Source of the DNA: Candidatus Latescibacterota bacterium
GTDB taxonomy: Bacteria; Latescibacterota; UBA2968; GCA-2709665
Direction of reading: 5' to 3'
Length of the DNA: 64,000 nt
Assembly (NCBI GenBank): GCA_965222075.1
Contig: OZ244937.1
Span: forward strand, 32,001 to 96,000
Below the pieces are notes generated by a model. The model saw only the letters and a list, made by a program, of their open reading frames with translations. It was not told the origin of the DNA and did no database searches. Position 1 is the first letter of the stretch, and each line of letters starts with the position of its first letter. The position numbers and the translations under genes were made by a program. Shown one piece after another: positions 1 to 64,000 of the stretch.

Positions 1-1925
1 AACCCGAATTGAGCCGGGCAGACAGAAGAGGGCCGAACAGAAACCTCTTTCTGGTCCGGGATCGGGGCCACACGGGATATGAAAGGCACTTTAGGAACCA
101 GATCGTCTACCTGACAACCACCCACACGCTCAGCCAGAAGACGTTCCACGAATTCCAGATCGGATTCCACGGGTCCAAGCACGACACAACGGGTAACACC
201 GACGAGACGACGAGTTCCTGGAGGAGGGACAACAGCGGGTATTTCAACCTGGATCGGCAAAGGAGGGACCTCCGGCTCAACTACAACCGGCGCTACAACT
301 TCCGGTGGGACATCACCAGCCAGGTGACCCGGCGGAACCTGGCCAAGGCCGGGTTTACCTATCAGGTCTTTCACAATGCCAACTGGGATTACCGGCAGTC
401 GAGCGCGAGCAACGTGACGCTTTTGGTCATTGGCAAGGACAGCATGCCGGGCCAGCGGTATGTGGCCCAACGGTTTGGGGCGTACATCGAGGACAAGATC
501 GAGTTCCAGGGGCTGATCGTGAACGCTGGTCTCCGTTACGACCGCCTGTGGGGCGGGCCCAAGAAGACGCTTGGGGGGTGGTACAAGGGGATGCCCGGCC
601 ACCGGACGTACAAGGCCTACATTACCCGTACACCCCGGGAACATTCGAAGCCGATTTCAACCTGGGCGCCCCGGGTCGGGATATCGCACCCGATCACGGC
701 CCGGTCGGCCATCCGGTTCTCCTTCGGCCAATACTTCAAACCGGCGGCGTTCGGGTATCTGTGGGCCGAGGGATGGCTGCCTTCGGACCTGGAAAACCAC
801 CCAAACCTGGACGAAACCTGGGGAGACGAGCCGGACAAACCGGGCGGGGGCTGGCACCTTGACCACGTCCAACGCAAACCGACCGGGGTCACGAATACGA
901 CCGAGTTCGAGGTATCCTCGGGGTGGAACTTCCTCGCCAATTTTGTCTTAGACATGGCCACCTACTACCGCCGGACGGACTGGTCGACCGGCGAAAATTT
1001 CCGCTGGTTCGTAGACCCGGTGAAGGGTACGGGCAGGTCCCGGTCGCGGGGGCCGAGCGCCCGTGCGGAGGCCAAGGGGATCGAGACGTCAATCTACAAG
1101 CCCCTCTCCGACAACTTTGCCTTCCGGATCTCGCTGGACGTGGGCTGGTCACAGTTCACCTGGTCGGGTGGACCCCTCAGTTCGTGGTTCTACCCCGACT
1201 CCACCTACATCGCCAGTTCGAACTACTTTTTGGTGGACGCCAACGACGATCCGGTGCCGTTGACGGATGCAGAGATTCGAAATATCGGCCACAAGGCCAA
1301 CGAGACCATCCGGAAGAAGCAGGAGGCGCTCGCCGCAACGGAGGCGATCCTTACGAACAAGACGCCGCTTCGGCCTTTTCGTGAGTATCCGGACCTGAGC
1401 AGCAGCGATCGGAATCGGTCCGAAATCCAGGGCCTCTGGTATTCGCAAGACTGGACCGCGGACAAGACCCTTTACGTTCGGGCCGCGCCGAACACGCAGG
1501 CCAGGTTCCAGTTCCTCTGGTCCACCCCTTCCGACTGGGGGCCGGGACCGACCGTGGGCGGGTCGAAGCTGTTGGGCGGCATCCAGGCGAACCTGGTCTG
1601 GCGGTTCCACAGCGGGGATAATTTCAAGTTCACGCCTCCGGACAACCCGGGGTTCAGCAGCTCGAAGGCCGGGCCGATGTTCGTGCGGACGGACCTCAAT
1701 TTCCAGAAGACGTTCGAGGCGGGCACGGTCAGGCCCACCATCTACGCCGAGGTGTTCAACCTGTTCAATACGCACGTGGAATCGACTCGCAGCGCCAACT
1801 ACGTCCGGTGGGGCCTGTTGAGGCCGACGCCGAACGACCCGAACTATGAGAGGTACGGCGACCCGAGTCCATTCCGGGGCGGTACGCCGAGGTACGTGAA
1901 CGTTGGCGTGCGGATCGGGTTCTGA
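1..1925 (+). CDS. TonB-dependent receptor, C-terminal part (5' end outside window)
   Basis: Open from the window edge. Barrel motifs YIEDKIEFQGLIVNAGLRYD, WAPRVGISHPIT and FNLFN, and C-terminal Phe (VGVRIGF). Paralog of 30768..33833. Confidence 0.88.
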   Translation, partial: PELSRADRRGPNRNLFLVRDRGHTGYERHFRNQIVYLTTTHTLSQKTFHEFQIGFHGSKHDTTGNTDETTSSWRRDNSGYFNLDRQRRDLRLNYNRRYNFRWDITSQVTRRNLAKAGFTYQVFHNANWDYRQSSASNVTLLVIGKDSMPGQRYVAQRFGAYIEDKIEFQGLIVNAGLRYDRLWGGPKKTLGGWYKGMPGHRTYKAYITRTPREHSKPISTWAPRVGISHPITARSAIRFSFGQYFKPAAFGYLWAEGWLPSDLENHPNLDETWGDEPDKPGGGWHLDHVQRKPTGVTNTTEFEVSSGWNFLANFVLDMATYYRRTDWSTGENFRWFVDPVKGTGRSRSRGPSARAEAKGIETSIYKPLSDNFAFRISLDVGWSQFTWSGGPLSSWFYPDSTYIASSNYFLVDANDDPVPLTDAEIRNIGHKANETIRKKQEALAATEAILTNKTPLRPFREYPDLSSSDRNRSEIQGLWYSQDWTADKTLYVRAAPNTQARFQFLWSTPSDWGPGPTVGGSKLLGGIQANLVWRFHSGDNFKFTPPDNPGFSSSKAGPMFVRTDLNFQKTFEAGTVRPTIYAEVFNLFNTHVESTRSANYVRWGLLRPTPNDPNYERYGDPSPFRGGTPRYVNVGVRIGF

Positions 1926-1986
1926 GAATGTTATGGGTGTGGTGGGGTGACGCATGCGTCGCCCCACAAACTGAGAGAGGTTTGAT

Positions 1987-4545
1987 ATGCGGATAAAACT
2001 GTTTTTCTGTGCAGCGCTCATCCTTGCGCTGGGGGCGTTTGATTTCCCTGCGGAGGCACAGCGGATGGCCCTCACCGGGACGGCCAACACACCCATGCCC
2101 CCTCGCCAGTTGACCCGGGGGCGGCTCTGGCACAGTTTTGTGAACACCGGCGCTGAGGGCGCACGGGTGGTGGAGATCAACTACTCCGGTATTTTTGCCG
2201 ACCTGGACTATCCGGGCCACACTATCATCCAGGGTTTCGGGGCGTTCTCCTCTCCCGTAAACGACTTTAATAGCCATTACGGGGCTCGCTCCGTCCTCAA
2301 CAGCGACCAGATCGACTTTGCCACGCACAACGGCCGTGGGCACGGGTGGTGGTTCGCCGCGAAGGTGAACGGAGAGGCGCAGGTCAGCTACAGCAGCCCC
2401 CTGATCAAGGGCAGGGAGGAGAGCGACGACGTCTTCGCGGTGGCGGTCGATCCGACAGTGGACTTCGGGGGACGCTTTGCCAACGTCGGGAACGATGTAT
2501 TGGCCCCCGTTTCGGGCCAGTCGATGGGCAATTGGTGGCCCGGTACCACGGTCGCCCTCGACGCGCTCGAGCCGAGGGAGATCCTGAACTACAAGTTCGG
2601 GGAGTATAACGGCGTGGCCACGGACAACTTTCCGGAAGACATTATCCTGAGCAAGTGGACGACGAAGATGGGCATCACCGGGACGAAGGCGGCCTATGCC
2701 TGGAACCACCCGGACTACGACGACTTCGTCATCGTGGAGTGGGTGTTTGAGAATACGGGGGATACGGACGGGGACCGTGTCGCCGACCTCCCCGGCGGGG
2801 GACACATGCTCGAAGATGTCTTTTTCGGCATCCAGCACCGCCTGATAAACTCCTCTGCCGGGAACAACCGACACAGCTACACGGCCTACTTCTGGGACTA
2901 TGGGGCGGGAGATGGGTGCTCAGGCGTATTCGGACAGGCAGACAACGGCCAGGACGACAAGATCAAGTATACCGAGGCGCCCAACTACGACGGTCCGGCG
3001 TCGGCTGTGGGACTGAAGATGACCTACTCCTACGACTGGGACAACTGGTGCTATACGGGGGCGGTTTCCAACGACGTGGGGGACCCGTATCGCGCGGGAT
3101 TCAGGCGAGGGGGTCTGCCGATCCCCGTGTTCACAAAAGACGGCGACATTCTGTCGCCCGCCTGGGTCGGGGTTGCGGAGATCGACGTGGACCCGACGGA
3201 CGGGTTCGTGGGGGATAACGACGTGTATGAGGCCCCGAAGGTGGCGCAGCAGCCGTTTGCGCACAACCTGTTTCACTTCTTTCATCGGCAGCAGAGCATT
3301 GCGGTGTTGTTCGAACTGTTGACGGAAGAGCCGGATCCGAACGTGCATACCGATGATACCCTATACCAGATGATCTCCAGTTCGCCAGACCCGTCCTACT
3401 TCGAACCGTTGAATGACCACAATGCTGCCCTCTCGCGTTCCACCCGGGGATCGGGCGATCCGAATCTGGGCGTGCCCCTGCTGCCCCTGCCGGACAACCC
3501 GACCGAGCCGATGCCCTACATGCCCAACCCGGAATGGGAGTGGAAGGACCGGCACGGGATTGCGGCGGCGTATTCGGTGATGGATGCCTACGGCCCGTAC
3601 GACCTGGCTCCGGGGCAGAAGGTGAAGTTGGTGTTCGCCTACGTGGCGGGCGCGCCGGTGACGGAGAACTTCAAGACGTTTCAGAAGAGGCGGGACAACA
3701 CGGAACTGCGGAAGGAGGAGAACGGGCTGGCCTGGGCGAACCTGGTGAACCACCTGATGAAGGCGAAGGAGGCCTATGCACTGGGATACGACCTCCCGAA
3801 CCAGCCGCCCGACGTGGACGCGAGGCTCGCCTCCTCTGCGAACGCGCAGGTCGAGATCACCTGGCCCGCTACGGGGGATAATGCGATCAACCCGGACACG
3901 GACCAATCCGACGTGGCGGGCTACCGGGTCTACCGGTCGGAGGGGCTTCCCGATCAGTGGGAACTGGTGGCCGACATCAAGGTGGGCAGTGCTTCGGGAG
4001 GGACCTACTTGTATGAAGACTCGAATTCGGTGGCGGGCTTTCCCTACTATTACAGTGTGCGGTCCTACCAGGGGAGCGCGAACACAGGGTTTGTCAGCCG
4101 CGTGACCGGCGAGACGGTGGCAGGCGGGGTCTCCGCGTATGAATCGGGGCCGGGCGACCCTTCGACGTTCTACTACCCACCTTCCGGGCCGGTCTCATTC
4201 AGCCCGGTGCAGTCGGTCTCGGCCTCGGCGGACCGGCTGGAGAAGGATATCCTCATCGTGCCGAACCCCTACATCCTTGATGATATGCACACCTACGAGG
4301 GTTCGACCAAGATCCGCATCCTGAACGTTCCGAGGAAGTGCAAGATCCGGATCTACACCGTTGGCGGAGACCTGGTGGGTGAAGTGCTCCACGATTCGCA
4401 GACGGTGGGCGAGGCGGCCTACTTCCAGCTCAACCGGACGTCTACCTCTCCGCTGGTCTTCGGCACCTACTTTGTGACGGTGGAGTCCATGGTGCAGGAG
4501 AGCATGGGCCAGGTTAAGCGTGCTGCCTTTGTCACTATTCGTTAA
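1987..4545 (+). CDS. Secreted protein with FN3-like domain and T9SS-CTD-like C-terminus
   Basis: Signal peptide, DTDGDRVAD Ca-binding-like loop, FN3 motifs (VEITW, AGYRVYRS, YYYSVRSY), C-terminal IVPNPY...KIRIYT..GDLV...GTYF..FVTIR. Paralog of 33958..36228. Confidence 0.75.
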   Translation: MRIKLFFCAALILALGAFDFPAEAQRMALTGTANTPMPPRQLTRGRLWHSFVNTGAEGARVVEINYSGIFADLDYPGHTIIQGFGAFSSPVNDFNSHYGARSVLNSDQIDFATHNGRGHGWWFAAKVNGEAQVSYSSPLIKGREESDDVFAVAVDPTVDFGGRFANVGNDVLAPVSGQSMGNWWPGTTVALDALEPREILNYKFGEYNGVATDNFPEDIILSKWTTKMGITGTKAAYAWNHPDYDDFVIVEWVFENTGDTDGDRVADLPGGGHMLEDVFFGIQHRLINSSAGNNRHSYTAYFWDYGAGDGCSGVFGQADNGQDDKIKYTEAPNYDGPASAVGLKMTYSYDWDNWCYTGAVSNDVGDPYRAGFRRGGLPIPVFTKDGDILSPAWVGVAEIDVDPTDGFVGDNDVYEAPKVAQQPFAHNLFHFFHRQQSIAVLFELLTEEPDPNVHTDDTLYQMISSSPDPSYFEPLNDHNAALSRSTRGSGDPNLGVPLLPLPDNPTEPMPYMPNPEWEWKDRHGIAAAYSVMDAYGPYDLAPGQKVKLVFAYVAGAPVTENFKTFQKRRDNTELRKEENGLAWANLVNHLMKAKEAYALGYDLPNQPPDVDARLASSANAQVEITWPATGDNAINPDTDQSDVAGYRVYRSEGLPDQWELVADIKVGSASGGTYLYEDSNSVAGFPYYYSVRSYQGSANTGFVSRVTGETVAGGVSAYESGPGDPSTFYYPPSGPVSFSPVQSVSASADRLEKDILIVPNPYILDDMHTYEGSTKIRILNVPRKCKIRIYTVGGDLVGEVLHDSQTVGEAAYFQLNRTSTSPLVFGTYFVTVESMVQESMGQVKRAAFVTIR

Positions 4546-4555
4546 GGAGATCGCC

Positions 4556-5524
4556 ATGCGGAGCATCTATTCGATCGGATTTGCGGCGGTGCTGGCCGGA
4601 CTCGTTCTCTCTGCCCCGGCGCTGGCCGGTATCTCGAACCAGGCGCCTCTGGGCGAGACCTACGCCACTTTCTTAGAAGTAGCCCAGGGTGCACGCGGCG
4701 TGGGCATGGGCGACGCCTACGTGGGTGTGGTGGACGACATCGGCGCCGTTTTCTGGAACGTGGCCGGGATGACCGACATACCGAAAAACAGGTTTCAGTT
4801 TACGTTCACCAACACGCAGTGGCTCGTGAATTCGCAGTTCAACTCCGCGGCCGTGGGCGTGAATACGGACTACGGGGCGTTCGCCTTCAGCATCGTGACG
4901 TTTTCACCGCCCGAGATGCTGGAGACGACGATCCAACAACCTCAGGGGACGGGACGCAATCTGGATACCGGAAGCTGGGCTTTCGGCGGGGCCTACGCCA
5001 AGAAGCTCACGGACCGGTTCTCGGTGGGCGCACAGATCCGGGTGGTGAATGAGACGCTGTTCAGGGAGTGGGGCTTCCGGACGTTCGACCTGGCGCTCGG
5101 GACGAAGTATTACACGGGCTTCCGCAACCTGCGGATCGCGATGGCGCTGCGGAACTTCGGGAAGGATAAGATTCTCATCGACAACGAGATCCTCAACGCC
5201 CATATGCCCGCCCTTTTTAATATTGCGGTGGCTGCTGAGGTGATCGGGGAGAAGGGGGACCCTGCCTATCTCACCGGCGCTTTTGAGAGCCTCTACGCCG
5301 TCAGCGTAGAGAGGCGGGCGCACTTCGGGGCGGAACTCTGGCTGCGGAACATGCTGGCCCTGCGAGGCGGCTACAAGTGGAACTACGACAACCAGGATTT
5401 TACGGCAGGGGTAGGGGTGCGGCTCAAACGGGGAGACCGGTTTCTGTCGGCCGACGTGGCGTGGGCAAACTTCGGCGACCAGTTCGATGCTCCGCTGCGG
5501 TTCTCTGTGACGGGGTCTTTCTGA
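4556..5524 (+). CDS. PorV/PorQ family (UPF0164-like) outer-membrane beta-barrel
   Basis: RBS aaggag then ATG 4556. FLEVAQGARGVGMGDAY and FWNVAG motifs, LRGGY, C-terminal Phe. Confidence 0.85.
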   Translation: MRSIYSIGFAAVLAGLVLSAPALAGISNQAPLGETYATFLEVAQGARGVGMGDAYVGVVDDIGAVFWNVAGMTDIPKNRFQFTFTNTQWLVNSQFNSAAVGVNTDYGAFAFSIVTFSPPEMLETTIQQPQGTGRNLDTGSWAFGGAYAKKLTDRFSVGAQIRVVNETLFREWGFRTFDLALGTKYYTGFRNLRIAMALRNFGKDKILIDNEILNAHMPALFNIAVAAEVIGEKGDPAYLTGAFESLYAVSVERRAHFGAELWLRNMLALRGGYKWNYDNQDFTAGVGVRLKRGDRFLSADVAWANFGDQFDAPLRFSVTGSF

Positions 5525-5583
5525 TTTATTAAGGAGTTAACTTTTCGGGTCCTAACGTATCAGGGTTTGAGATCGTCGTCGAA

Positions 5584-5620
5584 AAGGCCTCCTGTTGCGG
5601 ATCGTTCAACAGGGGGCCTT
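5584..5620 (+). terminator. Stem-loop after PorV gene (possible terminator or RNA-stabilising hairpin)
   Basis: aaggcctcctgttg / caacagggggcctt 14-bp stem with one G-U pair. No strong U-tract follows. Confidence 0.5.
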
Positions 5621-5648
5621 ACACCTTCATGACAGGGGAGGATGGAAC

Positions 5649-6536
5649 ATGTCAGAGGGCATCCTTGAACGTCTCTCAAAGGGTCCCGTACTCGGCGACG
5701 GCGGTTATATCTACATTTTACGCCAGCGGAGGCTGCCGATGGAGAACTGGTCACCGCAGGATGTGCTGACGCACACCGACGCGGTACAGCAGCTCCAGCA
5801 GGAGTTCTTCGACGCCGGGGCGGAGGTGCTTATGGCGGAGACGTTCTCCGGCACGCGAAACCGGCTGGAGGAGGTGGGGCAGTCGGACCGGTTTGAGGAG
5901 ATCCACCGGAAGGCGGTGGAGATCGCCCGGAACGTGTCGCAGGGACGCGCGCTGATCGCCGGGACGGTGGGGTCGGCCCTCGGGTCGCAGTTTCGGGAAG
6001 GGGACGGGGACCGGGTGAGGCCCTGGTATGAGGAGGAGTGCGCGACCCTGAAGGATCTGGGCGTGGATTTCATGATCCTGGAGACGTTATACTTCTTAGA
6101 GGATGCGCTGGGTGCCCTGGGGGGGGCAAAGTCCACGGGCCTGGCGACGATGGTGACGATGTCGTGCAAACCTGAGCTCAAATCCCGCGAGGGGTTCGAG
6201 ATGGACATCTGTGCGAAGCGTTTGAAGGATGCGGGGGCTGACATCGTGGGACTGAACTGCATGCAGGACCCGGAGTTGATGCTGCCGCTGATGGAACAGG
6301 TCCGGAAGGCGGTGGACGGCCCGATCGCCGCGCAGCCGGTGGCCGTGCAGTGCCGGCCTTATGTCTACATGGGTGAGTCGGGGAGGCCGTGGACGGAGCT
6401 TGTCCTGCCTCCACAAGCGATGGCGGATTTTGCCCGGCAGGCGATGGAGGTCGGGATCGACTATATCGGCTCCTGCTGCGGGTCGGGCCCCGAACACGTC
6501 AGGGCGATGGCTGAGGCGATGGGCAAGGCTTCATAA
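5649..6536 (+). CDS. Homocysteine S-methyltransferase family protein (HMT #1)
   Basis: LGDGG, ILET, GLNC and GSCCGSGPEH Zn-binding motifs. Confidence 0.9.
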   Translation: MSEGILERLSKGPVLGDGGYIYILRQRRLPMENWSPQDVLTHTDAVQQLQQEFFDAGAEVLMAETFSGTRNRLEEVGQSDRFEEIHRKAVEIARNVSQGRALIAGTVGSALGSQFREGDGDRVRPWYEEECATLKDLGVDFMILETLYFLEDALGALGGAKSTGLATMVTMSCKPELKSREGFEMDICAKRLKDAGADIVGLNCMQDPELMLPLMEQVRKAVDGPIAAQPVAVQCRPYVYMGESGRPWTELVLPPQAMADFARQAMEVGIDYIGSCCGSGPEHVRAMAEAMGKAS

Positions 6537-6584
6537 ATTCAGTTGGAAGGGTAACCCCACACGAATTGTTGGAAAGGACCACTT

Positions 6585-8393
6585 ATGCCGGTTGAGACGC
6601 CGATACTCGTGCTGCTGCGCCGGTGGGCGGAGGCGCCGTTTAACCCGTATCTGGAGGAGATCCTCCAGATGGAGGGGTATTTCTGCTACCGGGTGGAGGA
6701 TGTGACGGACCGGGCGATTGACGATGGGGTGCTGGGTGACGCGCCTGTGGCGGTGCTGACGCGGATGGAACTGTCGGCGGCGGAGATGGAGGCGCTGGGG
6801 CGGTATGTGGAGCGTGGGGGACGGCTGGTTGCGTTTCGGCCGCCTGCGGCGCTGGCCGGGCTGTTTGGGTGCGTTCCTCTGGAGGGGAGGTATAGTCTGG
6901 CGTGCGAGGGGTTTGTGGTGGTGGATCGGGAGCATCCTGCGACGAGCGGATTTCCGGAGAGCGGGATGCAGTTTCGTGGGGATGCGGAGCTTTATATGCC
7001 GGAGGAGGCGAATCGGATTGCGTCATTTTGCACGGAGCCGGAGGGTTTGCTGCCGTTTGCGGGTGTGTCGTTGTGGTATCGGGGCAGGGGTGCGACGGCG
7101 TTGTTTGCGTATGATCTTGTGGAGACGGTGGTGCGGTTGCATCAGGGGAATCCGGAGCAGGCGTCCAACGGGAGCCGGCCGGATGCGGACCGGGACAATA
7201 TGTTCAAGCCGAACGATTTCTACGTTGGAGAGACCGATCCCCGGATGAGGCTGGTGCCTCAGGCGGATTTGCATCAGGATCTTTTGGTGCGTGTGTTGCG
7301 TTTTTTGACGGACGATGGGTTGCCGTTGCTTCGGGTGTGGCACTATCCTGGGGGGAAGCCTGCGGTGACGTTTTTGAACGGTGACAGCGACGGGATGGTG
7401 GATGGGGATCTGCAGCGGGTGGAGGGTTTGCTGCGTCGGTATGGGGCGTCGTTTACGGTGTATGTGATGGAGGAGCATTTTCCGCTGTTTTCGCCGGGTG
7501 CGGTTCCGGATCTGAAGGGGCGGGGGCTGGACTTTGGGCCCCATCCGTTTTGCGGGAGCCGGACCCCGACGGTGGAGCAGATGGGGGTGCATTTAGAGGC
7601 GATGTCGGCGGATTTTGAAGGGCATTTCGGGTATCGGGCGACGAGTACGCGGCACCACAATGTGATCTTTCCGGGATGGACGGAGACGTTTGAGACGCTG
7701 AGCCGGTTGGGCTACCGGATTGATACGAATCATATGGCGACCCGTTACTTCTACCCGGGGTATCTCTCCGGGAGCGGTCTGCCGTTCAAGTTTATCGATC
7801 GGAACGGCGAGATGGTGGATCTCTACGAGCAGGCGACGACGCTGGTGGATGACCCTGCGATGCATAAGTGGCTGCGGCCGACGTTTTCGGTGGAGGAGGC
7901 GCTGGAGGTGGAACAGAAGGTGTTCGTCGACTGCGTGGAGCGTTACCACACGGTTTTCCACCACTACTTCCATCCGGGCATCCAGAAGGATAAGAACTGG
8001 CACCGATACGGATGCCCGGAGGGGAACTACGCGGCAAAGGCGCTTTACAAGGCGCTGGAGTTGACGCGGGACACCGGGCTGCCGACGTTTACGGGGGAGG
8101 CGTGGGCGGGGTTCAACGACGGGCGGCGGGCGGTGCGGATAAGGGTGTTGGATGCGGGCGGCGGGCGCTGTGGGTTCCAGGTGGGATCGGCGCGTGACGT
8201 GTCAGGGCTGACGTTGATGCTGCCGGGTTGGAGCGATGGGGCGATGCTGTCGTCGGTGAGGGTGGACGGGCAGTGTGTGGAGGTGGCGTGTGTGGACTGG
8301 GAGGGGCTGGCATGGGGGGTGTGGACGATGGACGTGGAGGCGGGGCGGTCTTACAGGGTGGAGGGGATGTATAAAGTGACGATTGGTGACTGA
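6585..8393 (+). CDS. ~600-aa protein with GATase-like N-terminal and polysaccharide-deacetylase-like domains (copy 1)
   Basis: NodB-like motifs FLNGDSDG, GPHP, STRHH, RIDTN, GSGLPF, YFHP. Near-identical to two downstream copies. Confidence 0.6.
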   Translation: MPVETPILVLLRRWAEAPFNPYLEEILQMEGYFCYRVEDVTDRAIDDGVLGDAPVAVLTRMELSAAEMEALGRYVERGGRLVAFRPPAALAGLFGCVPLEGRYSLACEGFVVVDREHPATSGFPESGMQFRGDAELYMPEEANRIASFCTEPEGLLPFAGVSLWYRGRGATALFAYDLVETVVRLHQGNPEQASNGSRPDADRDNMFKPNDFYVGETDPRMRLVPQADLHQDLLVRVLRFLTDDGLPLLRVWHYPGGKPAVTFLNGDSDGMVDGDLQRVEGLLRRYGASFTVYVMEEHFPLFSPGAVPDLKGRGLDFGPHPFCGSRTPTVEQMGVHLEAMSADFEGHFGYRATSTRHHNVIFPGWTETFETLSRLGYRIDTNHMATRYFYPGYLSGSGLPFKFIDRNGEMVDLYEQATTLVDDPAMHKWLRPTFSVEEALEVEQKVFVDCVERYHTVFHHYFHPGIQKDKNWHRYGCPEGNYAAKALYKALELTRDTGLPTFTGEAWAGFNDGRRAVRIRVLDAGGGRCGFQVGSARDVSGLTLMLPGWSDGAMLSSVRVDGQCVEVACVDWEGLAWGVWTMDVEAGRSYRVEGMYKVTIGD

Positions 8394-8415
8394 TGGTATT
8401 CAAAAGGATATCCGT

Positions 8416-9306
8416 ATGAAAACCGCACTCCATTCCGTCAGTTACGCCGGGGTCTGGACCGGCCAGCACCGGCTCTCCCTTGAGGGTTTTTTGCAGAAGG
8501 CGTCGGACCTGGGCTACGATGGCGTGATGCTGATGGCCAAGCGGCCGCATCTGTCGATCCTCGACATGGACCGCGAGGCCAGGACGCGTGTCCGCGGCCT
8601 GCTAAAAGAGAAGCATCTGGAGCTGGCCTGTGTAGGCGGATACTGCGATTTCAGCATTGGCGCAGAGCGGCCCGAGATCCCGGTGCTGGAGATGCAGATC
8701 GCCTATGTGACGGAGCTGGCCCGGCTGGCGCAGGACTTGGGCGGCGACAAGGTGCGGATCTATACGGCTTACGAGCGGCCGGAATTTTCGACCGATCAGC
8801 TCTGGGACCGCTGTGTGCAGGCGGTCAAGGAGTGCGCCCGGAGGGCTGCGGATTTCAGTGTGACCATCGGGGTGCAGAACCACCACGATCTGGCCAACCA
8901 CTACGAGGGCTATCTGGCGTTTTTGAAGGAGGTGGATGAGCCGAATTGCAAGGCGATGTTCGACGCCTGGGCGCTGGAGCTGCACGGGAGCGACGTTCAG
9001 GAGGCGGTGCGGAAGCTGGCGCCCTATATCGTTCACACTACCGTGGCCGACTACGTGCGGCGGCCCCGGTTTCTGTATGACTCCCGCTACGTCAACTTCG
9101 AGCGGGGGCTGGATGTCTTCAAGGCGGTGCCGGTTGGGGAGGGCGAAGTCAATTACCGGGGTTTCCTCGGGGCGTTGAAGGAGATCGGGTATACCGGGTT
9201 TGTGGCCTACGAGATGTGTTCAATGCTCGAAGGCGGCGGCTCTGAGGCAAATCTGGACCGATTCGCTAAGCGTTTCCTGGAGTATATGCAGACCGTCGAG
9301 GACTGA
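8416..9306 (+). CDS. Sugar phosphate isomerase/epimerase (xylose-isomerase-like TIM barrel)
   Basis: LGYDGV, IGVQNHHD, PVGEGEVNY and IGYTGFVAYE motifs. Confidence 0.85.
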   Translation: MKTALHSVSYAGVWTGQHRLSLEGFLQKASDLGYDGVMLMAKRPHLSILDMDREARTRVRGLLKEKHLELACVGGYCDFSIGAERPEIPVLEMQIAYVTELARLAQDLGGDKVRIYTAYERPEFSTDQLWDRCVQAVKECARRAADFSVTIGVQNHHDLANHYEGYLAFLKEVDEPNCKAMFDAWALELHGSDVQEAVRKLAPYIVHTTVADYVRRPRFLYDSRYVNFERGLDVFKAVPVGEGEVNYRGFLGALKEIGYTGFVAYEMCSMLEGGGSEANLDRFAKRFLEYMQTVED

Positions 9307-9468
9307 ACACTCGCCCACAACTGGAAGAGACGCTGTGGCAGGCGCGCACGATACCGAACGAATGGACACTTTTGAATCCCGTTATTCTGGAAGCACAAGG
9401 CTCGCTGAGCGACGCGGTGGTCGAGGCAGTCTGCTCCCCGAACGCCGCACTCGAAGGAGGATTGAAAG

Positions 9469-10374
9469 ATGGCGAGGGATATTCTGGAGTCTTTGAAGCA
9501 GGGCTTCGTTTTGGGGGATGGGGGGTATCTGGTGGAGGCGAGGTTTCGGGGGTACAGCACGCCGAGGGTCATCGTGGAGTTTCCGAATGTCCTGCGCCTG
9601 ATCCACCAGGATTTCTTCCGGGCGGGCTCACAGGTGCTGCAGGCTCACACGTGGTGGACCACGCGCAGGCACCTGAAGGCGCGAGGGGGGGAGGCGAACT
9701 GGGCCGACCGGATGGAGGAGATCAATCGAACGGCGGTTCGATTGGCGAAGGAGGTGGCAGGGGATGAGGCGCTGGTGGCAGGGAGCGTGTGTGCCGCAGC
9801 GTATGGAAAGGACGTACTGGACCTGGACGACGGGGCGGCCTGCGATCGGGCGCAGGCGGAGTGGGACGAACAGATCGCGGTGATGGCCGACGAAGGGGTG
9901 GATTTTCTGATCTGCGAGGCGTTTCTGAGGCTGGGGGAGGCCCGGCTGGCACTGGAGTGCTGCAAGAAGACCGGACTTCCCACAGTGGTCTGCATCAGCA
10001 TCTACCCGGATGAGGCGGTGACGCGGGACGGGGCGTCTCCGGCGGAATGCGCGCGTGTGCTGGCCGAGGAGGGCGCGGATATTGTGGGATCGAATTGCTG
10101 CCGGGAGCCCGCCCAGATGTGGCCAATGGTGCTGGAGATGCGGGAGGCGGTGGATGTGCCGATCGCCTTCCAGCCGGTGGGGTGCCGGACGAGTGCGCCC
10201 GGCGATTGGCGGTCGATCCGGGAGTCGGTGATTGTCCCCGGCGTGGAGATGGCCAAGTTTGCGCTGCAGGCGAAGGCGGAGGGGATCAATTATATCGGGG
10301 CGTGCTGTGGGGCCGGTCCCGAGCTGATCCGGGCGATGGCGCAGGCGCTGGGTTGCGAACGGGATCCGATCTGA
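9469..10374 (+). CDS. HMT family protein (#2)
   Basis: LGDGGY, LICEAF, GSNCC, GACCGAGP. Confidence 0.9.
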   Translation: MARDILESLKQGFVLGDGGYLVEARFRGYSTPRVIVEFPNVLRLIHQDFFRAGSQVLQAHTWWTTRRHLKARGGEANWADRMEEINRTAVRLAKEVAGDEALVAGSVCAAAYGKDVLDLDDGAACDRAQAEWDEQIAVMADEGVDFLICEAFLRLGEARLALECCKKTGLPTVVCISIYPDEAVTRDGASPAECARVLAEEGADIVGSNCCREPAQMWPMVLEMREAVDVPIAFQPVGCRTSAPGDWRSIRESVIVPGVEMAKFALQAKAEGINYIGACCGAGPELIRAMAQALGCERDPI

Positions 10375-12194
10375 TGAAAAGTAGGATTCAGGAGGTTGAG
10401 ACGCCGATACTCGTGCTGCTGCGGCGGTGGGCAGGGGCGCCGTTTAACCCGTATCTGGAGGAGATCCTCCAGATGGAGGGGTATTTCTGCTACCGGGTGG
10501 AGGATGTGACGGACCGGGCGATTGACGATGGGGTGCTGGGTGACGCGTCTGTGGCGGTGCTGACGCGGATGGAACTGTCGGCGGCGGAGATGGAGGCGCT
10601 GGGGCGGTATGTGGATCGGGGGGGACGGCTGGTTGCGTTTCGGCCGCCTGCGGCGCTGGCCGGGCTGTTTGGGTGCAGCGAGGTGAGGGGGGTGGAAGAT
10701 GTGTATAGTCTGGCGTGCGAGGGGTTTGTGGTGGTGGATCGGGAGCATCCTGCGACGAGCGGATTTCCGGAGAGCGGGATGCAGTTTCGTGGGGATGCGG
10801 AGCTTTATATGCCGGAGGAGGCGAATCGGATTGCGTCATTTTGCACGGAGCCGGAGGGTTTGCTGCCGTTTGCGGGTGTGTCGTTGTGGTATCGGGGCAG
10901 GGGTGCGACGGCGTTGTTTGCGTATGATCTTGTGGAGACGGTGGTGCGGTTGCATCAGGGGAATCCGGAGCAGGCGTCCAACGGGAGCCGGCCGGATGCG
11001 GACCGGGACAATATGTTCAAGCCGAACGATTTCTACGTTGGAGAGACGGATCCCCGGATGAAGCTGGTGCCTCAGGCGGATTTGCATCAGGATCTTTTGG
11101 TGCGTGTGTTGCGTTTTTTGACGGACGATGGGTTGCCGTTGCTTCGGGTGTGGCACTATCCTGGGGGGAAGCCTGCGGTGACGTTTTTGAACGGTGACAG
11201 CGACGGGATGGTGGATGGGGATCTGCAGCGGGTGGAGGGTTTGCTGCGTCGGTATGGGGCGTCGTTTACGGTGTATGTGATGGAGGAGCATTTTTCGCTG
11301 TTTTCGCCGGATGCGGTTCCGGATCTGAAGGGGCGGGGGCTGGACTTTGGAATCCACCCGAATTGTGGGAGTTTAACCCCGACGGTGGAACAGATGGGGG
11401 TGCATTTAGAGGCGATGTCGGCGGATTTTGAAGGGCATTTCGGGTATCGGGCGACGAGTACGCGACACGACGCGGCAATCTGTCCGGGATGGACGGAGAC
11501 GTTTGAGACGCTGAGCCGGTTGGGCTACCGGATTGATACGAATCATATGGCGACCCGTTACTTCTACCCGGGGTATCTTTCAGGGAGCGGTCTGCCGTTC
11601 AAGTTTATCGATCGGAACGGCGAGATGGTGGATCTCTACGAGCAGGCGACGACGCTGGTGGATGATCCTGCGATGCATAAGTGGCTTCGGCCGACGTTTT
11701 CGGTGGAGGAGGCGCTGGAGGTGGAACAGAAGGTGTTCGTCGACTGCGTGGAGCGTTACCACACGGTTTTCCACCACTACTTTCATCCGGGCATCCAGAA
11801 GGATAAGAACTGGCACCGATACGGATGCCCGGAGGGGAACTACGCGGCAAAGGCGCTTTACAAGGCGCTGGAGTTGACGCGGGACACCGGGCTGCCGACG
11901 TTTACGGGGGAGGCGTGGGCGGGGTTCAACGACGGGCGGCGGGCGGTGCGGATAAAGATGTTGGATGCGGGCGGCGGGCGCTGTGGGTTCCAGGTGGGGT
12001 CGGCGCGTGACGTGTCAGGGCTGACGTTGATGCTGCCGGGTTGGAGCGATGGGGCGATGCTGTCGTCGGTGAGGGTGGACGGGCAGTGTGTGGAGGTGGC
12101 GTGTGTGGACTGGGAGGGGCTGGCATGGGGGGTGTGGACGATGGACGTGGAGGCGGGAACGGCTTGCAGGGTAGAGGGGACCTATGGGCGATGA
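10374..12194 (+). CDS. ~600-aa deacetylase-like protein (copy 2)
   Basis: ATG overlaps the upstream stop (TGATG). Near-identical to 6585..8393. Confidence 0.6.
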   Translation: MKSRIQEVETPILVLLRRWAGAPFNPYLEEILQMEGYFCYRVEDVTDRAIDDGVLGDASVAVLTRMELSAAEMEALGRYVDRGGRLVAFRPPAALAGLFGCSEVRGVEDVYSLACEGFVVVDREHPATSGFPESGMQFRGDAELYMPEEANRIASFCTEPEGLLPFAGVSLWYRGRGATALFAYDLVETVVRLHQGNPEQASNGSRPDADRDNMFKPNDFYVGETDPRMKLVPQADLHQDLLVRVLRFLTDDGLPLLRVWHYPGGKPAVTFLNGDSDGMVDGDLQRVEGLLRRYGASFTVYVMEEHFSLFSPDAVPDLKGRGLDFGIHPNCGSLTPTVEQMGVHLEAMSADFEGHFGYRATSTRHDAAICPGWTETFETLSRLGYRIDTNHMATRYFYPGYLSGSGLPFKFIDRNGEMVDLYEQATTLVDDPAMHKWLRPTFSVEEALEVEQKVFVDCVERYHTVFHHYFHPGIQKDKNWHRYGCPEGNYAAKALYKALELTRDTGLPTFTGEAWAGFNDGRRAVRIKMLDAGGGRCGFQVGSARDVSGLTLMLPGWSDGAMLSSVRVDGQCVEVACVDWEGLAWGVWTMDVEAGTACRVEGTYGR

Positions 12195-12233
12195 TTGCCT
12201 CTCAAAAACCTTTTTTCGGAGGAGGATCGGAGG

Positions 12234-13121
12234 ATGGCAATGGACATTCTGGAGTCGCTGAAGCAGGGTGTCGTCCTGGGAGATGGGGGATATCTGGAGG
12301 AAGCGAAGTATCGCGGGTACAGCACGCCGAGGGTTATTGTGGAGTTTCCGGATGTCCTGCGGCAGATCCACGTGGATTTCTTCCGGGCAGGCGCGCAGGT
12401 GCTTCAGGCCCTGACGTGGTGGACCACGCGTAGCCTTCTGAAGCGGCAGGGAAAGGCGGACTGGAGCGACCGGCTGGAGGAGATCAACCGGACGGCCGTT
12501 CGGGTGGCCAAGGAGGCCGCCGGCGATGAGGCGCTGGTGGCCGGGTGTGTGGTTCCGTCCTTCAGGTCCGATATTTCGGGGTCACGCGAGGCGATCCAGG
12601 CGGAGTGGGACGAACAGATTGCGGTGATGGCGGAGGCGGGCGTGGATATGCTGATCTGCGAGGCGTTCCTCCGGCTGGACGAGGCCCGGCTGGCCCTGGC
12701 GTGCTGCAAGAAGGCCAGGGTCCCGGCGATGGTCTGGATGAGCATCTTTCCGATGGAGACGATGACGCGGGACGAGGACGGGGTGTCTCCGGCGGAGTGT
12801 GCGCGGGTGCTGGTGGACGAGGGGGCGGACAGCGTGGGAATGAATTGTACGCGTGAGCCACGTGATATGTGGCCGATGGTGCTGGAGATGCGGGAGGCGG
12901 TGGATGTGCCGACCGCTTTCATGCCGGTCGGTCACCGGACGAGTGCTCCCGGCTGGCGGCCGGTCCGGGAAGCTATGATTGTCCCCGGCGTGGAGATGGC
13001 CGAGTATGCTTTGAAGGCGAAGGCAGAGGGGATCAACTTCATCGGTGCTTGCTGCGGCGCCGGGCCCGAGCATATCCGTGCGATGGCGCAGGCGCTGGGT
13101 TGCGAACGGGATCCGATCTGA
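12234..13121 (+). CDS. HMT family protein (#3)
   Basis: RBS ggagg, LGDGGY, GMNC, GACCGAGPEH. Confidence 0.9.
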   Translation: MAMDILESLKQGVVLGDGGYLEEAKYRGYSTPRVIVEFPDVLRQIHVDFFRAGAQVLQALTWWTTRSLLKRQGKADWSDRLEEINRTAVRVAKEAAGDEALVAGCVVPSFRSDISGSREAIQAEWDEQIAVMAEAGVDMLICEAFLRLDEARLALACCKKARVPAMVWMSIFPMETMTRDEDGVSPAECARVLVDEGADSVGMNCTREPRDMWPMVLEMREAVDVPTAFMPVGHRTSAPGWRPVREAMIVPGVEMAEYALKAKAEGINFIGACCGAGPEHIRAMAQALGCERDPI

Positions 13122-14944
13122 TGAAAAGTAGGATTCAGGAGGTTGAGACGCCGATACTCGTGCTGCTGCGGCGGTGGGCAGGGGCGCCGTTTAACCCGTA
13201 TCTGGAGGAGATCCTCCAGATGGAGGGGTATTTCTGCTACCGGGTGGAGGATGTGACGGACCGGGCGATTGACGATGGGGTGCTGGGTGATGCGCCTGTA
13301 GCGGTGCTGACGCGGATGGAACTGTCGGCGGCGGAGATGGAGGCGCTGGGGCGGTATGTGGATCGGGGGGGACGGCTGGTTGCGTTTCGGCCGCCTGCGG
13401 CGCTGGCCGGGCTGTTTGGGTGCAGCGAGGTGAAGGGGGTGCAGGGGGTGTACAGTTTGGCGTGCGAGGGGTTTGTGGTGGTGGATCGGGAGCATCCTGC
13501 GACGAGCGGATTTCCGGAGAGCGGGATGCAGTTTCGTGGGGATGCGGAGCTTTATATGCCGGAGGAGGCGAATCGGATTGCGTCATTTTGCACGGAGCCG
13601 GAGGGTTTGCTGCCGTTTGCGGGGGTAGCACTCTGGTATCGGGGCAGGGGTGCGACGGCGTTGTTTGCGTATGATCTTGTGGAGACGGTGGTGCGGTTGC
13701 ATCAGGGGAATCCGGAGCAGGCGTCCAACGGGAGCCGGCCGGACCGGGATCGGGATTTCAAGTTTACGCAGAGCGATCAATTTGTGGGGGAGACGGATCC
13801 CCGGATGAAGCTGGTGCCTCAGGCGGATTTGCATCAGGATCTTTTGGTGCGTGTGTTGCGTTTTTTGACGGACGATGGGTTGCCGTTGCTTCGGGTGTGG
13901 CACTATCCTGGGGGGAAGCCTGCGGTGACGTTTTTGAACGGTGACAGCGACGGGATGGTGGATGGGGATCTGCAGCGGGTGGAGGGTTTGCTGCGTCGGT
14001 ATGGGGCGTCGTTTACGGTGTATGTGATGGAGGAGCATTTTCCGCTGTTTTCGCCGGATGCGGTTCCGGATCTGAAGGGGCGGGGGCTGGACTTTGGGCC
14101 CCATCCGTTTTGCGGGAGCCGGACTCCCACGGTGGAGCAGATGGGGGTGCACCTGGAGGCGATGTCGGCGGATTTTGAGGGACATTTCGGGTATCGGGCG
14201 ACGAGCACACGACACCACAATGTGATCTGCCCGGGGTGGACGGAGACGTTTGAGACGCTGAGCCGGCTGGGCTACCGGATTGATACGAATCACCTGTCTT
14301 CTCGCTATTTCTACCGCGGGTATCTCTCCGGGAGCGGTCTGCCGTTCAAGTTTATCGATCGGAACGGCGAGATGGTGGATCTCTACGAGCAGGCGACTTT
14401 GCTGGTGGATGACCCTACGGTTCACAAGTATCTGCGGCCGACGGTTTCGGTGGAGGAGGCGCTGGAGCTGGAACAGAAGGTGTTCGTCGACTGCGTGGAG
14501 CGCTACCACACGGTCTTTCACCACTACTTCCATCCGGGCATCCAGAAGGATAAGAACTGGCACCGATACGGATGCCCGGAGGGGAACTACGCGGCAAAGG
14601 CGCTTTACAAGGCACTGGAGTTGACGCGGGACACCGGGCTACCGACGTTTACGGGGGAGGCGTGGGCGGCGTTCAACGACGGGCGGCGGACGGTGCGGAT
14701 AAGGGTGTTGGATGCGGGCGGTGGGCGCTGTGGGTTCGAGGTGGGGTCGGCGCGTGACGTGTCAGGGCTGACGTTGATGCTGCCGGGTTGGAGCGATGGG
14801 GCGATGCTGTCGTCGGTGAGGGTGGACGGGCAGTCTGTAGAGGTCGAATCGGCGGGGTGGGAAGGGCTGGAGTGGGGCGTGTGGACGATGGACGTGGAGG
14901 CGGGGACGGCTTGCAGAGTGGAGGGGACCTATGGGCCGCGTTGA
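13121..14944 (+). CDS. ~600-aa deacetylase-like protein (copy 3)
   Basis: TGATG overlap with HMT #3. Near-identical to copies 1 and 2. Confidence 0.6.
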   Translation: MKSRIQEVETPILVLLRRWAGAPFNPYLEEILQMEGYFCYRVEDVTDRAIDDGVLGDAPVAVLTRMELSAAEMEALGRYVDRGGRLVAFRPPAALAGLFGCSEVKGVQGVYSLACEGFVVVDREHPATSGFPESGMQFRGDAELYMPEEANRIASFCTEPEGLLPFAGVALWYRGRGATALFAYDLVETVVRLHQGNPEQASNGSRPDRDRDFKFTQSDQFVGETDPRMKLVPQADLHQDLLVRVLRFLTDDGLPLLRVWHYPGGKPAVTFLNGDSDGMVDGDLQRVEGLLRRYGASFTVYVMEEHFPLFSPDAVPDLKGRGLDFGPHPFCGSRTPTVEQMGVHLEAMSADFEGHFGYRATSTRHHNVICPGWTETFETLSRLGYRIDTNHLSSRYFYRGYLSGSGLPFKFIDRNGEMVDLYEQATLLVDDPTVHKYLRPTVSVEEALELEQKVFVDCVERYHTVFHHYFHPGIQKDKNWHRYGCPEGNYAAKALYKALELTRDTGLPTFTGEAWAAFNDGRRTVRIRVLDAGGGRCGFEVGSARDVSGLTLMLPGWSDGAMLSSVRVDGQSVEVESAGWEGLEWGVWTMDVEAGTACRVEGTYGPR

Positions 14945-16994
14945 TGAGTGTCTCCAATCCGATAAAACCCGTTCTGCTGTGCCCTCAACCGGCCAGTCCA
15001 CCGACGCTCCTGAAGTTAAACTCTCCCGCGCGGTCACCCCCCGCGCCCTTGCCATCGGCACCCTGCTGATCATCGCGATCGATTTCTGGAATATCCATAC
15101 CGAGACGGTCGCCCGCGCCTCACGGGTCAATATAACCCAGTTTCCCGTCTCTTTTGTCGCGTTTTTCGCGCTCATTGTCCTCGTTGTCAATCCCGTCCTG
15201 ACCGCTTTGCGCCGGAAGTGGGCGCTCACCTCCGGCGAGATGCTTGTTGTCCTTGGCATGGGTCTGATCGGCTCCCTCATCCCTTCCTACGGTCTGACCA
15301 GCATCCTCATCGGCATGCTGGCCACTCCCTTCTACCATGCCTCCCCGGAGAACCAGTGGGACATTTACTTTCTCGATCATATTCCGCTCTGGCTGGCTCC
15401 CCGGAATACGGGCTTCGCCCTCACCTATCTGTTCGAAGGGCTCCCCCCCGGCGCCTCCATCCCCTGGGGGGTCTGGGTGGTTCCCCTGTTCTGGTGGGGC
15501 ACCCTGATCGCAGCAGTTGTGGCGTTCAGCCTGGGCATCGCGGTGATTCTGCGCCGCCAGTGGGCTGAACACGAACGCCTCATCTACCCGCTCCTGAAGC
15601 CTGCCATCGCCCTTACCGAGCAGCCGCATCCTGGCACCTTTTGGGCCAATATTGTGCTTACCCGCCTCTTCTGGGCCGGCTTCGCCCTGGCCCTGGGAAT
15701 CAGCGCCTGGAACTACTTATCTTCTGCGCATTCAGGCATCTTTTCAATGGTTCCCCCCCCCCCTCGCATCCTGTGGCCGGGTCAGTGGTTCTACCTTGAT
15801 CGCTACATGCCTCCGATCTGGACCGTTTTCAACCTCTATACCTTCGGCTTCGGGTATTTCGTCGATCAGGACATTCTCCTCAGCTTCTGGGTCTTCAACC
15901 TGCTGCTGACCGCAGAGGTCGGCCTGTTTCGACGGGTGGGCTACCAGATCGGCGGGGATACCGGCATCCTCGGCTATATCGGCGGAAGCAGCCTCTGGGG
16001 CAACGCCGAGACGGCCTGGCAGTGCTTTGGCGCCCTGGTGTTCCTGGTGCTCGGGGGCCTCTACGTTGCCCGGCGACACTTGGCCGACGTGGTCCGCAAG
16101 GCCCTTCGACCCAGCCACCCCTTAGACGACGCGGGCGAAATGCTCTCGTGCCGAACGGCTGTCCTCTGCGTCATCGGCGGTCTGGCCTACACGCTTTTCT
16201 GGTTTCACGCCGCCGGCCTGGAGTACCAGATGCTTATCCCTTACCTGTTCGCCCTCCTGATCACCTATATCGGCGTTACGCGATTCGTGGCCGAGGGTGG
16301 GGTCCTCTACGCCTTCACTCCCATGAGCCCACAGGAGTTTATGGTGCGCATCAACGGCACCGCCTCCACTACCGCCTCCAGTATGACGTTCCTTACCTTC
16401 TCCTTCATCCTGTGTTCCAACAGGAAAGGGTTTCTCCTGCCGCCCCTGGCCCAGGTGACCCGCCTGGGTGGTCTGCTCCGGGGACCGGGGCGCCGGCTCT
16501 TCGTCGCTGTCGCTCTGGCCATCCTCGTCGCATTCATCGTTTCGATCCTCATGACCCTCTACATGAGCTACACCTACGGCGCCTCCAACTTCCGCGACTA
16601 CCCCCTCACCAGATACCCGCCCAGTCTCTTCGACCGGACACTCACCCTCGTTAAGAGCTACGCAGAGACCGACCCGGAGCACTTTATGTTCCTGGGCATC
16701 GGCGCGGGGGTCATGGCCCTTCTCACCTACCTCCGCTACCGCTTCCCCTGGTGGCCTCTCCACCCCATCGGCCTTCCCATCGCCGGCACCGAAGCCCGCA
16801 CCTCTATCGTGAGCATTATCGTGGTCTGGGGCATCAAATCGGTCCTCCTTTGGGCCGGCGGCGTGGTTCTCTACCGCCGGGCCATCCCCTTTTTTGTCGG
16901 TCTCATCGCGGGTTATTCCATCGCTGCCCTCCTCGGCCATCTGGCCGATCAGATCTGGTTCTCCGGTCAGGGGCATTACATACACGGATGGTGA
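14931..16994 (+). CDS. DUF6785/DUF6784-type polytopic membrane protein (putative transporter) #1
   Basis: Many TM segments. Motifs ASPENQW, ILRRQWAEHERLIYPL, RYRFPWWPLHPIG, GGVVLYRRAIPFFVGL. Start codon uncertain. Confidence 0.78.
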   Translation: MGRVDECLQSDKTRSAVPSTGQSTDAPEVKLSRAVTPRALAIGTLLIIAIDFWNIHTETVARASRVNITQFPVSFVAFFALIVLVVNPVLTALRRKWALTSGEMLVVLGMGLIGSLIPSYGLTSILIGMLATPFYHASPENQWDIYFLDHIPLWLAPRNTGFALTYLFEGLPPGASIPWGVWVVPLFWWGTLIAAVVAFSLGIAVILRRQWAEHERLIYPLLKPAIALTEQPHPGTFWANIVLTRLFWAGFALALGISAWNYLSSAHSGIFSMVPPPPRILWPGQWFYLDRYMPPIWTVFNLYTFGFGYFVDQDILLSFWVFNLLLTAEVGLFRRVGYQIGGDTGILGYIGGSSLWGNAETAWQCFGALVFLVLGGLYVARRHLADVVRKALRPSHPLDDAGEMLSCRTAVLCVIGGLAYTLFWFHAAGLEYQMLIPYLFALLITYIGVTRFVAEGGVLYAFTPMSPQEFMVRINGTASTTASSMTFLTFSFILCSNRKGFLLPPLAQVTRLGGLLRGPGRRLFVAVALAILVAFIVSILMTLYMSYTYGASNFRDYPLTRYPPSLFDRTLTLVKSYAETDPEHFMFLGIGAGVMALLTYLRYRFPWWPLHPIGLPIAGTEARTSIVSIIVVWGIKSVLLWAGGVVLYRRAIPFFVGLIAGYSIAALLGHLADQIWFSGQGHYIHGW

Positions 16995-17105
16995 GGATCA
17001 TAACTTTGAAATACGCCACAGAATCACACGGAATCACACGGAGGGCAGGTGCGGTCTATGGCGGCGGCATTGGGTAAAACACTGCGGAATTAGAAGGGGA
17101 GAGCC

Positions 17106-18293
17106 ATGATCAACGGCAAGTTTGGCGCCGGCATTATCGGATGTGGCGGCGTCTCGTCCAGGCATGCCCAAGCGTATCGGATGTTTTCCGACGACTGCGA
17201 TATTGTTGCTGTTGCGGATGTCAGTGAGGAATCGGCGCGGCGGTTGATGGATCAGTTCAAGGTGGCGCAGTGGTTTCCGAACTGGCGCGACTTGCTGGCA
17301 GATGAACGCATCGATGTGGTGAGTATCTGCACGCCCCACTACCTGCACGCCCCCATGACGATCGCAGCGGCGCAAGCAGGCAAGCACATCATCTGTGAGA
17401 AGCCGATGGCAATGACCGTGGGCGAAGCCCGCGAGATGATCGCTGCATGTAAGGCGCAGAAAGTGAAACTTTCCATCGGTTCCGAACGTTTCAATCCGCG
17501 TCACCGCTTTCTCAAAGAGAGGGTGCTCCCCGAACTGGGAGAGGTGACGTTCAGTTGGCTGGTGGACTTCTACTTCCGCGATGCCGCCTACTACGCCAGC
17601 GGCTCGTGGCGCGGCACGTGGGCGAAGGAGGGCGGCGGCATCTGCGTGAATCAGGCGATTTACACCTGGGACCAGTGGCAGTGGTTCTTAGGTGGAGTGG
17701 AGTACGCCTACGGGTACTGGGCAAATGTCCTCCACCCGACAATCGAGGTCGAGGACATCGCCTACGGTCTGGTGGCGTTCAAAGACGGCTCGTACGGCAA
17801 GGTCTTGGCGACGAGTTGCTGCGACGGAGAGCCGGGCGTTGCAGGGCTGCGTATCCACGCAGAGAACGGTTGCATCTGGGCGGACGATCCGTGGTTTTAT
17901 CAGGTGGATTTCACGCTGGACGACTCCGGATCGGATGCCGCGCTTCGTCAGGCGTTCCAGCAGGCTATTGACCCGGATTACAAGGGCATGCAACACTGCC
18001 AGGTGGCCGACATGCTCGCCGCCATCCGCGAAGAACGCGAGACGCTCGTGCCCGAGGCGACGGAGGCGTTGAAGATCCTCAACGGGATTCATTGGCACGG
18101 GTGGAACCATGTGAGCAGGTTCAAGGCGTGGGCGGAGGAGTTGGGTTTGCCGCCTACCGCAGAGGACGCAAAAGCACAGGGATGGAAGGGCGGCAGGCTG
18201 GCCGCTGAACTGGTAAACATCGTGAAGGCACGCACTCGCACCCTGGAGGCGCCGTTTCTGGTCCCGCAACACGCGAAACCTGAGGACAGTTAA
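17106..18293 (+). CDS. Gfo/Idh/MocA family oxidoreductase
   Basis: GIIGCGGVS, ICTPHYLH, GKHIICEKPMA, WRGTWAKEGGG. Confidence 0.92.
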   Translation: MINGKFGAGIIGCGGVSSRHAQAYRMFSDDCDIVAVADVSEESARRLMDQFKVAQWFPNWRDLLADERIDVVSICTPHYLHAPMTIAAAQAGKHIICEKPMAMTVGEAREMIAACKAQKVKLSIGSERFNPRHRFLKERVLPELGEVTFSWLVDFYFRDAAYYASGSWRGTWAKEGGGICVNQAIYTWDQWQWFLGGVEYAYGYWANVLHPTIEVEDIAYGLVAFKDGSYGKVLATSCCDGEPGVAGLRIHAENGCIWADDPWFYQVDFTLDDSGSDAALRQAFQQAIDPDYKGMQHCQVADMLAAIREERETLVPEATEALKILNGIHWHGWNHVSRFKAWAEELGLPPTAEDAKAQGWKGGRLAAELVNIVKARTRTLEAPFLVPQHAKPEDS

Positions 18294-18330
18294 TTGCAGA
18301 GAGGGGTCAAACCCGCCCTGGAGGTGAACT

Positions 18331-20970
18331 ATGAAGACAAGGCTCGGTGTGGTCTTCGCGGCTACTGTCTGGGGCCTGTGGACAGGGGCAAACCTGGAGG
18401 CTCAGGGGTTGTCTCCGGCGGCCGTGGATTCGCTCTACAGGCGTGCGAGCAGCATGGATGCGGAGGGCATTCGGGCGCTGGCGAAGAGGCTGGAGGGGGC
18501 CGTGTCGGGCTATACGAACCCTTCGAGACTGCTGACCCGGATCGGCCAGCTCTACCTGCGAGTAGGAGAGGCCGACAGCGCGCGTTCGGCATTTCAGCGG
18601 GCCGTCGAAAGAGGGCCGGGGCTGACCTCCGCGCACGTCGGCCTGGGACGCGTCTATTTGGAGTTGAAGGACGACCCGAAGGGGGCGCTGCCCCACTTAG
18701 ATGCGGCTCTCAAGGCCGATTCTACCTATACCTGGACCCACACCTTCCTGGCCCGCGCGCTCACACAGATCGGCGGGCTCTTCCTGCGGGCGGAACTGGC
18801 CGACAGCGCGCGTTCGGCGTTTCAGCGCGCGATCGGTCACGACCCGAAGCTAACTGCTGCGCACCTCGGCTTAGGGCGCGTCTATTTGGAGTTGAAGGAT
18901 GACCCGAAGGGAGCGCTGCCCCACTTAGAGGCGGCTGTGGAGGCCGACTCCACAAATGTTGAGGCTCACTATGTCCTGGCCCGGGCCTACCGGGAGATGG
19001 AGCGGCTGGAGGCCAAGCATGCGGCGGACAGGGCGATCCGGTACAACCCGCAGTATGCCCCGGCCTACCTGCTGCTGGCGCAGGCGTATCAGGAGGAGGG
19101 CAACCGGCAGGCGACGGTGTTCTACTACAAAAAATACCTTGAGCAGAAACCGAAGGACCAGGAACCAGCCTACGCCTTTGCCCTGGATCTGATGCAGAAG
19201 AGGCGGTTTAAGGAGTTGGAAGAGATCACCTCTCTGATGATAGACAGGCGGGCGCTGCCCCTGCTTGCGCACGCGTTGATGCGGCGGGGGGACTACGAAG
19301 GGGCGATGGGGGCGTTTGAACTCTACGCCGAGACTTTAGACCCGGTGGAGCGGAAACTCTACACCGACATCTCCCTGGTGGGACTGCCCCACGAGATCAA
19401 GGCCTACAAGACGACGCCTCCGGAGAAGCGGGAGGCATTTCTGCGGCAATTCTGGCTGCGTCACGATCCGTTCAAGGCCTCAGGGGGGAGCATGCGCCGT
19501 GCGGAGCACTACCGGCGGGTCTGGGACGCCCGGACCTATTACGGGAAGGTGAAGTTTCCGTGGGATCGCCGCGGAGAGGTCTACATCCGCTACGGGGAGC
19601 CCGACTACCGCTCCTCTTCGCTGGAGCCGAACGCCAAGGTGCCTCCCGCAGTAGAGCGCGTACAGGACGAGATGGCCTACCGGCTCTACGGAGCATCGGG
19701 GTTCGAATTGTCCTTTATGGGACCGGTCTACCCCATTCGGACAGACCTCGGGCGCTACAGGCAATACGCCCAGGGGGATACGATGCGGGACGGAACCGAA
19801 TTAGAACTCTTCCCCGGGGTGGAGGTGCCGCTGGACCCCGAGTTCAGGATCGGGCTGAGTGGGTGGAAGCCGGTGACCGTCGGAAACAACTGGGCATCCG
19901 TACCCTGGGAGGTCTGGGTGTATGCCAACGTGGGGAATGGCTTAGAGATCGCTTTTACCGATGAGTTCCTTTCGGGCAGTTACGACTATGCCCCGATTCC
20001 TGGATTGGACGTTGATGACCTGGAAGGCCTCGATAAAGATACGTTCGTGGGGCAGACCGGTTACATGCGCATGGTGCAGCGGCTGACGGAACTCTCCCCT
20101 TCAGTCCGGGTGGCCAGGGTGTCGACGGAGGAGCCCGAACGCTATAATGTCACCGATTTCGAGCCGATCGACTTCTACTACGATGTGGTCTCTTTCCGGG
20201 GGCAAAACGGTCTGACGGAGGTACAGGTGAACATCAGCATCCCGATCGACCAGGTGGCCCTGCCGGGGGATGCCGACACCACTGTGCTGGTGGATCGCCG
20301 AGTTGCGCTGATGAAGAGCCAGTACACCAGCCTGTTGCCGGCGCAGCAGGACCTGGAGGTGCCGATCTCCGGACCGAGGCGGGGTCGGACGCTGCTGGAC
20401 CGAGTGGACCTGAGGGTTATGCCGGGGGACTACAAGCTGGCTGTGCAGGCGGGGCGTCGGCACACGCGTCTGTTCCAGTCCTACCTGCAGGACCTATCGC
20501 TTGGGGATTACTCGGGGGATGAGCTGGGGCTGAGCGACCTTTTTGTGGCAAGGCAGGTGGCCGCAGCCGAGGCCACGTCGGATCCCAAGTTTGTGCGGAG
20601 AAAGTGGAGCATTACGCCGCTGCCGTCGCACGTGTTCAAGACCGGGCAACACGTGTTTGTATATTTCGAGATCTACAACCTGGTGCGGGATGCGTTCGGA
20701 GCCACGCGCTATGAGGTGACCTACGAGCTCCACTGGACCGATGAGAAAGGGGCCAGGCTCTCGCCGCTGCTGACGAGGATACTGGGGCGGACGGGAGCGG
20801 CGGTGACGGTCAGCTACGAACAGACAGGCACGGAGGCGTCGGTTTCGGATTACGTGGGGCTGGATGTTGGAGAGACCGCGGCGGGACGCCACGTGGTCCG
20901 GATGACGGTGAAGGATCGGAACAGCGGGCAGGAGGTGACCAAGGAGGGGATATTCTGGGTGGCGGAGTGA
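18331..20970 (+). CDS. Secreted TPR + GWxTD-domain protein
   Basis: Signal peptide, TPR repeats, FWLRHDP...EHYRRV...WDRRGEVYIRYGEPD, C-terminal VYFEIYNL beta domain. Confidence 0.82.
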   Translation: MKTRLGVVFAATVWGLWTGANLEAQGLSPAAVDSLYRRASSMDAEGIRALAKRLEGAVSGYTNPSRLLTRIGQLYLRVGEADSARSAFQRAVERGPGLTSAHVGLGRVYLELKDDPKGALPHLDAALKADSTYTWTHTFLARALTQIGGLFLRAELADSARSAFQRAIGHDPKLTAAHLGLGRVYLELKDDPKGALPHLEAAVEADSTNVEAHYVLARAYREMERLEAKHAADRAIRYNPQYAPAYLLLAQAYQEEGNRQATVFYYKKYLEQKPKDQEPAYAFALDLMQKRRFKELEEITSLMIDRRALPLLAHALMRRGDYEGAMGAFELYAETLDPVERKLYTDISLVGLPHEIKAYKTTPPEKREAFLRQFWLRHDPFKASGGSMRRAEHYRRVWDARTYYGKVKFPWDRRGEVYIRYGEPDYRSSSLEPNAKVPPAVERVQDEMAYRLYGASGFELSFMGPVYPIRTDLGRYRQYAQGDTMRDGTELELFPGVEVPLDPEFRIGLSGWKPVTVGNNWASVPWEVWVYANVGNGLEIAFTDEFLSGSYDYAPIPGLDVDDLEGLDKDTFVGQTGYMRMVQRLTELSPSVRVARVSTEEPERYNVTDFEPIDFYYDVVSFRGQNGLTEVQVNISIPIDQVALPGDADTTVLVDRRVALMKSQYTSLLPAQQDLEVPISGPRRGRTLLDRVDLRVMPGDYKLAVQAGRRHTRLFQSYLQDLSLGDYSGDELGLSDLFVARQVAAAEATSDPKFVRRKWSITPLPSHVFKTGQHVFVYFEIYNLVRDAFGATRYEVTYELHWTDEKGARLSPLLTRILGRTGAAVTVSYEQTGTEASVSDYVGLDVGETAAGRHVVRMTVKDRNSGQEVTKEGIFWVAE

Positions 20971-20994
20971 CATCGACTCATCAGGAGGAGGCAT

Positions 20995-22260
20995 ATGGCG
21001 ACAACAGAACTGGCCCTCCACGGAGGGCCGAAGGCGGTGACGATCAAGGATCCGGAAGGGTGGCAGACCTTCGGGAGAGAAGAGGCCGAACGGGTAGAAC
21101 AGATGGCGGCAGAGGCGGATCTTTCCGGGCAAGGCACCGGGGTCACCAAAGCGTTTGAGGAGGCGTTTGCCGAATATGTGGGGCGGTCCTACGCGCTGTC
21201 GCAGATGAACGGGACATCGACGCTGTGGGCAGCCTACTTTGCGGTGGGGGTGGGGCCGGGGGACGAGGTGATCCACCCGACGTATAGCTGGATCGGGTCT
21301 ATTGCGCCGGCGGTGTTTTTGGGCGCCCGGCCGGTGTTCTGCGAGGTGGATCCGCAGACCCTGACAGCCGATCCGGAGGATATCGAACGGCGGATTACGG
21401 TGCGTACCCGGGCGATCAGCGTGGTGCACCTGTTTGGCAATCCATGCGATATGGATGCGATTATGGCCATTTCCCGCCACTATGGGATTCCAGTGATCGA
21501 GGACTGTTCGCACGCACACGGGGCGAAGTGGGACGGGAAGGTGGTGGGATCAATCGGGGACATCGGATGTTTCTCGCTGCAGGGGGAGAGGAGGGGGGCG
21601 ATGAGCGTGGGAGAGGGAGGGATCGTGGTGACTGACAACCGGGAGTATTACGAGCGGATGCTGATCTGCGGGCACCTGAACCGGAGGGGGGTGGCCGATG
21701 AGCTGACGCGGCCGGAGTATCGGGTACTGCGGAATACGTGTCTGGGGATCAAGTTCCGGGTGCACGCGCTGGGGATGGGGCTGGGGGTGGAGCAGCTGCG
21801 CAAGCTGGATGCGGTCAACGGGAAGCGGCGTGAGGTGCATCGGCGGTTGAACCAGATCGCCGAAGAGATCCCGGGTCTGGAGCCGGTGGTGGTCCTGGAG
21901 AAGGCGACGCCGGGGGGCTTTTACGGCTACCGGCTGCTCTACCGGCCGGAGGCGTTGGGCGGGCTTCCGGCCGAGACGTTTGTGGAGGCGCTGCAGGCGG
22001 AGGGGGCGGAGGTGACAGGATGCGATTTTCCGCTGCTGCACACCCTGCCGCTGTTTGCAGAGGGGTTCGATATCTACGGGGGGAACCGGGGCCCGCTGGC
22101 TGGGGACTATCGGGGCTACCGGGAGGGAGACCTGCCGGTTTCGGAGGCGGTGCACAAACGGGTGCTGGCGCTGCCGGGATTCACAGATCCGAAGCCAGGG
22201 GTGCTGGAGCAATATATGGAGGCGGTACGGAAGGTGGCGGTGAATGCAGGGATATTGTAG
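20995..22260 (+). CDS. DegT/DnrJ/EryC1/StrS family protein lacking the PLP lysine
   Basis: NGTSTL, VGPGDEVI, IEDCSHAHGA. FSLQGERRGAMSVGEGG has no Lys at the Schiff-base position. Confidence 0.88.
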   Translation: MATTELALHGGPKAVTIKDPEGWQTFGREEAERVEQMAAEADLSGQGTGVTKAFEEAFAEYVGRSYALSQMNGTSTLWAAYFAVGVGPGDEVIHPTYSWIGSIAPAVFLGARPVFCEVDPQTLTADPEDIERRITVRTRAISVVHLFGNPCDMDAIMAISRHYGIPVIEDCSHAHGAKWDGKVVGSIGDIGCFSLQGERRGAMSVGEGGIVVTDNREYYERMLICGHLNRRGVADELTRPEYRVLRNTCLGIKFRVHALGMGLGVEQLRKLDAVNGKRREVHRRLNQIAEEIPGLEPVVVLEKATPGGFYGYRLLYRPEALGGLPAETFVEALQAEGAEVTGCDFPLLHTLPLFAEGFDIYGGNRGPLAGDYRGYREGDLPVSEAVHKRVLALPGFTDPKPGVLEQYMEAVRKVAVNAGIL

Positions 22261-22334
22261 ATTGTGGATTGAAAACTCCCAAGACATAGAATCCGAGATC
22301 AGAGATCCGAAATCCGAAATCGGAGGACGAGGCG

Positions 22335-23657
22335 ATGGCAGGTAAAGACGGAAAGCTGGCGATCTTAGGTGGGCCGAAGGCGGTGACGGTCAAGCGGCAG
22401 GACCGGTGGGAGACGATGACGGAAGAGATGGTCCGGCGGGCGAGAGAGGCCGTGGAAGGGCAGGATATATCCACGCAGGGACAGAAGATCGCCCGGGAGC
22501 TGGAGGAGGGGTTTGCCGAATTTATCGGGGCGAACCATACGGTGTCGCAGCACAATGGCACGTCGACGCTGTGGTCGTCCTACTTTGCGCTGGGTGTGGG
22601 ACCGGGGGATGAGGTGATCCACCCCGACTTCACCTGGATCTGTTCGATCGCGCCGGCGATGTTTTTGGGGGCGCGGCCGGTGTTCTGCGAGGTGGATCCG
22701 AAGACGTTTCTGATTGATCCGGAGGATATCGAGAAGCGCATCACCTCCCGCACGAAGGCGATTTCGGTGGTTCACTGGGGGGGGAATGTGTGCGATATGG
22801 ACGGGGTGATGGATGTGGCCAACCGGCACGGGATTCCGGTGGTGGAGGACTGTTCGCACGCACACGGGGCGAGTTTTGATGGGAAGGTGGTGGGGACGAT
22901 CGGGGCGATCGGGGGGTTCAGTTTCCAGGGGGTGCCAGGGAGCGGGAAGCCGATCTGCGGGGGGGAGTGCGGGATGGTGGCGACGATGGACCGGCACCTG
23001 TACGAGCGGGTGCTGCTGTTCGGACACATCGGACGGACCGATCTGGCTGACAGATTTCAGGACCCGGCGCACAGGCGGCTGGCGCCCTACGGGCTGGGAC
23101 TGAATTTTCGGCCGTATCCGCTGGGGGTGGCGATTGCGCAGGTGCAGATGGGGCGGATCCGGAAGCAGAATGCGGGGCGGTGGGCCTACGTGCAAGCGAT
23201 GATCCGGGGGTTGGAGGAGATTCCGGGGATCGACCCTCTTTATATCTACCCGAAAGCACAGCCGGGGGGATTGTTCATGGCCTTGCAGGCCCGGTATCGG
23301 CCGGAGGATCTGAGGGGGCTGCCCCGGGAGGCCTATTGCGAGGCGCTGCAGGCAGAGGGGGTGCAGGTGCGGGCAGGCGCATACGCGGATGCGTTTGTCG
23401 CAAGCCAGGCAGGGGTGCGGCATATGCCGTATCACTTGCTGCCGCCGTTTTCGAGGGGGATTGATTTTTACACCCACGGGCGGGGGCCGCTGTGGGAAGG
23501 GTATGAAGGGTATGCGCCGGAGGATTTTCCGCAGACCCGGGAGGCGATTTCGCGGATGCTGCAATTGCCGATCCTGACGGATCCTGAAGAGGGGGTGGTG
23601 GAGCAGTTCCTGGAGGCGTTCCGGAAGGTGGCCGAAAACCACAGGTCGCTGTTTTAG
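22335..23657 (+). CDS. DegT/DnrJ/EryC1/StrS family aminotransferase
   Basis: VEDCSHAHGA and FSFQGVPGSGKPICGGECG with Lys retained. Confidence 0.92.
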   Translation: MAGKDGKLAILGGPKAVTVKRQDRWETMTEEMVRRAREAVEGQDISTQGQKIARELEEGFAEFIGANHTVSQHNGTSTLWSSYFALGVGPGDEVIHPDFTWICSIAPAMFLGARPVFCEVDPKTFLIDPEDIEKRITSRTKAISVVHWGGNVCDMDGVMDVANRHGIPVVEDCSHAHGASFDGKVVGTIGAIGGFSFQGVPGSGKPICGGECGMVATMDRHLYERVLLFGHIGRTDLADRFQDPAHRRLAPYGLGLNFRPYPLGVAIAQVQMGRIRKQNAGRWAYVQAMIRGLEEIPGIDPLYIYPKAQPGGLFMALQARYRPEDLRGLPREAYCEALQAEGVQVRAGAYADAFVASQAGVRHMPYHLLPPFSRGIDFYTHGRGPLWEGYEGYAPEDFPQTREAISRMLQLPILTDPEEGVVEQFLEAFRKVAENHRSLF

Positions 23658-23673
23658 ATATGAGGATCGGAAG

Positions 23674-24600
23674 ATGGGAATGGATATTCTGGAATTGCTG
23701 AAGCAGGGCTTTGTCCTGGGCGACGGCGGGTACCTCGAGGAGGCGAAGTTTCGGGGCTACAGCTCGCCGAGGGTTATTGTGGAGTTTCCGGAGGTGATGC
23801 GGCAAATCCACGTGGATTTCTTCCGGGCGGGTTCGCAGGTGCTGCAGGCCCACACGTGGTGGACCACCCTCAAATACCTGAAACAGCGCGGGGGCGACCG
23901 GGGTTGGGACGATCGGATGGAGGAGATCAACCGGAGGGCGGTCCGGTTGGCGAAGGAGGCGGCCGGTGGGGAGGCACTGGTGGCCGGGTCCCTGTGTGCG
24001 TCAGCTTACGGAGTCCACGTTTTTGACCCCAACGATAGGGCGGCCTGCGATGCGGCACAGGCGGAGTGGGACGAACAGATCGCCGTGATGGTGGACGGGG
24101 GGGTGGACCTGCTGATCTGCGAGGCGTTCCACTGGCTGGACGAGGCGCGGCTGGCCCTGGCGTGCTGCAAGAAGACGGGGATCCCCACGGCGGTCACGAT
24201 GAGCGGTGGCAACTGGGCGAGTTTGTGGCTGAAGACGGAGGGCTGGCCGGGAGAGGATGGTGCGTCTCCGGCCGAGTGCGCACGCGTCCTGGTGGACGAA
24301 GGCGCTGATATCGTGGGATCGAACTGCAGCAGCGAGCCGCGCACCATGTGGCCGATCGTGCTGGAGATGCGGGAGGCAGTGGATGTGCCCGTCGCTTTCC
24401 AGCCGGTCGGCTACAGGAGAACGGCCGCTGGCTGGCGGCCGATCCGGGAATCGATGATCGTCCCGGGGGTGGAGATGGCAGAGTACGCCCTGCGGGCGAA
24501 AGATCATGGGATCAATTACATCGGTGCCTGCTGCGGCGCCGGGCCCGAGCACATCCGTGAGATGGCGCAGGCGCTGGGGTGTGAACGAGAGCCGATCTGA
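23674..24600 (+). CDS. HMT family protein (#4)
   Basis: LGDGGY, GSNC, GACCGAGPEH. Close paralog of #2 and #3. Confidence 0.9.
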   Translation: MGMDILELLKQGFVLGDGGYLEEAKFRGYSSPRVIVEFPEVMRQIHVDFFRAGSQVLQAHTWWTTLKYLKQRGGDRGWDDRMEEINRRAVRLAKEAAGGEALVAGSLCASAYGVHVFDPNDRAACDAAQAEWDEQIAVMVDGGVDLLICEAFHWLDEARLALACCKKTGIPTAVTMSGGNWASLWLKTEGWPGEDGASPAECARVLVDEGADIVGSNCSSEPRTMWPIVLEMREAVDVPVAFQPVGYRRTAAGWRPIRESMIVPGVEMAEYALRAKDHGINYIGACCGAGPEHIREMAQALGCEREPI

Positions 24601-24653
24601 TCAAAAACGCCACGGAATCCACGGAAGGACACGGAAAGGCAAGTGGGATATAG

Positions 24654-24782
24654 TTTCTCGCGCCGGGCGATCCAGAGGTTCAGACGCGTGTCATCCGACA
24701 GCGCGACGGCATTCCGATCGCCGATGATGTCTGGCAGTCTATAACTGAAGTTGCCGTGTTGCTGGGTGTAAAGGAAATTTGA
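24654..24782 (+). pseudogene. 3' fragment of an Ldh_2 (malate/L-lactate dehydrogenase-like) gene
   Basis: Start-less frame FLAPGDPEVQTRVIRQRDGIPIADDVWQSITEVAVLLGVKEI* matches the Ldh_2 C-terminal PG(D/E)xE...GIP...W pattern. Confidence 0.6.
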
Positions 24783-24784
24783 CA

Positions 24785-26482
24785 ATGAGGGTTAGCTTGG
24801 CCAAGAAAAGACAGGTCTATGAGGTGCGAGTGACTCGGAATGTAGAAGCGGTGATGCGGGATGGGGTGGTGCTGAGAGCAGATATCGCCCGGCCGAAGGC
24901 TCGGGGGAGATTTCCAGTGATTCTGGAGCGAACGCCGTATGGGAAGGAGGTCCCTGCTCACCTGGCGGCGGCCGGCTACGTGGTGATTACGCAGGATATG
25001 CGGGGGTGCTACGCGTCCGACGGCGAGCTTACGTGGATGTTTATGCCGGGTTACCGAGATGCGGAGGATGGCTACGATACGGTGGAGTGGGCCGCCGGGC
25101 TTCCTTTTTCGAATGGGAAGGTTGGGGCGTTGGGGTTCTCCTATCTGTCATGGGCGGCCTGGGAACTGGCGTCGCTACGCCCGCCCCACCTGGTGGCGAT
25201 GTTCAACGGGGCGTTTGCCACGCGGCTGACCGACTGGGAGGTAGGGGGGGTGTTCCGGACCGGCCGGGCGCTGAAGTGGCTTTTCGGGCACGGCGCAGAC
25301 CAGAGGCGCCGTAAGGGGATGGGTGGGTACCACACATCGGCGGAGGTCCGGGCGGCGTCTGTAAAAGACCGGGAGAAGGCACTCTGGTTTGTGCCGCTAA
25401 AGGAGATGCCGAACGAGTATGTTGAGGGGCTCCGGGAGGATTTTATCTACTGGCTGGACCATCAGAATGAGGATTATTTCAATTTCTGCGAGCGGCATTG
25501 TGAGGTGGACGTGCCGGTGTTCCATACCACGGGGTGGGCAGACCGGCTTGTGCTAACGGTGGACCACTTTACGGGGATGCAGAAAAACGGCCGTACGGAG
25601 ATGGCGCGGGAGAACCAGCGGATCATCCTGGGGCCCTGGTCCCACGCGGTGGACGGGCACCGGAAGGTGGGGGAGATGGATTTCGGACGGAGGGCAAGGG
25701 TCGATTTTAATAAGCTGATCATCCGCTGGTTCGACTACTGGCTGAAGGGGATCGAAAACAGGATCATGAAAACGGCGCCGGTGCGCTACTTTGTGATGGG
25801 GGAGAACCGCTGGTATGAGGCGGAGACCTGGCCTTTGCCGGAGGCACGGCCGACGGCCTACTTCTTCCATTCCAGGGGTTCCGCGAACACGCCCTCGGGA
25901 GATGGGCGTCTCTCGCGCAGGGCGCCTGGACGGGAGGCATCGGACCGGTATGCCTACGATCCCCGGGACCCGGTGATGACGCTGTTTTATGAGAATTGCC
26001 AGGATGCGCCCTACGACCAGCGGCAACTGGACGGCCGGGAGGATGTGCTGGTCTACCAGACACAGCCGTTGCGTAAACCTGTGCGCGTAGTAGGGCGGCC
26101 GGAGGTGCGGCTTTTTGCTGCGTCGAGCGCCCTGGATACGGATTTTGTCGTAAAGCTGATCGATGTACATCCGGATGGGTTCGCCCATCAGGTCTGCTAC
26201 GGGATCGTGCGGGCGCGCTACCGGAAGTCTTTTGACCGGCCGAAGCTGCTGAGACCGGGGAGGGTCTACGAGTATACGATCCAGATGCTGCCGACGGGGA
26301 ACCTGTTTCAGGCCGGGCACCGGATCCGGGTGGCGGTGTCGAGTTCGGATTTTCCGAACTTCGACCGGAACCACAATACGGGGGGCGACGATTACGGGGA
26401 GGCGACTTTCAAAGTAGCGCATCAGGAGGTCTTCCACGATGCGCAGCGGTCCTCCCGGGTGGTTCTGTCAGTGGTGCCGTGA
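24785..26482 (+). CDS. CocE/NonD family hydrolase (X-Pro dipeptidyl-peptidase-like, S15)
   Basis: MRDGVVLRAD, RTPYGK, QDMRG, nucleophile GFSY, GPWSH, YDPRDPV, SSSDFPNFDRNHNTG. Confidence 0.93.
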   Translation: MRVSLAKKRQVYEVRVTRNVEAVMRDGVVLRADIARPKARGRFPVILERTPYGKEVPAHLAAAGYVVITQDMRGCYASDGELTWMFMPGYRDAEDGYDTVEWAAGLPFSNGKVGALGFSYLSWAAWELASLRPPHLVAMFNGAFATRLTDWEVGGVFRTGRALKWLFGHGADQRRRKGMGGYHTSAEVRAASVKDREKALWFVPLKEMPNEYVEGLREDFIYWLDHQNEDYFNFCERHCEVDVPVFHTTGWADRLVLTVDHFTGMQKNGRTEMARENQRIILGPWSHAVDGHRKVGEMDFGRRARVDFNKLIIRWFDYWLKGIENRIMKTAPVRYFVMGENRWYEAETWPLPEARPTAYFFHSRGSANTPSGDGRLSRRAPGREASDRYAYDPRDPVMTLFYENCQDAPYDQRQLDGREDVLVYQTQPLRKPVRVVGRPEVRLFAASSALDTDFVVKLIDVHPDGFAHQVCYGIVRARYRKSFDRPKLLRPGRVYEYTIQMLPTGNLFQAGHRIRVAVSSSDFPNFDRNHNTGGDDYGEATFKVAHQEVFHDAQRSSRVVLSVVP

Positions 26483-26593
26483 GCCCTGAAGATTTAAACC
26501 CGACCTCGTCGGTTTTCAGCATCTCAAACCCAAGCGGGATCCGATCTGAGCGGTGCAGGTCGTCCCTCGATTATCTTGATCTTCAAGACAGGA

Positions 26594-28231
26594 ATGGCCA
26601 TGGCGCATTATCCGTTTCCGCTGCGCAAGCACCTGGTCCAGAGCAGGCAGGGCATGGTGGCAACAGCTCACCCGCTGGCCTCACAGGCTGGGCTGCGTAT
26701 CCTCCAGGAGGGAGGGAATGTCGTGGACGCGACCGTGGCCACAGCCGCTGTGCTGAATGTGATCGATATGGACGAGTGTGGGCTGGGGGGCGACGCCTTC
26801 CTGATCGTCCACCTGGCAGAGTCGGACGAGACCTGGGCGCTCAACGGTGGTGGAGCCGCCCCGACCGGGGCGACGCGGGACTATTTCACGCGTCGCGGGA
26901 TAACCATGATGCCCCTGGAAGGGATTCTGAGCGCCTCGGTGCCGGGGGTGGTGGATGCCTATGTCACCGCGCTGGAGCGGTGGGGAAGTATGCCCTTAGC
27001 CGAGCTGTTGCAGCCGGCCATTTCCTACGCCGAAGAGGGATTTCCCCTTTCCGAACCGGTCGCCCTGTCGATTGACCGGAGCAAGAAGCTGGACCGCTTT
27101 CCCACCACCAGGCGCGTCTTCCGCGACCCGTCGAACCCGGCGCGACCGGGGGGCATCTTCCGGCAGCGGGATCTGGCCGGGAGCTTTCGGCTGATCGCCG
27201 AAGGGGGACGCGAGGCCTTCTACGAGGGACCGATTGCTGAGGCGATCGTCCAGCAGTCGGCCGAAGAGGGGGACGGTCTCTTCACGCTGGAAGACCTGAA
27301 GGCGCATCGCTCCGAAGTCTACCGGCCGCTCCAGATCGACTATAGAGGCTTCACCGTCTACGAGACGGCGCCCCCGTCGCAGGGTTTAATCGTGCTGGAG
27401 GAGCTTGCTCTGGTCGAGGCCTTCGATCTGGCGGCCATGGGTTTCGGGTCGGCCGAGACGATTCACACGATGGTGGAAGCGAAGAAGCTGGCCTTTGCCG
27501 ACCGAAACGCCTACGTGGGCGATCCGCGCTTTGTGGACGCTCCCGTCTCCCGTCTCCTGTCCAGGGCGTATGCGGCGGAACGGCGCAGGGCGATCGATCC
27601 CGACCGGGCGGACAACGCCCCGACGGCCGGGACCTTAGCCGACGGGGACAATACCTCTTCCTTCGTGGTGGCCGATGGAGAGGGGAATGCGGTGTCGTTT
27701 ATCCAGAGCGTCTCAGCGGGATACGGGGCGGGGGTGATCGCGGGGGAGACGGGGATCTTTCTGAACAATCGGGCGGGACGAGCGTTCACGCTGGAGGACG
27801 GGCATCCCAACTGCATCGCGCCGGGGAAGCGGGCGGTCTACACCCTGAACTGCTACATGATCTTTCGGAATGGACGCCCCATGATCGTGGGAGGGACGCC
27901 TGGAGGGGATAGACAGCCTCAGCATAACTTCCAGGTGATCGCCAGTTTCCTCGATTTCGGGTTTGACGCCCAGGAGGCTGTCGAGGCTCCCCGGTGGTCC
28001 AGCCTGCCGGGCACTGACCCGGCTACTCTCGGCGATCCGCTGACCCTGACGGTCGAGAGGCGGTTCCCGGAGGAGGCGATCCGAGAGTTGGCGGCGAAGG
28101 GACATCGGATGGATGTGGTGGGAGACTGGGGGGTGGGGGGGGAGGCGCTGGTCATCGTCATCGATCCAGACACGGGTGTCCTCTCCAGCGGCTGCGACCC
28201 CCGATGCATCGGGTGCGCCATCGGATATTGA
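26594..28231 (+). CDS. ggt: Gamma-glutamyltransferase family protein
   Basis: GMVATAHPLAS, GGNVVDA, GLGGDAF, Ntn Thr in DNTSSFVVAD, FLNNR, GGTPGG. Confidence 0.93.
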   Translation: MAMAHYPFPLRKHLVQSRQGMVATAHPLASQAGLRILQEGGNVVDATVATAAVLNVIDMDECGLGGDAFLIVHLAESDETWALNGGGAAPTGATRDYFTRRGITMMPLEGILSASVPGVVDAYVTALERWGSMPLAELLQPAISYAEEGFPLSEPVALSIDRSKKLDRFPTTRRVFRDPSNPARPGGIFRQRDLAGSFRLIAEGGREAFYEGPIAEAIVQQSAEEGDGLFTLEDLKAHRSEVYRPLQIDYRGFTVYETAPPSQGLIVLEELALVEAFDLAAMGFGSAETIHTMVEAKKLAFADRNAYVGDPRFVDAPVSRLLSRAYAAERRRAIDPDRADNAPTAGTLADGDNTSSFVVADGEGNAVSFIQSVSAGYGAGVIAGETGIFLNNRAGRAFTLEDGHPNCIAPGKRAVYTLNCYMIFRNGRPMIVGGTPGGDRQPQHNFQVIASFLDFGFDAQEAVEAPRWSSLPGTDPATLGDPLTLTVERRFPEEAIRELAAKGHRMDVVGDWGVGGEALVIVIDPDTGVLSSGCDPRCIGCAIGY

Positions 28232-28266
28232 GCTGTTCTGGCTTTGTACAGGCTGGAGGTGATCGC

Positions 28267-30288
28267 ATGTCATCCCGCTCTGCTGTTCCATCCACTGGTC
28301 AGCCCAGGGCCTCTGCCGGAGTCAGATCCTTCCACGCAGTCACCCCTCGCGCCCTCGCCGTCGGCCTCCTGCTGGTCATCGCGATCGATTTCTGGAATAT
28401 CTATTCCGAAGCGGTCATCCGTGGCTCGCGGGTCAATTTGACCCAGTTTCCCGTTTCCCTTGTCGCGCCTTTCGTACTTCTTGTCCTCGTTCTCAACCCC
28501 TGCCTGGCCGCTTTGCGCCAAAGGTGGGCGCTCACCCCCGGCGAGTTGCTTGTTGTGCTTGGCATGGGTCTGGTCGGCTCTGTCATCCCTTCCTACGGCA
28601 TGACCAGCATCCTCATCGGCATGCTGGCCACTCCTTTCTACCACGCCACTCCCGAGAACCAGTGGGACATCTACTTCTTAGATCATATCCCACCCTGGCT
28701 GGCTCCCCGCGATACCGACTTTGCCCTCACCCATCTGTTCGAGGGGTTGCCCCCTGGTGCCTCCATTCCCTGGGGCGTCTGGGTCATCCCCCTCTTGTGG
28801 TGGGGCAGCCTGATCGCCGCGGTTGCGGCTTTCTCCTTCGGTATTGCGGTAATTCTGCGCCGCCAGTGGGCTGAACACGAACGCCTCGTCTACCCGCTCC
28901 TGAAGCCTGCCGTCGCCCTCACCGAGCAGCCGCATCCCGGCACCTTCTGGGCTGATACTGTGCGGACCCGCCTCTTCTGGGCCGGCTTCGCCCTCGCCTT
29001 CGGGTTCAACACCTGGCTCTACCTCTCCTCCACCTTTTTAATGGTCCCTTCCCTTCCCCGCATCCTGTGGCCGGGCCAGTGGTTCTACCTTGACCGGTAC
29101 ATGCCCCCGCTGTGGATCCGGTTCAATCTCTATACCCTCGCCTTCGGGTATTTCGTCAACCAGGACGTCCTCCTCAGCTTCTGGGTCTTCAACCTGCTCC
29201 TGACGGCGGAGATCGGGCTGTTTCGACGGGTGGGCTACCGGATCAGCGGCGATGCCGGCGTCCTCGGCTACATCGGTGCAAGCGGCTTCTGGGGCAGCGC
29301 CGTGATGGCCTGGCAGTGCTTCGGCGCCCTAACTGTGCTGGTGCTCTGGGGTTTCTATGTGGCCCGGCGACACCTGGCCGATGTGGTCCGCAAGGCCCTC
29401 CGACCCGGCCACTCCATTGACGACACGGGTGAATTGCTCTCCTGCCGCGCCGCTGTCTGCTGCACCATCGGGGGCCTGGCCTACACGTTCTTCTGGTTTC
29501 ACGCTGCCGGCCTGGAACTCCGGATGCTCCTTCCCTTTCTGTTTGCCCTCCTCATTGTCTACGTTGGCCTGTCGCGCTTCGTGGCCGATGCCGGGGCCAT
29601 TTACGCCTACAGCCCCATGAGCCCCCAGGAATTCATGGTGCGCATCAGCGGCACCTCCTCCATCTCCGCCTCCAGTATGACGCTTCTCACCTACTCCTTT
29701 GTCCTCCGCGCCAACGCGCGGGGGTTCCTCCTGCCCACGCTGGCCCAGGTGGTCCGTCTGGGCGACCTGATCCGGGGGCAGGGACGACGGCTCTTCGCCG
29801 CGACCTCCCTGGCCATCTTCGTCGCCTTCATCGTTTCGATTCTCATGACTCTGTACATGGGCTACACCTACGGCGTTTCCAATTTCCGCGACCTCCCCCT
29901 CACCAGATACCCGCCCTTCCTCTTCAACCGGACCCTCAGTCTCATGAAGAGCTACGCCGACACCGGCCCGGAGCGCCTCATGTTTTTCGCCATTGGCGGA
30001 GGCGTTTTGGCCCTCCTCACCTACCTGCGCTACCGCCTTCCCCGGTGGCCCCTGCATCCCATCGGTCTCCCCATTGCCGGCACCAGTGCCCGAAGCTCGA
30101 TTATGAGCATGGTCCTGATCTGGGGCGTCAAGTCGATCCTGCTGCGGATCGGCGGCGTAGCCCTCTACCGCCGGGGTTCCCCTCTCTTCATCGGCATCAT
30201 CGCAGGTTACACCATCGCTATCTTTCTCGGCCACCTGGCCGATTCTGTCTGGTTTTCCGGCCAGGGGCATTTCCTTCACGGATGGTGA
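28267..30288 (+). CDS. DUF6785/DUF6784-type membrane protein #2
   Basis: RBS ggagg. Close paralog of 14931..16994. Confidence 0.8.
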   Translation: MSSRSAVPSTGQPRASAGVRSFHAVTPRALAVGLLLVIAIDFWNIYSEAVIRGSRVNLTQFPVSLVAPFVLLVLVLNPCLAALRQRWALTPGELLVVLGMGLVGSVIPSYGMTSILIGMLATPFYHATPENQWDIYFLDHIPPWLAPRDTDFALTHLFEGLPPGASIPWGVWVIPLLWWGSLIAAVAAFSFGIAVILRRQWAEHERLVYPLLKPAVALTEQPHPGTFWADTVRTRLFWAGFALAFGFNTWLYLSSTFLMVPSLPRILWPGQWFYLDRYMPPLWIRFNLYTLAFGYFVNQDVLLSFWVFNLLLTAEIGLFRRVGYRISGDAGVLGYIGASGFWGSAVMAWQCFGALTVLVLWGFYVARRHLADVVRKALRPGHSIDDTGELLSCRAAVCCTIGGLAYTFFWFHAAGLELRMLLPFLFALLIVYVGLSRFVADAGAIYAYSPMSPQEFMVRISGTSSISASSMTLLTYSFVLRANARGFLLPTLAQVVRLGDLIRGQGRRLFAATSLAIFVAFIVSILMTLYMGYTYGVSNFRDLPLTRYPPFLFNRTLSLMKSYADTGPERLMFFAIGGGVLALLTYLRYRLPRWPLHPIGLPIAGTSARSSIMSMVLIWGVKSILLRIGGVALYRRGSPLFIGIIAGYTIAIFLGHLADSVWFSGQGHFLHGW

Positions 30289-30353
30289 GAACTTTAAAAG
30301 GGAATTGTACTTGTTTTTAATACAGTTATCTCTGTTGAGGGGGGGGGTAATAG

Positions 30354-30372
30354 AGACCTCTTGTCGAGGTCT
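30354..30372. promoter_or_regulatory. Palindrome AGACCTC-N5-GAGGTCT upstream of the -35 box (candidate operator)
   Basis: Perfect 7-bp inverted repeat 9 bp upstream of TTGACA. Confidence 0.35.
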
Positions 30373-30381
30373 AAAAAAACC

Positions 30382-30411
30382 TTGACAGAACGCATAGATT
30401 CGTTATAAATT
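30382..30411 (+). promoter_or_regulatory. Sigma70-type promoter
   Basis: Perfect TTGACA at 30382 preceded by an A-tract. TATAAA follows at 16-nt spacing (or TAAATT at 18 nt) in an AT-rich intergenic region. Confidence 0.7.
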
Positions 30412-30454
30412 TATGTATTACGTTAGGACTTCATGACTTCCAAATAAGCTTTAG

Positions 30455-30541
30455 CTTCTGAGAAGGATAAATCGGTCGAAAGGCCGAGAGGAATAGTTAT
30501 GGGTCTTCGTCTGCCACAAGAGAGCCGCACTGCCGGGGGAA
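30455..30541 (+). ncRNA. Divergent c-di-GMP-I/GEMM-like riboswitch aptamer
   Basis: AAA-TCGGTC-GAAA-GGCCGA hairpin followed by GGGTCTT...AAGAGAGCCGCACTGCCG, in GEMM order. Core differs from consensus (GGATAAA, GAGGAATAG). Confidence 0.45.
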
Positions 30542-30563
30542 TGGATGGTAGTACGGTTTTTTT
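30524..30563 (+). terminator. Intrinsic terminator within the 5' leader (attenuator)
   Basis: gccgcactgcc / ggtagtacggt stem followed by a T7 tract. The 5' arm overlaps the putative aptamer's 3' end. Confidence 0.6.
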
Positions 30564-30767
30564 GTATGCGTAAAAAGAGCCGTTAGTCGCCGACTTTGGC
30601 GAGCAGGGGCTAACGGGGCACAGGTTGTGTGAGGGGTGTGTGCGGGGTGCGGGGAGGCAGTTGAGCCGGGAGAAAGGAGGGGAGAACCGATGGAAAGACT
30701 TCACTTCAGATTTGGGATTTCGGGAGGAATGAGGTTCTGTTTTAACCCGAAGGAAGGAGGAAGGCAG

Positions 30768-33700
30768 ATGAGCAGGTTGAAGATAGGTTTGGGCATTGCC
30801 CTCGCGCTGTGCGCCGTTTTGGCGATGGGCAGTGTGGCGACTGCCGGGACGACCGGGAAGGTGATGGGCGTCGTGACGGACGAGAAGGGAGATCCGCTGC
30901 CGGGGGCCAGCGTGGTGCTTGAGGGGACGCAGCGGGGATCGACGACGGATGCGGACGGGTCCTACGTGATCCTTTCGGTCGATCCCCGCGTGTATTCGGC
31001 GACGGCCTCTATGGTGGGCTACCATTCGGTGACCCAGAAGCAGGTACAGGTGCGGGCGGATTTTACCACGACGGTGATTTTCACGCTTCGGGAGCAGGCG
31101 CTGGAGTTAGAGGAGATGGTGGTGGTGGCGGAGCGTCCTCCGGTGGAGCCGGACCGGACGGAGAGCCGGTATGTGGTGACCGCCGAGGAAATCCAGCGGA
31201 CGCCGATTATACGGAAGGTGGAGGACTTCCTGGGGCTGGAGCCGGGTATGTCGGTGGACGGTCAGGGGTTCGTCCGGGGTTCGATGCCTGACGAGTCCAC
31301 GCTTTATGTGGACGGAGTCCGAATCCAGCAGACCGATAGACGCGTTTGGGGTGGATTTAACGCGGAGAACAAGCAGTGGTGGGCGGTCAACACGGATGCG
31401 GTGCAGGAGATCTCCCTGATTACGGGCGGGATGAACGCCGAGTACGGGAACGCGCAGTCCGGAGTTGTACAGATCGTGACACGGGATGGGGGGCGGGACT
31501 ACCACGGCGAGGTGGAGTACCGGCTCACGCCGGCGGGGCAGAAGCACTGGGGGAAGAACGTGTACGAGGCGCCCGAGCACCGGGGGCACATGCGGTGGGA
31601 CGATCCGGATTGGGTGGCCGAGGTGGACCCTGCGACGGGGAATCTGGTGCACCAGCGGACCAATTATACGGACTGGCGGGGCCACTACTTCGACGGTTTT
31701 GTGGGCGGTCCGCTGGTTTCGAATGCGTCTTTCTTTGTCAGCGCCCGGCACAGGCGGGATGCCGCCCGCATTCCCGGGCCGTGGGAGACGCAGCCGGCCA
31801 ACATCCGGACGTCGGCGAAATTGACTGTGCCGATGGGGCATAATGTGAAGTTCCGAGCCGGCTGGCTCTCCGACTATTGGGAAAACTTTCAGAGCGGCCA
31901 GTTGAGGAATACTCGCGTCACCAACGTGCTGAGGGGCCCCGGGCGGGACATCTTCCTGCCGCTGGGGTCGCCTGCGGGGAAGACCATCAACAGGGAGAAC
32001 GCGCTCTACGCCGTTTTGACCCACACCATCAGTCCGAAAGCCTTTTACGAGGTGCGAGTGTCGCATTACCGGAGCAAGCAGGACAGCAGCGACACGACGG
32101 GGGACGTAACCTCAGACGAAAGGAGGGACAAGGAGGGGTGGTTCTACACCGGCCGGAATGTGGTGTGGAACTATCACATCGGCGAACAGAAGCGGGTGGG
32201 TCTCAAGTTCGACCTGTCGAGTCAAATCACGAAGGGGCACTTCATCAAGGCCGGGGTAGATTTCACGAGTTACGACAACTGGTTTACGTGGGAGGGTGCT
32301 ACAGCCGGCAACAAGGCGAAGAATATCGAATACATCGGCAACCCCGCTCCGGGCACGGGGCTCACGCCCAAGCAGATCGGGGTCTACATCCAGGACAAGA
32401 TGGAGTTCGAGGGGCTGGTCGTGAACGCGGGTCTGCGATACGACCGGTTCTGGGGTGTGGACGTGCCGCTGATGGCCGCGCTGAGGGCCATGATTTACAA
32501 TTCGATGTCGAAGTTCATCAACCACGCCCCCCGTTTTCCCTTCAAGCCGATCGTGAACTGGAGCCCGAGGCTGGGGATTTCGCACCCGATCACGGACAGG
32601 TCGGCCCTGCACTTTTCCTACGGCCACTACATCCAGCTCCCGGGTTTCCGGCGCATGTTCCACGAGGAGTGGAAGACGGTCGGTACCCGAGCGATTGAGG
32701 GCATCCCGTACAGCGATTATACCCAGGGGCTGCGGCCTACCGGCATGTCTGCGATTCGGCCCATCTGGGACGATACGCAGCAGAAGATCAGCTTCGAGCT
32801 GGGCGTGGACTGGAACTTCGTGAGCGACTACACGGCGACGCTGGCTACGTTCTACAAGAACGGCTCGTCCCAGGAGGTCTCCGGCTGGAACATGTTGCAG
32901 AATCCGACCAACCGCGCGCGGCATTATTTGAACTCCTCCTCGATCGACTGGTGGGAGGATGCACGGGGCTTCGAGTTCAGCATGAGGAAGGGCTTCAGCA
33001 ACTACTTCTCGTTCCGGGCCGCGTTCAACTTAGAGTGGACGGCCCAAGGCCGGGGCGGTGGCGGAGACAACGCGGGCGCCTTAGCCGCGACGCTCGACTC
33101 CACCTGGGTCGCCACGAGCCCGTACTACTTCGAGAAGTGGGAGGAGGGGCCCGGGGTTCAGCGGCCGGTGGAGCCTACGGCCGAGGAGCGGCTGGCGGCT
33201 GCGAGGGGCGCCGCCGGGTTGATGGAAACCATTCGTTCCGATCCCGGGTTTTTCGTGTACTGCTTCTTCAGCCCCGGCCTGAAGGCGAACGACAACGACA
33301 GGGTGAGCAGCGAGGCCAGGGACGCGGCGGAGGGCATCTGGTACGTTTACGACTATTGCCCGAGCGACACGAGAAGCAGTTCTCCGGGGCGCCGTGGGCA
33401 GGGCAGCCTGCAGTTTTTCTTCGGGTCCCCCTCGGACTTCGGGCCGGGTCCGAAGTTCGCCGGGAGCACCCTGCTGGGCGACCTGCGGGCAAACCTGATC
33501 TACCGGATCTACACGGGATCGAAATTCAGGTACTCCGAGCTGGCTACCGGGAAGACGGTGTGGTCGAGAGCGCCCTTACACACCAACATGGATTTGAGCG
33601 TGCAGAAGCGCCTCAACATCGGGAGGGTGAGCGCCGACCTGTTCCTTGAGGTGTTCAACCTGTTCGACCAGAAGGACGCGGGGTCCGTCGGCCGCACGGA

Positions 33701-33833
33701 ATACATGTGGTGGGGCATTGAAGGACCCAAGCCGGACGATGCGAACTACCTGAAGTACGGGGATTTCCAGGACCGGTCGCGGTTTATCGGCAGTCCCCGG
33801 GAGACGCACGTGGGCTTGAGGTTGAGTTTCTGA
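30768..33833 (+). CDS. TonB-dependent receptor with N-terminal carboxypeptidase-regulatory-like domain
   Basis: RBS aggagg, signal peptide, GKVMGVVTD..GDPLPGASV, plug ITGGMNAEYGNAQSGVV, barrel motifs, C-terminal Phe. Confidence 0.92.
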   Translation: MSRLKIGLGIALALCAVLAMGSVATAGTTGKVMGVVTDEKGDPLPGASVVLEGTQRGSTTDADGSYVILSVDPRVYSATASMVGYHSVTQKQVQVRADFTTTVIFTLREQALELEEMVVVAERPPVEPDRTESRYVVTAEEIQRTPIIRKVEDFLGLEPGMSVDGQGFVRGSMPDESTLYVDGVRIQQTDRRVWGGFNAENKQWWAVNTDAVQEISLITGGMNAEYGNAQSGVVQIVTRDGGRDYHGEVEYRLTPAGQKHWGKNVYEAPEHRGHMRWDDPDWVAEVDPATGNLVHQRTNYTDWRGHYFDGFVGGPLVSNASFFVSARHRRDAARIPGPWETQPANIRTSAKLTVPMGHNVKFRAGWLSDYWENFQSGQLRNTRVTNVLRGPGRDIFLPLGSPAGKTINRENALYAVLTHTISPKAFYEVRVSHYRSKQDSSDTTGDVTSDERRDKEGWFYTGRNVVWNYHIGEQKRVGLKFDLSSQITKGHFIKAGVDFTSYDNWFTWEGATAGNKAKNIEYIGNPAPGTGLTPKQIGVYIQDKMEFEGLVVNAGLRYDRFWGVDVPLMAALRAMIYNSMSKFINHAPRFPFKPIVNWSPRLGISHPITDRSALHFSYGHYIQLPGFRRMFHEEWKTVGTRAIEGIPYSDYTQGLRPTGMSAIRPIWDDTQQKISFELGVDWNFVSDYTATLATFYKNGSSQEVSGWNMLQNPTNRARHYLNSSSIDWWEDARGFEFSMRKGFSNYFSFRAAFNLEWTAQGRGGGGDNAGALAATLDSTWVATSPYYFEKWEEGPGVQRPVEPTAEERLAAARGAAGLMETIRSDPGFFVYCFFSPGLKANDNDRVSSEARDAAEGIWYVYDYCPSDTRSSSPGRRGQGSLQFFFGSPSDFGPGPKFAGSTLLGDLRANLIYRIYTGSKFRYSELATGKTVWSRAPLHTNMDLSVQKRLNIGRVSADLFLEVFNLFDQKDAGSVGRTEYMWWGIEGPKPDDANYLKYGDFQDRSRFIGSPRETHVGLRLSF

Positions 33834-33852
33834 TGTCCTCAAATTCTCCTCG

Positions 33853-33905
33853 GTCCCCGATACCAATGGGGGAAGAATCTGGTCTCCCCCATTGGTATCG
33901 GGGGC
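33853..33905. repeat. 21-bp-arm intergenic inverted repeat (REP-like hairpin)
   Basis: gtccccgataccaatggggga / tcccccattggtatcgggggc. Confidence 0.75.
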
Positions 33906-33957
33906 GATTTCCAGATTTCTTGGCCGTAAGGACAATCGATTCAGGAGGTTCAGGATA

Positions 33958-36228
33958 ATGAAAAAAGCCATCATCAACGGAGCGCTGCTCCTGGCGATCG
34001 GTCTCCTGTTGTGGGACGGGTCCCCAGTATGGGCGCAGGATTTCAAACATCGGTTAGCGACCCGCGGCAGGGTGTGGGACGTGTTCTGGAATACCGGAAA
34101 CCAGGGCGTCTGGGAGCAGTTCTTGACCACCGAGTATCGAGCCATGAGCTTTTCCTATCCGGGCCAGTTTGTGCCCGACTATCGGTGGGACGGTCCGGAG
34201 TACTACGGGGGTCAGCGCTCCTTCGCCGGGCTGCAGCCGTATCAGTCCTCGAACATGGAGATGACGGCCCTCAGCGCGGGCTTAGATATGTTTATCGCGA
34301 CGGTGGTGGGCGGCGACTATTTTGTGACCGAGACAAAGCCGCCGATCCTGTCGGAAGATGTCTTCGCGATCGCCTACGATCCCTCCCAGGGGCCGGAGGC
34401 GAACATCGGGTATCCGAACATTTCCCCGGGGGGGGCTCCGATGGCCAACTGGTGGCCGGGTCAACCTTTGCCCGGCCCGGAGTTCCCGGTGGAGATCCAC
34501 AACTACCGCTACTTCCAGTATATGGACCCGGACAAGGATATGTTTGCGGAGAACACCATCATATCCAACTACGCCACAAAGCGGGGGATCACCGTCACGA
34601 AGAAGGCCTACTCCTGGAGCTATCCGGGCTACAGCGACTTCATCATCCTGGATTTGACTTTTGAGAATACCGGGGACTCCGACGGGGACGGTGTGGCGGA
34701 CCTGAACGGAGGGGCCGGTCTCCAGCTGGACGATACCTTCTTCATTTTTTCGAGCCGGTACTATATTTCGCTTGCCGGGCACACGTGGCACGGCAGCACT
34801 GCCCTATATGGCTATGCCCAGACCGACCTGGTCAAAGACGACTGGAGCAAGTACACCGAGGCCCCGAACTACGACGGGCCGGCGTCCGGGCAGGGACTGA
34901 AGATGTATTACGGCTACGACGGGGACAACCCGTTCGTTCCGTGGGACGACACGGGCCAGCCTTTCAAGTCGGATGTGAGCACATACGCACAGATCTCTGT
35001 CGGGAAGATCCGATTCGAGGGTGAACTGACGGCCTACCAGTACGCGGGCATCGCCCCGATCGCCTACATGCCCGGGACCGCCAACGATCCGAGCACATGG
35101 ACGTACGACACGGGGGGCGACGCGAGCTTTGTAGCGCCCAAGGTGGCAGACCAGCCCTATACGTACAAGTGGGGGGAGTTCCGTCAGAAGGATGATTTCG
35201 ACCAGCCTGATTCCCGGACCTTTACGTATGAAGCGATGTACAACGCGCTATCCGGGCCCGCACCGACGATTATGGATAACTCCACGGAAATGGGCCAGAT
35301 CCACGGAACGTTCGCCTACGGTCCCTATGACCTGGCCGTCGGCGACAAGGTCAGGATCGTCCTTGTGACGGCGGCGGCCGCCCCGGTAGAGGAGAATTTC
35401 TGGGGCTGGGCGCTGACGGCGAAGGTGGACGAAATGCACACGGACAGGACGTTCAACAACCTGGTCAAGCACGTCAATGCCGCCAAAGATGCCTTCAAGT
35501 GGGGCTACGACCTGCCTGATCCACCGCCGGACGTGGAGGTGAAGATGGGCGTCACGCCTGAGGCGAACAACAAATTGACGTGGGACGCGGGGATGGCCGA
35601 TGCGACGGATCCGGACTATTCGGGCGCGGAGGCCCGGGACGTGGCGGGCCTGCGTGTATACCATTCGGAGATCAAGATCGACAACTGGAAGCTCCTGGCC
35701 GACCTTCCACCCACAGCCACCGAGTATGTGGACGACAAATCGGTGGCCGGATTCGTATATGTCTACACCGTTCGTGCTTATGATAATGGGCACCCCGACT
35801 GGAATGGCACAGGGATGGCCATCCCGTCGCTCGAGGGCGGCAACAGTTCGCCCGAGCAGAAGGCGGCGGGGGGTAGGCCCTTCGTTCCCTTTGTGCCTGC
35901 CAACCCTGCTGCGGACCAGCTTCAGGCGAAGGTGGTTGTGGTGCCGAACCCGTACAGGGACGATGGCGCGCACGCCTACCCGGCGAAGGAGCGGGTCCGG
36001 TTTCTGAATCTCCCGCACAAGTGCACGGTCCGGATCTTTACGGCGTCCGGGGATCTATTTGGCGAGTTCACCCACGACGATCCGTCCAAGGGCGAGGCGA
36101 ACTGGGCGCAGGTCCCCATCGATTTCATCGGAAGGGCTTCCCCCGGCATCTATTTCTTTGTAGTTGAATCGCAGGTGCAGGCGAGCCTGGGACAGATCCA
36201 GACGGGCACGTTTATGATCGTCAAGTAG
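33958..36228 (+). CDS. Secreted protein with FN3-like domain and T9SS-CTD-like C-terminus
   Basis: Signal peptide, DSDGDGVAD, YVYTVRAYD, VVPNPY...VRFLNLP..CTVRIFT...GIYFFVVES. Paralog of 1987..4545. Confidence 0.75.
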   Translation: MKKAIINGALLLAIGLLLWDGSPVWAQDFKHRLATRGRVWDVFWNTGNQGVWEQFLTTEYRAMSFSYPGQFVPDYRWDGPEYYGGQRSFAGLQPYQSSNMEMTALSAGLDMFIATVVGGDYFVTETKPPILSEDVFAIAYDPSQGPEANIGYPNISPGGAPMANWWPGQPLPGPEFPVEIHNYRYFQYMDPDKDMFAENTIISNYATKRGITVTKKAYSWSYPGYSDFIILDLTFENTGDSDGDGVADLNGGAGLQLDDTFFIFSSRYYISLAGHTWHGSTALYGYAQTDLVKDDWSKYTEAPNYDGPASGQGLKMYYGYDGDNPFVPWDDTGQPFKSDVSTYAQISVGKIRFEGELTAYQYAGIAPIAYMPGTANDPSTWTYDTGGDASFVAPKVADQPYTYKWGEFRQKDDFDQPDSRTFTYEAMYNALSGPAPTIMDNSTEMGQIHGTFAYGPYDLAVGDKVRIVLVTAAAAPVEENFWGWALTAKVDEMHTDRTFNNLVKHVNAAKDAFKWGYDLPDPPPDVEVKMGVTPEANNKLTWDAGMADATDPDYSGAEARDVAGLRVYHSEIKIDNWKLLADLPPTATEYVDDKSVAGFVYVYTVRAYDNGHPDWNGTGMAIPSLEGGNSSPEQKAAGGRPFVPFVPANPAADQLQAKVVVVPNPYRDDGAHAYPAKERVRFLNLPHKCTVRIFTASGDLFGEFTHDDPSKGEANWAQVPIDFIGRASPGIYFFVVESQVQASLGQIQTGTFMIVK

Positions 36229-36258
36229 GGAAACCGGATTGAAAAAGGAGAAACAGCG

Positions 36259-37209
36259 ATGAAACGGATATTCTGGATCGGACTGGCGGCGATGACGATC
36301 GTTGCGCTGCTCTTGCCCCGGGTTGCGGATGCGGGTCAGAGGCGGCTGGGGCGGATGGTGCTCCACATATTGAAGACGGACCACGGGGCGCGCATGAGCG
36401 GCATGGGGGGGAGTTTTGTGGCCATTGCCGATGACATTGATGCGATCCACGTGAACCCTGCGGGGTTGACCCACGTTGAGCGGATGGAGTATACGTTTTC
36501 CTACACGCGCTGGCTGGCGAACTCCAATTTTTTCTCGGGCGCGGTCGCTTATAAAACCGATTTGGGGATTTTGGGAGTGAGCGTGGTGGCGTTTTCGCCG
36601 GAGCAGATGGAGGAGAGGACGATCTTCCAGCCGCAGGGCACGGGTCGGATGCTGGATGCAGGGAATGTCAGCATCGGTGTGGCCTACGCCAGGAAGATTA
36701 CAGACAGGCTTTCCTTCGGATTGGTGGGCCGCTGGACGCAGGATACGCTGGACCAGGACCGGGTCAGCGCCGTCGACATCAGCATGGGGACGTTTTTCTA
36801 CACAGGGTTCAGGAACCTGCGGATCGCGATGGCGTTCAAGGACCTGGGCAAGGATGTTGAGGTGTTCGAGGAGGTGAATTACTCACTGCCGACGACGTTC
36901 AGTTTTGCGGTTGCAATGGACGCGTTTGGGCAGAAGGGCGATCCGGCGGTTCTGACGGCAACGGCGGAGAACTACTTCGCGACGGATTTTGCGGAGCCGC
37001 AGGCCCGGATCGGCGGGGAGTTGTGGCTGCAGAACATCGTGGCGGTGCGGGCAGGGTATCGGTTCAAACAGCCTGCGCAGTCCTACACCCTGGGGTTTGG
37101 GTTGAAGCTCCAGCCGGTGGAGGGGAAGGAGGTCCGTGCGGATTTCTCCTATACCCAGTTCGATTACTTCGATGCGCCGCTGCGGTTCTCGTTGAGCGGA
37201 TCGTTTTAA
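36259..37209 (+). CDS. PorV/PorQ family outer-membrane protein
   Basis: GARMSGMGGSFVA, NPAGL, VRAGY, RFSLSGSF. Paralog of 4556..5524. Confidence 0.85.
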   Translation: MKRIFWIGLAAMTIVALLLPRVADAGQRRLGRMVLHILKTDHGARMSGMGGSFVAIADDIDAIHVNPAGLTHVERMEYTFSYTRWLANSNFFSGAVAYKTDLGILGVSVVAFSPEQMEERTIFQPQGTGRMLDAGNVSIGVAYARKITDRLSFGLVGRWTQDTLDQDRVSAVDISMGTFFYTGFRNLRIAMAFKDLGKDVEVFEEVNYSLPTTFSFAVAMDAFGQKGDPAVLTATAENYFATDFAEPQARIGGELWLQNIVAVRAGYRFKQPAQSYTLGFGLKLQPVEGKEVRADFSYTQFDYFDAPLRFSLSGSF

Positions 37210-37446
37210 TCACGAAAGGCACGAAACCACTTCCGGCCCCCTATCCCCAGGGAAAGAGATGGGGTGGGGGGCAACGGAGGAGTACGGAGGGCTATAGAAG
37301 CACACAGAGCGTGGAGAAAGGGGCTGGAGCTTGAGGACCGGGGGCTTGTTTATACGATCCATCTCAGGAGGATGAGATTGGTTTTGCAAGCCTCCAGCCT
37401 TTTGTCTCCAGCCTCTGTTTTTTTCGTCTTTAGATTGGAGGATTGT

Positions 37447-38295
37447 ATGGCAACGCAGATGGAGCAGTACAGGACCGAGGGCTATTTTATCGCGAACCAC
37501 GCAGTGGACCCCGACATGCTCGACCCGCTGCTGGAGGCTGCCAGGCGGATAAAGGAGCGGTCCCGGTCGGGCGAGGTGGACATCGCCGTCCAGTGGGCCG
37601 CACCCGGGGAGCCCTGGGTCATCCGGGGGCTGTTCTCGCTCGCGTTCGGAGAGTCTATTTTTGCGGAGTACTTAGTGTCCCGGCCTCTGATGGACTATGT
37701 CGAGTCGTTTCTGGACAGCGATCTGCCGATGGGGGACGTGGTCCTGTTTACCAATCCACGAAACGAGGACTTCAGCACCGGGTGGCATCGGGATATGGGG
37801 GACTGGAGGCGGTACGGCAGCGAGGAGGTGGAACTGGCGTTCTTGAACCAGCCGATGACGAGTATCAAATGGCATTTGGCGCTGGTGGACGACGCCTGTC
37901 TCATGCTCGTGTCCGGGAGCCACAGGCGGTTCCGGACGGCAAACGAGGAGGCGTGTATGCGGTTGTCCGACGATTACCGGCAGTACCTCTCTCAGGACCG
38001 TCCTCCGGGGCAGGTACCGGCACCGGAGCATCCGGACATTCCGGGGCAGAAAGTGATCGAGCTGAAGGCGGGGCAGACTGTTTTCTGGACCGGGAACACG
38101 ATTCATCGAGGGGCCACGAAGAAGGATGTGGAGCGCATGACGCTGGCAGGGAACTGGCAGAAGTGCAGCGAGGACGATTCCCCCAGAGAGACCGGGCAAA
38201 AGGAGCAGTGGAAGCTGGCAGAGGGTCTGCGGGAGGCCCTGCCGGAGGCGATGCGCCCCTACTACGACCGGTGGCGGGCGCTTCAGAAGGGTTGA
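37447..38295 (+). CDS. Phytanoyl-CoA dioxygenase (PhyH) family Fe(II)/2OG dioxygenase
   Basis: RBS ggagga. EGYF, GWHRD, VSGSH, LKAGQ...IHRG facial-triad motifs. Confidence 0.85.
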   Translation: MATQMEQYRTEGYFIANHAVDPDMLDPLLEAARRIKERSRSGEVDIAVQWAAPGEPWVIRGLFSLAFGESIFAEYLVSRPLMDYVESFLDSDLPMGDVVLFTNPRNEDFSTGWHRDMGDWRRYGSEEVELAFLNQPMTSIKWHLALVDDACLMLVSGSHRRFRTANEEACMRLSDDYRQYLSQDRPPGQVPAPEHPDIPGQKVIELKAGQTVFWTGNTIHRGATKKDVERMTLAGNWQKCSEDDSPRETGQKEQWKLAEGLREALPEAMRPYYDRWRALQKG

Positions 38296-38323
38296 CTATC
38301 TTACAGGGCGGAGGTGGAAAGAG

Positions 38324-39022
38324 ATGAAGCTGAATGAAATGTGGGACATGGGCGAGTTGATCGATCTGAGCGCGGATATTTACGAGGGGATGGCTCAGAT
38401 GCCACCGCCTGTGTTTCCCGCCGTGGAGGTCCGGGAGCTGGATCTGAGCGAACGGGCGAAGGGACGGGAATATGTGAGCTATTCCCAGGCGATTCACATG
38501 CCCGTGCAGGTTGCAACGTATCTTGAGACGGGCGCGCACCTGTACCCGGAAATGGAGAAGATCAACGAGGTGGGACTGGAGCGGCTGTTCGTTTCGGCGG
38601 TGGTGCTCCAGATTCCGCGCGGCGCAGGCGAAAAGGTGACGGCTCCGGATATCGAGTCGAAGCTAAAAGATGCAGGGGAAACGGTGAATCCGGGGGAGGC
38701 GCTGTTGATCGGCACCGGATACAACTTTTTTGAAGATCCGGACTTCAAAAATACCCCCCATTTCCGGTACGATGCCGTAGAATGGGCTGTGCAGCACCGG
38801 TGCGCCATTCTGGGGTCTGACATGGGTTCCTGGCAGGATGCTGATGAGAAACCGTCGTTTTTTCCGATGTTTCTGCAATCGGGGACCCTGCTGCTGGCTC
38901 CGATGGTGAATGTAGATCAGATTCCGGTGGCGCGGATCAAGCTTGTCGTGATGCCGCTGAAGGTCCACGGGGTCTGCGCTTTTCCCAGCCGGGTAATCGG
39001 GATTGTGCCGACAAAGGGATGA
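38324..39022 (+). CDS. Cyclase/kynurenine-formamidase-fold protein with degenerate metal site
   Basis: LIDLS...I.EGM, LLIGTG, LGSD, MPLKV...PSRVI. HxGTHxDxPxH is replaced by QVATYLETGAH. Confidence 0.75.
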   Translation: MKLNEMWDMGELIDLSADIYEGMAQMPPPVFPAVEVRELDLSERAKGREYVSYSQAIHMPVQVATYLETGAHLYPEMEKINEVGLERLFVSAVVLQIPRGAGEKVTAPDIESKLKDAGETVNPGEALLIGTGYNFFEDPDFKNTPHFRYDAVEWAVQHRCAILGSDMGSWQDADEKPSFFPMFLQSGTLLLAPMVNVDQIPVARIKLVVMPLKVHGVCAFPSRVIGIVPTKG

Positions 39023-39043
39023 CCAAAATAAAGGAGGGTTGCG

Positions 39044-40174
39044 ATGAAGATAGAACGGATTTCCGCCCATCGGCTTAGAGAGTGCGAGATCAGCATGGAG
39101 AAGTGGACGCATTTTACGAAATGGAAGGCGAGCGAGGACTGGATTGAAGATGAGATTTTCGGCAAGAAGTGGATCTCGCCGACCTGCGTGCTCTACAATC
39201 CGAACGACGGGCTTGTCTACGTGGGGCTGACCGCGCTTGACAGGGATATCTTTTATACTTTCGATCCCAGGACGGATACGTGGGAATCGCTGAATTACCC
39301 CGGGGAAAGGGACCGCTACGGCAGCAAGATCCACCAGGGTCTGGAGGTGGACGGGGAGGGGCGCGTCTACGCCGGGGTCGCCACGTTGGGAGATGCGGAT
39401 GTCTGGCCGAAGGCGACGGGCGGTCCGATCTTTCGCTATGATCCGAAGACGAAAGCGTACGAGTTTTTGTGCATTCCGATCGAACACGACTACGTTCAGG
39501 GATTTGTGATGGACAAAGCGCGGGGAGTGATCTACGGAGACACGTTTCCGGGAAGGAAGATGTTTCGGTACGATATTGAAAGTGGGGAGGTGCGGGAGTT
39601 GACGATGCTGGGCGACGTGTCCACCGAGCACCTGGCGCTGGATGCGGACGGGGGCGCGTGGCACACGTACGAGTTGATGCAGTGGGCGGGACGGTACCCG
39701 CTTTTGCGCTACGATCCGGACCGGGATGAGATCGACTTTACCAATGTGGACCTGCCCGACGTGATGCCCGAAAAGAAGGGTTCCAACCAGATCGATACGG
39801 CGTTGTTGACGAGGGACGGCGCCCTGTACATCGGGACGGCCGCCGGGGCGCTGGCGCAGGTGGACCACCGGGGTCCGGAGGTGAGCGTGACCTACCTGGG
39901 CAAGCCCTACGTTGCGCCCCGCATGAAGGGGCTGATTGAGGGTCCGGACGGGCTGATTTACGGGGCGTGCGGGGGCGACTACGATACACACTTTTTCACG
40001 TATGACCGTTCATCGGGCATGTTCAACGACCTGGGGCCGATACGGGACACTCAGGATGGGACGCGGTGCTGGCTGGCGCACAATCTGTGCATGGTGGATG
40101 CCAGGACGTTTATCGTGGCCGAGTCCGACAACCATTGGCGGGCGAGTTTTCTGTTTAAGGTGGAGCTGGCGTAG
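39044..40174 (+). CDS. Beta-propeller repeat protein, function unknown
   Basis: Repeated DG.VY.G and FRYDP blade motifs. No signal peptide. Confidence 0.65.
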   Translation: MKIERISAHRLRECEISMEKWTHFTKWKASEDWIEDEIFGKKWISPTCVLYNPNDGLVYVGLTALDRDIFYTFDPRTDTWESLNYPGERDRYGSKIHQGLEVDGEGRVYAGVATLGDADVWPKATGGPIFRYDPKTKAYEFLCIPIEHDYVQGFVMDKARGVIYGDTFPGRKMFRYDIESGEVRELTMLGDVSTEHLALDADGGAWHTYELMQWAGRYPLLRYDPDRDEIDFTNVDLPDVMPEKKGSNQIDTALLTRDGALYIGTAAGALAQVDHRGPEVSVTYLGKPYVAPRMKGLIEGPDGLIYGACGGDYDTHFFTYDRSSGMFNDLGPIRDTQDGTRCWLAHNLCMVDARTFIVAESDNHWRASFLFKVELA

Positions 40175-40225
40175 CCGCTGATCAGGAGATGCATAAACGC
40201 TTGAACAAATCCCGGAGTTTGTACA

Positions 40226-41986
40226 ATGGCGGTGCAGCACACAGAGGCATACAGACGGATCCAGGCGCTGATTGTGGAAGATCGGTGCGTGATCTTAGAC
40301 GGAGGGGTGGCCACGGAGCTGGAGCGGGTTGGACTGAAGGACTACCGCATCAGCGATAAGGGGCTGTGGGGGACCTGGGCGCTGTACCACACCCCCCACG
40401 TGGTGCAGGAGGTCCACCACCGGTTTGTGCAGGCGGGGTGCGATCTGATATCGACGAATACGTGGGCGATTCTGAGTACCCCGGAGATGGAGACACGCAG
40501 TTTGATGGGGCACGCAGGGCCGGGGCACTGGATGGATGTGGCCAGGCTGGGGGTGAGGCTGGCGCGCCAGGCTGTTGATGAGGCCGGAAAGGGGGGCGAG
40601 TGTGCGGTGGGGTTCAGCCTCAACGGGGATATCGATACGCCCCAGGTGTTAGACAGGCTCCAGCTGCTGGCCCGGGTGTTCGAGGAAGAGCCCCCCGATC
40701 TGATCCTGATGGAGACGATGTCGTTGATCCGCGATGAGCGGACGTTTCCTGCGGTGGCGGCCATGCTCCGGACGGGTCTTCCGGTCTGGCTGAGTTTCCG
40801 GCGCTGCCGGCACGGGGTCTGCGGGGTGTTCGGGCAGCACTGGGGCGGGCCGGAGGGCGATCTGTTCGGGCGGACCGCCCGCGAATTTGAAAATATGGGG
40901 GTGGGCGCGTTGTTGATCAACTGTCTGCCGGCAGACCACGTGCCGGGGATGATCTCCTGGCTTCGGGACTTTACGGATCTACCCCTGGGCGCATATCCGA
41001 ACCTGGGACGCTATTTAGACCCGGGGTGGAAGTTTGACGATCAGGTGGGCCCCGAAGAGTACGCACAACTTACCAGGGGGTGGCGAGAGGAGGGGGCTCA
41101 GATTGTGGGGGGGTGCTGCGGGGTTACGCCGGAGCATCTTGTTGCCGTGCGGGAGGAGCTGGCAGAGACAAAGCCGGGCCGTCGGCGTGGAAGCGCGGTT
41201 CAACACCCGGTGCCGTCCGCGCCGGTTCGTGCGGTCCGTGCGCCCCAACCGTGGGTTGACGAGAAGCGGCGGAGCCTTTTCCCGCTTCCGTTTCCCGACA
41301 TTGTCTGTGATCCGGAGGTGTTCCGGCCTACGCAGGGTAGCTTCCTGCTGTGGAAATACCTGTTCCGGTCGGGGCTGGGGAAAGGGAAGCGGTGTCTGGA
41401 TGTGGGGTGCGGGACCGGGATTCTGACTGTGCAGCTCGCTTTGAACGGGGCCGAACACGTGCAGGCGATCGACATCCAGCGCGAAGCGGTGGGCAATACG
41501 CTTACGAACGCGTTTCGCAACGATGTTGCCGACCGGGTGAGCGGAGAGGTGGTTGACCTGTATACCTATCTGCCGGAAATGAAGTACGAGCTGATCGTTG
41601 CGAGCCTGTATCAGATGCCGGTGGATCCGATGGGGAATCCGATGGGGCACCGGCCAGCGGATTTCTGGGGCCGGAATCTGCTGGATCATCTGATTTCCCT
41701 GCTGCCGGAGCTTTTGGAGGAGGACGGGGTTGCCTACCTGATGCAGATTTCCGCGCTGGGCCAGCTTCGGACCGCAGAGCTTTTGGAGGAGGCCGGGTTT
41801 GACGCCAGGGTGGTGGATTACAGCTTTTTTCACTTCAGCTCGGCGTTTTATGAGAATATCGACCAAATCCACCGTGTGGAGGAGCTTTCAGACGCGTACC
41901 ATTTAACGTTTGGCGACGAGGACGTGATGGCGATGTATTTGCTGGAGATCACACGTCGGGCTGCGCAGGATGCTGCATCCGGATAG
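40226..41986 (+). CDS. HMT domain (#5) fused to class I SAM-dependent methyltransferase
   Basis: N-terminal ILDGGVATEL, LINC, GGCCGVTPEH. Pro/Arg linker. C-terminal LDVGCGTG, AIDI, IVASLYQMP. Confidence 0.88.
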   Translation: MAVQHTEAYRRIQALIVEDRCVILDGGVATELERVGLKDYRISDKGLWGTWALYHTPHVVQEVHHRFVQAGCDLISTNTWAILSTPEMETRSLMGHAGPGHWMDVARLGVRLARQAVDEAGKGGECAVGFSLNGDIDTPQVLDRLQLLARVFEEEPPDLILMETMSLIRDERTFPAVAAMLRTGLPVWLSFRRCRHGVCGVFGQHWGGPEGDLFGRTAREFENMGVGALLINCLPADHVPGMISWLRDFTDLPLGAYPNLGRYLDPGWKFDDQVGPEEYAQLTRGWREEGAQIVGGCCGVTPEHLVAVREELAETKPGRRRGSAVQHPVPSAPVRAVRAPQPWVDEKRRSLFPLPFPDIVCDPEVFRPTQGSFLLWKYLFRSGLGKGKRCLDVGCGTGILTVQLALNGAEHVQAIDIQREAVGNTLTNAFRNDVADRVSGEVVDLYTYLPEMKYELIVASLYQMPVDPMGNPMGHRPADFWGRNLLDHLISLLPELLEEDGVAYLMQISALGQLRTAELLEEAGFDARVVDYSFFHFSSAFYENIDQIHRVEELSDAYHLTFGDEDVMAMYLLEITRRAAQDAASG

Positions 41987-42036
41987 AAGCCCTGGAAAGT
42001 TTGTGTAAACGCCAATAAGGCTTAAAGGGATGGCCG

Positions 42037-43785
42037 ATGGGATTCTCACCGCGTGCAATGGTGCAACGCCCCCGCCCCGAGAGCGAGGGGAACAGGGCCC
42101 TGCTGGTGCTGGTGGACAGTCGGGGCAGTTATACGGATACGAGCATCGTGGATCAAACCGTGCTGGTGGCTTTGCAGCACTTCGGGTTTCCGTTTCGCAT
42201 TCACGATTTGGCAGCCGGTCCGCTGACCCGCGACCTGCTGGAGAACTGCGCCGCCGTGGTTATCGCCCAGGCCCGCCTGGGGGATGTCCTCTCGTTAGAG
42301 GAGACAAAGCTGCTGGCCTCGGGGGTGGAAGAGGCCGGGCTGGGTCTGGTCAATTTCGATGGTGAGCTGCGGCTGTACAAACCGCCGCTGCTGCGCCTCC
42401 TGGGGCTGGAGGCGGACCGGATTCCGATGGCCTCGGACCTGCTGCGCATCGGGGGCAACGACCACTTTATTAACCGGACGCAGCAGGCGGGCAGTCTGGT
42501 CCGGTTGAAGCGACCGGTGACCACTGCTCAGATCAAGCGGGTGGGCCGACACGTTGTGGAGCTGGCGCAGGTTGCGATGGGCAAAGACCAGCTCATTTTC
42601 TCCCGCCACAACGTTCCGGGTACGGCCTACGAGCCGGACCAGTTTCCGGTTGTTCTGGCCGGGGTCTGCGGGAATGGCCGGGCCGTGCAGTTTGCCTGTT
42701 CTCCCCGGATCTGGCACCCGGAGTTTCTGGGCCATGCGATGGGGCTGGACGCCTTTTTCTGGCGCGCGATTGTCTGGGCGGCGCGCAAGCCGTTTGCCGC
42801 TCAGATGATGCCGCCCTATGTGACCATCCGGGTGGACGACGGCAGGGGGCGCCACGATTTCCGCTATACCGGGGTGATGAACCGGCACGGCTACCGTCCG
42901 ATGATCTCCTGTTTCCTGGATCTCGTCCCGGACGAGGTGGTGCCGTTTATGCGGGCCCAATACGAGGCCGGGCAGGTGGGCTGGGACGCGCATGCCTTCG
43001 ATTACTACACGCTGATTCCTTTCGATTTCGGCATTGGGGAGTACAGCGACGCGGAGCTGAAGGAGATCTTCGAGCGGGTGGACCGGTGGTACGACGAACG
43101 GGGATTGAGGCCGCCGCGCCGGGCGGTTTTTCACTGGGGCGAGGTGGGGGTGCGCGTCCTGCCTTATCTGAAGGCCCGGGGGCGGACTTTTATCTATTCG
43201 ACCTACCATCTGGGACAGGTGAAGTGGGAGCGGCTGTTTCCCAACTGGTGGCCCTACGGCCTCAACAGCCTGTTCTACGACTATGTGCCCGAAGATCCGG
43301 AGATGTACAACATCGGGGCTATGCTGCCCCGCCACCTTGTGGAGCCCGACGTGTTGACCGGCTGTACGACCTGGGCCGGCGACAATCCGACCAACGATAT
43401 GGTCAAGGCCGCAGACCGGGCGGGCGGCTCGGTCCGCCTGGCGCTGGACAGCGGGTTCTTTTCGGAGATCACCACCCACGAGCAGAAGTTCGGGGTGCTT
43501 ACCCTGGAGGAGATCGACCGATGGTTGTCGCTGCTGGGGCAGCAGACGGACCGTTACGACATCCGGGGGGTGAGCCACGATGAGGCCGCCGAGTATACCC
43601 GGGCCCGGGATGAGTCGTGGATTGCGGCTGCGTCCACGCCCGACGGCAGGGCGGTATGCCTCAGGCTGGGTGGAAAGGCGGGCGTGCCCCTGGAACTGGC
43701 CCTGTTCGAGAACGACGGGGACGGCGTGGCCCAGCGGTGGGAATCGGTCCCCGCCTTCGAGGAGGAGGTCCAGGTCAATCTCTGA
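42037..43785 (+). CDS. Hypothetical protein with GATase-like plus deacetylase-like architecture
   Basis: TIRVDDG, WDAHAF and TTHEQ resemble NodB-type motifs. Layout similar to the 600-aa family. Confidence 0.5.
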   Translation: MGFSPRAMVQRPRPESEGNRALLVLVDSRGSYTDTSIVDQTVLVALQHFGFPFRIHDLAAGPLTRDLLENCAAVVIAQARLGDVLSLEETKLLASGVEEAGLGLVNFDGELRLYKPPLLRLLGLEADRIPMASDLLRIGGNDHFINRTQQAGSLVRLKRPVTTAQIKRVGRHVVELAQVAMGKDQLIFSRHNVPGTAYEPDQFPVVLAGVCGNGRAVQFACSPRIWHPEFLGHAMGLDAFFWRAIVWAARKPFAAQMMPPYVTIRVDDGRGRHDFRYTGVMNRHGYRPMISCFLDLVPDEVVPFMRAQYEAGQVGWDAHAFDYYTLIPFDFGIGEYSDAELKEIFERVDRWYDERGLRPPRRAVFHWGEVGVRVLPYLKARGRTFIYSTYHLGQVKWERLFPNWWPYGLNSLFYDYVPEDPEMYNIGAMLPRHLVEPDVLTGCTTWAGDNPTNDMVKAADRAGGSVRLALDSGFFSEITTHEQKFGVLTLEEIDRWLSLLGQQTDRYDIRGVSHDEAAEYTRARDESWIAAASTPDGRAVCLRLGGKAGVPLELALFENDGDGVAQRWESVPAFEEEVQVNL

Positions 43786-43859
43786 TGGGGGGGACGATGG
43801 ATGGCGGACGGTTGACCACAAATGCGGTCCGTGGTCCATAAGCTTCTAAGTGGAGAGAC

Positions 43860-45899
43860 ATGGCTGAAAGGCGGGAGATAGCGGTCGTAAGGCGAGCGGG
43901 TGTGGCGGAGGACCTCCGGGAGGTCGAGGGAGAGGTGGGGCAGGAGCGGGGGGTGACGCTCCGGGCGGTCGTCTTCGGAATTTGCGTGGCCGTAGGGGTG
44001 AGCCTGCTGGCCAATACGGTGGTCTATGTCCTTCACGGGTCGTATATGACCATCAGCATGATGCCGATGGTGAACCTCATGCTCTTCCTCCTGTCGGTCC
44101 TGGCCTGCGCTGCGCTGGCACGGCTGTTCGGGCGCCGGTTCGTCTTCTCTCAGGCAGAGTGGATCACGATTTTCTGCATGGGGTTCAGCAGCGCGATTTG
44201 CCCTACCTACAGGACCTCCGGCTACCTCCTCAGCATTCTGGCGTCCCCGTATTATTTCGCGACGCCGGAGAACCGGTGGGCGGAGTACATCCATCCCTAC
44301 CTGCCCGGGTGGTTGATTCCCTCAAACGAGAATGGGGCGATCACGCAGTTTTTCGAGGGGCTGCCAAAGGGGGCGTTGATCCCCTGGGAGGTCTGGGCGG
44401 TTCCGCTGTTGTGGAGTTTTCTCCTGGTTGCGGCGTTCGTTTTTGCCTGTTTCTGCGTGTCGGTGATCCTGCATCGGCAGTGGGCAGAGCACGAGAAGCT
44501 GGTGTACCCGGCGCTGACGCCGATTCTGGAGATGACGGCGCGGGCGGGTACAGGGCGGCGGGCGCTGCCGGAGTTTATGAAGGGGAAGGCGTTCTGGGCA
44601 GGATTGGCATTGACCTCATTTGTGTTCTGCTGGAACATGATCGGCTGGTTCTACCCTCATTTTCCGCAGTTTCCAACGGGAGGCGGGTGGAGCGGTTCCT
44701 TCCATTACCTCTTGCCGAGGAACTATCCTCCTTTTTTTATTTTTCCAAGCACGGTCGTGATCTGTTTTTCCTATTTCGCCAGCCTCGAGGTGTTGTTCAG
44801 TATCTGGTTTTTTGACCTTTTGTACGTGTTCGAAGCGGGTCTACTGAACCGGTTTGGGATCGTGGCCACGTCCAGTTCCTACGTTGGGGCCGGGCCCTAC
44901 GCGGTGACCAGCTATAAGTGGCAGACGGCCGGGGCCTTCATTGCGCTGGTGCTCTGGTGGCTCTGGATTTCCCGGGGGCACCTCCGCAACGTGCTGAATA
45001 AGGCGATTCGGCCGTCTGTGGATGACAGCCGGGAGATGCTTTCTTACCGGACGGCGGTGGTGGGTCTGATTGTCTGCAGCCTCTACATCGCGGCCTGGTT
45101 TGGGCAGGTGGGAATCGAGGCGAAGATGGTTGTGCTGCTGGTTCCCACCGCGTTTCTGGTGTTTGTGGGTCTGGCGAAGATGATGGCGGATTCGGGGCTG
45201 GTCTACCTGGAGGCCTCGGCGCTGTGCTGGGACTATTCCCTGTTTGCCTTAGGCGGCGCAAGCGAGATGAAGCCGTCCACGCACGCGGCCAGCGGCCTGC
45301 TGGCGTTTACGCTCAATCATCCCTGGAGTTCGGTGATGCCGATGATGTCCCACGCCTGTCGCCTGGGGGACTTTGTGTGGAAGGACAAGCGGAGGCTCTT
45401 CTGGAGCATCTGGTGGGCGTTCATCGTGGGGGTGACGGTGTCTACGGTGTTCATCATCTGGCTGGCCTACAGGGAGGGGGCCCACAGTTTTCAGAACTGG
45501 TCGATTCTGAGGGAAGGGGTATGGCAGTACGGGTTGTCCATCAATGCGATGAGCAATCCCCGGCCGATTTTGACGGTCGAGTACTGGCTTTTTCTGGGTG
45601 GGGTCGTGAGTATGCTTTTCCTGACTTTTATGCGTTACCGGTTCGCCTGGTGGCCGTTTCATCCGGTGGGGTTTGCCTTCTCGGGCACGATTTTTACACG
45701 GCTGGAGAGTTTCACAATTCTGATCGCATGGCTGCTCAAGTTTCTGATGCTCAAGATCGGCGGCGTGTCTTTTTACCGGCGGTCGAGGCCGTTTTTCGTC
45801 GGCATGCTGGTCGGTTACATCCTGGCTGTGGTCGCAGGGCTTGTGGTGGACGCGGTCTGGTTTCCGGGGCAGGGGCACAGGGTGCATCAGTGGTATTGA
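43860..45899 (+). CDS. DUF6785/DUF6784-type membrane protein #3
   Basis: FATPENRW, ILHRQWAEHEKLVYP, RYRFAWWPFHPVG, GGVSFYRRSRPFFVG. Confidence 0.8.
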   Translation: MAERREIAVVRRAGVAEDLREVEGEVGQERGVTLRAVVFGICVAVGVSLLANTVVYVLHGSYMTISMMPMVNLMLFLLSVLACAALARLFGRRFVFSQAEWITIFCMGFSSAICPTYRTSGYLLSILASPYYFATPENRWAEYIHPYLPGWLIPSNENGAITQFFEGLPKGALIPWEVWAVPLLWSFLLVAAFVFACFCVSVILHRQWAEHEKLVYPALTPILEMTARAGTGRRALPEFMKGKAFWAGLALTSFVFCWNMIGWFYPHFPQFPTGGGWSGSFHYLLPRNYPPFFIFPSTVVICFSYFASLEVLFSIWFFDLLYVFEAGLLNRFGIVATSSSYVGAGPYAVTSYKWQTAGAFIALVLWWLWISRGHLRNVLNKAIRPSVDDSREMLSYRTAVVGLIVCSLYIAAWFGQVGIEAKMVVLLVPTAFLVFVGLAKMMADSGLVYLEASALCWDYSLFALGGASEMKPSTHAASGLLAFTLNHPWSSVMPMMSHACRLGDFVWKDKRRLFWSIWWAFIVGVTVSTVFIIWLAYREGAHSFQNWSILREGVWQYGLSINAMSNPRPILTVEYWLFLGGVVSMLFLTFMRYRFAWWPFHPVGFAFSGTIFTRLESFTILIAWLLKFLMLKIGGVSFYRRSRPFFVGMLVGYILAVVAGLVVDAVWFPGQGHRVHQWY

Positions 45900-46017
45900 G
45901 GACCCCTCCCCCGGCCCCTCCCCTGAAAGGGGAGGGGAGAGGAGGAGTTCCGTAACTATTTGTGGAATAAAGACTTGCTCCCCTTTCCCTGTTAGGGAAG
46001 GGGGTCGGGGGGTTAGG
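45900..46017. repeat. Paired REP-like palindromes (BIME-like)
   Basis: cccctcccctgaaaggggagggg and ccctttccctgttagggaagggg hairpins in inverted arrangement. A collapsed copy lies at 56944..56981. Confidence 0.65.
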
Positions 46018-46046
46018 TTCAGGAGGCCAGGTTGGAGGAGGATGAG

Positions 46047-47129
46047 ATGAATCCCGGGTATTTTGAGGTCAAAGAGATCAAGGGAAGTCCCTTCGATATC
46101 GGCGTGAGGTATGGCGAATTCATAAAGCTCGAGTTCAGCCAGATTGTAGCGCAGTATGCCGAGAGCTATTTGAAGAAACACGATCCGGCGCGGGTTGAGG
46201 TCATCAAGGAGGGTATGGAGGGCTATCTGAGGGATCACGCCCCGACGCTGATCGAAGAGATGGCCGGAATCGCCGAGGGTTCCGGCGTTCCTTTTGACGA
46301 TGTGTTCAAGCACAATCTGTGCAGTTGTATCGGGACGACGCTTTCTGCGGAAGCGTCCGTGCGTGAAGCTGTGCACTGTACAAGCATTGGGTTTCCGAAC
46401 AGCGACCGGGGGCCTCTTTTGGGAAAGAATACGGATTGTGGGGACCCCGAGGAGTCTCTCATCCGGTTTGTGCCCATGCTCCTCTGGCGCCCTTCAAACG
46501 GGCTGGCTTCGATCGGGTCTACCCATATGGGGACGGTGTGGAGACACGTAGGGGTCAACGAGAAAGGGCTGGCCCTGGGCGGGTCTTCGGTAAGCGGCAG
46601 GGTCGCGGACTTTGAGCCGGGGCTGACGGATGGATTCCTGGGCAGGCTGTTTCTGGACCGGTGTGCGACCGTGGGGGAGGCCGTCAATCTTGTGGAGGCG
46701 CATCCCTTTGTAGGCGCGGGGGTGAATTTTATCGTGGTGGATGAAGCGGGGGACGCTGCGGTGTTCGAGTTGTCGGCAGAGGGAAAGGTGGTGGAGCGGC
46801 TGAACGGGCACAGCCATCTGTTTACGACGAATTTTTACGCTTCCGGGAAGCTGCGGCACGGGCCCGACAGCCAGGCGTGGGCGCTGGACAATTCGAGGGC
46901 ACGACACGCGTTGCTGACCCGGATCGAGCCGGATCGGGACGGCGGGTTCCGCTTTGGGCAGATGGAGGAGGTGCTCTGTCACCGGGCTGGAGAGGGGGCA
47001 ATCTGCCAGTACAAGGATGTCAACAGGATGAGTACGACGTTTTCAACGATCGCGGTTTGCAAAGAGCGTGCGCTGCTTACGGCTTGGGGTAAGCCGTGTG
47101 ATACGGCATACCAGGTGTATCGTGTGTGA
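46047..47129 (+). CDS. C45 family Ntn-hydrolase (acyl-CoA:6-APA acyltransferase-like)
   Basis: EEMAGIAEG, autoproteolytic HCTS, GKNTD, GVNEKGLA, FTTNF, SRAR. Confidence 0.87.
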   Translation: MNPGYFEVKEIKGSPFDIGVRYGEFIKLEFSQIVAQYAESYLKKHDPARVEVIKEGMEGYLRDHAPTLIEEMAGIAEGSGVPFDDVFKHNLCSCIGTTLSAEASVREAVHCTSIGFPNSDRGPLLGKNTDCGDPEESLIRFVPMLLWRPSNGLASIGSTHMGTVWRHVGVNEKGLALGGSSVSGRVADFEPGLTDGFLGRLFLDRCATVGEAVNLVEAHPFVGAGVNFIVVDEAGDAAVFELSAEGKVVERLNGHSHLFTTNFYASGKLRHGPDSQAWALDNSRARHALLTRIEPDRDGGFRFGQMEEVLCHRAGEGAICQYKDVNRMSTTFSTIAVCKERALLTAWGKPCDTAYQVYRV

Positions 47130-47178
47130 CCGGTGGCAGCAGAATCGCATTTCAGGTTCTTAAGAGGAGGGTCGAAAG

Positions 47179-48081
47179 ATGGCGAAGCATCTTATGGATA
47201 TGTTGAAAGATGGCGTTGTACTGGGTGACGGTGGCATGTACCTGGAGGCAAACTGGCGGGGCTACGACGTGCCCGAAATCATCGGGTCGCACCCGGAGGC
47301 ATTGCGGCAGATCCACCAGGATTTTTACAATGCCGGTTCGCAGGTGCTTCAGGCGCTGACCTGGTTTACGTCGGGTGCGCAGCTGGAGGCGAAGTACGGC
47401 TGGGGCGACCGGGTGGAAGAGATCAATCGAACGGGGATTCAGGCGGCGAAGGAGGCATCGGACGGGGAGGCGCCGGTGGGGGGGTGTCTGGTGTCTACGA
47501 GGACGGGGTCGCGGCTGGGGGATCCGGTTTTCGATCCGGACGATCCGTCGTCGCACGCCCGGGCGCAGGCGGAGTGGGAGGAGCAGATTGCGATCCTGGT
47601 GGATGCGGGCGCGGATTTTCTGATTCCCGAGACCTTCAGTCGACTGGATGAGGTGCGGGTGTGTCTGGAGAGCTGCAAGAAGGCGGACGTTCCGACGATG
47701 GTGCTGATGGGGATCGGGAGTGAGAAGACGACACAGGATGGGGCGACTGCTGCAGAGTGTGCCCGGGTGCTGGTTGACGAGGGCGCGGATGTTGTGGGCA
47801 CGGTCTGCATCGGGGATGCCGAGCAGATGCTGCCGACCGCGCTGGAGATGCGGGAGGCGGTGGATGTGCCGGTCGCCTGCCAGCCGAAAGGGTTCAGGCA
47901 GAGAGTGGATACCGAAGGGGTTGACTACGCCGTGTCGCGCTTTTCGGAGGGCGTCAGTGCGGAGGAGATGGCGGAGTTTGCGGTGAAGGCGAAGGCGGAA
48001 GGGATTAACTTCATCGGGTGCTGCTGCGGCACGGGTCCTTCGCACATCCGGGCGATGGCGGAGGCGCTGGGGCTCAAGTAG
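47179..48081 (+). CDS. HMT family protein (#6)
   Basis: LGDGGMY, LIPETF, GTVC, GCCCGTGP. Confidence 0.9.
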   Translation: MAKHLMDMLKDGVVLGDGGMYLEANWRGYDVPEIIGSHPEALRQIHQDFYNAGSQVLQALTWFTSGAQLEAKYGWGDRVEEINRTGIQAAKEASDGEAPVGGCLVSTRTGSRLGDPVFDPDDPSSHARAQAEWEEQIAILVDAGADFLIPETFSRLDEVRVCLESCKKADVPTMVLMGIGSEKTTQDGATAAECARVLVDEGADVVGTVCIGDAEQMLPTALEMREAVDVPVACQPKGFRQRVDTEGVDYAVSRFSEGVSAEEMAEFAVKAKAEGINFIGCCCGTGPSHIRAMAEALGLK

Positions 48082-48098
48082 GGACCAGCCAGGCAAAG

Positions 48099-48164
48099 AC
48101 CTGTCTGCCTGCTTGCCTGTCTGCCTGCTTGCCTGTCTGCCGTGCCGGGCACGGCACAGGCAGG
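48099..48164. repeat. CCTG(T/C)CTG-type short repeats with palindrome (REP-like)
   Basis: cctgtctgcctgcttg repeated twice, then cctgtctgccgtgccgggcacggcacaggcagg. A related run lies at 58324..58400. Confidence 0.6.
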
Positions 48165-51100
48165 TCTGCCCTGCGGACCTTTTGGGCGTTTTTTGGCGAT
48201 GGTGCTGGACGGAACCGCGCGGAAAAGCCCCTTCCCCCCGCCCCGAAGGCGCGGGAGGCGAAACGGGTGATCATGGGTGCCCCAGAGGGCGCATGACAAC
48301 TACTGAGGATAATCATGGAAACGTTCGCCCTGCTCGAAGCAGTATTATACCGCTTTCGGGACCTGTTGGGTAGTCAAAACTTCGCGCTATTTTGTGCCTT
48401 CTTTCTCCAAAGAGATAAGGTACCCACCCAAAAGGGTCAAATCCACGACGGCTAATGCACTGATTATTGAGTATGGACCCCAGCCTTTTGCCTCGCTGCA
48501 TTTCGCTTGACCTCGAAGTCGGCAAGCAGGACCACCGCATCCGCGCCTTCGCTGCGGTTCGTCTGGGTATCGATCAAGCCTTGATCTTCCGCGGTGGCGA
48601 CCTGGCGGCGGCGTTGGCGAAGCTCGACGACTTCGCTGCTGGCGCGGACTTCCTGCTCGGACACAACCTGATCGCTTTCGATCTGCCACATCTGAAAGCC
48701 GCGAAGCCCGATCTACGAATGCTGAAGCTGTCGGCGGTGGATACGTTGTGGCTCAACCCTCTCGCCTTTCCCCGCAATCCCTATCACCACCTCGTCAAGC
48801 ACTATCAGGACGGACAGCTCAAGCGCGGGCGATTAAACGACCCGGAACTCGATGCCCGGCTCGCGCTGGAAGTCTTCGACAGTCAGGAAACTGCGTTACG
48901 CGATGCGCCCCCTGGCTTGCTCGCCGCGTGGCATTGGCTGACCGGAACAGAACCCGACGGCGCGGGATTCGACGCCGTTTTCGCCTCCATACGGTACGCG
49001 CCCCGACCAACCGACGCGGCAGCGAACGCGGCGGTCCGCGAGCGACTTGCGGACATCGCCTGCCAGAATCGCGGTCAGGATGTTCTCAAGAATGCCGCCC
49101 AAAGCGGCTGGCCGCTGGTTTACGCGCTGGCCTGGCTGTCAGTTTCCGGCGGCAATTCCGTGATGCCGCCGTGGGTTCGACATCAGTTCCCAGAAGCCGG
49201 TAAGCTGGTTCGCCAACTAAGGGATATGCCCTGCGGCGCGTCGGACTGCGATTGGTGCGGGGAGAGACACGATCCGCGCAAGGAGCTTAAACGCTGGTTC
49301 GGCTTTGACGATTTTCGCCCGGAACCGGTGGACGAGGACGACCGGCCCATGCAGCAGTCCATCGTCGAGGTGGCAATGGCCGGGGAGCACATCCTGGGGA
49401 TTCTGCCCACCGGCACCGGCAAGTCGCTCTGCTACCAGATCCCGGCCCTGTCCCGCTACGACAAGACCGGCGCTCTCACGGTGGTGATTTCGCCCTTGGT
49501 CGCGCTCATGGCGGATCAGGTGGCGGGGCTGGAGGCTCATGGAATCGGCTCCTGCGTGGCCATCAACGGGTTGCTGTCCATGCCCGAGCGAGCCGATGCG
49601 CTGGACCGGGTTCGGCTCGGGGACGCGGGCATCCTCATCGTCTCACCTGAGCAGCTCCGCAATCGTTCCCTGCGCAGGGTACTGGATCAGCGCGAGATCG
49701 GCGCCTGGGTGCTGGACGAGGCCCACTGTCTCTCGAAGTGGGGGCACGCCTTTCGGCCGGATTATCGCTACATAGGACGTTTCATCCGCGAAAAGGCGGG
49801 ACAGAAGCCGATCCCGCCGGTGCTATGCCTGACCGCGACGGCCAAGCCCGACGTGGTGGCGGACATCAAGCAGCATTTCCAAGACGAGCTTGGCGTAAGA
49901 CTGAAGATCTTCGACGGCGGTGCCCATCGCACCAATCTGGAGTTCACAGTGGTGCCGACGACCGGGGGAGAGAAGTTCTCGCACATCCACCAGATTCTAA
50001 TGGCCGACTTGCCACCGGACATGCCCGGAGGCGCCATCGTCTATTGTGCTACGCGCCGACAGGCTGAAGAGGTGGCGGAGTTCCTGCAGGACAAGGAGGT
50101 CGCGGCAGGCTACTTCCACGCCGGGTTGCCGCCAGAGACCAAGAAGAATGTACAGCAGTGCTTCATCAGCGGCGAGTTGCGCGTGATCGTGGCCACCAAT
50201 GCCTTCGGCATGGGCATCGATAAGCCGGATGTGCGGCTGGTGATCCACGCCGACATCCCGGGATCGCTGGAGAACTACCTGCAGGAGGCGGGCCGCGCCG
50301 GACGAGACCGACAGATGGCGCGCTGCGTACTGCTCTATGCGACGGATGACGTGGAGAGACAGTTCTTTATGTCGGCGCGTTCGCGGCTCACCCGGCGAGA
50401 GATTCACGGCGTCCTGAGAGCGCTGCGCAACCTGGACCGGAAGAAGCGTCTGGGCGGCGAGGTCGTGGCCACTGCCGGCGAGATCCTCGGCGAGGACGAC
50501 GAAAAGGTATTCGAGAGGGACTCAACCACTGACGATACCCGTGTGCGAACCGCCATCTCCTGGCTTGAGGAGGCGGTACTGTTGACCCGGGATGAGAACC
50601 AGGTTCAGGTGTTCCCTTCGTCTCTTCGGGTGGATTCGGTGGAGGAAGCACGCAGTCGGTTGGCGAAGGCGGTTGTGACCGATGACTACCGGAGACGGCT
50701 GCTCAGAATTGCCGAGACACTGATCGATGCCGACCCCGATGAGGGCATCTCTACCGACGATCTAATGGGCGTATCCGGCCTGAGGGCCGAAGGCGTACGC
50801 GGTGCTCTGTACGACCTGGAGCGGCTGGGCATCGCCAGCAACGATACGGCGCTGACCGCCTTCGTCCACGCGGGAGTGGCGCGTAACTCGCTCAAGCGCT
50901 TTGATGAGGCGGCGGAGTTGGAGACCGCCCTCATCGCGCAGATGCGTGAGGCGGCACCGGATATGAGCAACGGAGATAGGTGGCCACTACATTTACGCGT
51001 CGCCGCACAAACCCTGCGAGATGCGGGGGTGGCCGATCCCCTGCCGGAACGGCTGTGGCGCATTCTCCGCAGCATCGCCGGCGACGGGCGCGGCGACGGG

Positions 51101-53718
51101 GGCGACGCCGGCAGCCTCGGGGTACGACGGCGGGATGCGGAGACGGTGCAGGTGACGTTGCGACGCGAGTGGTCGGATTTGGAGGAGCTCGCGTCGCGCC
51201 GGCGCGAGGGGTCGAAGCGCCTGCTGGATCACTTGCTCGCCTGTCTGCCGCCCGGGAGTCGGGGCACGGACCTGCTGGCTGAAACCACCCTCGGCAAGCT
51301 GTTGGAAGCGATTACGTCCGACCTGTTTCTGAAGAGCAGGAACCCCGAGAGGTTGCTGCATCACGCCCTGCTATGGCTGCACGATCAAGAAGTTATTCGT
51401 CTCAACAAGGGCCTGGCGGTATTCCGTCCGGCTATGACCATACGGCTGGAGGAGGAGAGTCGCGGCTTCGCCAATCCCGACTTTGCACCGCTCAATATTC
51501 ACTATAAAGAGCAGGTACTGCAGATCCATGTGATGGTGGAATTTGCGCAGCGGGGCTTCGACGACATGGCCGACGCCCTGCGTCTGGCCATTGACTACTT
51601 CAGCCTGAATCAGGAGGATTTCCTTCGCCGCTGGCTGCCAGATCGGGACAGGGAGATTGCGAGGGAGACCACGCCCGAATCGTGGCGAGCCATCGTCGAA
51701 AGCCTGAAGAATCCCATCCAGCAACGCATTGTCGCGGATGATCGGGAGCAGACAAACGTGCTGGTGCTCGCCGGCCCCGGCTCGGGTAAGACGCGAGTGC
51801 TGGTGCATCGTATCGCCTACCTGGTGCGCGCAAGGCGCGAGAATCCCCACGGCATTCTGGCGCTGGCCTACAATCGGCACGCGGCAGTCGAGATCCGGCG
51901 TCGTCTCGGCGATCTGATCGGCGACGACGCCCGCGGGGTAACCGTGCTCACCTGTCATGCGCTGGCCATGCGAATAGTCGGCGTCAGCTTCCAGGAGCGG
52001 GAGAGGCACCTGCTTGATGACGGTGCATTCCGGGAGGTGCTGCGCCAGGCAGTGGCGCTGTTGCGCGGCGAGGGGCTGGAGCCGGAGGAAGCGGACGATC
52101 AGCGGGAACGGCTCCTCGCGGGTTTCCGCTGGATCCTGGTGGACGAATACCAGGACATCGGTGCGGATCAATACGAGTTGATATCGGCCCTGGCCGGACG
52201 GACCCTGAAAGACGAGGATCGCAAGCTCACCCTGTTCGCAGTAGGTGACGACGATCAGAATATCTACGCCTTCAACGGTGCTTCGGTGGAGTTCATCCGT
52301 CGTTTCGAGGCGGATTACGGGCCGAAGCCCACCTACCTGACCGACAACTACCGTTCCACCGGCCACATCATCGCAGCGGCCAACGCGCTGATCAACCCGG
52401 CGCGACAAAGGATGAAGACCGGACATCCCATCCGCATTGACCGGGCGCGTGCGAAGAATCCGCCCGGCGGTGACTGGGATGCGCTGGATCCGCTCACTCA
52501 CGGTCGAGTCCAGATTCTGTCCACCCGGCGTGATCCGATCTCACAAACGCAGGCTGCGATGACGGAGTTGCAGCGCCTCGCCACCCTCTCGCCGGACTGG
52601 GACTGGTCCAAATGCGCAGTGATCGCACGCGAATGGAAGTATCTGGATCCGGTGCGCGCATTCTGCGAAGTCCACCGTATCCCGGTGCAGATGGGGAACG
52701 AAGAAATTCCGAGCTTCTGGCACCTGCGAGAGACCCGGGCATTTTTTGAATGGCTGCGCGGACGGGAGACTCGGATCGTGGGCAGTGCTGATCTGAGGGG
52801 CTGGCTGGATGCGCAAACGCCTGGCCCGTGGAACGACCTGCTGCGGCAAGCCCTGGACGAGTATGCACTGGAAGCCGGCGGCGCGGAAGTGCCGGTGGAC
52901 CACTTCGTCGAGTGGCTGGCCGAGTGGGGGAGAGACGTACGCCGCCGCCAGCGCGGGCTCTTGCTGTTGACTGCGCACCGCGCCAAGGGATTGGAATTCG
53001 CGAGGATCCGGACGCGCCGCGCAGGCTCTACTACGTGGCCATGACGCGTGCCCGGCAGACCCTTGCGCTCGTGCGTTTTCAGGGATCGAGCCCCGCAGCA
53101 GGTACCACGCGGCCTGATTTTGTGAAGGAGCCTGAACCCCCGGCGTACCTGGGGGGCTTGCACTCGCTGCCGTATGCACTTCCGAACAACGGCTCGGTTT
53201 TGTACCGCACATCCAGCGGCTTGCAGCCGGAAACCCTGGAACTCGAACTCGCACGTCAATATCGGCGACCCAGTCTGCGTGAGGTCAATCTGGGCTTCGC
53301 GGGGCGTCGCCACGTCAATCATCCGGTGCATCGTGCGATTGCTGCCCTGTCGCCCGGCGATCAGTTAGAAACGCGGATTGCCAAAACTGGATCCTGGGAA
53401 TTGCTGGACCGGTCAGGGACGGTGGTAGGGCGTCTTGCCCAGGCGTTTGAACCCCCACCGGGAACGCGATGCAGATCCGCCACGGTCTTCGCCGTCGTGG
53501 CCTGGAGCCGCGAAGCATCGGAGCCGCAGTACCGCGACCACACGAAATGCGATGCCTGGGAGGTTGTGGTGCCGGAGCTGGTGTTCGAGCCGGACCGCGA
53601 ATAATCCGTCGGCGACCACTTTCGCCTCCTGCGCCTTCGGGGCGGGGGGAAGGGGCTTTTCCGCGCAGATCCCCCCAGCACCACCGCCCAAAAACGCCCA
53701 AAAGGTCCGCAGGGCAGA
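48165..53718. mobile_element. 5.55-kb element bounded by 99-bp inverted repeats, carrying a helicase gene
   Basis: 48165..48263 and 53620..53718 are reverse complements with about 7 mismatches by manual alignment. No intact transposase and no target-site duplication seen. Confidence 0.6.
48473..53604 (+). pseudogene. DEDD-exonuclease-like/RecQ/UvrD fusion helicase with frameshifting deletion near 53000
   Basis: N-terminal DLEV...GHNL..FD. RecQ motifs PTGTGKSLCYQ, DEAH, ATNAFGMGIDK, QEAGRAGRD. UvrD motifs AGPGSGKT, DEYQD, VGDDDQ, NYRS, TAHRAKGLEF. Motif VI RRLYYVAMTRAR continues in another frame to 53604. Confidence 0.85.
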
Positions 53719-53774
53719 AGCTTCCGCTTCCACCCCAGGGGCTATTCGCGGAAAAGTAGCCCCCCTTCTTTTTC

Positions 53775-54202
53775 GGCCTTTTTCTTGGGCGGGCCAGCAA
53801 TTTCCGGTTAGGATTTTGCTGGAGTCAAAAAGCTGTTAAAATCCTCATAAGATATTTATAAATAAAATGTTAAGCATAATAACTTGCTTCGACACGACCG
53901 ATATCTACCTTGGATAACCCTGCCAAACGGCGCTCTCGGAACCCATCGCCTTCGGGATGGCGTCCAGATTGCTCGACTCGACTGCTCTTTGATCAAAAAG
54001 ACTGCGCCGAAAGGCCCAAATCGTCCAAAAGGCCGTTGGAAAGGCCTCGTTTGTATCCGATTTTTCGCTCGGAATCCTTAAGCAGGATGGTATGGCAAGA
54101 AAGGCTTCTGAGTTAAATCTTTGTTTCTAATTGTCTTATTAAACGTTCCTCTAACAAGCAATTTTCTAACCGGAAACTACTGGGGCGGGCAAGAAAAAGG
54201 CC
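53775..54202. mobile_element. 428-bp MITE-like element with 46-bp imperfect terminal inverted repeats
   Basis: 53775..53820 vs 54157..54202 match at about 37/46. The interior appears non-coding and has two TAA-N19-TTA motifs. Confidence 0.45.
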
Positions 54203-54464
54203 AAGAACAAAAGAACAGTTGGACCCGGGTATCTACCGAAAGGTTATTTTCCAAGTTGCTTCTCAATGCTTCTGACGCGGGTGGATGGCTCTCGCAGACC
54301 CTCGACAGGAGCCGGAAGGCGGAGAAACTGATTCGGGAACACAAGGGCCGCACCCACCCAGCCTGCCCCGCACCATTTTCCCTTGCTTAAATCGTCGAGT
54401 AAGGATATTTTTACTGCAGAAGGGGCCGCCGCAGTGCCAAGAACCGGCACGACGTGGCCTGGTG

Positions 54465-54669
54465 GAAGGGGCGGCCTACGAGCACTACGGTCCGCTGCAG
54501 AGCGGTCAAGGACTGCGTTATGTCGGTGACATCCTCCAGTTCGTCCATCAAGCGCTGGCCGGCGCCTGAGGCTGTCCTGGAAGCGCTTCGCGCGTGGTCC
54601 GCTGTCCAGGCTGAGAGGCACGGGGACCTGGTGGGGCCACCGGAAGGCCCGGGTTGCCCGGGGGTCTGA
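54465..54669 (+). pseudogene. HEPN / minimal nucleotidyltransferase (MNT) toxin-antitoxin remnant
   Basis: GAAYEHYGPLQSGQGLRYVGDILQFVHQALAGA* (HEPN C-terminus, stop 54569) overlaps MSVTSSSSSIKRWPAPEAVLEALRAW (MNT N-terminus, ATG 54520). The MNT part ends before the GS..DxD motif. Confidence 0.6.
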
Positions 54670-54769
54670 TCCTGCGTGGATTGTTCTAAAGGAGTCCGGG
54701 TGGTGTTCCACAGAGGATGGCAGCCTTATCTGGCTGCCATCTCTTTATCGGTTGTGATAGGAGGTTGAG

Positions 54770-55975
54770 ATGGCCACACCAGGGCAGGTGCGGATCGGTA
54801 TTGTGGGGTTGGGACCGCGCGGCAGGCGGGCGTGGATGAAAAATCTGCTGCGAATCAAGACGTGCAGGGTGACGGCCCTCTGTGATAAGGTCGAGGCCCT
54901 TGTGCAGCAGGCTTATGAGGAGGCGGGAGATCCGGATATTACGTGCTATACCGATTATGAGAAGATGCTGAAGGAGGCGAAGATCGACGCGGTGGCGATT
55001 GTGGCAGCGCCGCACGATCAGCCGGATCTGATCTGCCGGGCGATGGAGACGGGCAAGCATGCGGCCTGCGAGGTGTCGCTGACGTACGATATGGACGATT
55101 TGTGGCGGGTGGTGGTTGCGGTGGAGCGGAGCGGGCTGAAGTTTCAGATGGCGGAACAGGTGATGTACCATGCGTTTGTGAATGCATGGCGGAAGATGGT
55201 TCTGGAGGGGAAACTCGGTCATATCATTTTTGCCGAGGGGCAGTATCTTCACGGGATGACGTCGGACCGCTTCTGGGTGGATTCCGAGACCGGGGAGCGG
55301 ATCACTCTGGAGGAAGCTAAGGGTCATCCGAGGGCGGTAAAGAGCAGGATGTGGAACTGGTATCCACATCCGATCCTTTATATGGCCACCGATCTGGGGC
55401 CGATTTTGACGGTTCTGGAGGACCGGGTGGAGCGGGTGACATGCATGGCCACGCGTCCGGAAAGTTACTATTATGAGGGGATTCCGGCGTCCGATATCGA
55501 GGTGGCGTTGATGCACACGGAGAAGGATACGATTATCCGGATGGCAAGCGGGTTTACGTATGCGACCACCCCCCGTAACCACCACTGGTGGCACCTGGAG
55601 GGGACGAAGGGGAAGGTGGAGACCGCTCGTTCCGCGGAGATCTACGGTGGGGCTTCGGGGGTGGACACTCCGAAGATGTGGCTGGAGAGTTCCGGAAAGG
55701 AAGGCATGCAGTCGGTGGAGTGGCAGTATTCGCTCGATGAGCTTCCGGCGGCGGCGGTGGGGAGCGGGCATGGGAATATGGACTATTTTGCGCTGTCTTC
55801 TTTTTTGGATGCGATTCTGAACGATTCGGAGCCGCCGCTGGACGTGTACAAGTCTGCGGACTTGACGGCCCCGGCGATTGTGGCCGTGCAGTCGGTGGAG
55901 CAGGGGAGCGCGTGCCTGGAGGTGCCGGATTTCAGGCCTTCTGAGAAGCGGAGGGCGGGGGAGCTTCCGGAATAA
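54770..55975 (+). CDS. Gfo/Idh/MocA family protein, GH109-like
   Basis: GIVGLGPRG, GKHAACEV, AEGQYLH, GSGHGNMDY, VPDF. Confidence 0.88.
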   Translation: MATPGQVRIGIVGLGPRGRRAWMKNLLRIKTCRVTALCDKVEALVQQAYEEAGDPDITCYTDYEKMLKEAKIDAVAIVAAPHDQPDLICRAMETGKHAACEVSLTYDMDDLWRVVVAVERSGLKFQMAEQVMYHAFVNAWRKMVLEGKLGHIIFAEGQYLHGMTSDRFWVDSETGERITLEEAKGHPRAVKSRMWNWYPHPILYMATDLGPILTVLEDRVERVTCMATRPESYYYEGIPASDIEVALMHTEKDTIIRMASGFTYATTPRNHHWWHLEGTKGKVETARSAEIYGGASGVDTPKMWLESSGKEGMQSVEWQYSLDELPAAAVGSGHGNMDYFALSSFLDAILNDSEPPLDVYKSADLTAPAIVAVQSVEQGSACLEVPDFRPSEKRRAGELPE

Positions 55976-56006
55976 AGGGCTGTTCCGACAAATGGGAGGT
56001 GACACG

Positions 56007-56942
56007 ATGGCATCTGGATTTCTGGAACGTCTGAACGAGGGGCCGCTGCTCGGCGACGGGGGTTACTACCTGGAGCTGGAGCGGCGGTGTCTGGGGAGTT
56101 TCGACAAGGGCGTGCCCTGGGCTGTGCTGGATCATCCGGAGGGTGTGCTGGAGCTGCACAGAGAGTTCGCGCGGGCAGGCGCAGAGGTGCTGCAGGCAAT
56201 GGCGTGGGGCGTGGGGAAGCTGGACCGGGACGAGGAGCTGCACCGCACGGCGGTTGAGCTTGCCCGGGAGGCGGCCGGGCCGAACCGGTTCGTGGCGGGC
56301 ACCCTCAGCCCGGCGGGGATCGGGCAGTACCAAAGGCGGTCGCCCATTACCGAAAAGGAGAGGCGCGAGGCGCAGGCGTTTTTCGAGCGACGGGTGGGAC
56401 AGCAGGTTGCCGCCGGGGTGGACCTGTTTATCGTGGAGACGTTTTACTCTGTAGAGGAAGCATCGCTGGGGTTGCCGTATATCAAAGATGCCGGCTTACC
56501 TGCTGTGGTGACACTGGAGTACAAGTCGGGAGAATATACGTCCGACCGGTACCTGCCGGATGAGGCTGCAAAGCGGCTGGTGGATTTTGGGGCCGATGTG
56601 GTAGGGATAAACTGCGGCCGGCCCTGGTACATGTACCGCGATATTATACACAAGATGATGGCGGCGGTGTCGGCGCCGATCTGCGCCCAGCCCTTGGCTT
56701 ATGTCCTGGAGAATGGGGCGGAGTATACACGGGAAATCGCCTCAGGCTCAAGCGTGCATTTCGAACTCCGGCACCAGCCCCGGCGAGAGATGGCCGATTA
56801 TGCGAGGGACGCGTGGGATATGGGGGTCAAGTTCATCGGGGCCTGCTGCGGAGCGTTGCCCTACCACATCCGGGCGATGGCCGAGGCGATCGGGAAGCCG
56901 ACGGAGATCCCGGACCGGGCCGGGCCTTATCAGCTTCAGTGA
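56007..56942 (+). CDS. HMT family protein (#7)
   Basis: RBS ggagg, LGDGGYYLELERR, IVETF, GINC, GACCGALPYHIRAMAEA. Confidence 0.9.
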   Translation: MASGFLERLNEGPLLGDGGYYLELERRCLGSFDKGVPWAVLDHPEGVLELHREFARAGAEVLQAMAWGVGKLDRDEELHRTAVELAREAAGPNRFVAGTLSPAGIGQYQRRSPITEKERREAQAFFERRVGQQVAAGVDLFIVETFYSVEEASLGLPYIKDAGLPAVVTLEYKSGEYTSDRYLPDEAAKRLVDFGADVVGINCGRPWYMYRDIIHKMMAAVSAPICAQPLAYVLENGAEYTREIASGSSVHFELRHQPRREMADYARDAWDMGVKFIGACCGALPYHIRAMAEAIGKPTEIPDRAGPYQLQ

Positions 56943-56943
56943 A

Positions 56944-56981
56944 GACCCCTCCCCTAAAGGGAAGGGGGCCGGGGGGTCAGG
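56944..56981. repeat. REP-like palindrome, collapsed version of 45900..46017
   Basis: gacccctcccctaaagggaagggggccggggggtcagg, followed by the same ttcaggagg as the 45900 element. Confidence 0.55.
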
Positions 56982-56996
56982 TTCAGGAGGTGCTGT

Positions 56997-57413
56997 ATGG
57001 GCCAAGAATGTCCCGGTGAGTTCAGGGTGGTCGGGTATGAGGTCCAGAACTTTGTCGGGGATTTTAGTGCTGCGATTACGGCGATCCGCAGGCTCCGAGA
57101 ATCGCGCGGCTCAGGGAGGAGTACGGGCTTGAGGAGGTGGTGGCGGGGTGCGGGACGGAGTTTGAGGGGTTGGGACCCGAGCGGGTCGAGGCTGGCCGTG
57201 ACCCTGTCACACTGTATGCCGTTTTTCGACCATTATGAGATTCGCATCGATGAGGGAGCGTGGGAACGGTGCGAGGAGAGTTTCGAGTGGCCGATGCAGG
57301 AGGGGGTGCATTCGCTGGCGTGCCGGGGAGTGAATACGATGAACCGTCCGGGTATTTCAAGCCGGATTGAGGTGGCGTACGCCCGTCCGCCGTCGGGGAC
57401 CGGGTATTATTGA
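56997..57413 (+). pseudogene. Short ORF, probably an internally deleted gene retaining an Ig-like C-terminal domain
   Basis: RBS and start present. Protein-like C-terminal half (PFFDHYEIRIDEGAW...FEWP..EGVHSLACRGVN) joined to a low-complexity middle. Confidence 0.4.
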
Positions 57414-57436
57414 TAAGTTAAAAGGAGGATCGAAAG

Positions 57437-58306
57437 ATGGCGAAGGATTTGATGGAGATGCTGGGGGAGGGCATTGTGCTGGGGGACGGCGGAATGTACC
57501 TGGAGGCACTCTGGCGCGGGTACGGCGTGCCCGAGATCATCGGGTCGCACCCGGAGGCATTGCGGCAGATCCACCAGGACTTTTACAATGCCGGTTCGCA
57601 GGTGCTTCAGGCGCTGACCTGGTTTACGTCGGGTGCGCAGCTGGAGGCGAAGTACGGCTGGGGCGATCGGGTGGAAGAGATCAATCGAACGGGGATTCGG
57701 GCGGCGAAGGAGGCGTCCAACGGGGAGGCGCCGGTGGGGGGGTGTCTGGTGTCTACGAGGACGGGGTCGCGGCTGGGGGATCCGGTTTTCGATCCGGACG
57801 ATCCGTCGTCGCACGCCCGGGCGCAGGCAGAGTGGGAGGATCAGATTGCGATCCTGGTGGATGCGGGCGCGGATTTTCTGATTCCCGAGACGTTTGCCCG
57901 GTTGGACGAGGTGCGGTTGTGTCTGGAGAGCTGTAAGAAGACCGACGTGCCGACGATGGTGCTGCTGGGAATGGGGAGCCGGAACGAGACTCAGGACGGA
58001 GTTAAGGCAGCGGAGTGCGCACGGATCCTGGCCGGAGACGGGGCGGATATCGTGGGCACGGTCTGCATCGGGGGTCCCGAGCAGATGCTGCCGACCGCGC
58101 TGGAGATGCGGGAGGCGGTGGATGTGCCGATCGCCTGCCAGCCGAAGGGGTTCAAGCAGAATCAGAAATACAATGTCGTTCCGCCGGAAGAGATGGGGGA
58201 GTTTGCGGTGAAGGCGAAGGCGGAAGGGATTAATTACATCGGCTGCTGCTGCGGCACGGGTCCTTTGCACATTCGGGCGATGGCGGAGGCGCTGGGGCTC
58301 AAGTAG
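57437..58306 (+). CDS. HMT family protein (#8)
   Basis: Largely identical to #6, including the 3' flank. GTVC and GCCCGTGP. Confidence 0.9.
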   Translation: MAKDLMEMLGEGIVLGDGGMYLEALWRGYGVPEIIGSHPEALRQIHQDFYNAGSQVLQALTWFTSGAQLEAKYGWGDRVEEINRTGIRAAKEASNGEAPVGGCLVSTRTGSRLGDPVFDPDDPSSHARAQAEWEDQIAILVDAGADFLIPETFARLDEVRLCLESCKKTDVPTMVLLGMGSRNETQDGVKAAECARILAGDGADIVGTVCIGGPEQMLPTALEMREAVDVPIACQPKGFKQNQKYNVVPPEEMGEFAVKAKAEGINYIGCCCGTGPLHIRAMAEALGLK

Positions 58307-58411
58307 GGACCAGCCAGGCAAAGACCTGTCTGCCTGCTTGCCTGTCTGCCTTCGGCACAGGCAGGCGCGCTGCGCGCAGGCAGGCGCACAGGCAGGCGCG
58401 GAGGATATTCG

Positions 58412-59596
58412 GTGGAGGAGATACGGATTGGCATCGCGGGGCTTGGTGGCCGCGCCCTGGCCTGGATCCGGCTGCTGCAAAGGATCCCTGGCTACCGCAT
58501 CACGGCGATCTGCGACTGGATCGAGCCGCTGTATGAGCGGGCGCTGGCGGAGATCGACTATCGCGACGACGTGAAGGTGTTCAGGGATTACGAGGATTTC
58601 CTCGGTTACGACGGGATCGATGCAGTCGGCCTGGTGGTACGGCAGAAAGAGGTGGGGGCGATGGCGACGCAGGCCCTGGAGGCGGGAAAACACGTGAACA
58701 GCGAGGTTCCGGCGGCCTACACCCTGGAGGATTGCTGGCGGATCGTGACGGCGGTGGAACGGACAGGACTGGTGTACAGTTTGGCAGAGCAGACGCGGTA
58801 CTGGGGGTTGGCGGAGGGGTGGCGGAAGCTGGTCTCAGAGGGACGACTGGGGAAGATCACCTACGCCGAGGGACAGTATATCCATTACATTGGCACTGGG
58901 CGGTGGTTTAGGGATTACAGGACGGGGAGGTTCTGTTCGATCGAGGAGCGGACAGATCACCCGGAAGCGGAGCCGGTCGAACACAGGCCGCCGATCATTG
59001 CCGCCTCCTATGACCTGAGTATCCTTTTGAAGGTCCTGGACGACCGTGTGGTGGAGGTGACTGCGATGGGTACGAAGTCACCCAGCTATGCGCATCCGGA
59101 GATAAGACGACCCGATTTTCAAGTTGCCTTGATGAAGACGGAAAAGGATACGCTGATCCGTATGCTGGACGGCCACACCCAACCGCGTCCACACGGCGAT
59201 TATCACTGGTGGCAGTTGATCGGGACGAAGGGCAGCGCCGAGTGGCGGCGGTCGCTTGGAGACAAGCCGAAGGTGTGGTTTGCCGACACCCAGATGAATG
59301 ACTGGGCAGAGGTGGACTGGCGGTACGAGCGCACGGATGCGCTCCCTGAGGCGCGGGGCAGCGGCCACAGCGATGCGGATTATTATGTGCACGCGAATTT
59401 TCGAGATGCGGTGCTGGCGGGTAAGCCGCTGGATTTTGACGTATACAGGGTGATGGACACGATGGCGCCGGCTGTTCTGGCGGTCGATTCGATCGAGGTG
59501 GGGAGCAGGCTGATGCGCGTGCCGGATTTTCGTCCAGGCGCAGACCGAACTGCGGGGGAGATGCCCGAGGATCTGGGAGGAATTGGGGTAAGGTAA
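58412..59596 (+). CDS. Gfo/Idh/MocA family protein, GH109-like
   Basis: GTG start after ggagga. GIAGLGGR, GKHVNSEVP, AEGQYIH, GSGHSDADY. Paralog of 54770..55975. Confidence 0.88.
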   Translation: MEEIRIGIAGLGGRALAWIRLLQRIPGYRITAICDWIEPLYERALAEIDYRDDVKVFRDYEDFLGYDGIDAVGLVVRQKEVGAMATQALEAGKHVNSEVPAAYTLEDCWRIVTAVERTGLVYSLAEQTRYWGLAEGWRKLVSEGRLGKITYAEGQYIHYIGTGRWFRDYRTGRFCSIEERTDHPEAEPVEHRPPIIAASYDLSILLKVLDDRVVEVTAMGTKSPSYAHPEIRRPDFQVALMKTEKDTLIRMLDGHTQPRPHGDYHWWQLIGTKGSAEWRRSLGDKPKVWFADTQMNDWAEVDWRYERTDALPEARGSGHSDADYYVHANFRDAVLAGKPLDFDVYRVMDTMAPAVLAVDSIEVGSRLMRVPDFRPGADRTAGEMPEDLGGIGVR

Positions 59597-59614
59597 TTAG
59601 AGATCAGGAGGGTC

Positions 59615-60511
59615 ATGAGGATGAAACCCATGGATTTGGGCGAGGCAGTCGATAGAATACACGAGAAAATCTCACCCTGGTTTGAGGGGAACGAAGCGTT
59701 AGAACGAGCCTGGAAACTCCTGGTGGCGAGTTTTCCGCGCCGCTCTGAAAGTCCTGGGAAGGGAAGAATGGAGGGGATGAGCATAGATGATCGCTGGTTG
59801 CCTCCATCGCCACACAAAGAGAAGGTGTTGAGGGTCATCCGTGAAGGACTGGGCCACATCGTGGTACGCGGGAACAATGTCTCCCCTCTGTTCGTGTCCA
59901 AATGGGGCGGGGTTATGGAACTTTCCAGCGTGCGATGGGACGGGAAAGGACTTGCAGCCTTTTGTGATTCTTCGACAGCCGGTCAGACCAGGCATCCGGA
60001 CCCCTGCGCTGCGCTGGATGAGCTAAAAGGGCTTCTCAAGGATGAGCCTGAATCGGTCAAGACGGACAAAGACCGTCTAAATCAACTCATAGACGACCTG
60101 GATCTGATGTACTCCAATATGCAAAGGCGTTGCGAGGAATACGAAAGGTTTTCAGCCGACATCGTTCATCTACACCAACAGATGGAGAAAGTGAGCAGGC
60201 CCGATACAGTGCAGGCCCGTCGGAAGTTGAGCGAAATCCGTACTGCGCTGCAAGCGTCTAAACCGGAACAGGTGCACAAACTTGCTGAGGTCGTACGGCG
60301 CATAGGGGGGGATTTGGAAAGATGCCTCTCAAAGCATAAAGACCTGGCAGTTAAAGTCGGCAGATTATATGAGAATATCAAGGGTGGCAGAGAATGGAGA
60401 GAAGGGCAGGCCCTGTACCTGGACGGCTGGATGAGGTTCACGGACGGACGGTATGAAAAATCAGCGAATCCATTGAGTGTCGAGACAACCGTAAACGGGG
60501 AGGAAACGTAG
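59615..60511 (+). CDS. Hypothetical protein with C-terminal coiled coil
   Basis: RBS aggagg, 298 codons, visibly more A-rich than neighbours. No recognised motif. Confidence 0.6.
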   Translation: MRMKPMDLGEAVDRIHEKISPWFEGNEALERAWKLLVASFPRRSESPGKGRMEGMSIDDRWLPPSPHKEKVLRVIREGLGHIVVRGNNVSPLFVSKWGGVMELSSVRWDGKGLAAFCDSSTAGQTRHPDPCAALDELKGLLKDEPESVKTDKDRLNQLIDDLDLMYSNMQRRCEEYERFSADIVHLHQQMEKVSRPDTVQARRKLSEIRTALQASKPEQVHKLAEVVRRIGGDLERCLSKHKDLAVKVGRLYENIKGGREWREGQALYLDGWMRFTDGRYEKSANPLSVETTVNGEET

Positions 60512-60586
60512 GGGAATGGGGGTCTGTATGGAGGCGGAGTACAATTGCGACTACCGGCGGGAAGGGATTGAAAGGAGGACTTGAGG

Positions 60587-61447
60587 ATGGCGAAGAATCT
60601 TCTGGAGATGCTGAAAGAGGACGTGGTTTTGAGTGACGGGGGGATGATCCTGGAGGCGAGGTGGCGCGGGTATGATACGCCCAGGGCGATTGTGGAACAT
60701 CCGGACGCGATCCGGCAGATTCACAGAGATTTCTACAATGCAGGCTCTCAGGTGCTTGAGGCGGTGACGTGGTTTTGCTCCAGGTCTCAGCTGGAGCGGA
60801 ATTTCGGGTGGGGAGACCGGCTGGACGAGGTGAACCGGATGGGTGTGCAATTGGCGGTGGAAGCGTCGGACGGGGAGGCGCCGGTGGGCGGGTGCCTGGT
60901 GTCGACCAGGACCGGGTCGTGGGAGGGCGATCCGATTTTCGATCCGGACGATGCGTCGTCGCACGCCCGGGCGCAGGCGGAGTGGGAGGAGCAGATTGCG
61001 ATCCTGGTGGATGCGGGCGCGGATTTTCTGATTCCCGAGACCTTCAGTCGACTGGATGAGGTGCGGGTGTGTCTGGAGAGTTGCAAGAAGGCGGACATTC
61101 CGACAATGGTGTTGATGGGCCTTGGGAACAGGACGCCGGACGGCGCATCTCCGGCGGAGTGCGCTCGCATTCTGGTTGACGAGGGCGCGGATGTTGTGGG
61201 CACGGTTTGCAGCGGCCGCCCAAGCAGCATGTGGCCTGTGGTACTGGAGATGCGGGAGGCGGTGGATGTGCCGATCGGCTATCAGCCGAGCGGTTACGCC
61301 GGCCCCAACGCGATGGTTCCCGTGGAGGAGATGGCCGAGTATGCCCTGAAGGCGAAGGCGGAGGGTATCAACTTCGTCGGCGCTTGCTGCTATGCCGGTC
61401 CCAAGCACATTCGGGCCATGGCCAAGGCTCTGGGCCGCAAGGGGTGA
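60587..61447 (+). CDS. HMT family protein (#9)
   Basis: LSDGGM, LIPETF, GTVC, GACCYAGP. Central block nearly identical to #6. Confidence 0.9.
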   Translation: MAKNLLEMLKEDVVLSDGGMILEARWRGYDTPRAIVEHPDAIRQIHRDFYNAGSQVLEAVTWFCSRSQLERNFGWGDRLDEVNRMGVQLAVEASDGEAPVGGCLVSTRTGSWEGDPIFDPDDASSHARAQAEWEEQIAILVDAGADFLIPETFSRLDEVRVCLESCKKADIPTMVLMGLGNRTPDGASPAECARILVDEGADVVGTVCSGRPSSMWPVVLEMREAVDVPIGYQPSGYAGPNAMVPVEEMAEYALKAKAEGINFVGACCYAGPKHIRAMAKALGRKG

Positions 61448-61814
61448 GACTGAAGGGGGTGAGATTTGCAGGGTTTCGGATATGGAGAGATCCGGCGTCG
61501 GGCGTGAGTGGCCGATGGGTGTATCGGGTTCTGAAGCAGGGGAAATAGCTTGGTACGGTACTGAGATTGTATTAACTTAGGCCAGGTTTATCCTGAGCAG
61601 CTTGAGGAGATGGGGTTCCGACTCTTATGTGCCGTGCGCGAACCTATTCTGGTACTGGCCGGAGAGGAATAGCATAGGCAAAAGATCGAACACCTTGAGA
61701 CCAAACCCGTTAAATAGGGAGAGGTGTCCAATCCCATGGCTTTGAGGCGGTGCTGGCCTCCAGGTGCCAAATCCGGAATGAGCAACGGAGCAGAATAATG
61801 GTGCACCAGAAGGC

Positions 61815-63761
61815 GTGACCTCGGCGCGCTTTGTCACCCTGTGTCTCGGGTCGCTGGCTCTGCTTTCCCTTGGCGGGGCCTGGCAATTGAGCTGGACCGA
61901 GTATGTGCGGCTGGCCCTGATCGGTGGGGGATTGGTCTGGATGTACCTTACCATCAGGAGGGGAGGAGCGGGCCACGCCGGTCCGGCTCCCGTCGTGGAG
62001 CGGTATTTCCCGCACATCCTGGCAGCCGTTTTCATTTTTCTTATCACCCAGTTCGACCCGGCGACAAGCCGCGTCGGTCTTACCTATCCGCGCGATCCGT
62101 TTAATTGGTATTTCTGGATCTCCAGCTTGCTGGCCGGGCTCGCTTTCGGGGCTACTGCCGTGAGCGCATTCAGAGGGCGGGCACCGGGCTGGGGGTGCCT
62201 CGACGCCGTGGACAAGCTGGTGCTAACCGTATGCGTTGGAACTGTCCTGCTGTCGGCAGCGGTCGGACTGGTCTTCGACCAGGCCGTGGAGTCGTCGGCG
62301 GTGCGGTGGGGCGGCGGCCTCAAGGTCGCCGCCTATCTCATGCTCTGGTTCGCCACGACCCGCTCCCTGCGGCCGGCCGGTGCGGACCCGCCGTCGGTCC
62401 GTTCCGCCGCACAGGTCCTGCTGGCGGTCGTGCTGCTGGTCTTTGCCGGGGTCGGAGTGGTGGGACTCTACCGCACGACGACGACCTGGTTCACCTATTC
62501 CAAGGGACAGGCGCTTTTCAAAGCGGAGGAGTACTCCGATGCCCTCTCCCATTATCAGCGAGCGCGGCGGGCCAATCGCACGCTCGACCTGGCTTGGATC
62601 CGCCGGGGATGCTGGTCGGCGTTGCTGGCTCTGTACCGCCAGCGCGGCGACCAGGGAGGTGTGGAGGAGGTGGTGGCCGAGGTCGCGACCTACTACGATA
62701 GAGGGCACGACTGCGGTTTCGTAGGAGATATGTACTACGAGGCCGGGTTGTGGGAGCAGGCGATTCCCTCCTACAAAGAGGCCCTGAGGGGGGGGTACAG
62801 CGACCAGAAAACAATCGACAAGCTGGCATTCTGTTATCTGAGGACGAATAACCGTACCGCCCTGGTGGAGCTCGTAAAAGGTTTTAAGTACATACCCGGT
62901 CTTCCTGCGACCACCTATGATGAGCACATGCTGCTGGGCGAGAGCAGTTTTTCGCTTGGGGCGCTGGATCGAGCCTTCTCCCGGTTCGAGCGGGCGGCCG
63001 CCCTGTCGCCGGACCATGATCTGGCTCCTTTCAAGATGGGCCAGGTGCGATTGGCCCAGGGCGATCCGCGGGCGGCCATGGGCCATTTCCGGCGGGCGGT
63101 CCAATTGAACGCTGGTTTTGCGGAAGCCCATTACCAGTTGGGGGTCTGCTACGAACGGCTGGAACAGACCCGGCAGGCGTACCAGGCCTATAGAGCAGCC
63201 CTGGAAGTCGTCCCCGGACATCTGAAGGCCCTGCAAGCGCTGGGGGCACTAACCGCCCACCATCCCTACTCCTTCGACCACCAGCGCCTGGAGCAGTATA
63301 CGCCCAGCATTCGGCTCGCCTATACCCTGGGCGGCTACGTTGAGTTGTTGGGTATCGATGTCGGCAGTCCGACCATTGCCCCGGGGCAGTCGGTGGAGAT
63401 CATATTCTACTGGCGGCTGAGCCGGGATCTTCTGCTGGAAGACTCGACCGACCTGAAAAGGTTTAGCGTCAAATTCTTCGTCTACGATGGTAATTTGCGC
63501 TTCCTGGTGGCCTTCCAGAGTCCCCTTTTCAGACCGGGCCTGAAGCAGTGGCGGATGGGAGAGGTGATCAAGCAAGAGGAGTCTTTCTCTATCCCGGAGT
63601 ACGCGGCTCAGGTCCGTCGCAACGGCGTTCAGTTGAATAAGGAGGAGGCGCGCCGGATACCTCTTCCCAGGGACAGGCCTTGTGAGATCAAAATCGGGCT
63701 GCGGAGAGAGTGGCGGTTGATCGATACGCGGCGCCTTCGCGGCGCCCTATACCTGGAGTAA
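61815..63761 (+). CDS. Membrane protein with multiple N-terminal TM segments and TPR repeats
   Basis: About seven hydrophobic segments, TPR motifs (AEAHYQLGVCY), C-terminal LLGID..PGQ...FYW beta domain. Confidence 0.75.
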   Translation: MTSARFVTLCLGSLALLSLGGAWQLSWTEYVRLALIGGGLVWMYLTIRRGGAGHAGPAPVVERYFPHILAAVFIFLITQFDPATSRVGLTYPRDPFNWYFWISSLLAGLAFGATAVSAFRGRAPGWGCLDAVDKLVLTVCVGTVLLSAAVGLVFDQAVESSAVRWGGGLKVAAYLMLWFATTRSLRPAGADPPSVRSAAQVLLAVVLLVFAGVGVVGLYRTTTTWFTYSKGQALFKAEEYSDALSHYQRARRANRTLDLAWIRRGCWSALLALYRQRGDQGGVEEVVAEVATYYDRGHDCGFVGDMYYEAGLWEQAIPSYKEALRGGYSDQKTIDKLAFCYLRTNNRTALVELVKGFKYIPGLPATTYDEHMLLGESSFSLGALDRAFSRFERAAALSPDHDLAPFKMGQVRLAQGDPRAAMGHFRRAVQLNAGFAEAHYQLGVCYERLEQTRQAYQAYRAALEVVPGHLKALQALGALTAHHPYSFDHQRLEQYTPSIRLAYTLGGYVELLGIDVGSPTIAPGQSVEIIFYWRLSRDLLLEDSTDLKRFSVKFFVYDGNLRFLVAFQSPLFRPGLKQWRMGEVIKQEESFSIPEYAAQVRRNGVQLNKEEARRIPLPRDRPCEIKIGLRREWRLIDTRRLRGALYLE

Positions 63762-63769
63762 TCGTTGCT

Positions 63770-64000
63770 GTGACGGTGGCTATCCGAGTTCTGTTGATGG
63801 GCCTTTTCGTGTGTATCCCCCTGGTCCCCTTCCATTTCCTGAACCTGAACAAGCTCTCCGGCCCGCTCTTCCTGGGTGCCCAGGCCGTGCGCTTCGCCCC
63901 CTTTGGGGTGGGACTGATCATAGGCGTTCTGTGGGCGGCGCGCGTCCTGCGGCGGCGGGAATGGCCCGGGCCCCTGGCCGGGGTGCTGGTGGGTTTGTTC
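63770..64000 (+). CDS. Membrane protein, 5' part (runs off the window)
   Basis: Open hydrophobic frame VTVAIRVLLMGLFVCIPLVPF... continues to the window end. Confidence 0.55.
   Translation, partial: MTVAIRVLLMGLFVCIPLVPFHFLNLNKLSGPLFLGAQAVRFAPFGVGLIIGVLWAARVLRRREWPGPLAGVLVGLF

Follow-up and report, generated by a model that had tools for sequence, protein, structure and literature searches.

A battery of BHMT-like homocysteine methyltransferase paralogs in predicted operons for glycan and amino-sugar use in some Latescibacterota

What do nine homocysteine S-methyltransferase (HMT) genes do among the receptor, importer and hydrolase genes of a Latescibacterota bacterium? In this work, the whole analysed stretch of 64,000 nucleotides is called the window, and its features are listed in Table 1. 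The nine HMT domains that the first-pass annotation had placed there all correspond to intact PF02574 genes, matched by Pfam over nearly the whole family length (E 2.1e-37 to 2.4e-45). The DGG motif, the GxxC cysteine and the CC pair, read earlier in all nine, were aligned in 9/9, and the variation described in the barrel loops was confirmed by the presence of the quoted loops in the alignment. Furthermore, a glutamate aligned to BHMT Glu159 is found in 9/9 and the first zinc cysteine lies in GxNC or GTVC. In the whole genome, DGG, this glutamate and the three zinc cysteines are intact in 20 of the 22 full-length HMTs. Where BHMT has the aromatic pair Phe76-Tyr77, the aligned residues of the HMTs are W-W or W-F. 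The roles of these residues are assumed from the alignment to BHMT and from the structural literature. The domain search agreed with the earlier reading that none of the nine carries a B12, pterin or MTHFR domain. Judged by their sequences, the window HMTs are predicted to be intact cytoplasmic zinc enzymes of the BHMT-like branch of the family, and they look catalytically competent.

The best solved match to the HMTs is BHMT (PDB 1umy, 1lt7 and 4m3p), which aligns along the entire barrel (E 4.9e-27), including the equivalents of DGG, Glu159, Cys217, Cys299-Cys300 and the aromatic pair 76-77. However, the two paralogs tested reach 93-96 bits against the NCBIfam BHMT cut-off of 338, the branch A HMTs do not have the Trp44 loop, and the HMT proteins stop directly after the barrel (288-313 aa), whereas BHMT has 406-407 aa with a C-terminal extension. 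Their context also differs, being glycan and amino-sugar operons instead of betaine catabolism. MmuM/YagD (PDB 5dml) is likewise a stand-alone single-barrel HMT, but its match is weak (E 1.5e-9), and all copies tested are under the 215-bit cut-off of the MmuM-type model PRK09485, the best NCBIfam match of the HMT5 domain (108 bits). None of the paralogs reaches any cut-off of three NCBIfam equivalog models. The fold and the zinc site are shared with the homocysteine-binding domain of MetH and with split corrinoid-dependent methionine synthases, whereas B12, pterin and activation domains are absent from the HMTs, and the loci examined contain no corrinoid gene. HMT5 bears an extra C-terminal class-I SAM-methyltransferase domain (aa ~360-540), which is absent from the first-pass annotation. 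The plant S-methylmethionine cycle pairs an HMT with methionine S-methyltransferase, and the pairing of HMT and SAM-dependent methyltransferase recalls this; no fusion of the HMT5 kind is described in the literature searched.

Table 1. Features of the 64-kb window with positions, strand and supporting evidence.
Feature	Position	Strand	Evidence
TonB-dependent receptor, C-terminal part, cut by window edge	3..1925	+	no Pfam match on this part; 30% identical to complete receptor 30636-33833; one of 21 genome paralogs
U800, ~850-aa exported protein, unknown family, receptor partner	1987..4545	+	no Pfam/NCBIfam match; N-terminal hydrophobic segment; 21 paralogs, each adjoining a receptor
PorV/PorQ-family outer-membrane barrel	4520..5524	+	NCBIfam NF033709, 143 bits vs cut-off 90
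HMT1, BHMT-like branch C, ATG at 5649	5595..6536	+	PF02574 E 2.4e-45; motifs intact; G004 ortholog 93% identical, dN/dS 0.28
U600 copy 1, predicted cytoplasmic N-deacetylase-like: ThuA/GATase1-like N-terminal domain and CE4/Agd3-like barrel	6585..8393	+	no Pfam match; model and Foldseek
Xylose-isomerase-like TIM barrel	8383..9306	+	PF01261 E 2.5e-32
HMT2, branch A	9469..10374	+	PF02574 E 4.4e-41; motifs intact
U600 copy 2, start approximate, as the listed ORF runs into HMT2	10395..12194	+	95% identical to copy 1
HMT3, branch A, ATG at 12234	12195..13121	+	PF02574 E 3.4e-44
U600 copy 3, start approximate	13139..14944	+	92% identical to copy 1
DUF6785/DUF6784 importer 1, predicted OPT/YSL fold	14931..16994	+	PF20581 E 2.2e-99; ~12 hydrophobic segments; model matches YS1
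Gfo/Idh/MocA oxidoreductase	17106..18293	+	PF01408 E 4.1e-32
TPR protein, 879 aa	18331..20970	+	Pfam TPR families; syntenic in L020
Tandem DegT/DnrJ/EryC1 aminotransferases (20995-22260, 22335-23657)	20995..23657	+	PF01041 E 4.2e-76 and 1.8e-74
HMT4, branch A	23674..24600	+	PF02574 E 7.6e-41
Peptidase S15 (24779-26482) and gamma-glutamyltranspeptidase (26576-28231)	24779..28231	+	PF02129/PF08530; PF01019 E 1.8e-137
DUF6785/DUF6784 importer 2	28204..30288	+	PF20581 E 1.7e-105
Second outer-membrane triad: TonB-dependent receptor (30636-33833), U800 (33892-36228), PorV/PorQ-like barrel (36259-37209)	30636..37209	+	Plug, CarboxypepD_reg; NF033709 161 bits
PhyH dioxygenase (37264-38295), cyclase-family hydrolase (38324-39022), Kelch-like 376-aa protein (39044-40174)	37264..40174	+	PF05721; PF04199; weak Kelch match
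HMT5 fused to class-I SAM-dependent methyltransferase domain	40226..41986	+	PF02574 E 5.4e-41, aa 22-311; PrmA/MTS/Methyltransf matches aa 360-540
582-aa protein, unknown family	42037..43785	+	no Pfam match even at E 5; one genome paralog
DUF6785/DUF6784 importer 3	43860..45899	+	PF20581 E 1.1e-93
AAT-type Ntn amide hydrolase	46032..47129	+	PF03417 E 2.1e-19
HMT6, branch A2	47179..48081	+	PF02574 E 2.6e-43; closest solved structure rat BHMT 1umy, E 4.9e-27
Gfo/Idh/MocA subfamily Gfo2, always adjoining a branch-B HMT	54770..55975	+	PF01408 E 5.2e-12
HMT7, branch B, ATG at 56007	55878..56942	+	PF02574 E 2.1e-37
HMT8, branch A2	57437..58306	+	PF02574 E 8.4e-41; 86% identical to HMT6
Gfo/Idh/MocA Gfo3 (58412-59596) and coiled-coil-like 298-aa protein (59615-60511)	58412..60511	+	PF01408 E 1.2e-11
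HMT9, branch A2, ATG at 60587	60581..61447	+	PF02574 E 9e-41

The window HMTs are 19-86% identical in pairs, so they are genuine paralogs and not collapsed or duplicated assembly copies. The genome, a single contig, contains 22 full-length HMT copies in 11 places; the battery extends beyond the 64-kb window to these places genome-wide. In a tree of 52 sequences, at least 12 HMT orthogroups are common to this genome and two other Latescibacterota genomes, the labels of the three genomes interleave (25 label changes against a shuffled mean of 23.9), and a core clade of 41 sequences has an SH-aLRT of 99. The dN/dS values are 0.21-0.45 for the HMTs versus 0.13-0.36 for adjoining genes. The HMTs are old paralogs under purifying selection. 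One clade, conserved across three genomes, has none of the three zinc cysteines, and its members are in each case tandem neighbours of an intact copy; some members thus do not catalyse methyl transfer.

The neighbours listed by the first-pass annotation proved real: three DUF6785+DUF6784 genes, TonB receptors (one complete, one truncated by the window), a gamma-glutamyltranspeptidase, a peptidase S15, an AAT-type Ntn hydrolase and a cyclase, together with four Gfo/Idh/MocA, two DegT and one PhyH gene. Its description of the locus as PUL-like is supported by the triads of TonB receptor, 800-aa protein and PorV-like barrel, by the OPT-fold DUF6785 importers and by the hydrolases. As in the SusC/SusD-type PULs of Bacteroidota, a TonB receptor is encoded with a surface partner, an inner-membrane importer and degradative enzymes. 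However, SusD is absent here, with the 800-aa protein (U800) and the PorV/PorQ-like barrel in its place, and the inner-membrane step is assigned to an OPT-fold DUF6785 permease. The window receptor has a weak SusC/RagA match (66 bits), the receptor and U800 unit is multiplied ~21 times in the genome, and the nearest Atlas clusters of U800 are nameless and come from FCB-group phyla. Among solved structures, the DUF6785 model matches only barley YS1 (7wsr/7wst; E 4.5e-7, TM 0.54-0.67), and the importers are thereby predicted to have the OPT/Yellow-Stripe fold. For U600, the Pfam search gave no family match and the profile gave weak matches to the CE4 enzymes PdaC and PdaA. Its structure model (pLDDT 82) was matched by Foldseek to Agd3 (6nwz, E 1.1e-14), then to NDST1, PelA and CE4 enzymes. 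The best structural matches, namely Agd3 (CE18), the NDST1 N-deacetylase domain and PelA (E 1.1e-14 to 3e-10), are just 10-13% identical in sequence to U600, which differs from them in having no signal peptide and in its ThuA/GATase1-like N-terminal domain. U600 is predicted to be a new Agd3/NDST-like N-deacetylase.

This neighbourhood is kept in relatives. The order TonB receptor-U800-PorV-HMT-U600-XylIso-HMT-U600-HMT-U600-DUF6785 recurs on OZ252228.1 with 89-95% identity, and in other lineages (G103:C57, L016, L060 and L061) the HMT partners are condensed to one nine-gene operon with four HMT genes, DUF6785-HMT-Gfo2-HMT-DegT-DegT-HMT-U600-HMT_MT (74-85% identity). In G103, L016, L060 and L061 the DegT pair thus adjoins an HMT, and the HMT5 fusion is kept there and in G010 (69-74% identity); Gfo2 and HMT7 remain paired in G010, G103 and L060-L062. 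An HMT is found no more than 5 kb from four of five close U600 paralogs and no more than 3.3 kb from three of five Gfo3-type paralogs (≥65% identity), and related HMTs (42-43% identical) elsewhere adjoin DAO, NagB-like and SIS genes. Across the whole genome, 14/23 HMT loci are within 10 kb of a DUF6785 gene and 9/23 are farther from any; when the loci are collapsed to clusters, 7/11 are near DUF6785 versus 1.5 expected at random (p ~3e-4). The conserved HMT partners are DUF6785 importers, the predicted Agd3/NDST-like N-deacetylase, DegT pairs and Gfo/Idh/MocA dehydrogenases. The neighbourhood expected from the first-pass annotation is thus conserved, but the link of the HMTs to DUF6785 is optional, and DUF6785 genes are abundant in relatives with few HMTs.

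By comparing the Latescibacterota genomes, 10-32 HMT matches per genome were counted in genera g1, g2 and g4, and 18 in G103, versus 0-5 among the best 15 matches scored per genome in most other sampled genomes. The HMT count here is far above chance, and the battery is restricted to certain lineages of Latescibacterota. In sister-family genomes, 19 to at least 28 DUF6785 genes stand against no more than 1-10 HMT matches; the figures are 24 to at least 28 DUF6785 genes with 2-3 HMTs for genus g6, and 23 with 1-3 for genus g3. The receptor triads are likewise equally abundant in HMT-poor relatives. Since DUF6785 is equally abundant in relatives with 2-3 HMTs, the HMT battery is an accessory layer outside the transporter system. 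It has probably joined only some of the operons for glycan and amino-sugar use in these lineages.

We tentatively hypothesize, with a probability of about 0.4, that the HMT battery demethylates imported compounds or their breakdown products to form methionine. Together with the 800-aa surface protein and the PorV-like barrel, the TonB-dependent receptor would take up a glycoconjugate fragment, which would enter the cytoplasm via the OPT-fold DUF6785 permease. Its acetamido and amino groups would be dismantled by the U600 N-deacetylase, DegT aminotransferases and Gfo/Idh/MocA dehydrogenases. The homocysteine thiolate, activated by Zn(Cys)3 in the HMTs, would then accept an activated methyl group, donated by the substrate or by a product of its breakdown, to give methionine; homocysteine as the acceptor, methyl as the moved group, the imported compound as the source of the donor and the identity of every substrate are all presumed. 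Chemically plausible donors would be quaternary ammonium, sulfonium and carboxyl methyl ester groups, and with its divergent loops each paralog would suit a different donor. Through the SAM cycle, the conserved fusion of HMT and SAM-methyltransferase may recycle the methyl groups or get rid of them. Against this hypothesis, a Zn-thiolate does not readily attack sugar O-methyl ethers or N-methyl groups that are secondary or tertiary, a single methyl per substrate hardly accounts for four HMT-domain genes in one nine-gene operon, and none of the genes in the HMT loci indicates a known methylated or onium substrate. Of the methyl-harvesting, PUL-like locus proposed at first, the PUL-like organisation, the conserved context and the diverse, old and seemingly competent HMTs stand, while the N-deacetylase, DegT and Gfo/Idh/MocA partners point to amino-sugar catabolism rather than to a locus built around methyl groups. 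Because of this context, and because no methyl donor can be named, "methyl harvesting" is no more than plausible.

The HMTs could instead serve methionine salvage from free onium donors (glycine betaine, S-methylmethionine, DMSP, choline-derived betaines), their genes being merely sited in nutrient-uptake islands without action on glycan fragments. The kinship with BHMT as closest solved relative, the automatic JGI homologue names ('betaine-homocysteine S-methyltransferase') and the BHMT-like loop after DGG retained by genome copies H2107573, H1207917 and H5356873 agree with such salvage. In addition, neither a MetH activation domain nor a MetH-type match of 1200 aa occurs in the genome, so extra methionine routes could help. 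The genome does, however, contain three MetE-like genes for methionine synthesis, and 22 copies far exceed the need of salvage. Moreover, the nine-gene operon with four HMTs contains no betaine or choline gene, and, although the loci are rearranged among three or four lineages, particular HMT orthogroups still adjoin particular subfamilies of Gfo, DegT and U600. Salvage is thus an unlikely function of the battery.

A role other than methyl transfer is similarly doubtful. In the Zn-thiolate barrel, an electrophile derived from a sugar might alkylate homocysteine or a thiol of the substrate, or a thioether might be made or broken, or several paralogs might be non-catalytic subunits of hetero-oligomers. 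To our knowledge, all characterised PF02574 members transfer methyl to homocysteine or selenohomocysteine, and the glutamate and DGG, which hold homocysteine in BHMT, are kept in 9/9 window copies. On the other hand, other zinc-thiolate alkyltransferases take non-methyl electrophiles, for example epoxyalkane:CoM transferase; the cysteine-less clade in tandem with intact copies, the several HMT types within one operon and the partner amino-sugar enzymes without a methyl link are consistent with such a role.

It is highly improbable that the HMTs methylate homocysteine as one half of a split cobalamin-dependent system, receiving methyl from a methylated corrinoid protein like the MetH N-terminal domain. 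In BHMT a loop closes over betaine; branch A is without it, so the barrel face may be open, and genes for a corrinoid protein, a RACo activator and a URO-D-type methyltransferase are present in the genome. However, the single corrinoid-protein cluster found, near 4.08 Mb, is >500 kb from any HMT and includes a pterin-binding methyltransferase and an MTHFR-like gene of its own, and the HMT loci examined contain no B12-binding gene. Least probable is that DegT, Gfo/Idh/MocA, deacetylase, PhyH and methyltransferase-type enzymes, families also known from amino-sugar and aminoglycoside biosynthesis, build an aminoglycoside-like or modified-sugar product exported by DUF6785: the fusion does have a biosynthetic-type methyltransferase domain, but genes for a glycosyltransferase, a nucleotidyl-transferase or a cyclitol synthase are absent from the window, the modules follow TonB-dependent receptors and have hydrolase, sulfatase and polysaccharide-lyase-like genes as neighbours, and the one solved structure that DUF6785 matches is that of an importer.

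The first-pass annotation knew of no described equivalent of this locus, and our literature searches likewise found no published counterpart: no paper was found describing an HMT battery in glycan-uptake loci, and no paper mentioning HMT genes was found in the PUL literature searched. A known enzyme family is found here in a new context, and an old, conserved set of BHMT-related enzymes in operons for amino-sugar import and breakdown suggests an undescribed step in nutrient breakdown.

In this work, the homocysteine S-methyltransferase family (HMT; PF02574) was found in nine places by a Pfam scan of 40 window ORFs (E 2.1e-37 to 2.4e-45, near the whole profile), and all nine copies (HMT1–HMT9) scored 130–156 bits over their full length against a gathering cut-off of 22. 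They lie at the same nine sites where the first-pass annotation had put them, in DNA with a G+C content of 59–63% in which nearly all genes are on the + strand. When the 22 full-length HMTs of the genome were aligned, the DGG motif, the glutamate aligned with Glu159 of BHMT, the first zinc cysteine and the CC pair were present in 9/9 window copies; the residue correspondence was taken from pairwise alignment to rat BHMT (1umy). The motifs noticed earlier (DGG, the first cysteine and the CC pair) are thus intact throughout, and the absence of B12, pterin and MTHFR domains from the nine proteins was borne out by the Pfam scan in every case. From the structures of BHMT and MetH, we take the N-terminal DGG/DGA motif and the Glu159 equivalent to be the homocysteine-binding elements. 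An extra class-I SAM-methyltransferase domain (approximately residues 360–540), absent from the earlier description, was found in HMT5. The coordinates of this gene and of the other features are collected in the table.

Coordinates of HMT genes, their neighbours and related loci (G000 is the genome of the window; L-numbers are loci)
Feature	Window	G000	Locus
Receptor triad	3-5524		
U600 gene	6585-8393		
U600 gene	10395-12194		
U600 gene	13139-14944		
Receptor triad	30636-37209		
HMT5, fused to SAM-methyltransferase	40226-41986		
HMT6	47179-48081		
Double helicase	48467-53044		
1.7-kb stretch beside the helicase, no annotated gene	53044-54770		
HMT7	56007-56942		
Tandem pair, intact and Cys-less HMT		150999-152880	L002:9018-11880
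Tandem pair, intact and Cys-less HMT		3085609-3087511	L007:9609-11511
HMT split into two overlapping ORFs		5069808-5071071	L009:9808-11113
Corrinoid methyltransferase cluster		4074001-4092000 (~4.08 Mb)	L059
Acetyltransferase/TIM-barrel protein			L011:3566-5131

The nearest solved structures to the HMTs are those of mammalian BHMT (E 4.9e-27 to 2e-25), followed by the N-terminal domains of MetH (~1e-15) and then by E. coli MmuM (1.5e-9). The NCBIfam equivalog scan covered three of the nine window copies (HMT1, HMT5 and HMT6), and 0/3 reached any equivalog cut-off. The BHMT equivalog NF005718 (EC 2.1.1.5; cut-off 338 bits) gave 92.8 for HMT1, 95.7 for HMT6 and 54.7 for HMT5, and the MmuM equivalog NF007020 (cut-off 215 bits) gave 75.8, 67.9 and 107.9 bits for the three copies, the highest of these for HMT5. 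The Trp44 loop of BHMT, presumably a part of its betaine pocket, is deleted in HMT6 (pairwise alignment) and in every copy of tree branches A and A2, whereas three genome copies outside the window have a comparable loop in which Phe or Met takes the place of Trp44. The aromatic pair Phe76-Tyr77 of BHMT is retained as W-W or W-F. Among 8000 scored database candidates, at least 2797 proteins were related to the HMTs at E ≤1e-30, and these bear only generic names ("betaine-homocysteine S-methyltransferase", "homocysteine S-methyltransferase family protein" or "hypothetical protein"). To our knowledge, stand-alone homocysteine methyltransferases are known for a few small donors only, namely betaine, S-methylmethionine and SAM. 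To be set beside these likenesses to BHMT and departures from it is the idea that the HMTs salvage free small onium compounds, which we consider unlikely.

The three zinc-binding cysteines (GxNC and GGCC motifs) are kept by all nine window copies and by 20 of the 22 full-length copies of the genome. In the remaining two, H150999 and H3085609 (named by their genome positions), all three are gone, and H3085609 also has no counterpart of the glutamate. The loss of the zinc cysteines indicates that some members of the family are not catalysts. The H150999 type is kept in two further Latescibacterota genomes (G010 and G103), each time in tandem with an intact copy, and a Cys-less HMT may be a non-catalytic partner subunit of its intact neighbour. 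It could be supposed more widely that the HMTs do chemistry other than methyl transfer or serve structurally; with cysteine-less members on one side and intact active-site motifs in every window copy on the other, we hold this to be rather improbable.

The window comprises bases 32001–96000 of a single-contig genome of 5.36 Mb, which contains 26 PF02574 matches. Of these, 22 are full-length genes and two are short fragments, and the remaining two come from a single gene that has been split. The ORFs of the split gene cover profile positions 2–169 and 163–283, and the gene is probably frameshifted. Two HMT ORFs of 606 and 639 aa outside the window, considered as fusions, proved to be over-extended and to overlap the upstream gene. 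Pairwise identity among the copies is 19–86%; given this divergence, the single contig and the orthologs in other genomes, the paralogs are neither assembly artefacts nor recent duplications. The number of matches per genome was 10–32 in genera g1, g2 and g4 of family f1, 6–8 in genus g5 and 1–3 in genus g3 of the same family, and 2–3 in genus g6 of the sister family f2. G103 (family f4) has 18, and most other genomes in a 151-genome sample of the phylum, scored up to a maximum of 15 matches each, have 0–5. In a maximum-likelihood tree of 52 HMTs from G000, G010 and G103, built by a quick search without bootstraps and with several long branches flagged, the three genomes interleave (25 label changes vs a shuffled-label mean of 23.9), and at least 12 orthogroups and a core clade of 41 (SH-aLRT 99) were obtained. 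The count and tree in relatives that the first-pass annotation had called for thus yielded orthogroups common to the three genomes. The dN/dS values against the orthologs in OZ252228.1 were 0.28 for HMT1, 0.21 for HMT2 and 0.45 for HMT3, and 0.13–0.36 for four neighbouring genes. Together with the interleaved tree, these values mean that the HMT battery is old and has been kept by selection.

The neighbours described earlier were all recovered. The membrane proteins comprise three with DUF6785+DUF6784 and two TonB-dependent receptors, of which one is clipped by the window edge. There are also four Gfo/Idh/MocA, two DegT and one PhyH protein, and the hydrolytic enzymes are a GGT, a peptidase S15, a cyclase-family hydrolase and an Ntn hydrolase of AAT type. 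The receptors belong to a three-gene unit, consisting of the receptor, an unnamed protein of ~800 aa (U800) and a PorV/PorQ-family barrel, of which there are ~21 in the genome. They differ from those of SusC/SusD-type PULs: a window receptor scored 66 bits against the SusC model TIGR04056 (cut-off 368 bits), and the SusD-like lipoprotein that is adjacent in such a PUL has no family match in the window by Pfam. The attempt to identify U600 (the ~600-aa family), U800, a 582-aa protein and DUF6785 by sequence gave nothing or weak matches in Pfam, NCBIfam and PDB profiles, and only predicted structures were informative for U600 and DUF6785. Three U600 genes, with no family in Pfam or NCBIfam, directly follow HMT1, HMT2 and HMT3. 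The U600 model, calculated from 13 homologues (pLDDT 82), has the carbohydrate deacetylase Agd3 as its best match (E 1.1e-14). Next in rank are human NDST1, in its N-deacetylase portion, PelA and numerous CE4 enzymes. The N-terminal domain of the model is similar to ThuA/GATase1-like folds, and CE4 matches of the sequence profile are weak. As no signal peptide was found, U600 is read from this model as a predicted cytoplasmic N-deacetylase. A scan of the genome collection with U600 gave 7 loci only, every one labelled Latescibacterota or "Gemmatimonas sp.". The three copies share 90–95% identity and their positional orthologs in OZ252228.1 are 90–92% identical, while the HMTs lying between them share just 38–75%; U600 copies as alike mutually as to their orthologs suggest gene conversion among them. 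The DUF6785 model, from 12 paralogs (pLDDT 73), had barley Yellow Stripe 1 as its sole significant PDB match (7wsr, E 4.5e-7; 7wst, 6.5e-7; TM 0.54–0.67), so the predicted fold is that of the OPT/Yellow-Stripe-like transporters. By sequence, Pfam gave DUF6785 and DUF6784 only, and the 12-paralog profile matched no PDB chain at E ≤1.

The order receptor-U800-PorV-HMT1-U600-XylIso-HMT2-U600-HMT3-U600-DUF6785, in which XylIso is a xylose-isomerase-like TIM barrel, is the same in OZ252228.1 and in the window, at 89–95% protein identity. Furthermore, a compact operon of the same families (74–85% identity) was found in G103 (contig C57), in L016 and in the metagenome contigs L060 and L061. It begins with DUF6785 and a branch-B HMT and runs on through Gfo2, a branch-A HMT, two DegT genes, another branch-A HMT and U600 to the HMT fused to SAM-methyltransferase, where Gfo2, like Gfo3, is a Gfo/Idh/MocA subfamily found beside HMTs. 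G010 retains Gfo2-HMT7 and Gfo3-HMT-(Cys-less HMT)-DUF6785. The conservation of the neighbourhood with DUF6785 and receptor genes, proposed as a check in the first-pass annotation, was therefore observed. A metagenome scan with a narrow alignment added 4 loci, 3 of them informative, from lineages all met before. In G000, 14 of 23 HMT loci have a DUF6785 gene within 10 kb and the other 9 have one at 12–574 kb; by clusters, 7/11 are near DUF6785 vs 1.5 expected at random (p ~3e-4). Moreover, there is an HMT no more than 5 kb from 4/5 close U600 paralogs, 3/5 Gfo3-type paralogs and 2/3 close DegT1 paralogs. Outside the window, the HMT loci contain sulfatases, heparinase II/III-like and PcRGLX/GH127-like proteins, CE4 deacetylases, flavin amine oxidases, PhyH, ceramidase-like proteins, creatininase, esterases and DMFase-like proteins. 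Three apparent fusions of related HMTs with DAO, NagB-like and SIS domains consist of a truncated HMT followed by Arg/Pro-rich stretches that look like a wrong frame; they are read as neighbouring genes probably joined by frameshifts and thus are evidence of adjacency only. One HMT/DUF6785 locus encodes a 521-aa protein with an aminoglycoside 3-N-acetyltransferase domain and a xylose-isomerase-like TIM barrel. The catabolic genes of the window are interrupted by a 1525-aa double helicase, which may be defence-related; its DEAD/Helicase_C part matches DpdF (PADLOC, E 2e-112) and PsyrT (E 9e-92), and its UvrD part is GajB-like.

DUF6785 has 47 matches in G000 and none in 14 well-known control genomes; in the 40 relatives searched, where scoring stopped at 28, every genome has between 17 and at least 28. 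It is equally abundant where HMTs are few (24 to 28 or more vs 2–3 HMTs in g6, and 23 vs 1–3 in g3). Thus, the HMT battery has been laid over an uptake architecture of general use and is not integral to it.

Regarding the one-carbon background, MetH has pterin-binding, B12-binding and activation domains, whereas Pfam found none of these in the window. Genome-wide, there was no match to the activation domain PF02965 and no HMT match of MetH length; the genome has three short MetE-like genes and an SAH hydrolase. One corrinoid methyltransferase cluster is present, with a GntR regulator, a URO-D-type methyltransferase, a corrinoid protein, a RACo activator, PhyH, an MTHFR-like gene with DUF5981, a pterin-binding methyltransferase and GGT. 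It would be the only source of a corrinoid partner for the HMTs, but it is self-contained and >500 kb from every one of them, which argues against the HMTs as halves of a split MetH; methyl transfer coupled to corrinoid is accordingly very unlikely, and the cluster is a second, separate methyl-handling system of the same genome. That the HMT modules are biosynthetic is, among genes of uptake and breakdown, highly improbable.

We hypothesize, with a probability of roughly 0.4, that the HMTs are cytoplasmic homocysteine-dependent methyl acceptors, each adapted to an activated methyl group that is borne by an imported fragment or by the product of a neighbouring enzyme. Such products would come from the deacetylase, aminotransferase and dehydrogenase steps of each module, and the HMT-SAM-methyltransferase fusion would tie methyl capture to the SAM cycle. 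The "methyl-harvesting" locus first proposed is thus borne out in part: the architecture and its conservation are real, but the methyl donors are putative and the surroundings are those of amino-sugar catabolism. We propose only tentatively that certain Latescibacterota, in a hitherto unrecognised process, use a battery of donor-specific Zn-thiolate enzymes to demethylate imported glycan or amino-sugar fragments without oxygen or cobalamin. The activated methyl group would then pass straight from the imported fragment to homocysteine. Examples of donors would be quaternary N-methyl substituents of sugars or head groups, or carboxyl methyl esters. A thiolate reacts poorly with ordinary sugar methyl ethers and with N-methyl groups that are not quaternary. 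Removal of the methyl group would free the substrate for deacetylation and transamination, the methyl would be kept as methionine, and the fused HMT-SAM-methyltransferase and the conserved catalytically dead partner subunits would belong to the same machinery. Against a simple reading of this kind, four HMT-domain genes per operon do not fit one methyl per substrate, and no gene among the HMT neighbours points to a methylated substrate.

A literature search returned no publication on DUF6785, nor any that places HMT genes in polysaccharide utilisation loci. Among the papers listed for PF02574, none dealt with bacterial expansions of the family; by title or abstract, none of those listed connected Latescibacteria with homocysteine metabolism, and those listed for HMT paralogs together with TonB-dependent genes were unrelated. 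This is a known kind of enzyme in a new system context. The Latescibacterota, a phylum without cultured members, are known to degrade polymers, and here at least 12 conserved HMT orthogroups sit inside nutrient-uptake operons. Even if the HMTs have another chemistry, the parts are defined: a nine-gene operon, a new predicted cytoplasmic N-deacetylase family, an importer family with a predicted OPT fold, an HMT-SAM-methyltransferase fusion and conserved zinc-less HMT partners. If every HMT has its own imported compound as methyl donor, it would mean a new catabolic logic in which glycan or amino-sugar breakdown feeds the methionine/SAM cycle, and the battery would offer a wealth of methyltransferase specificities not seen before.
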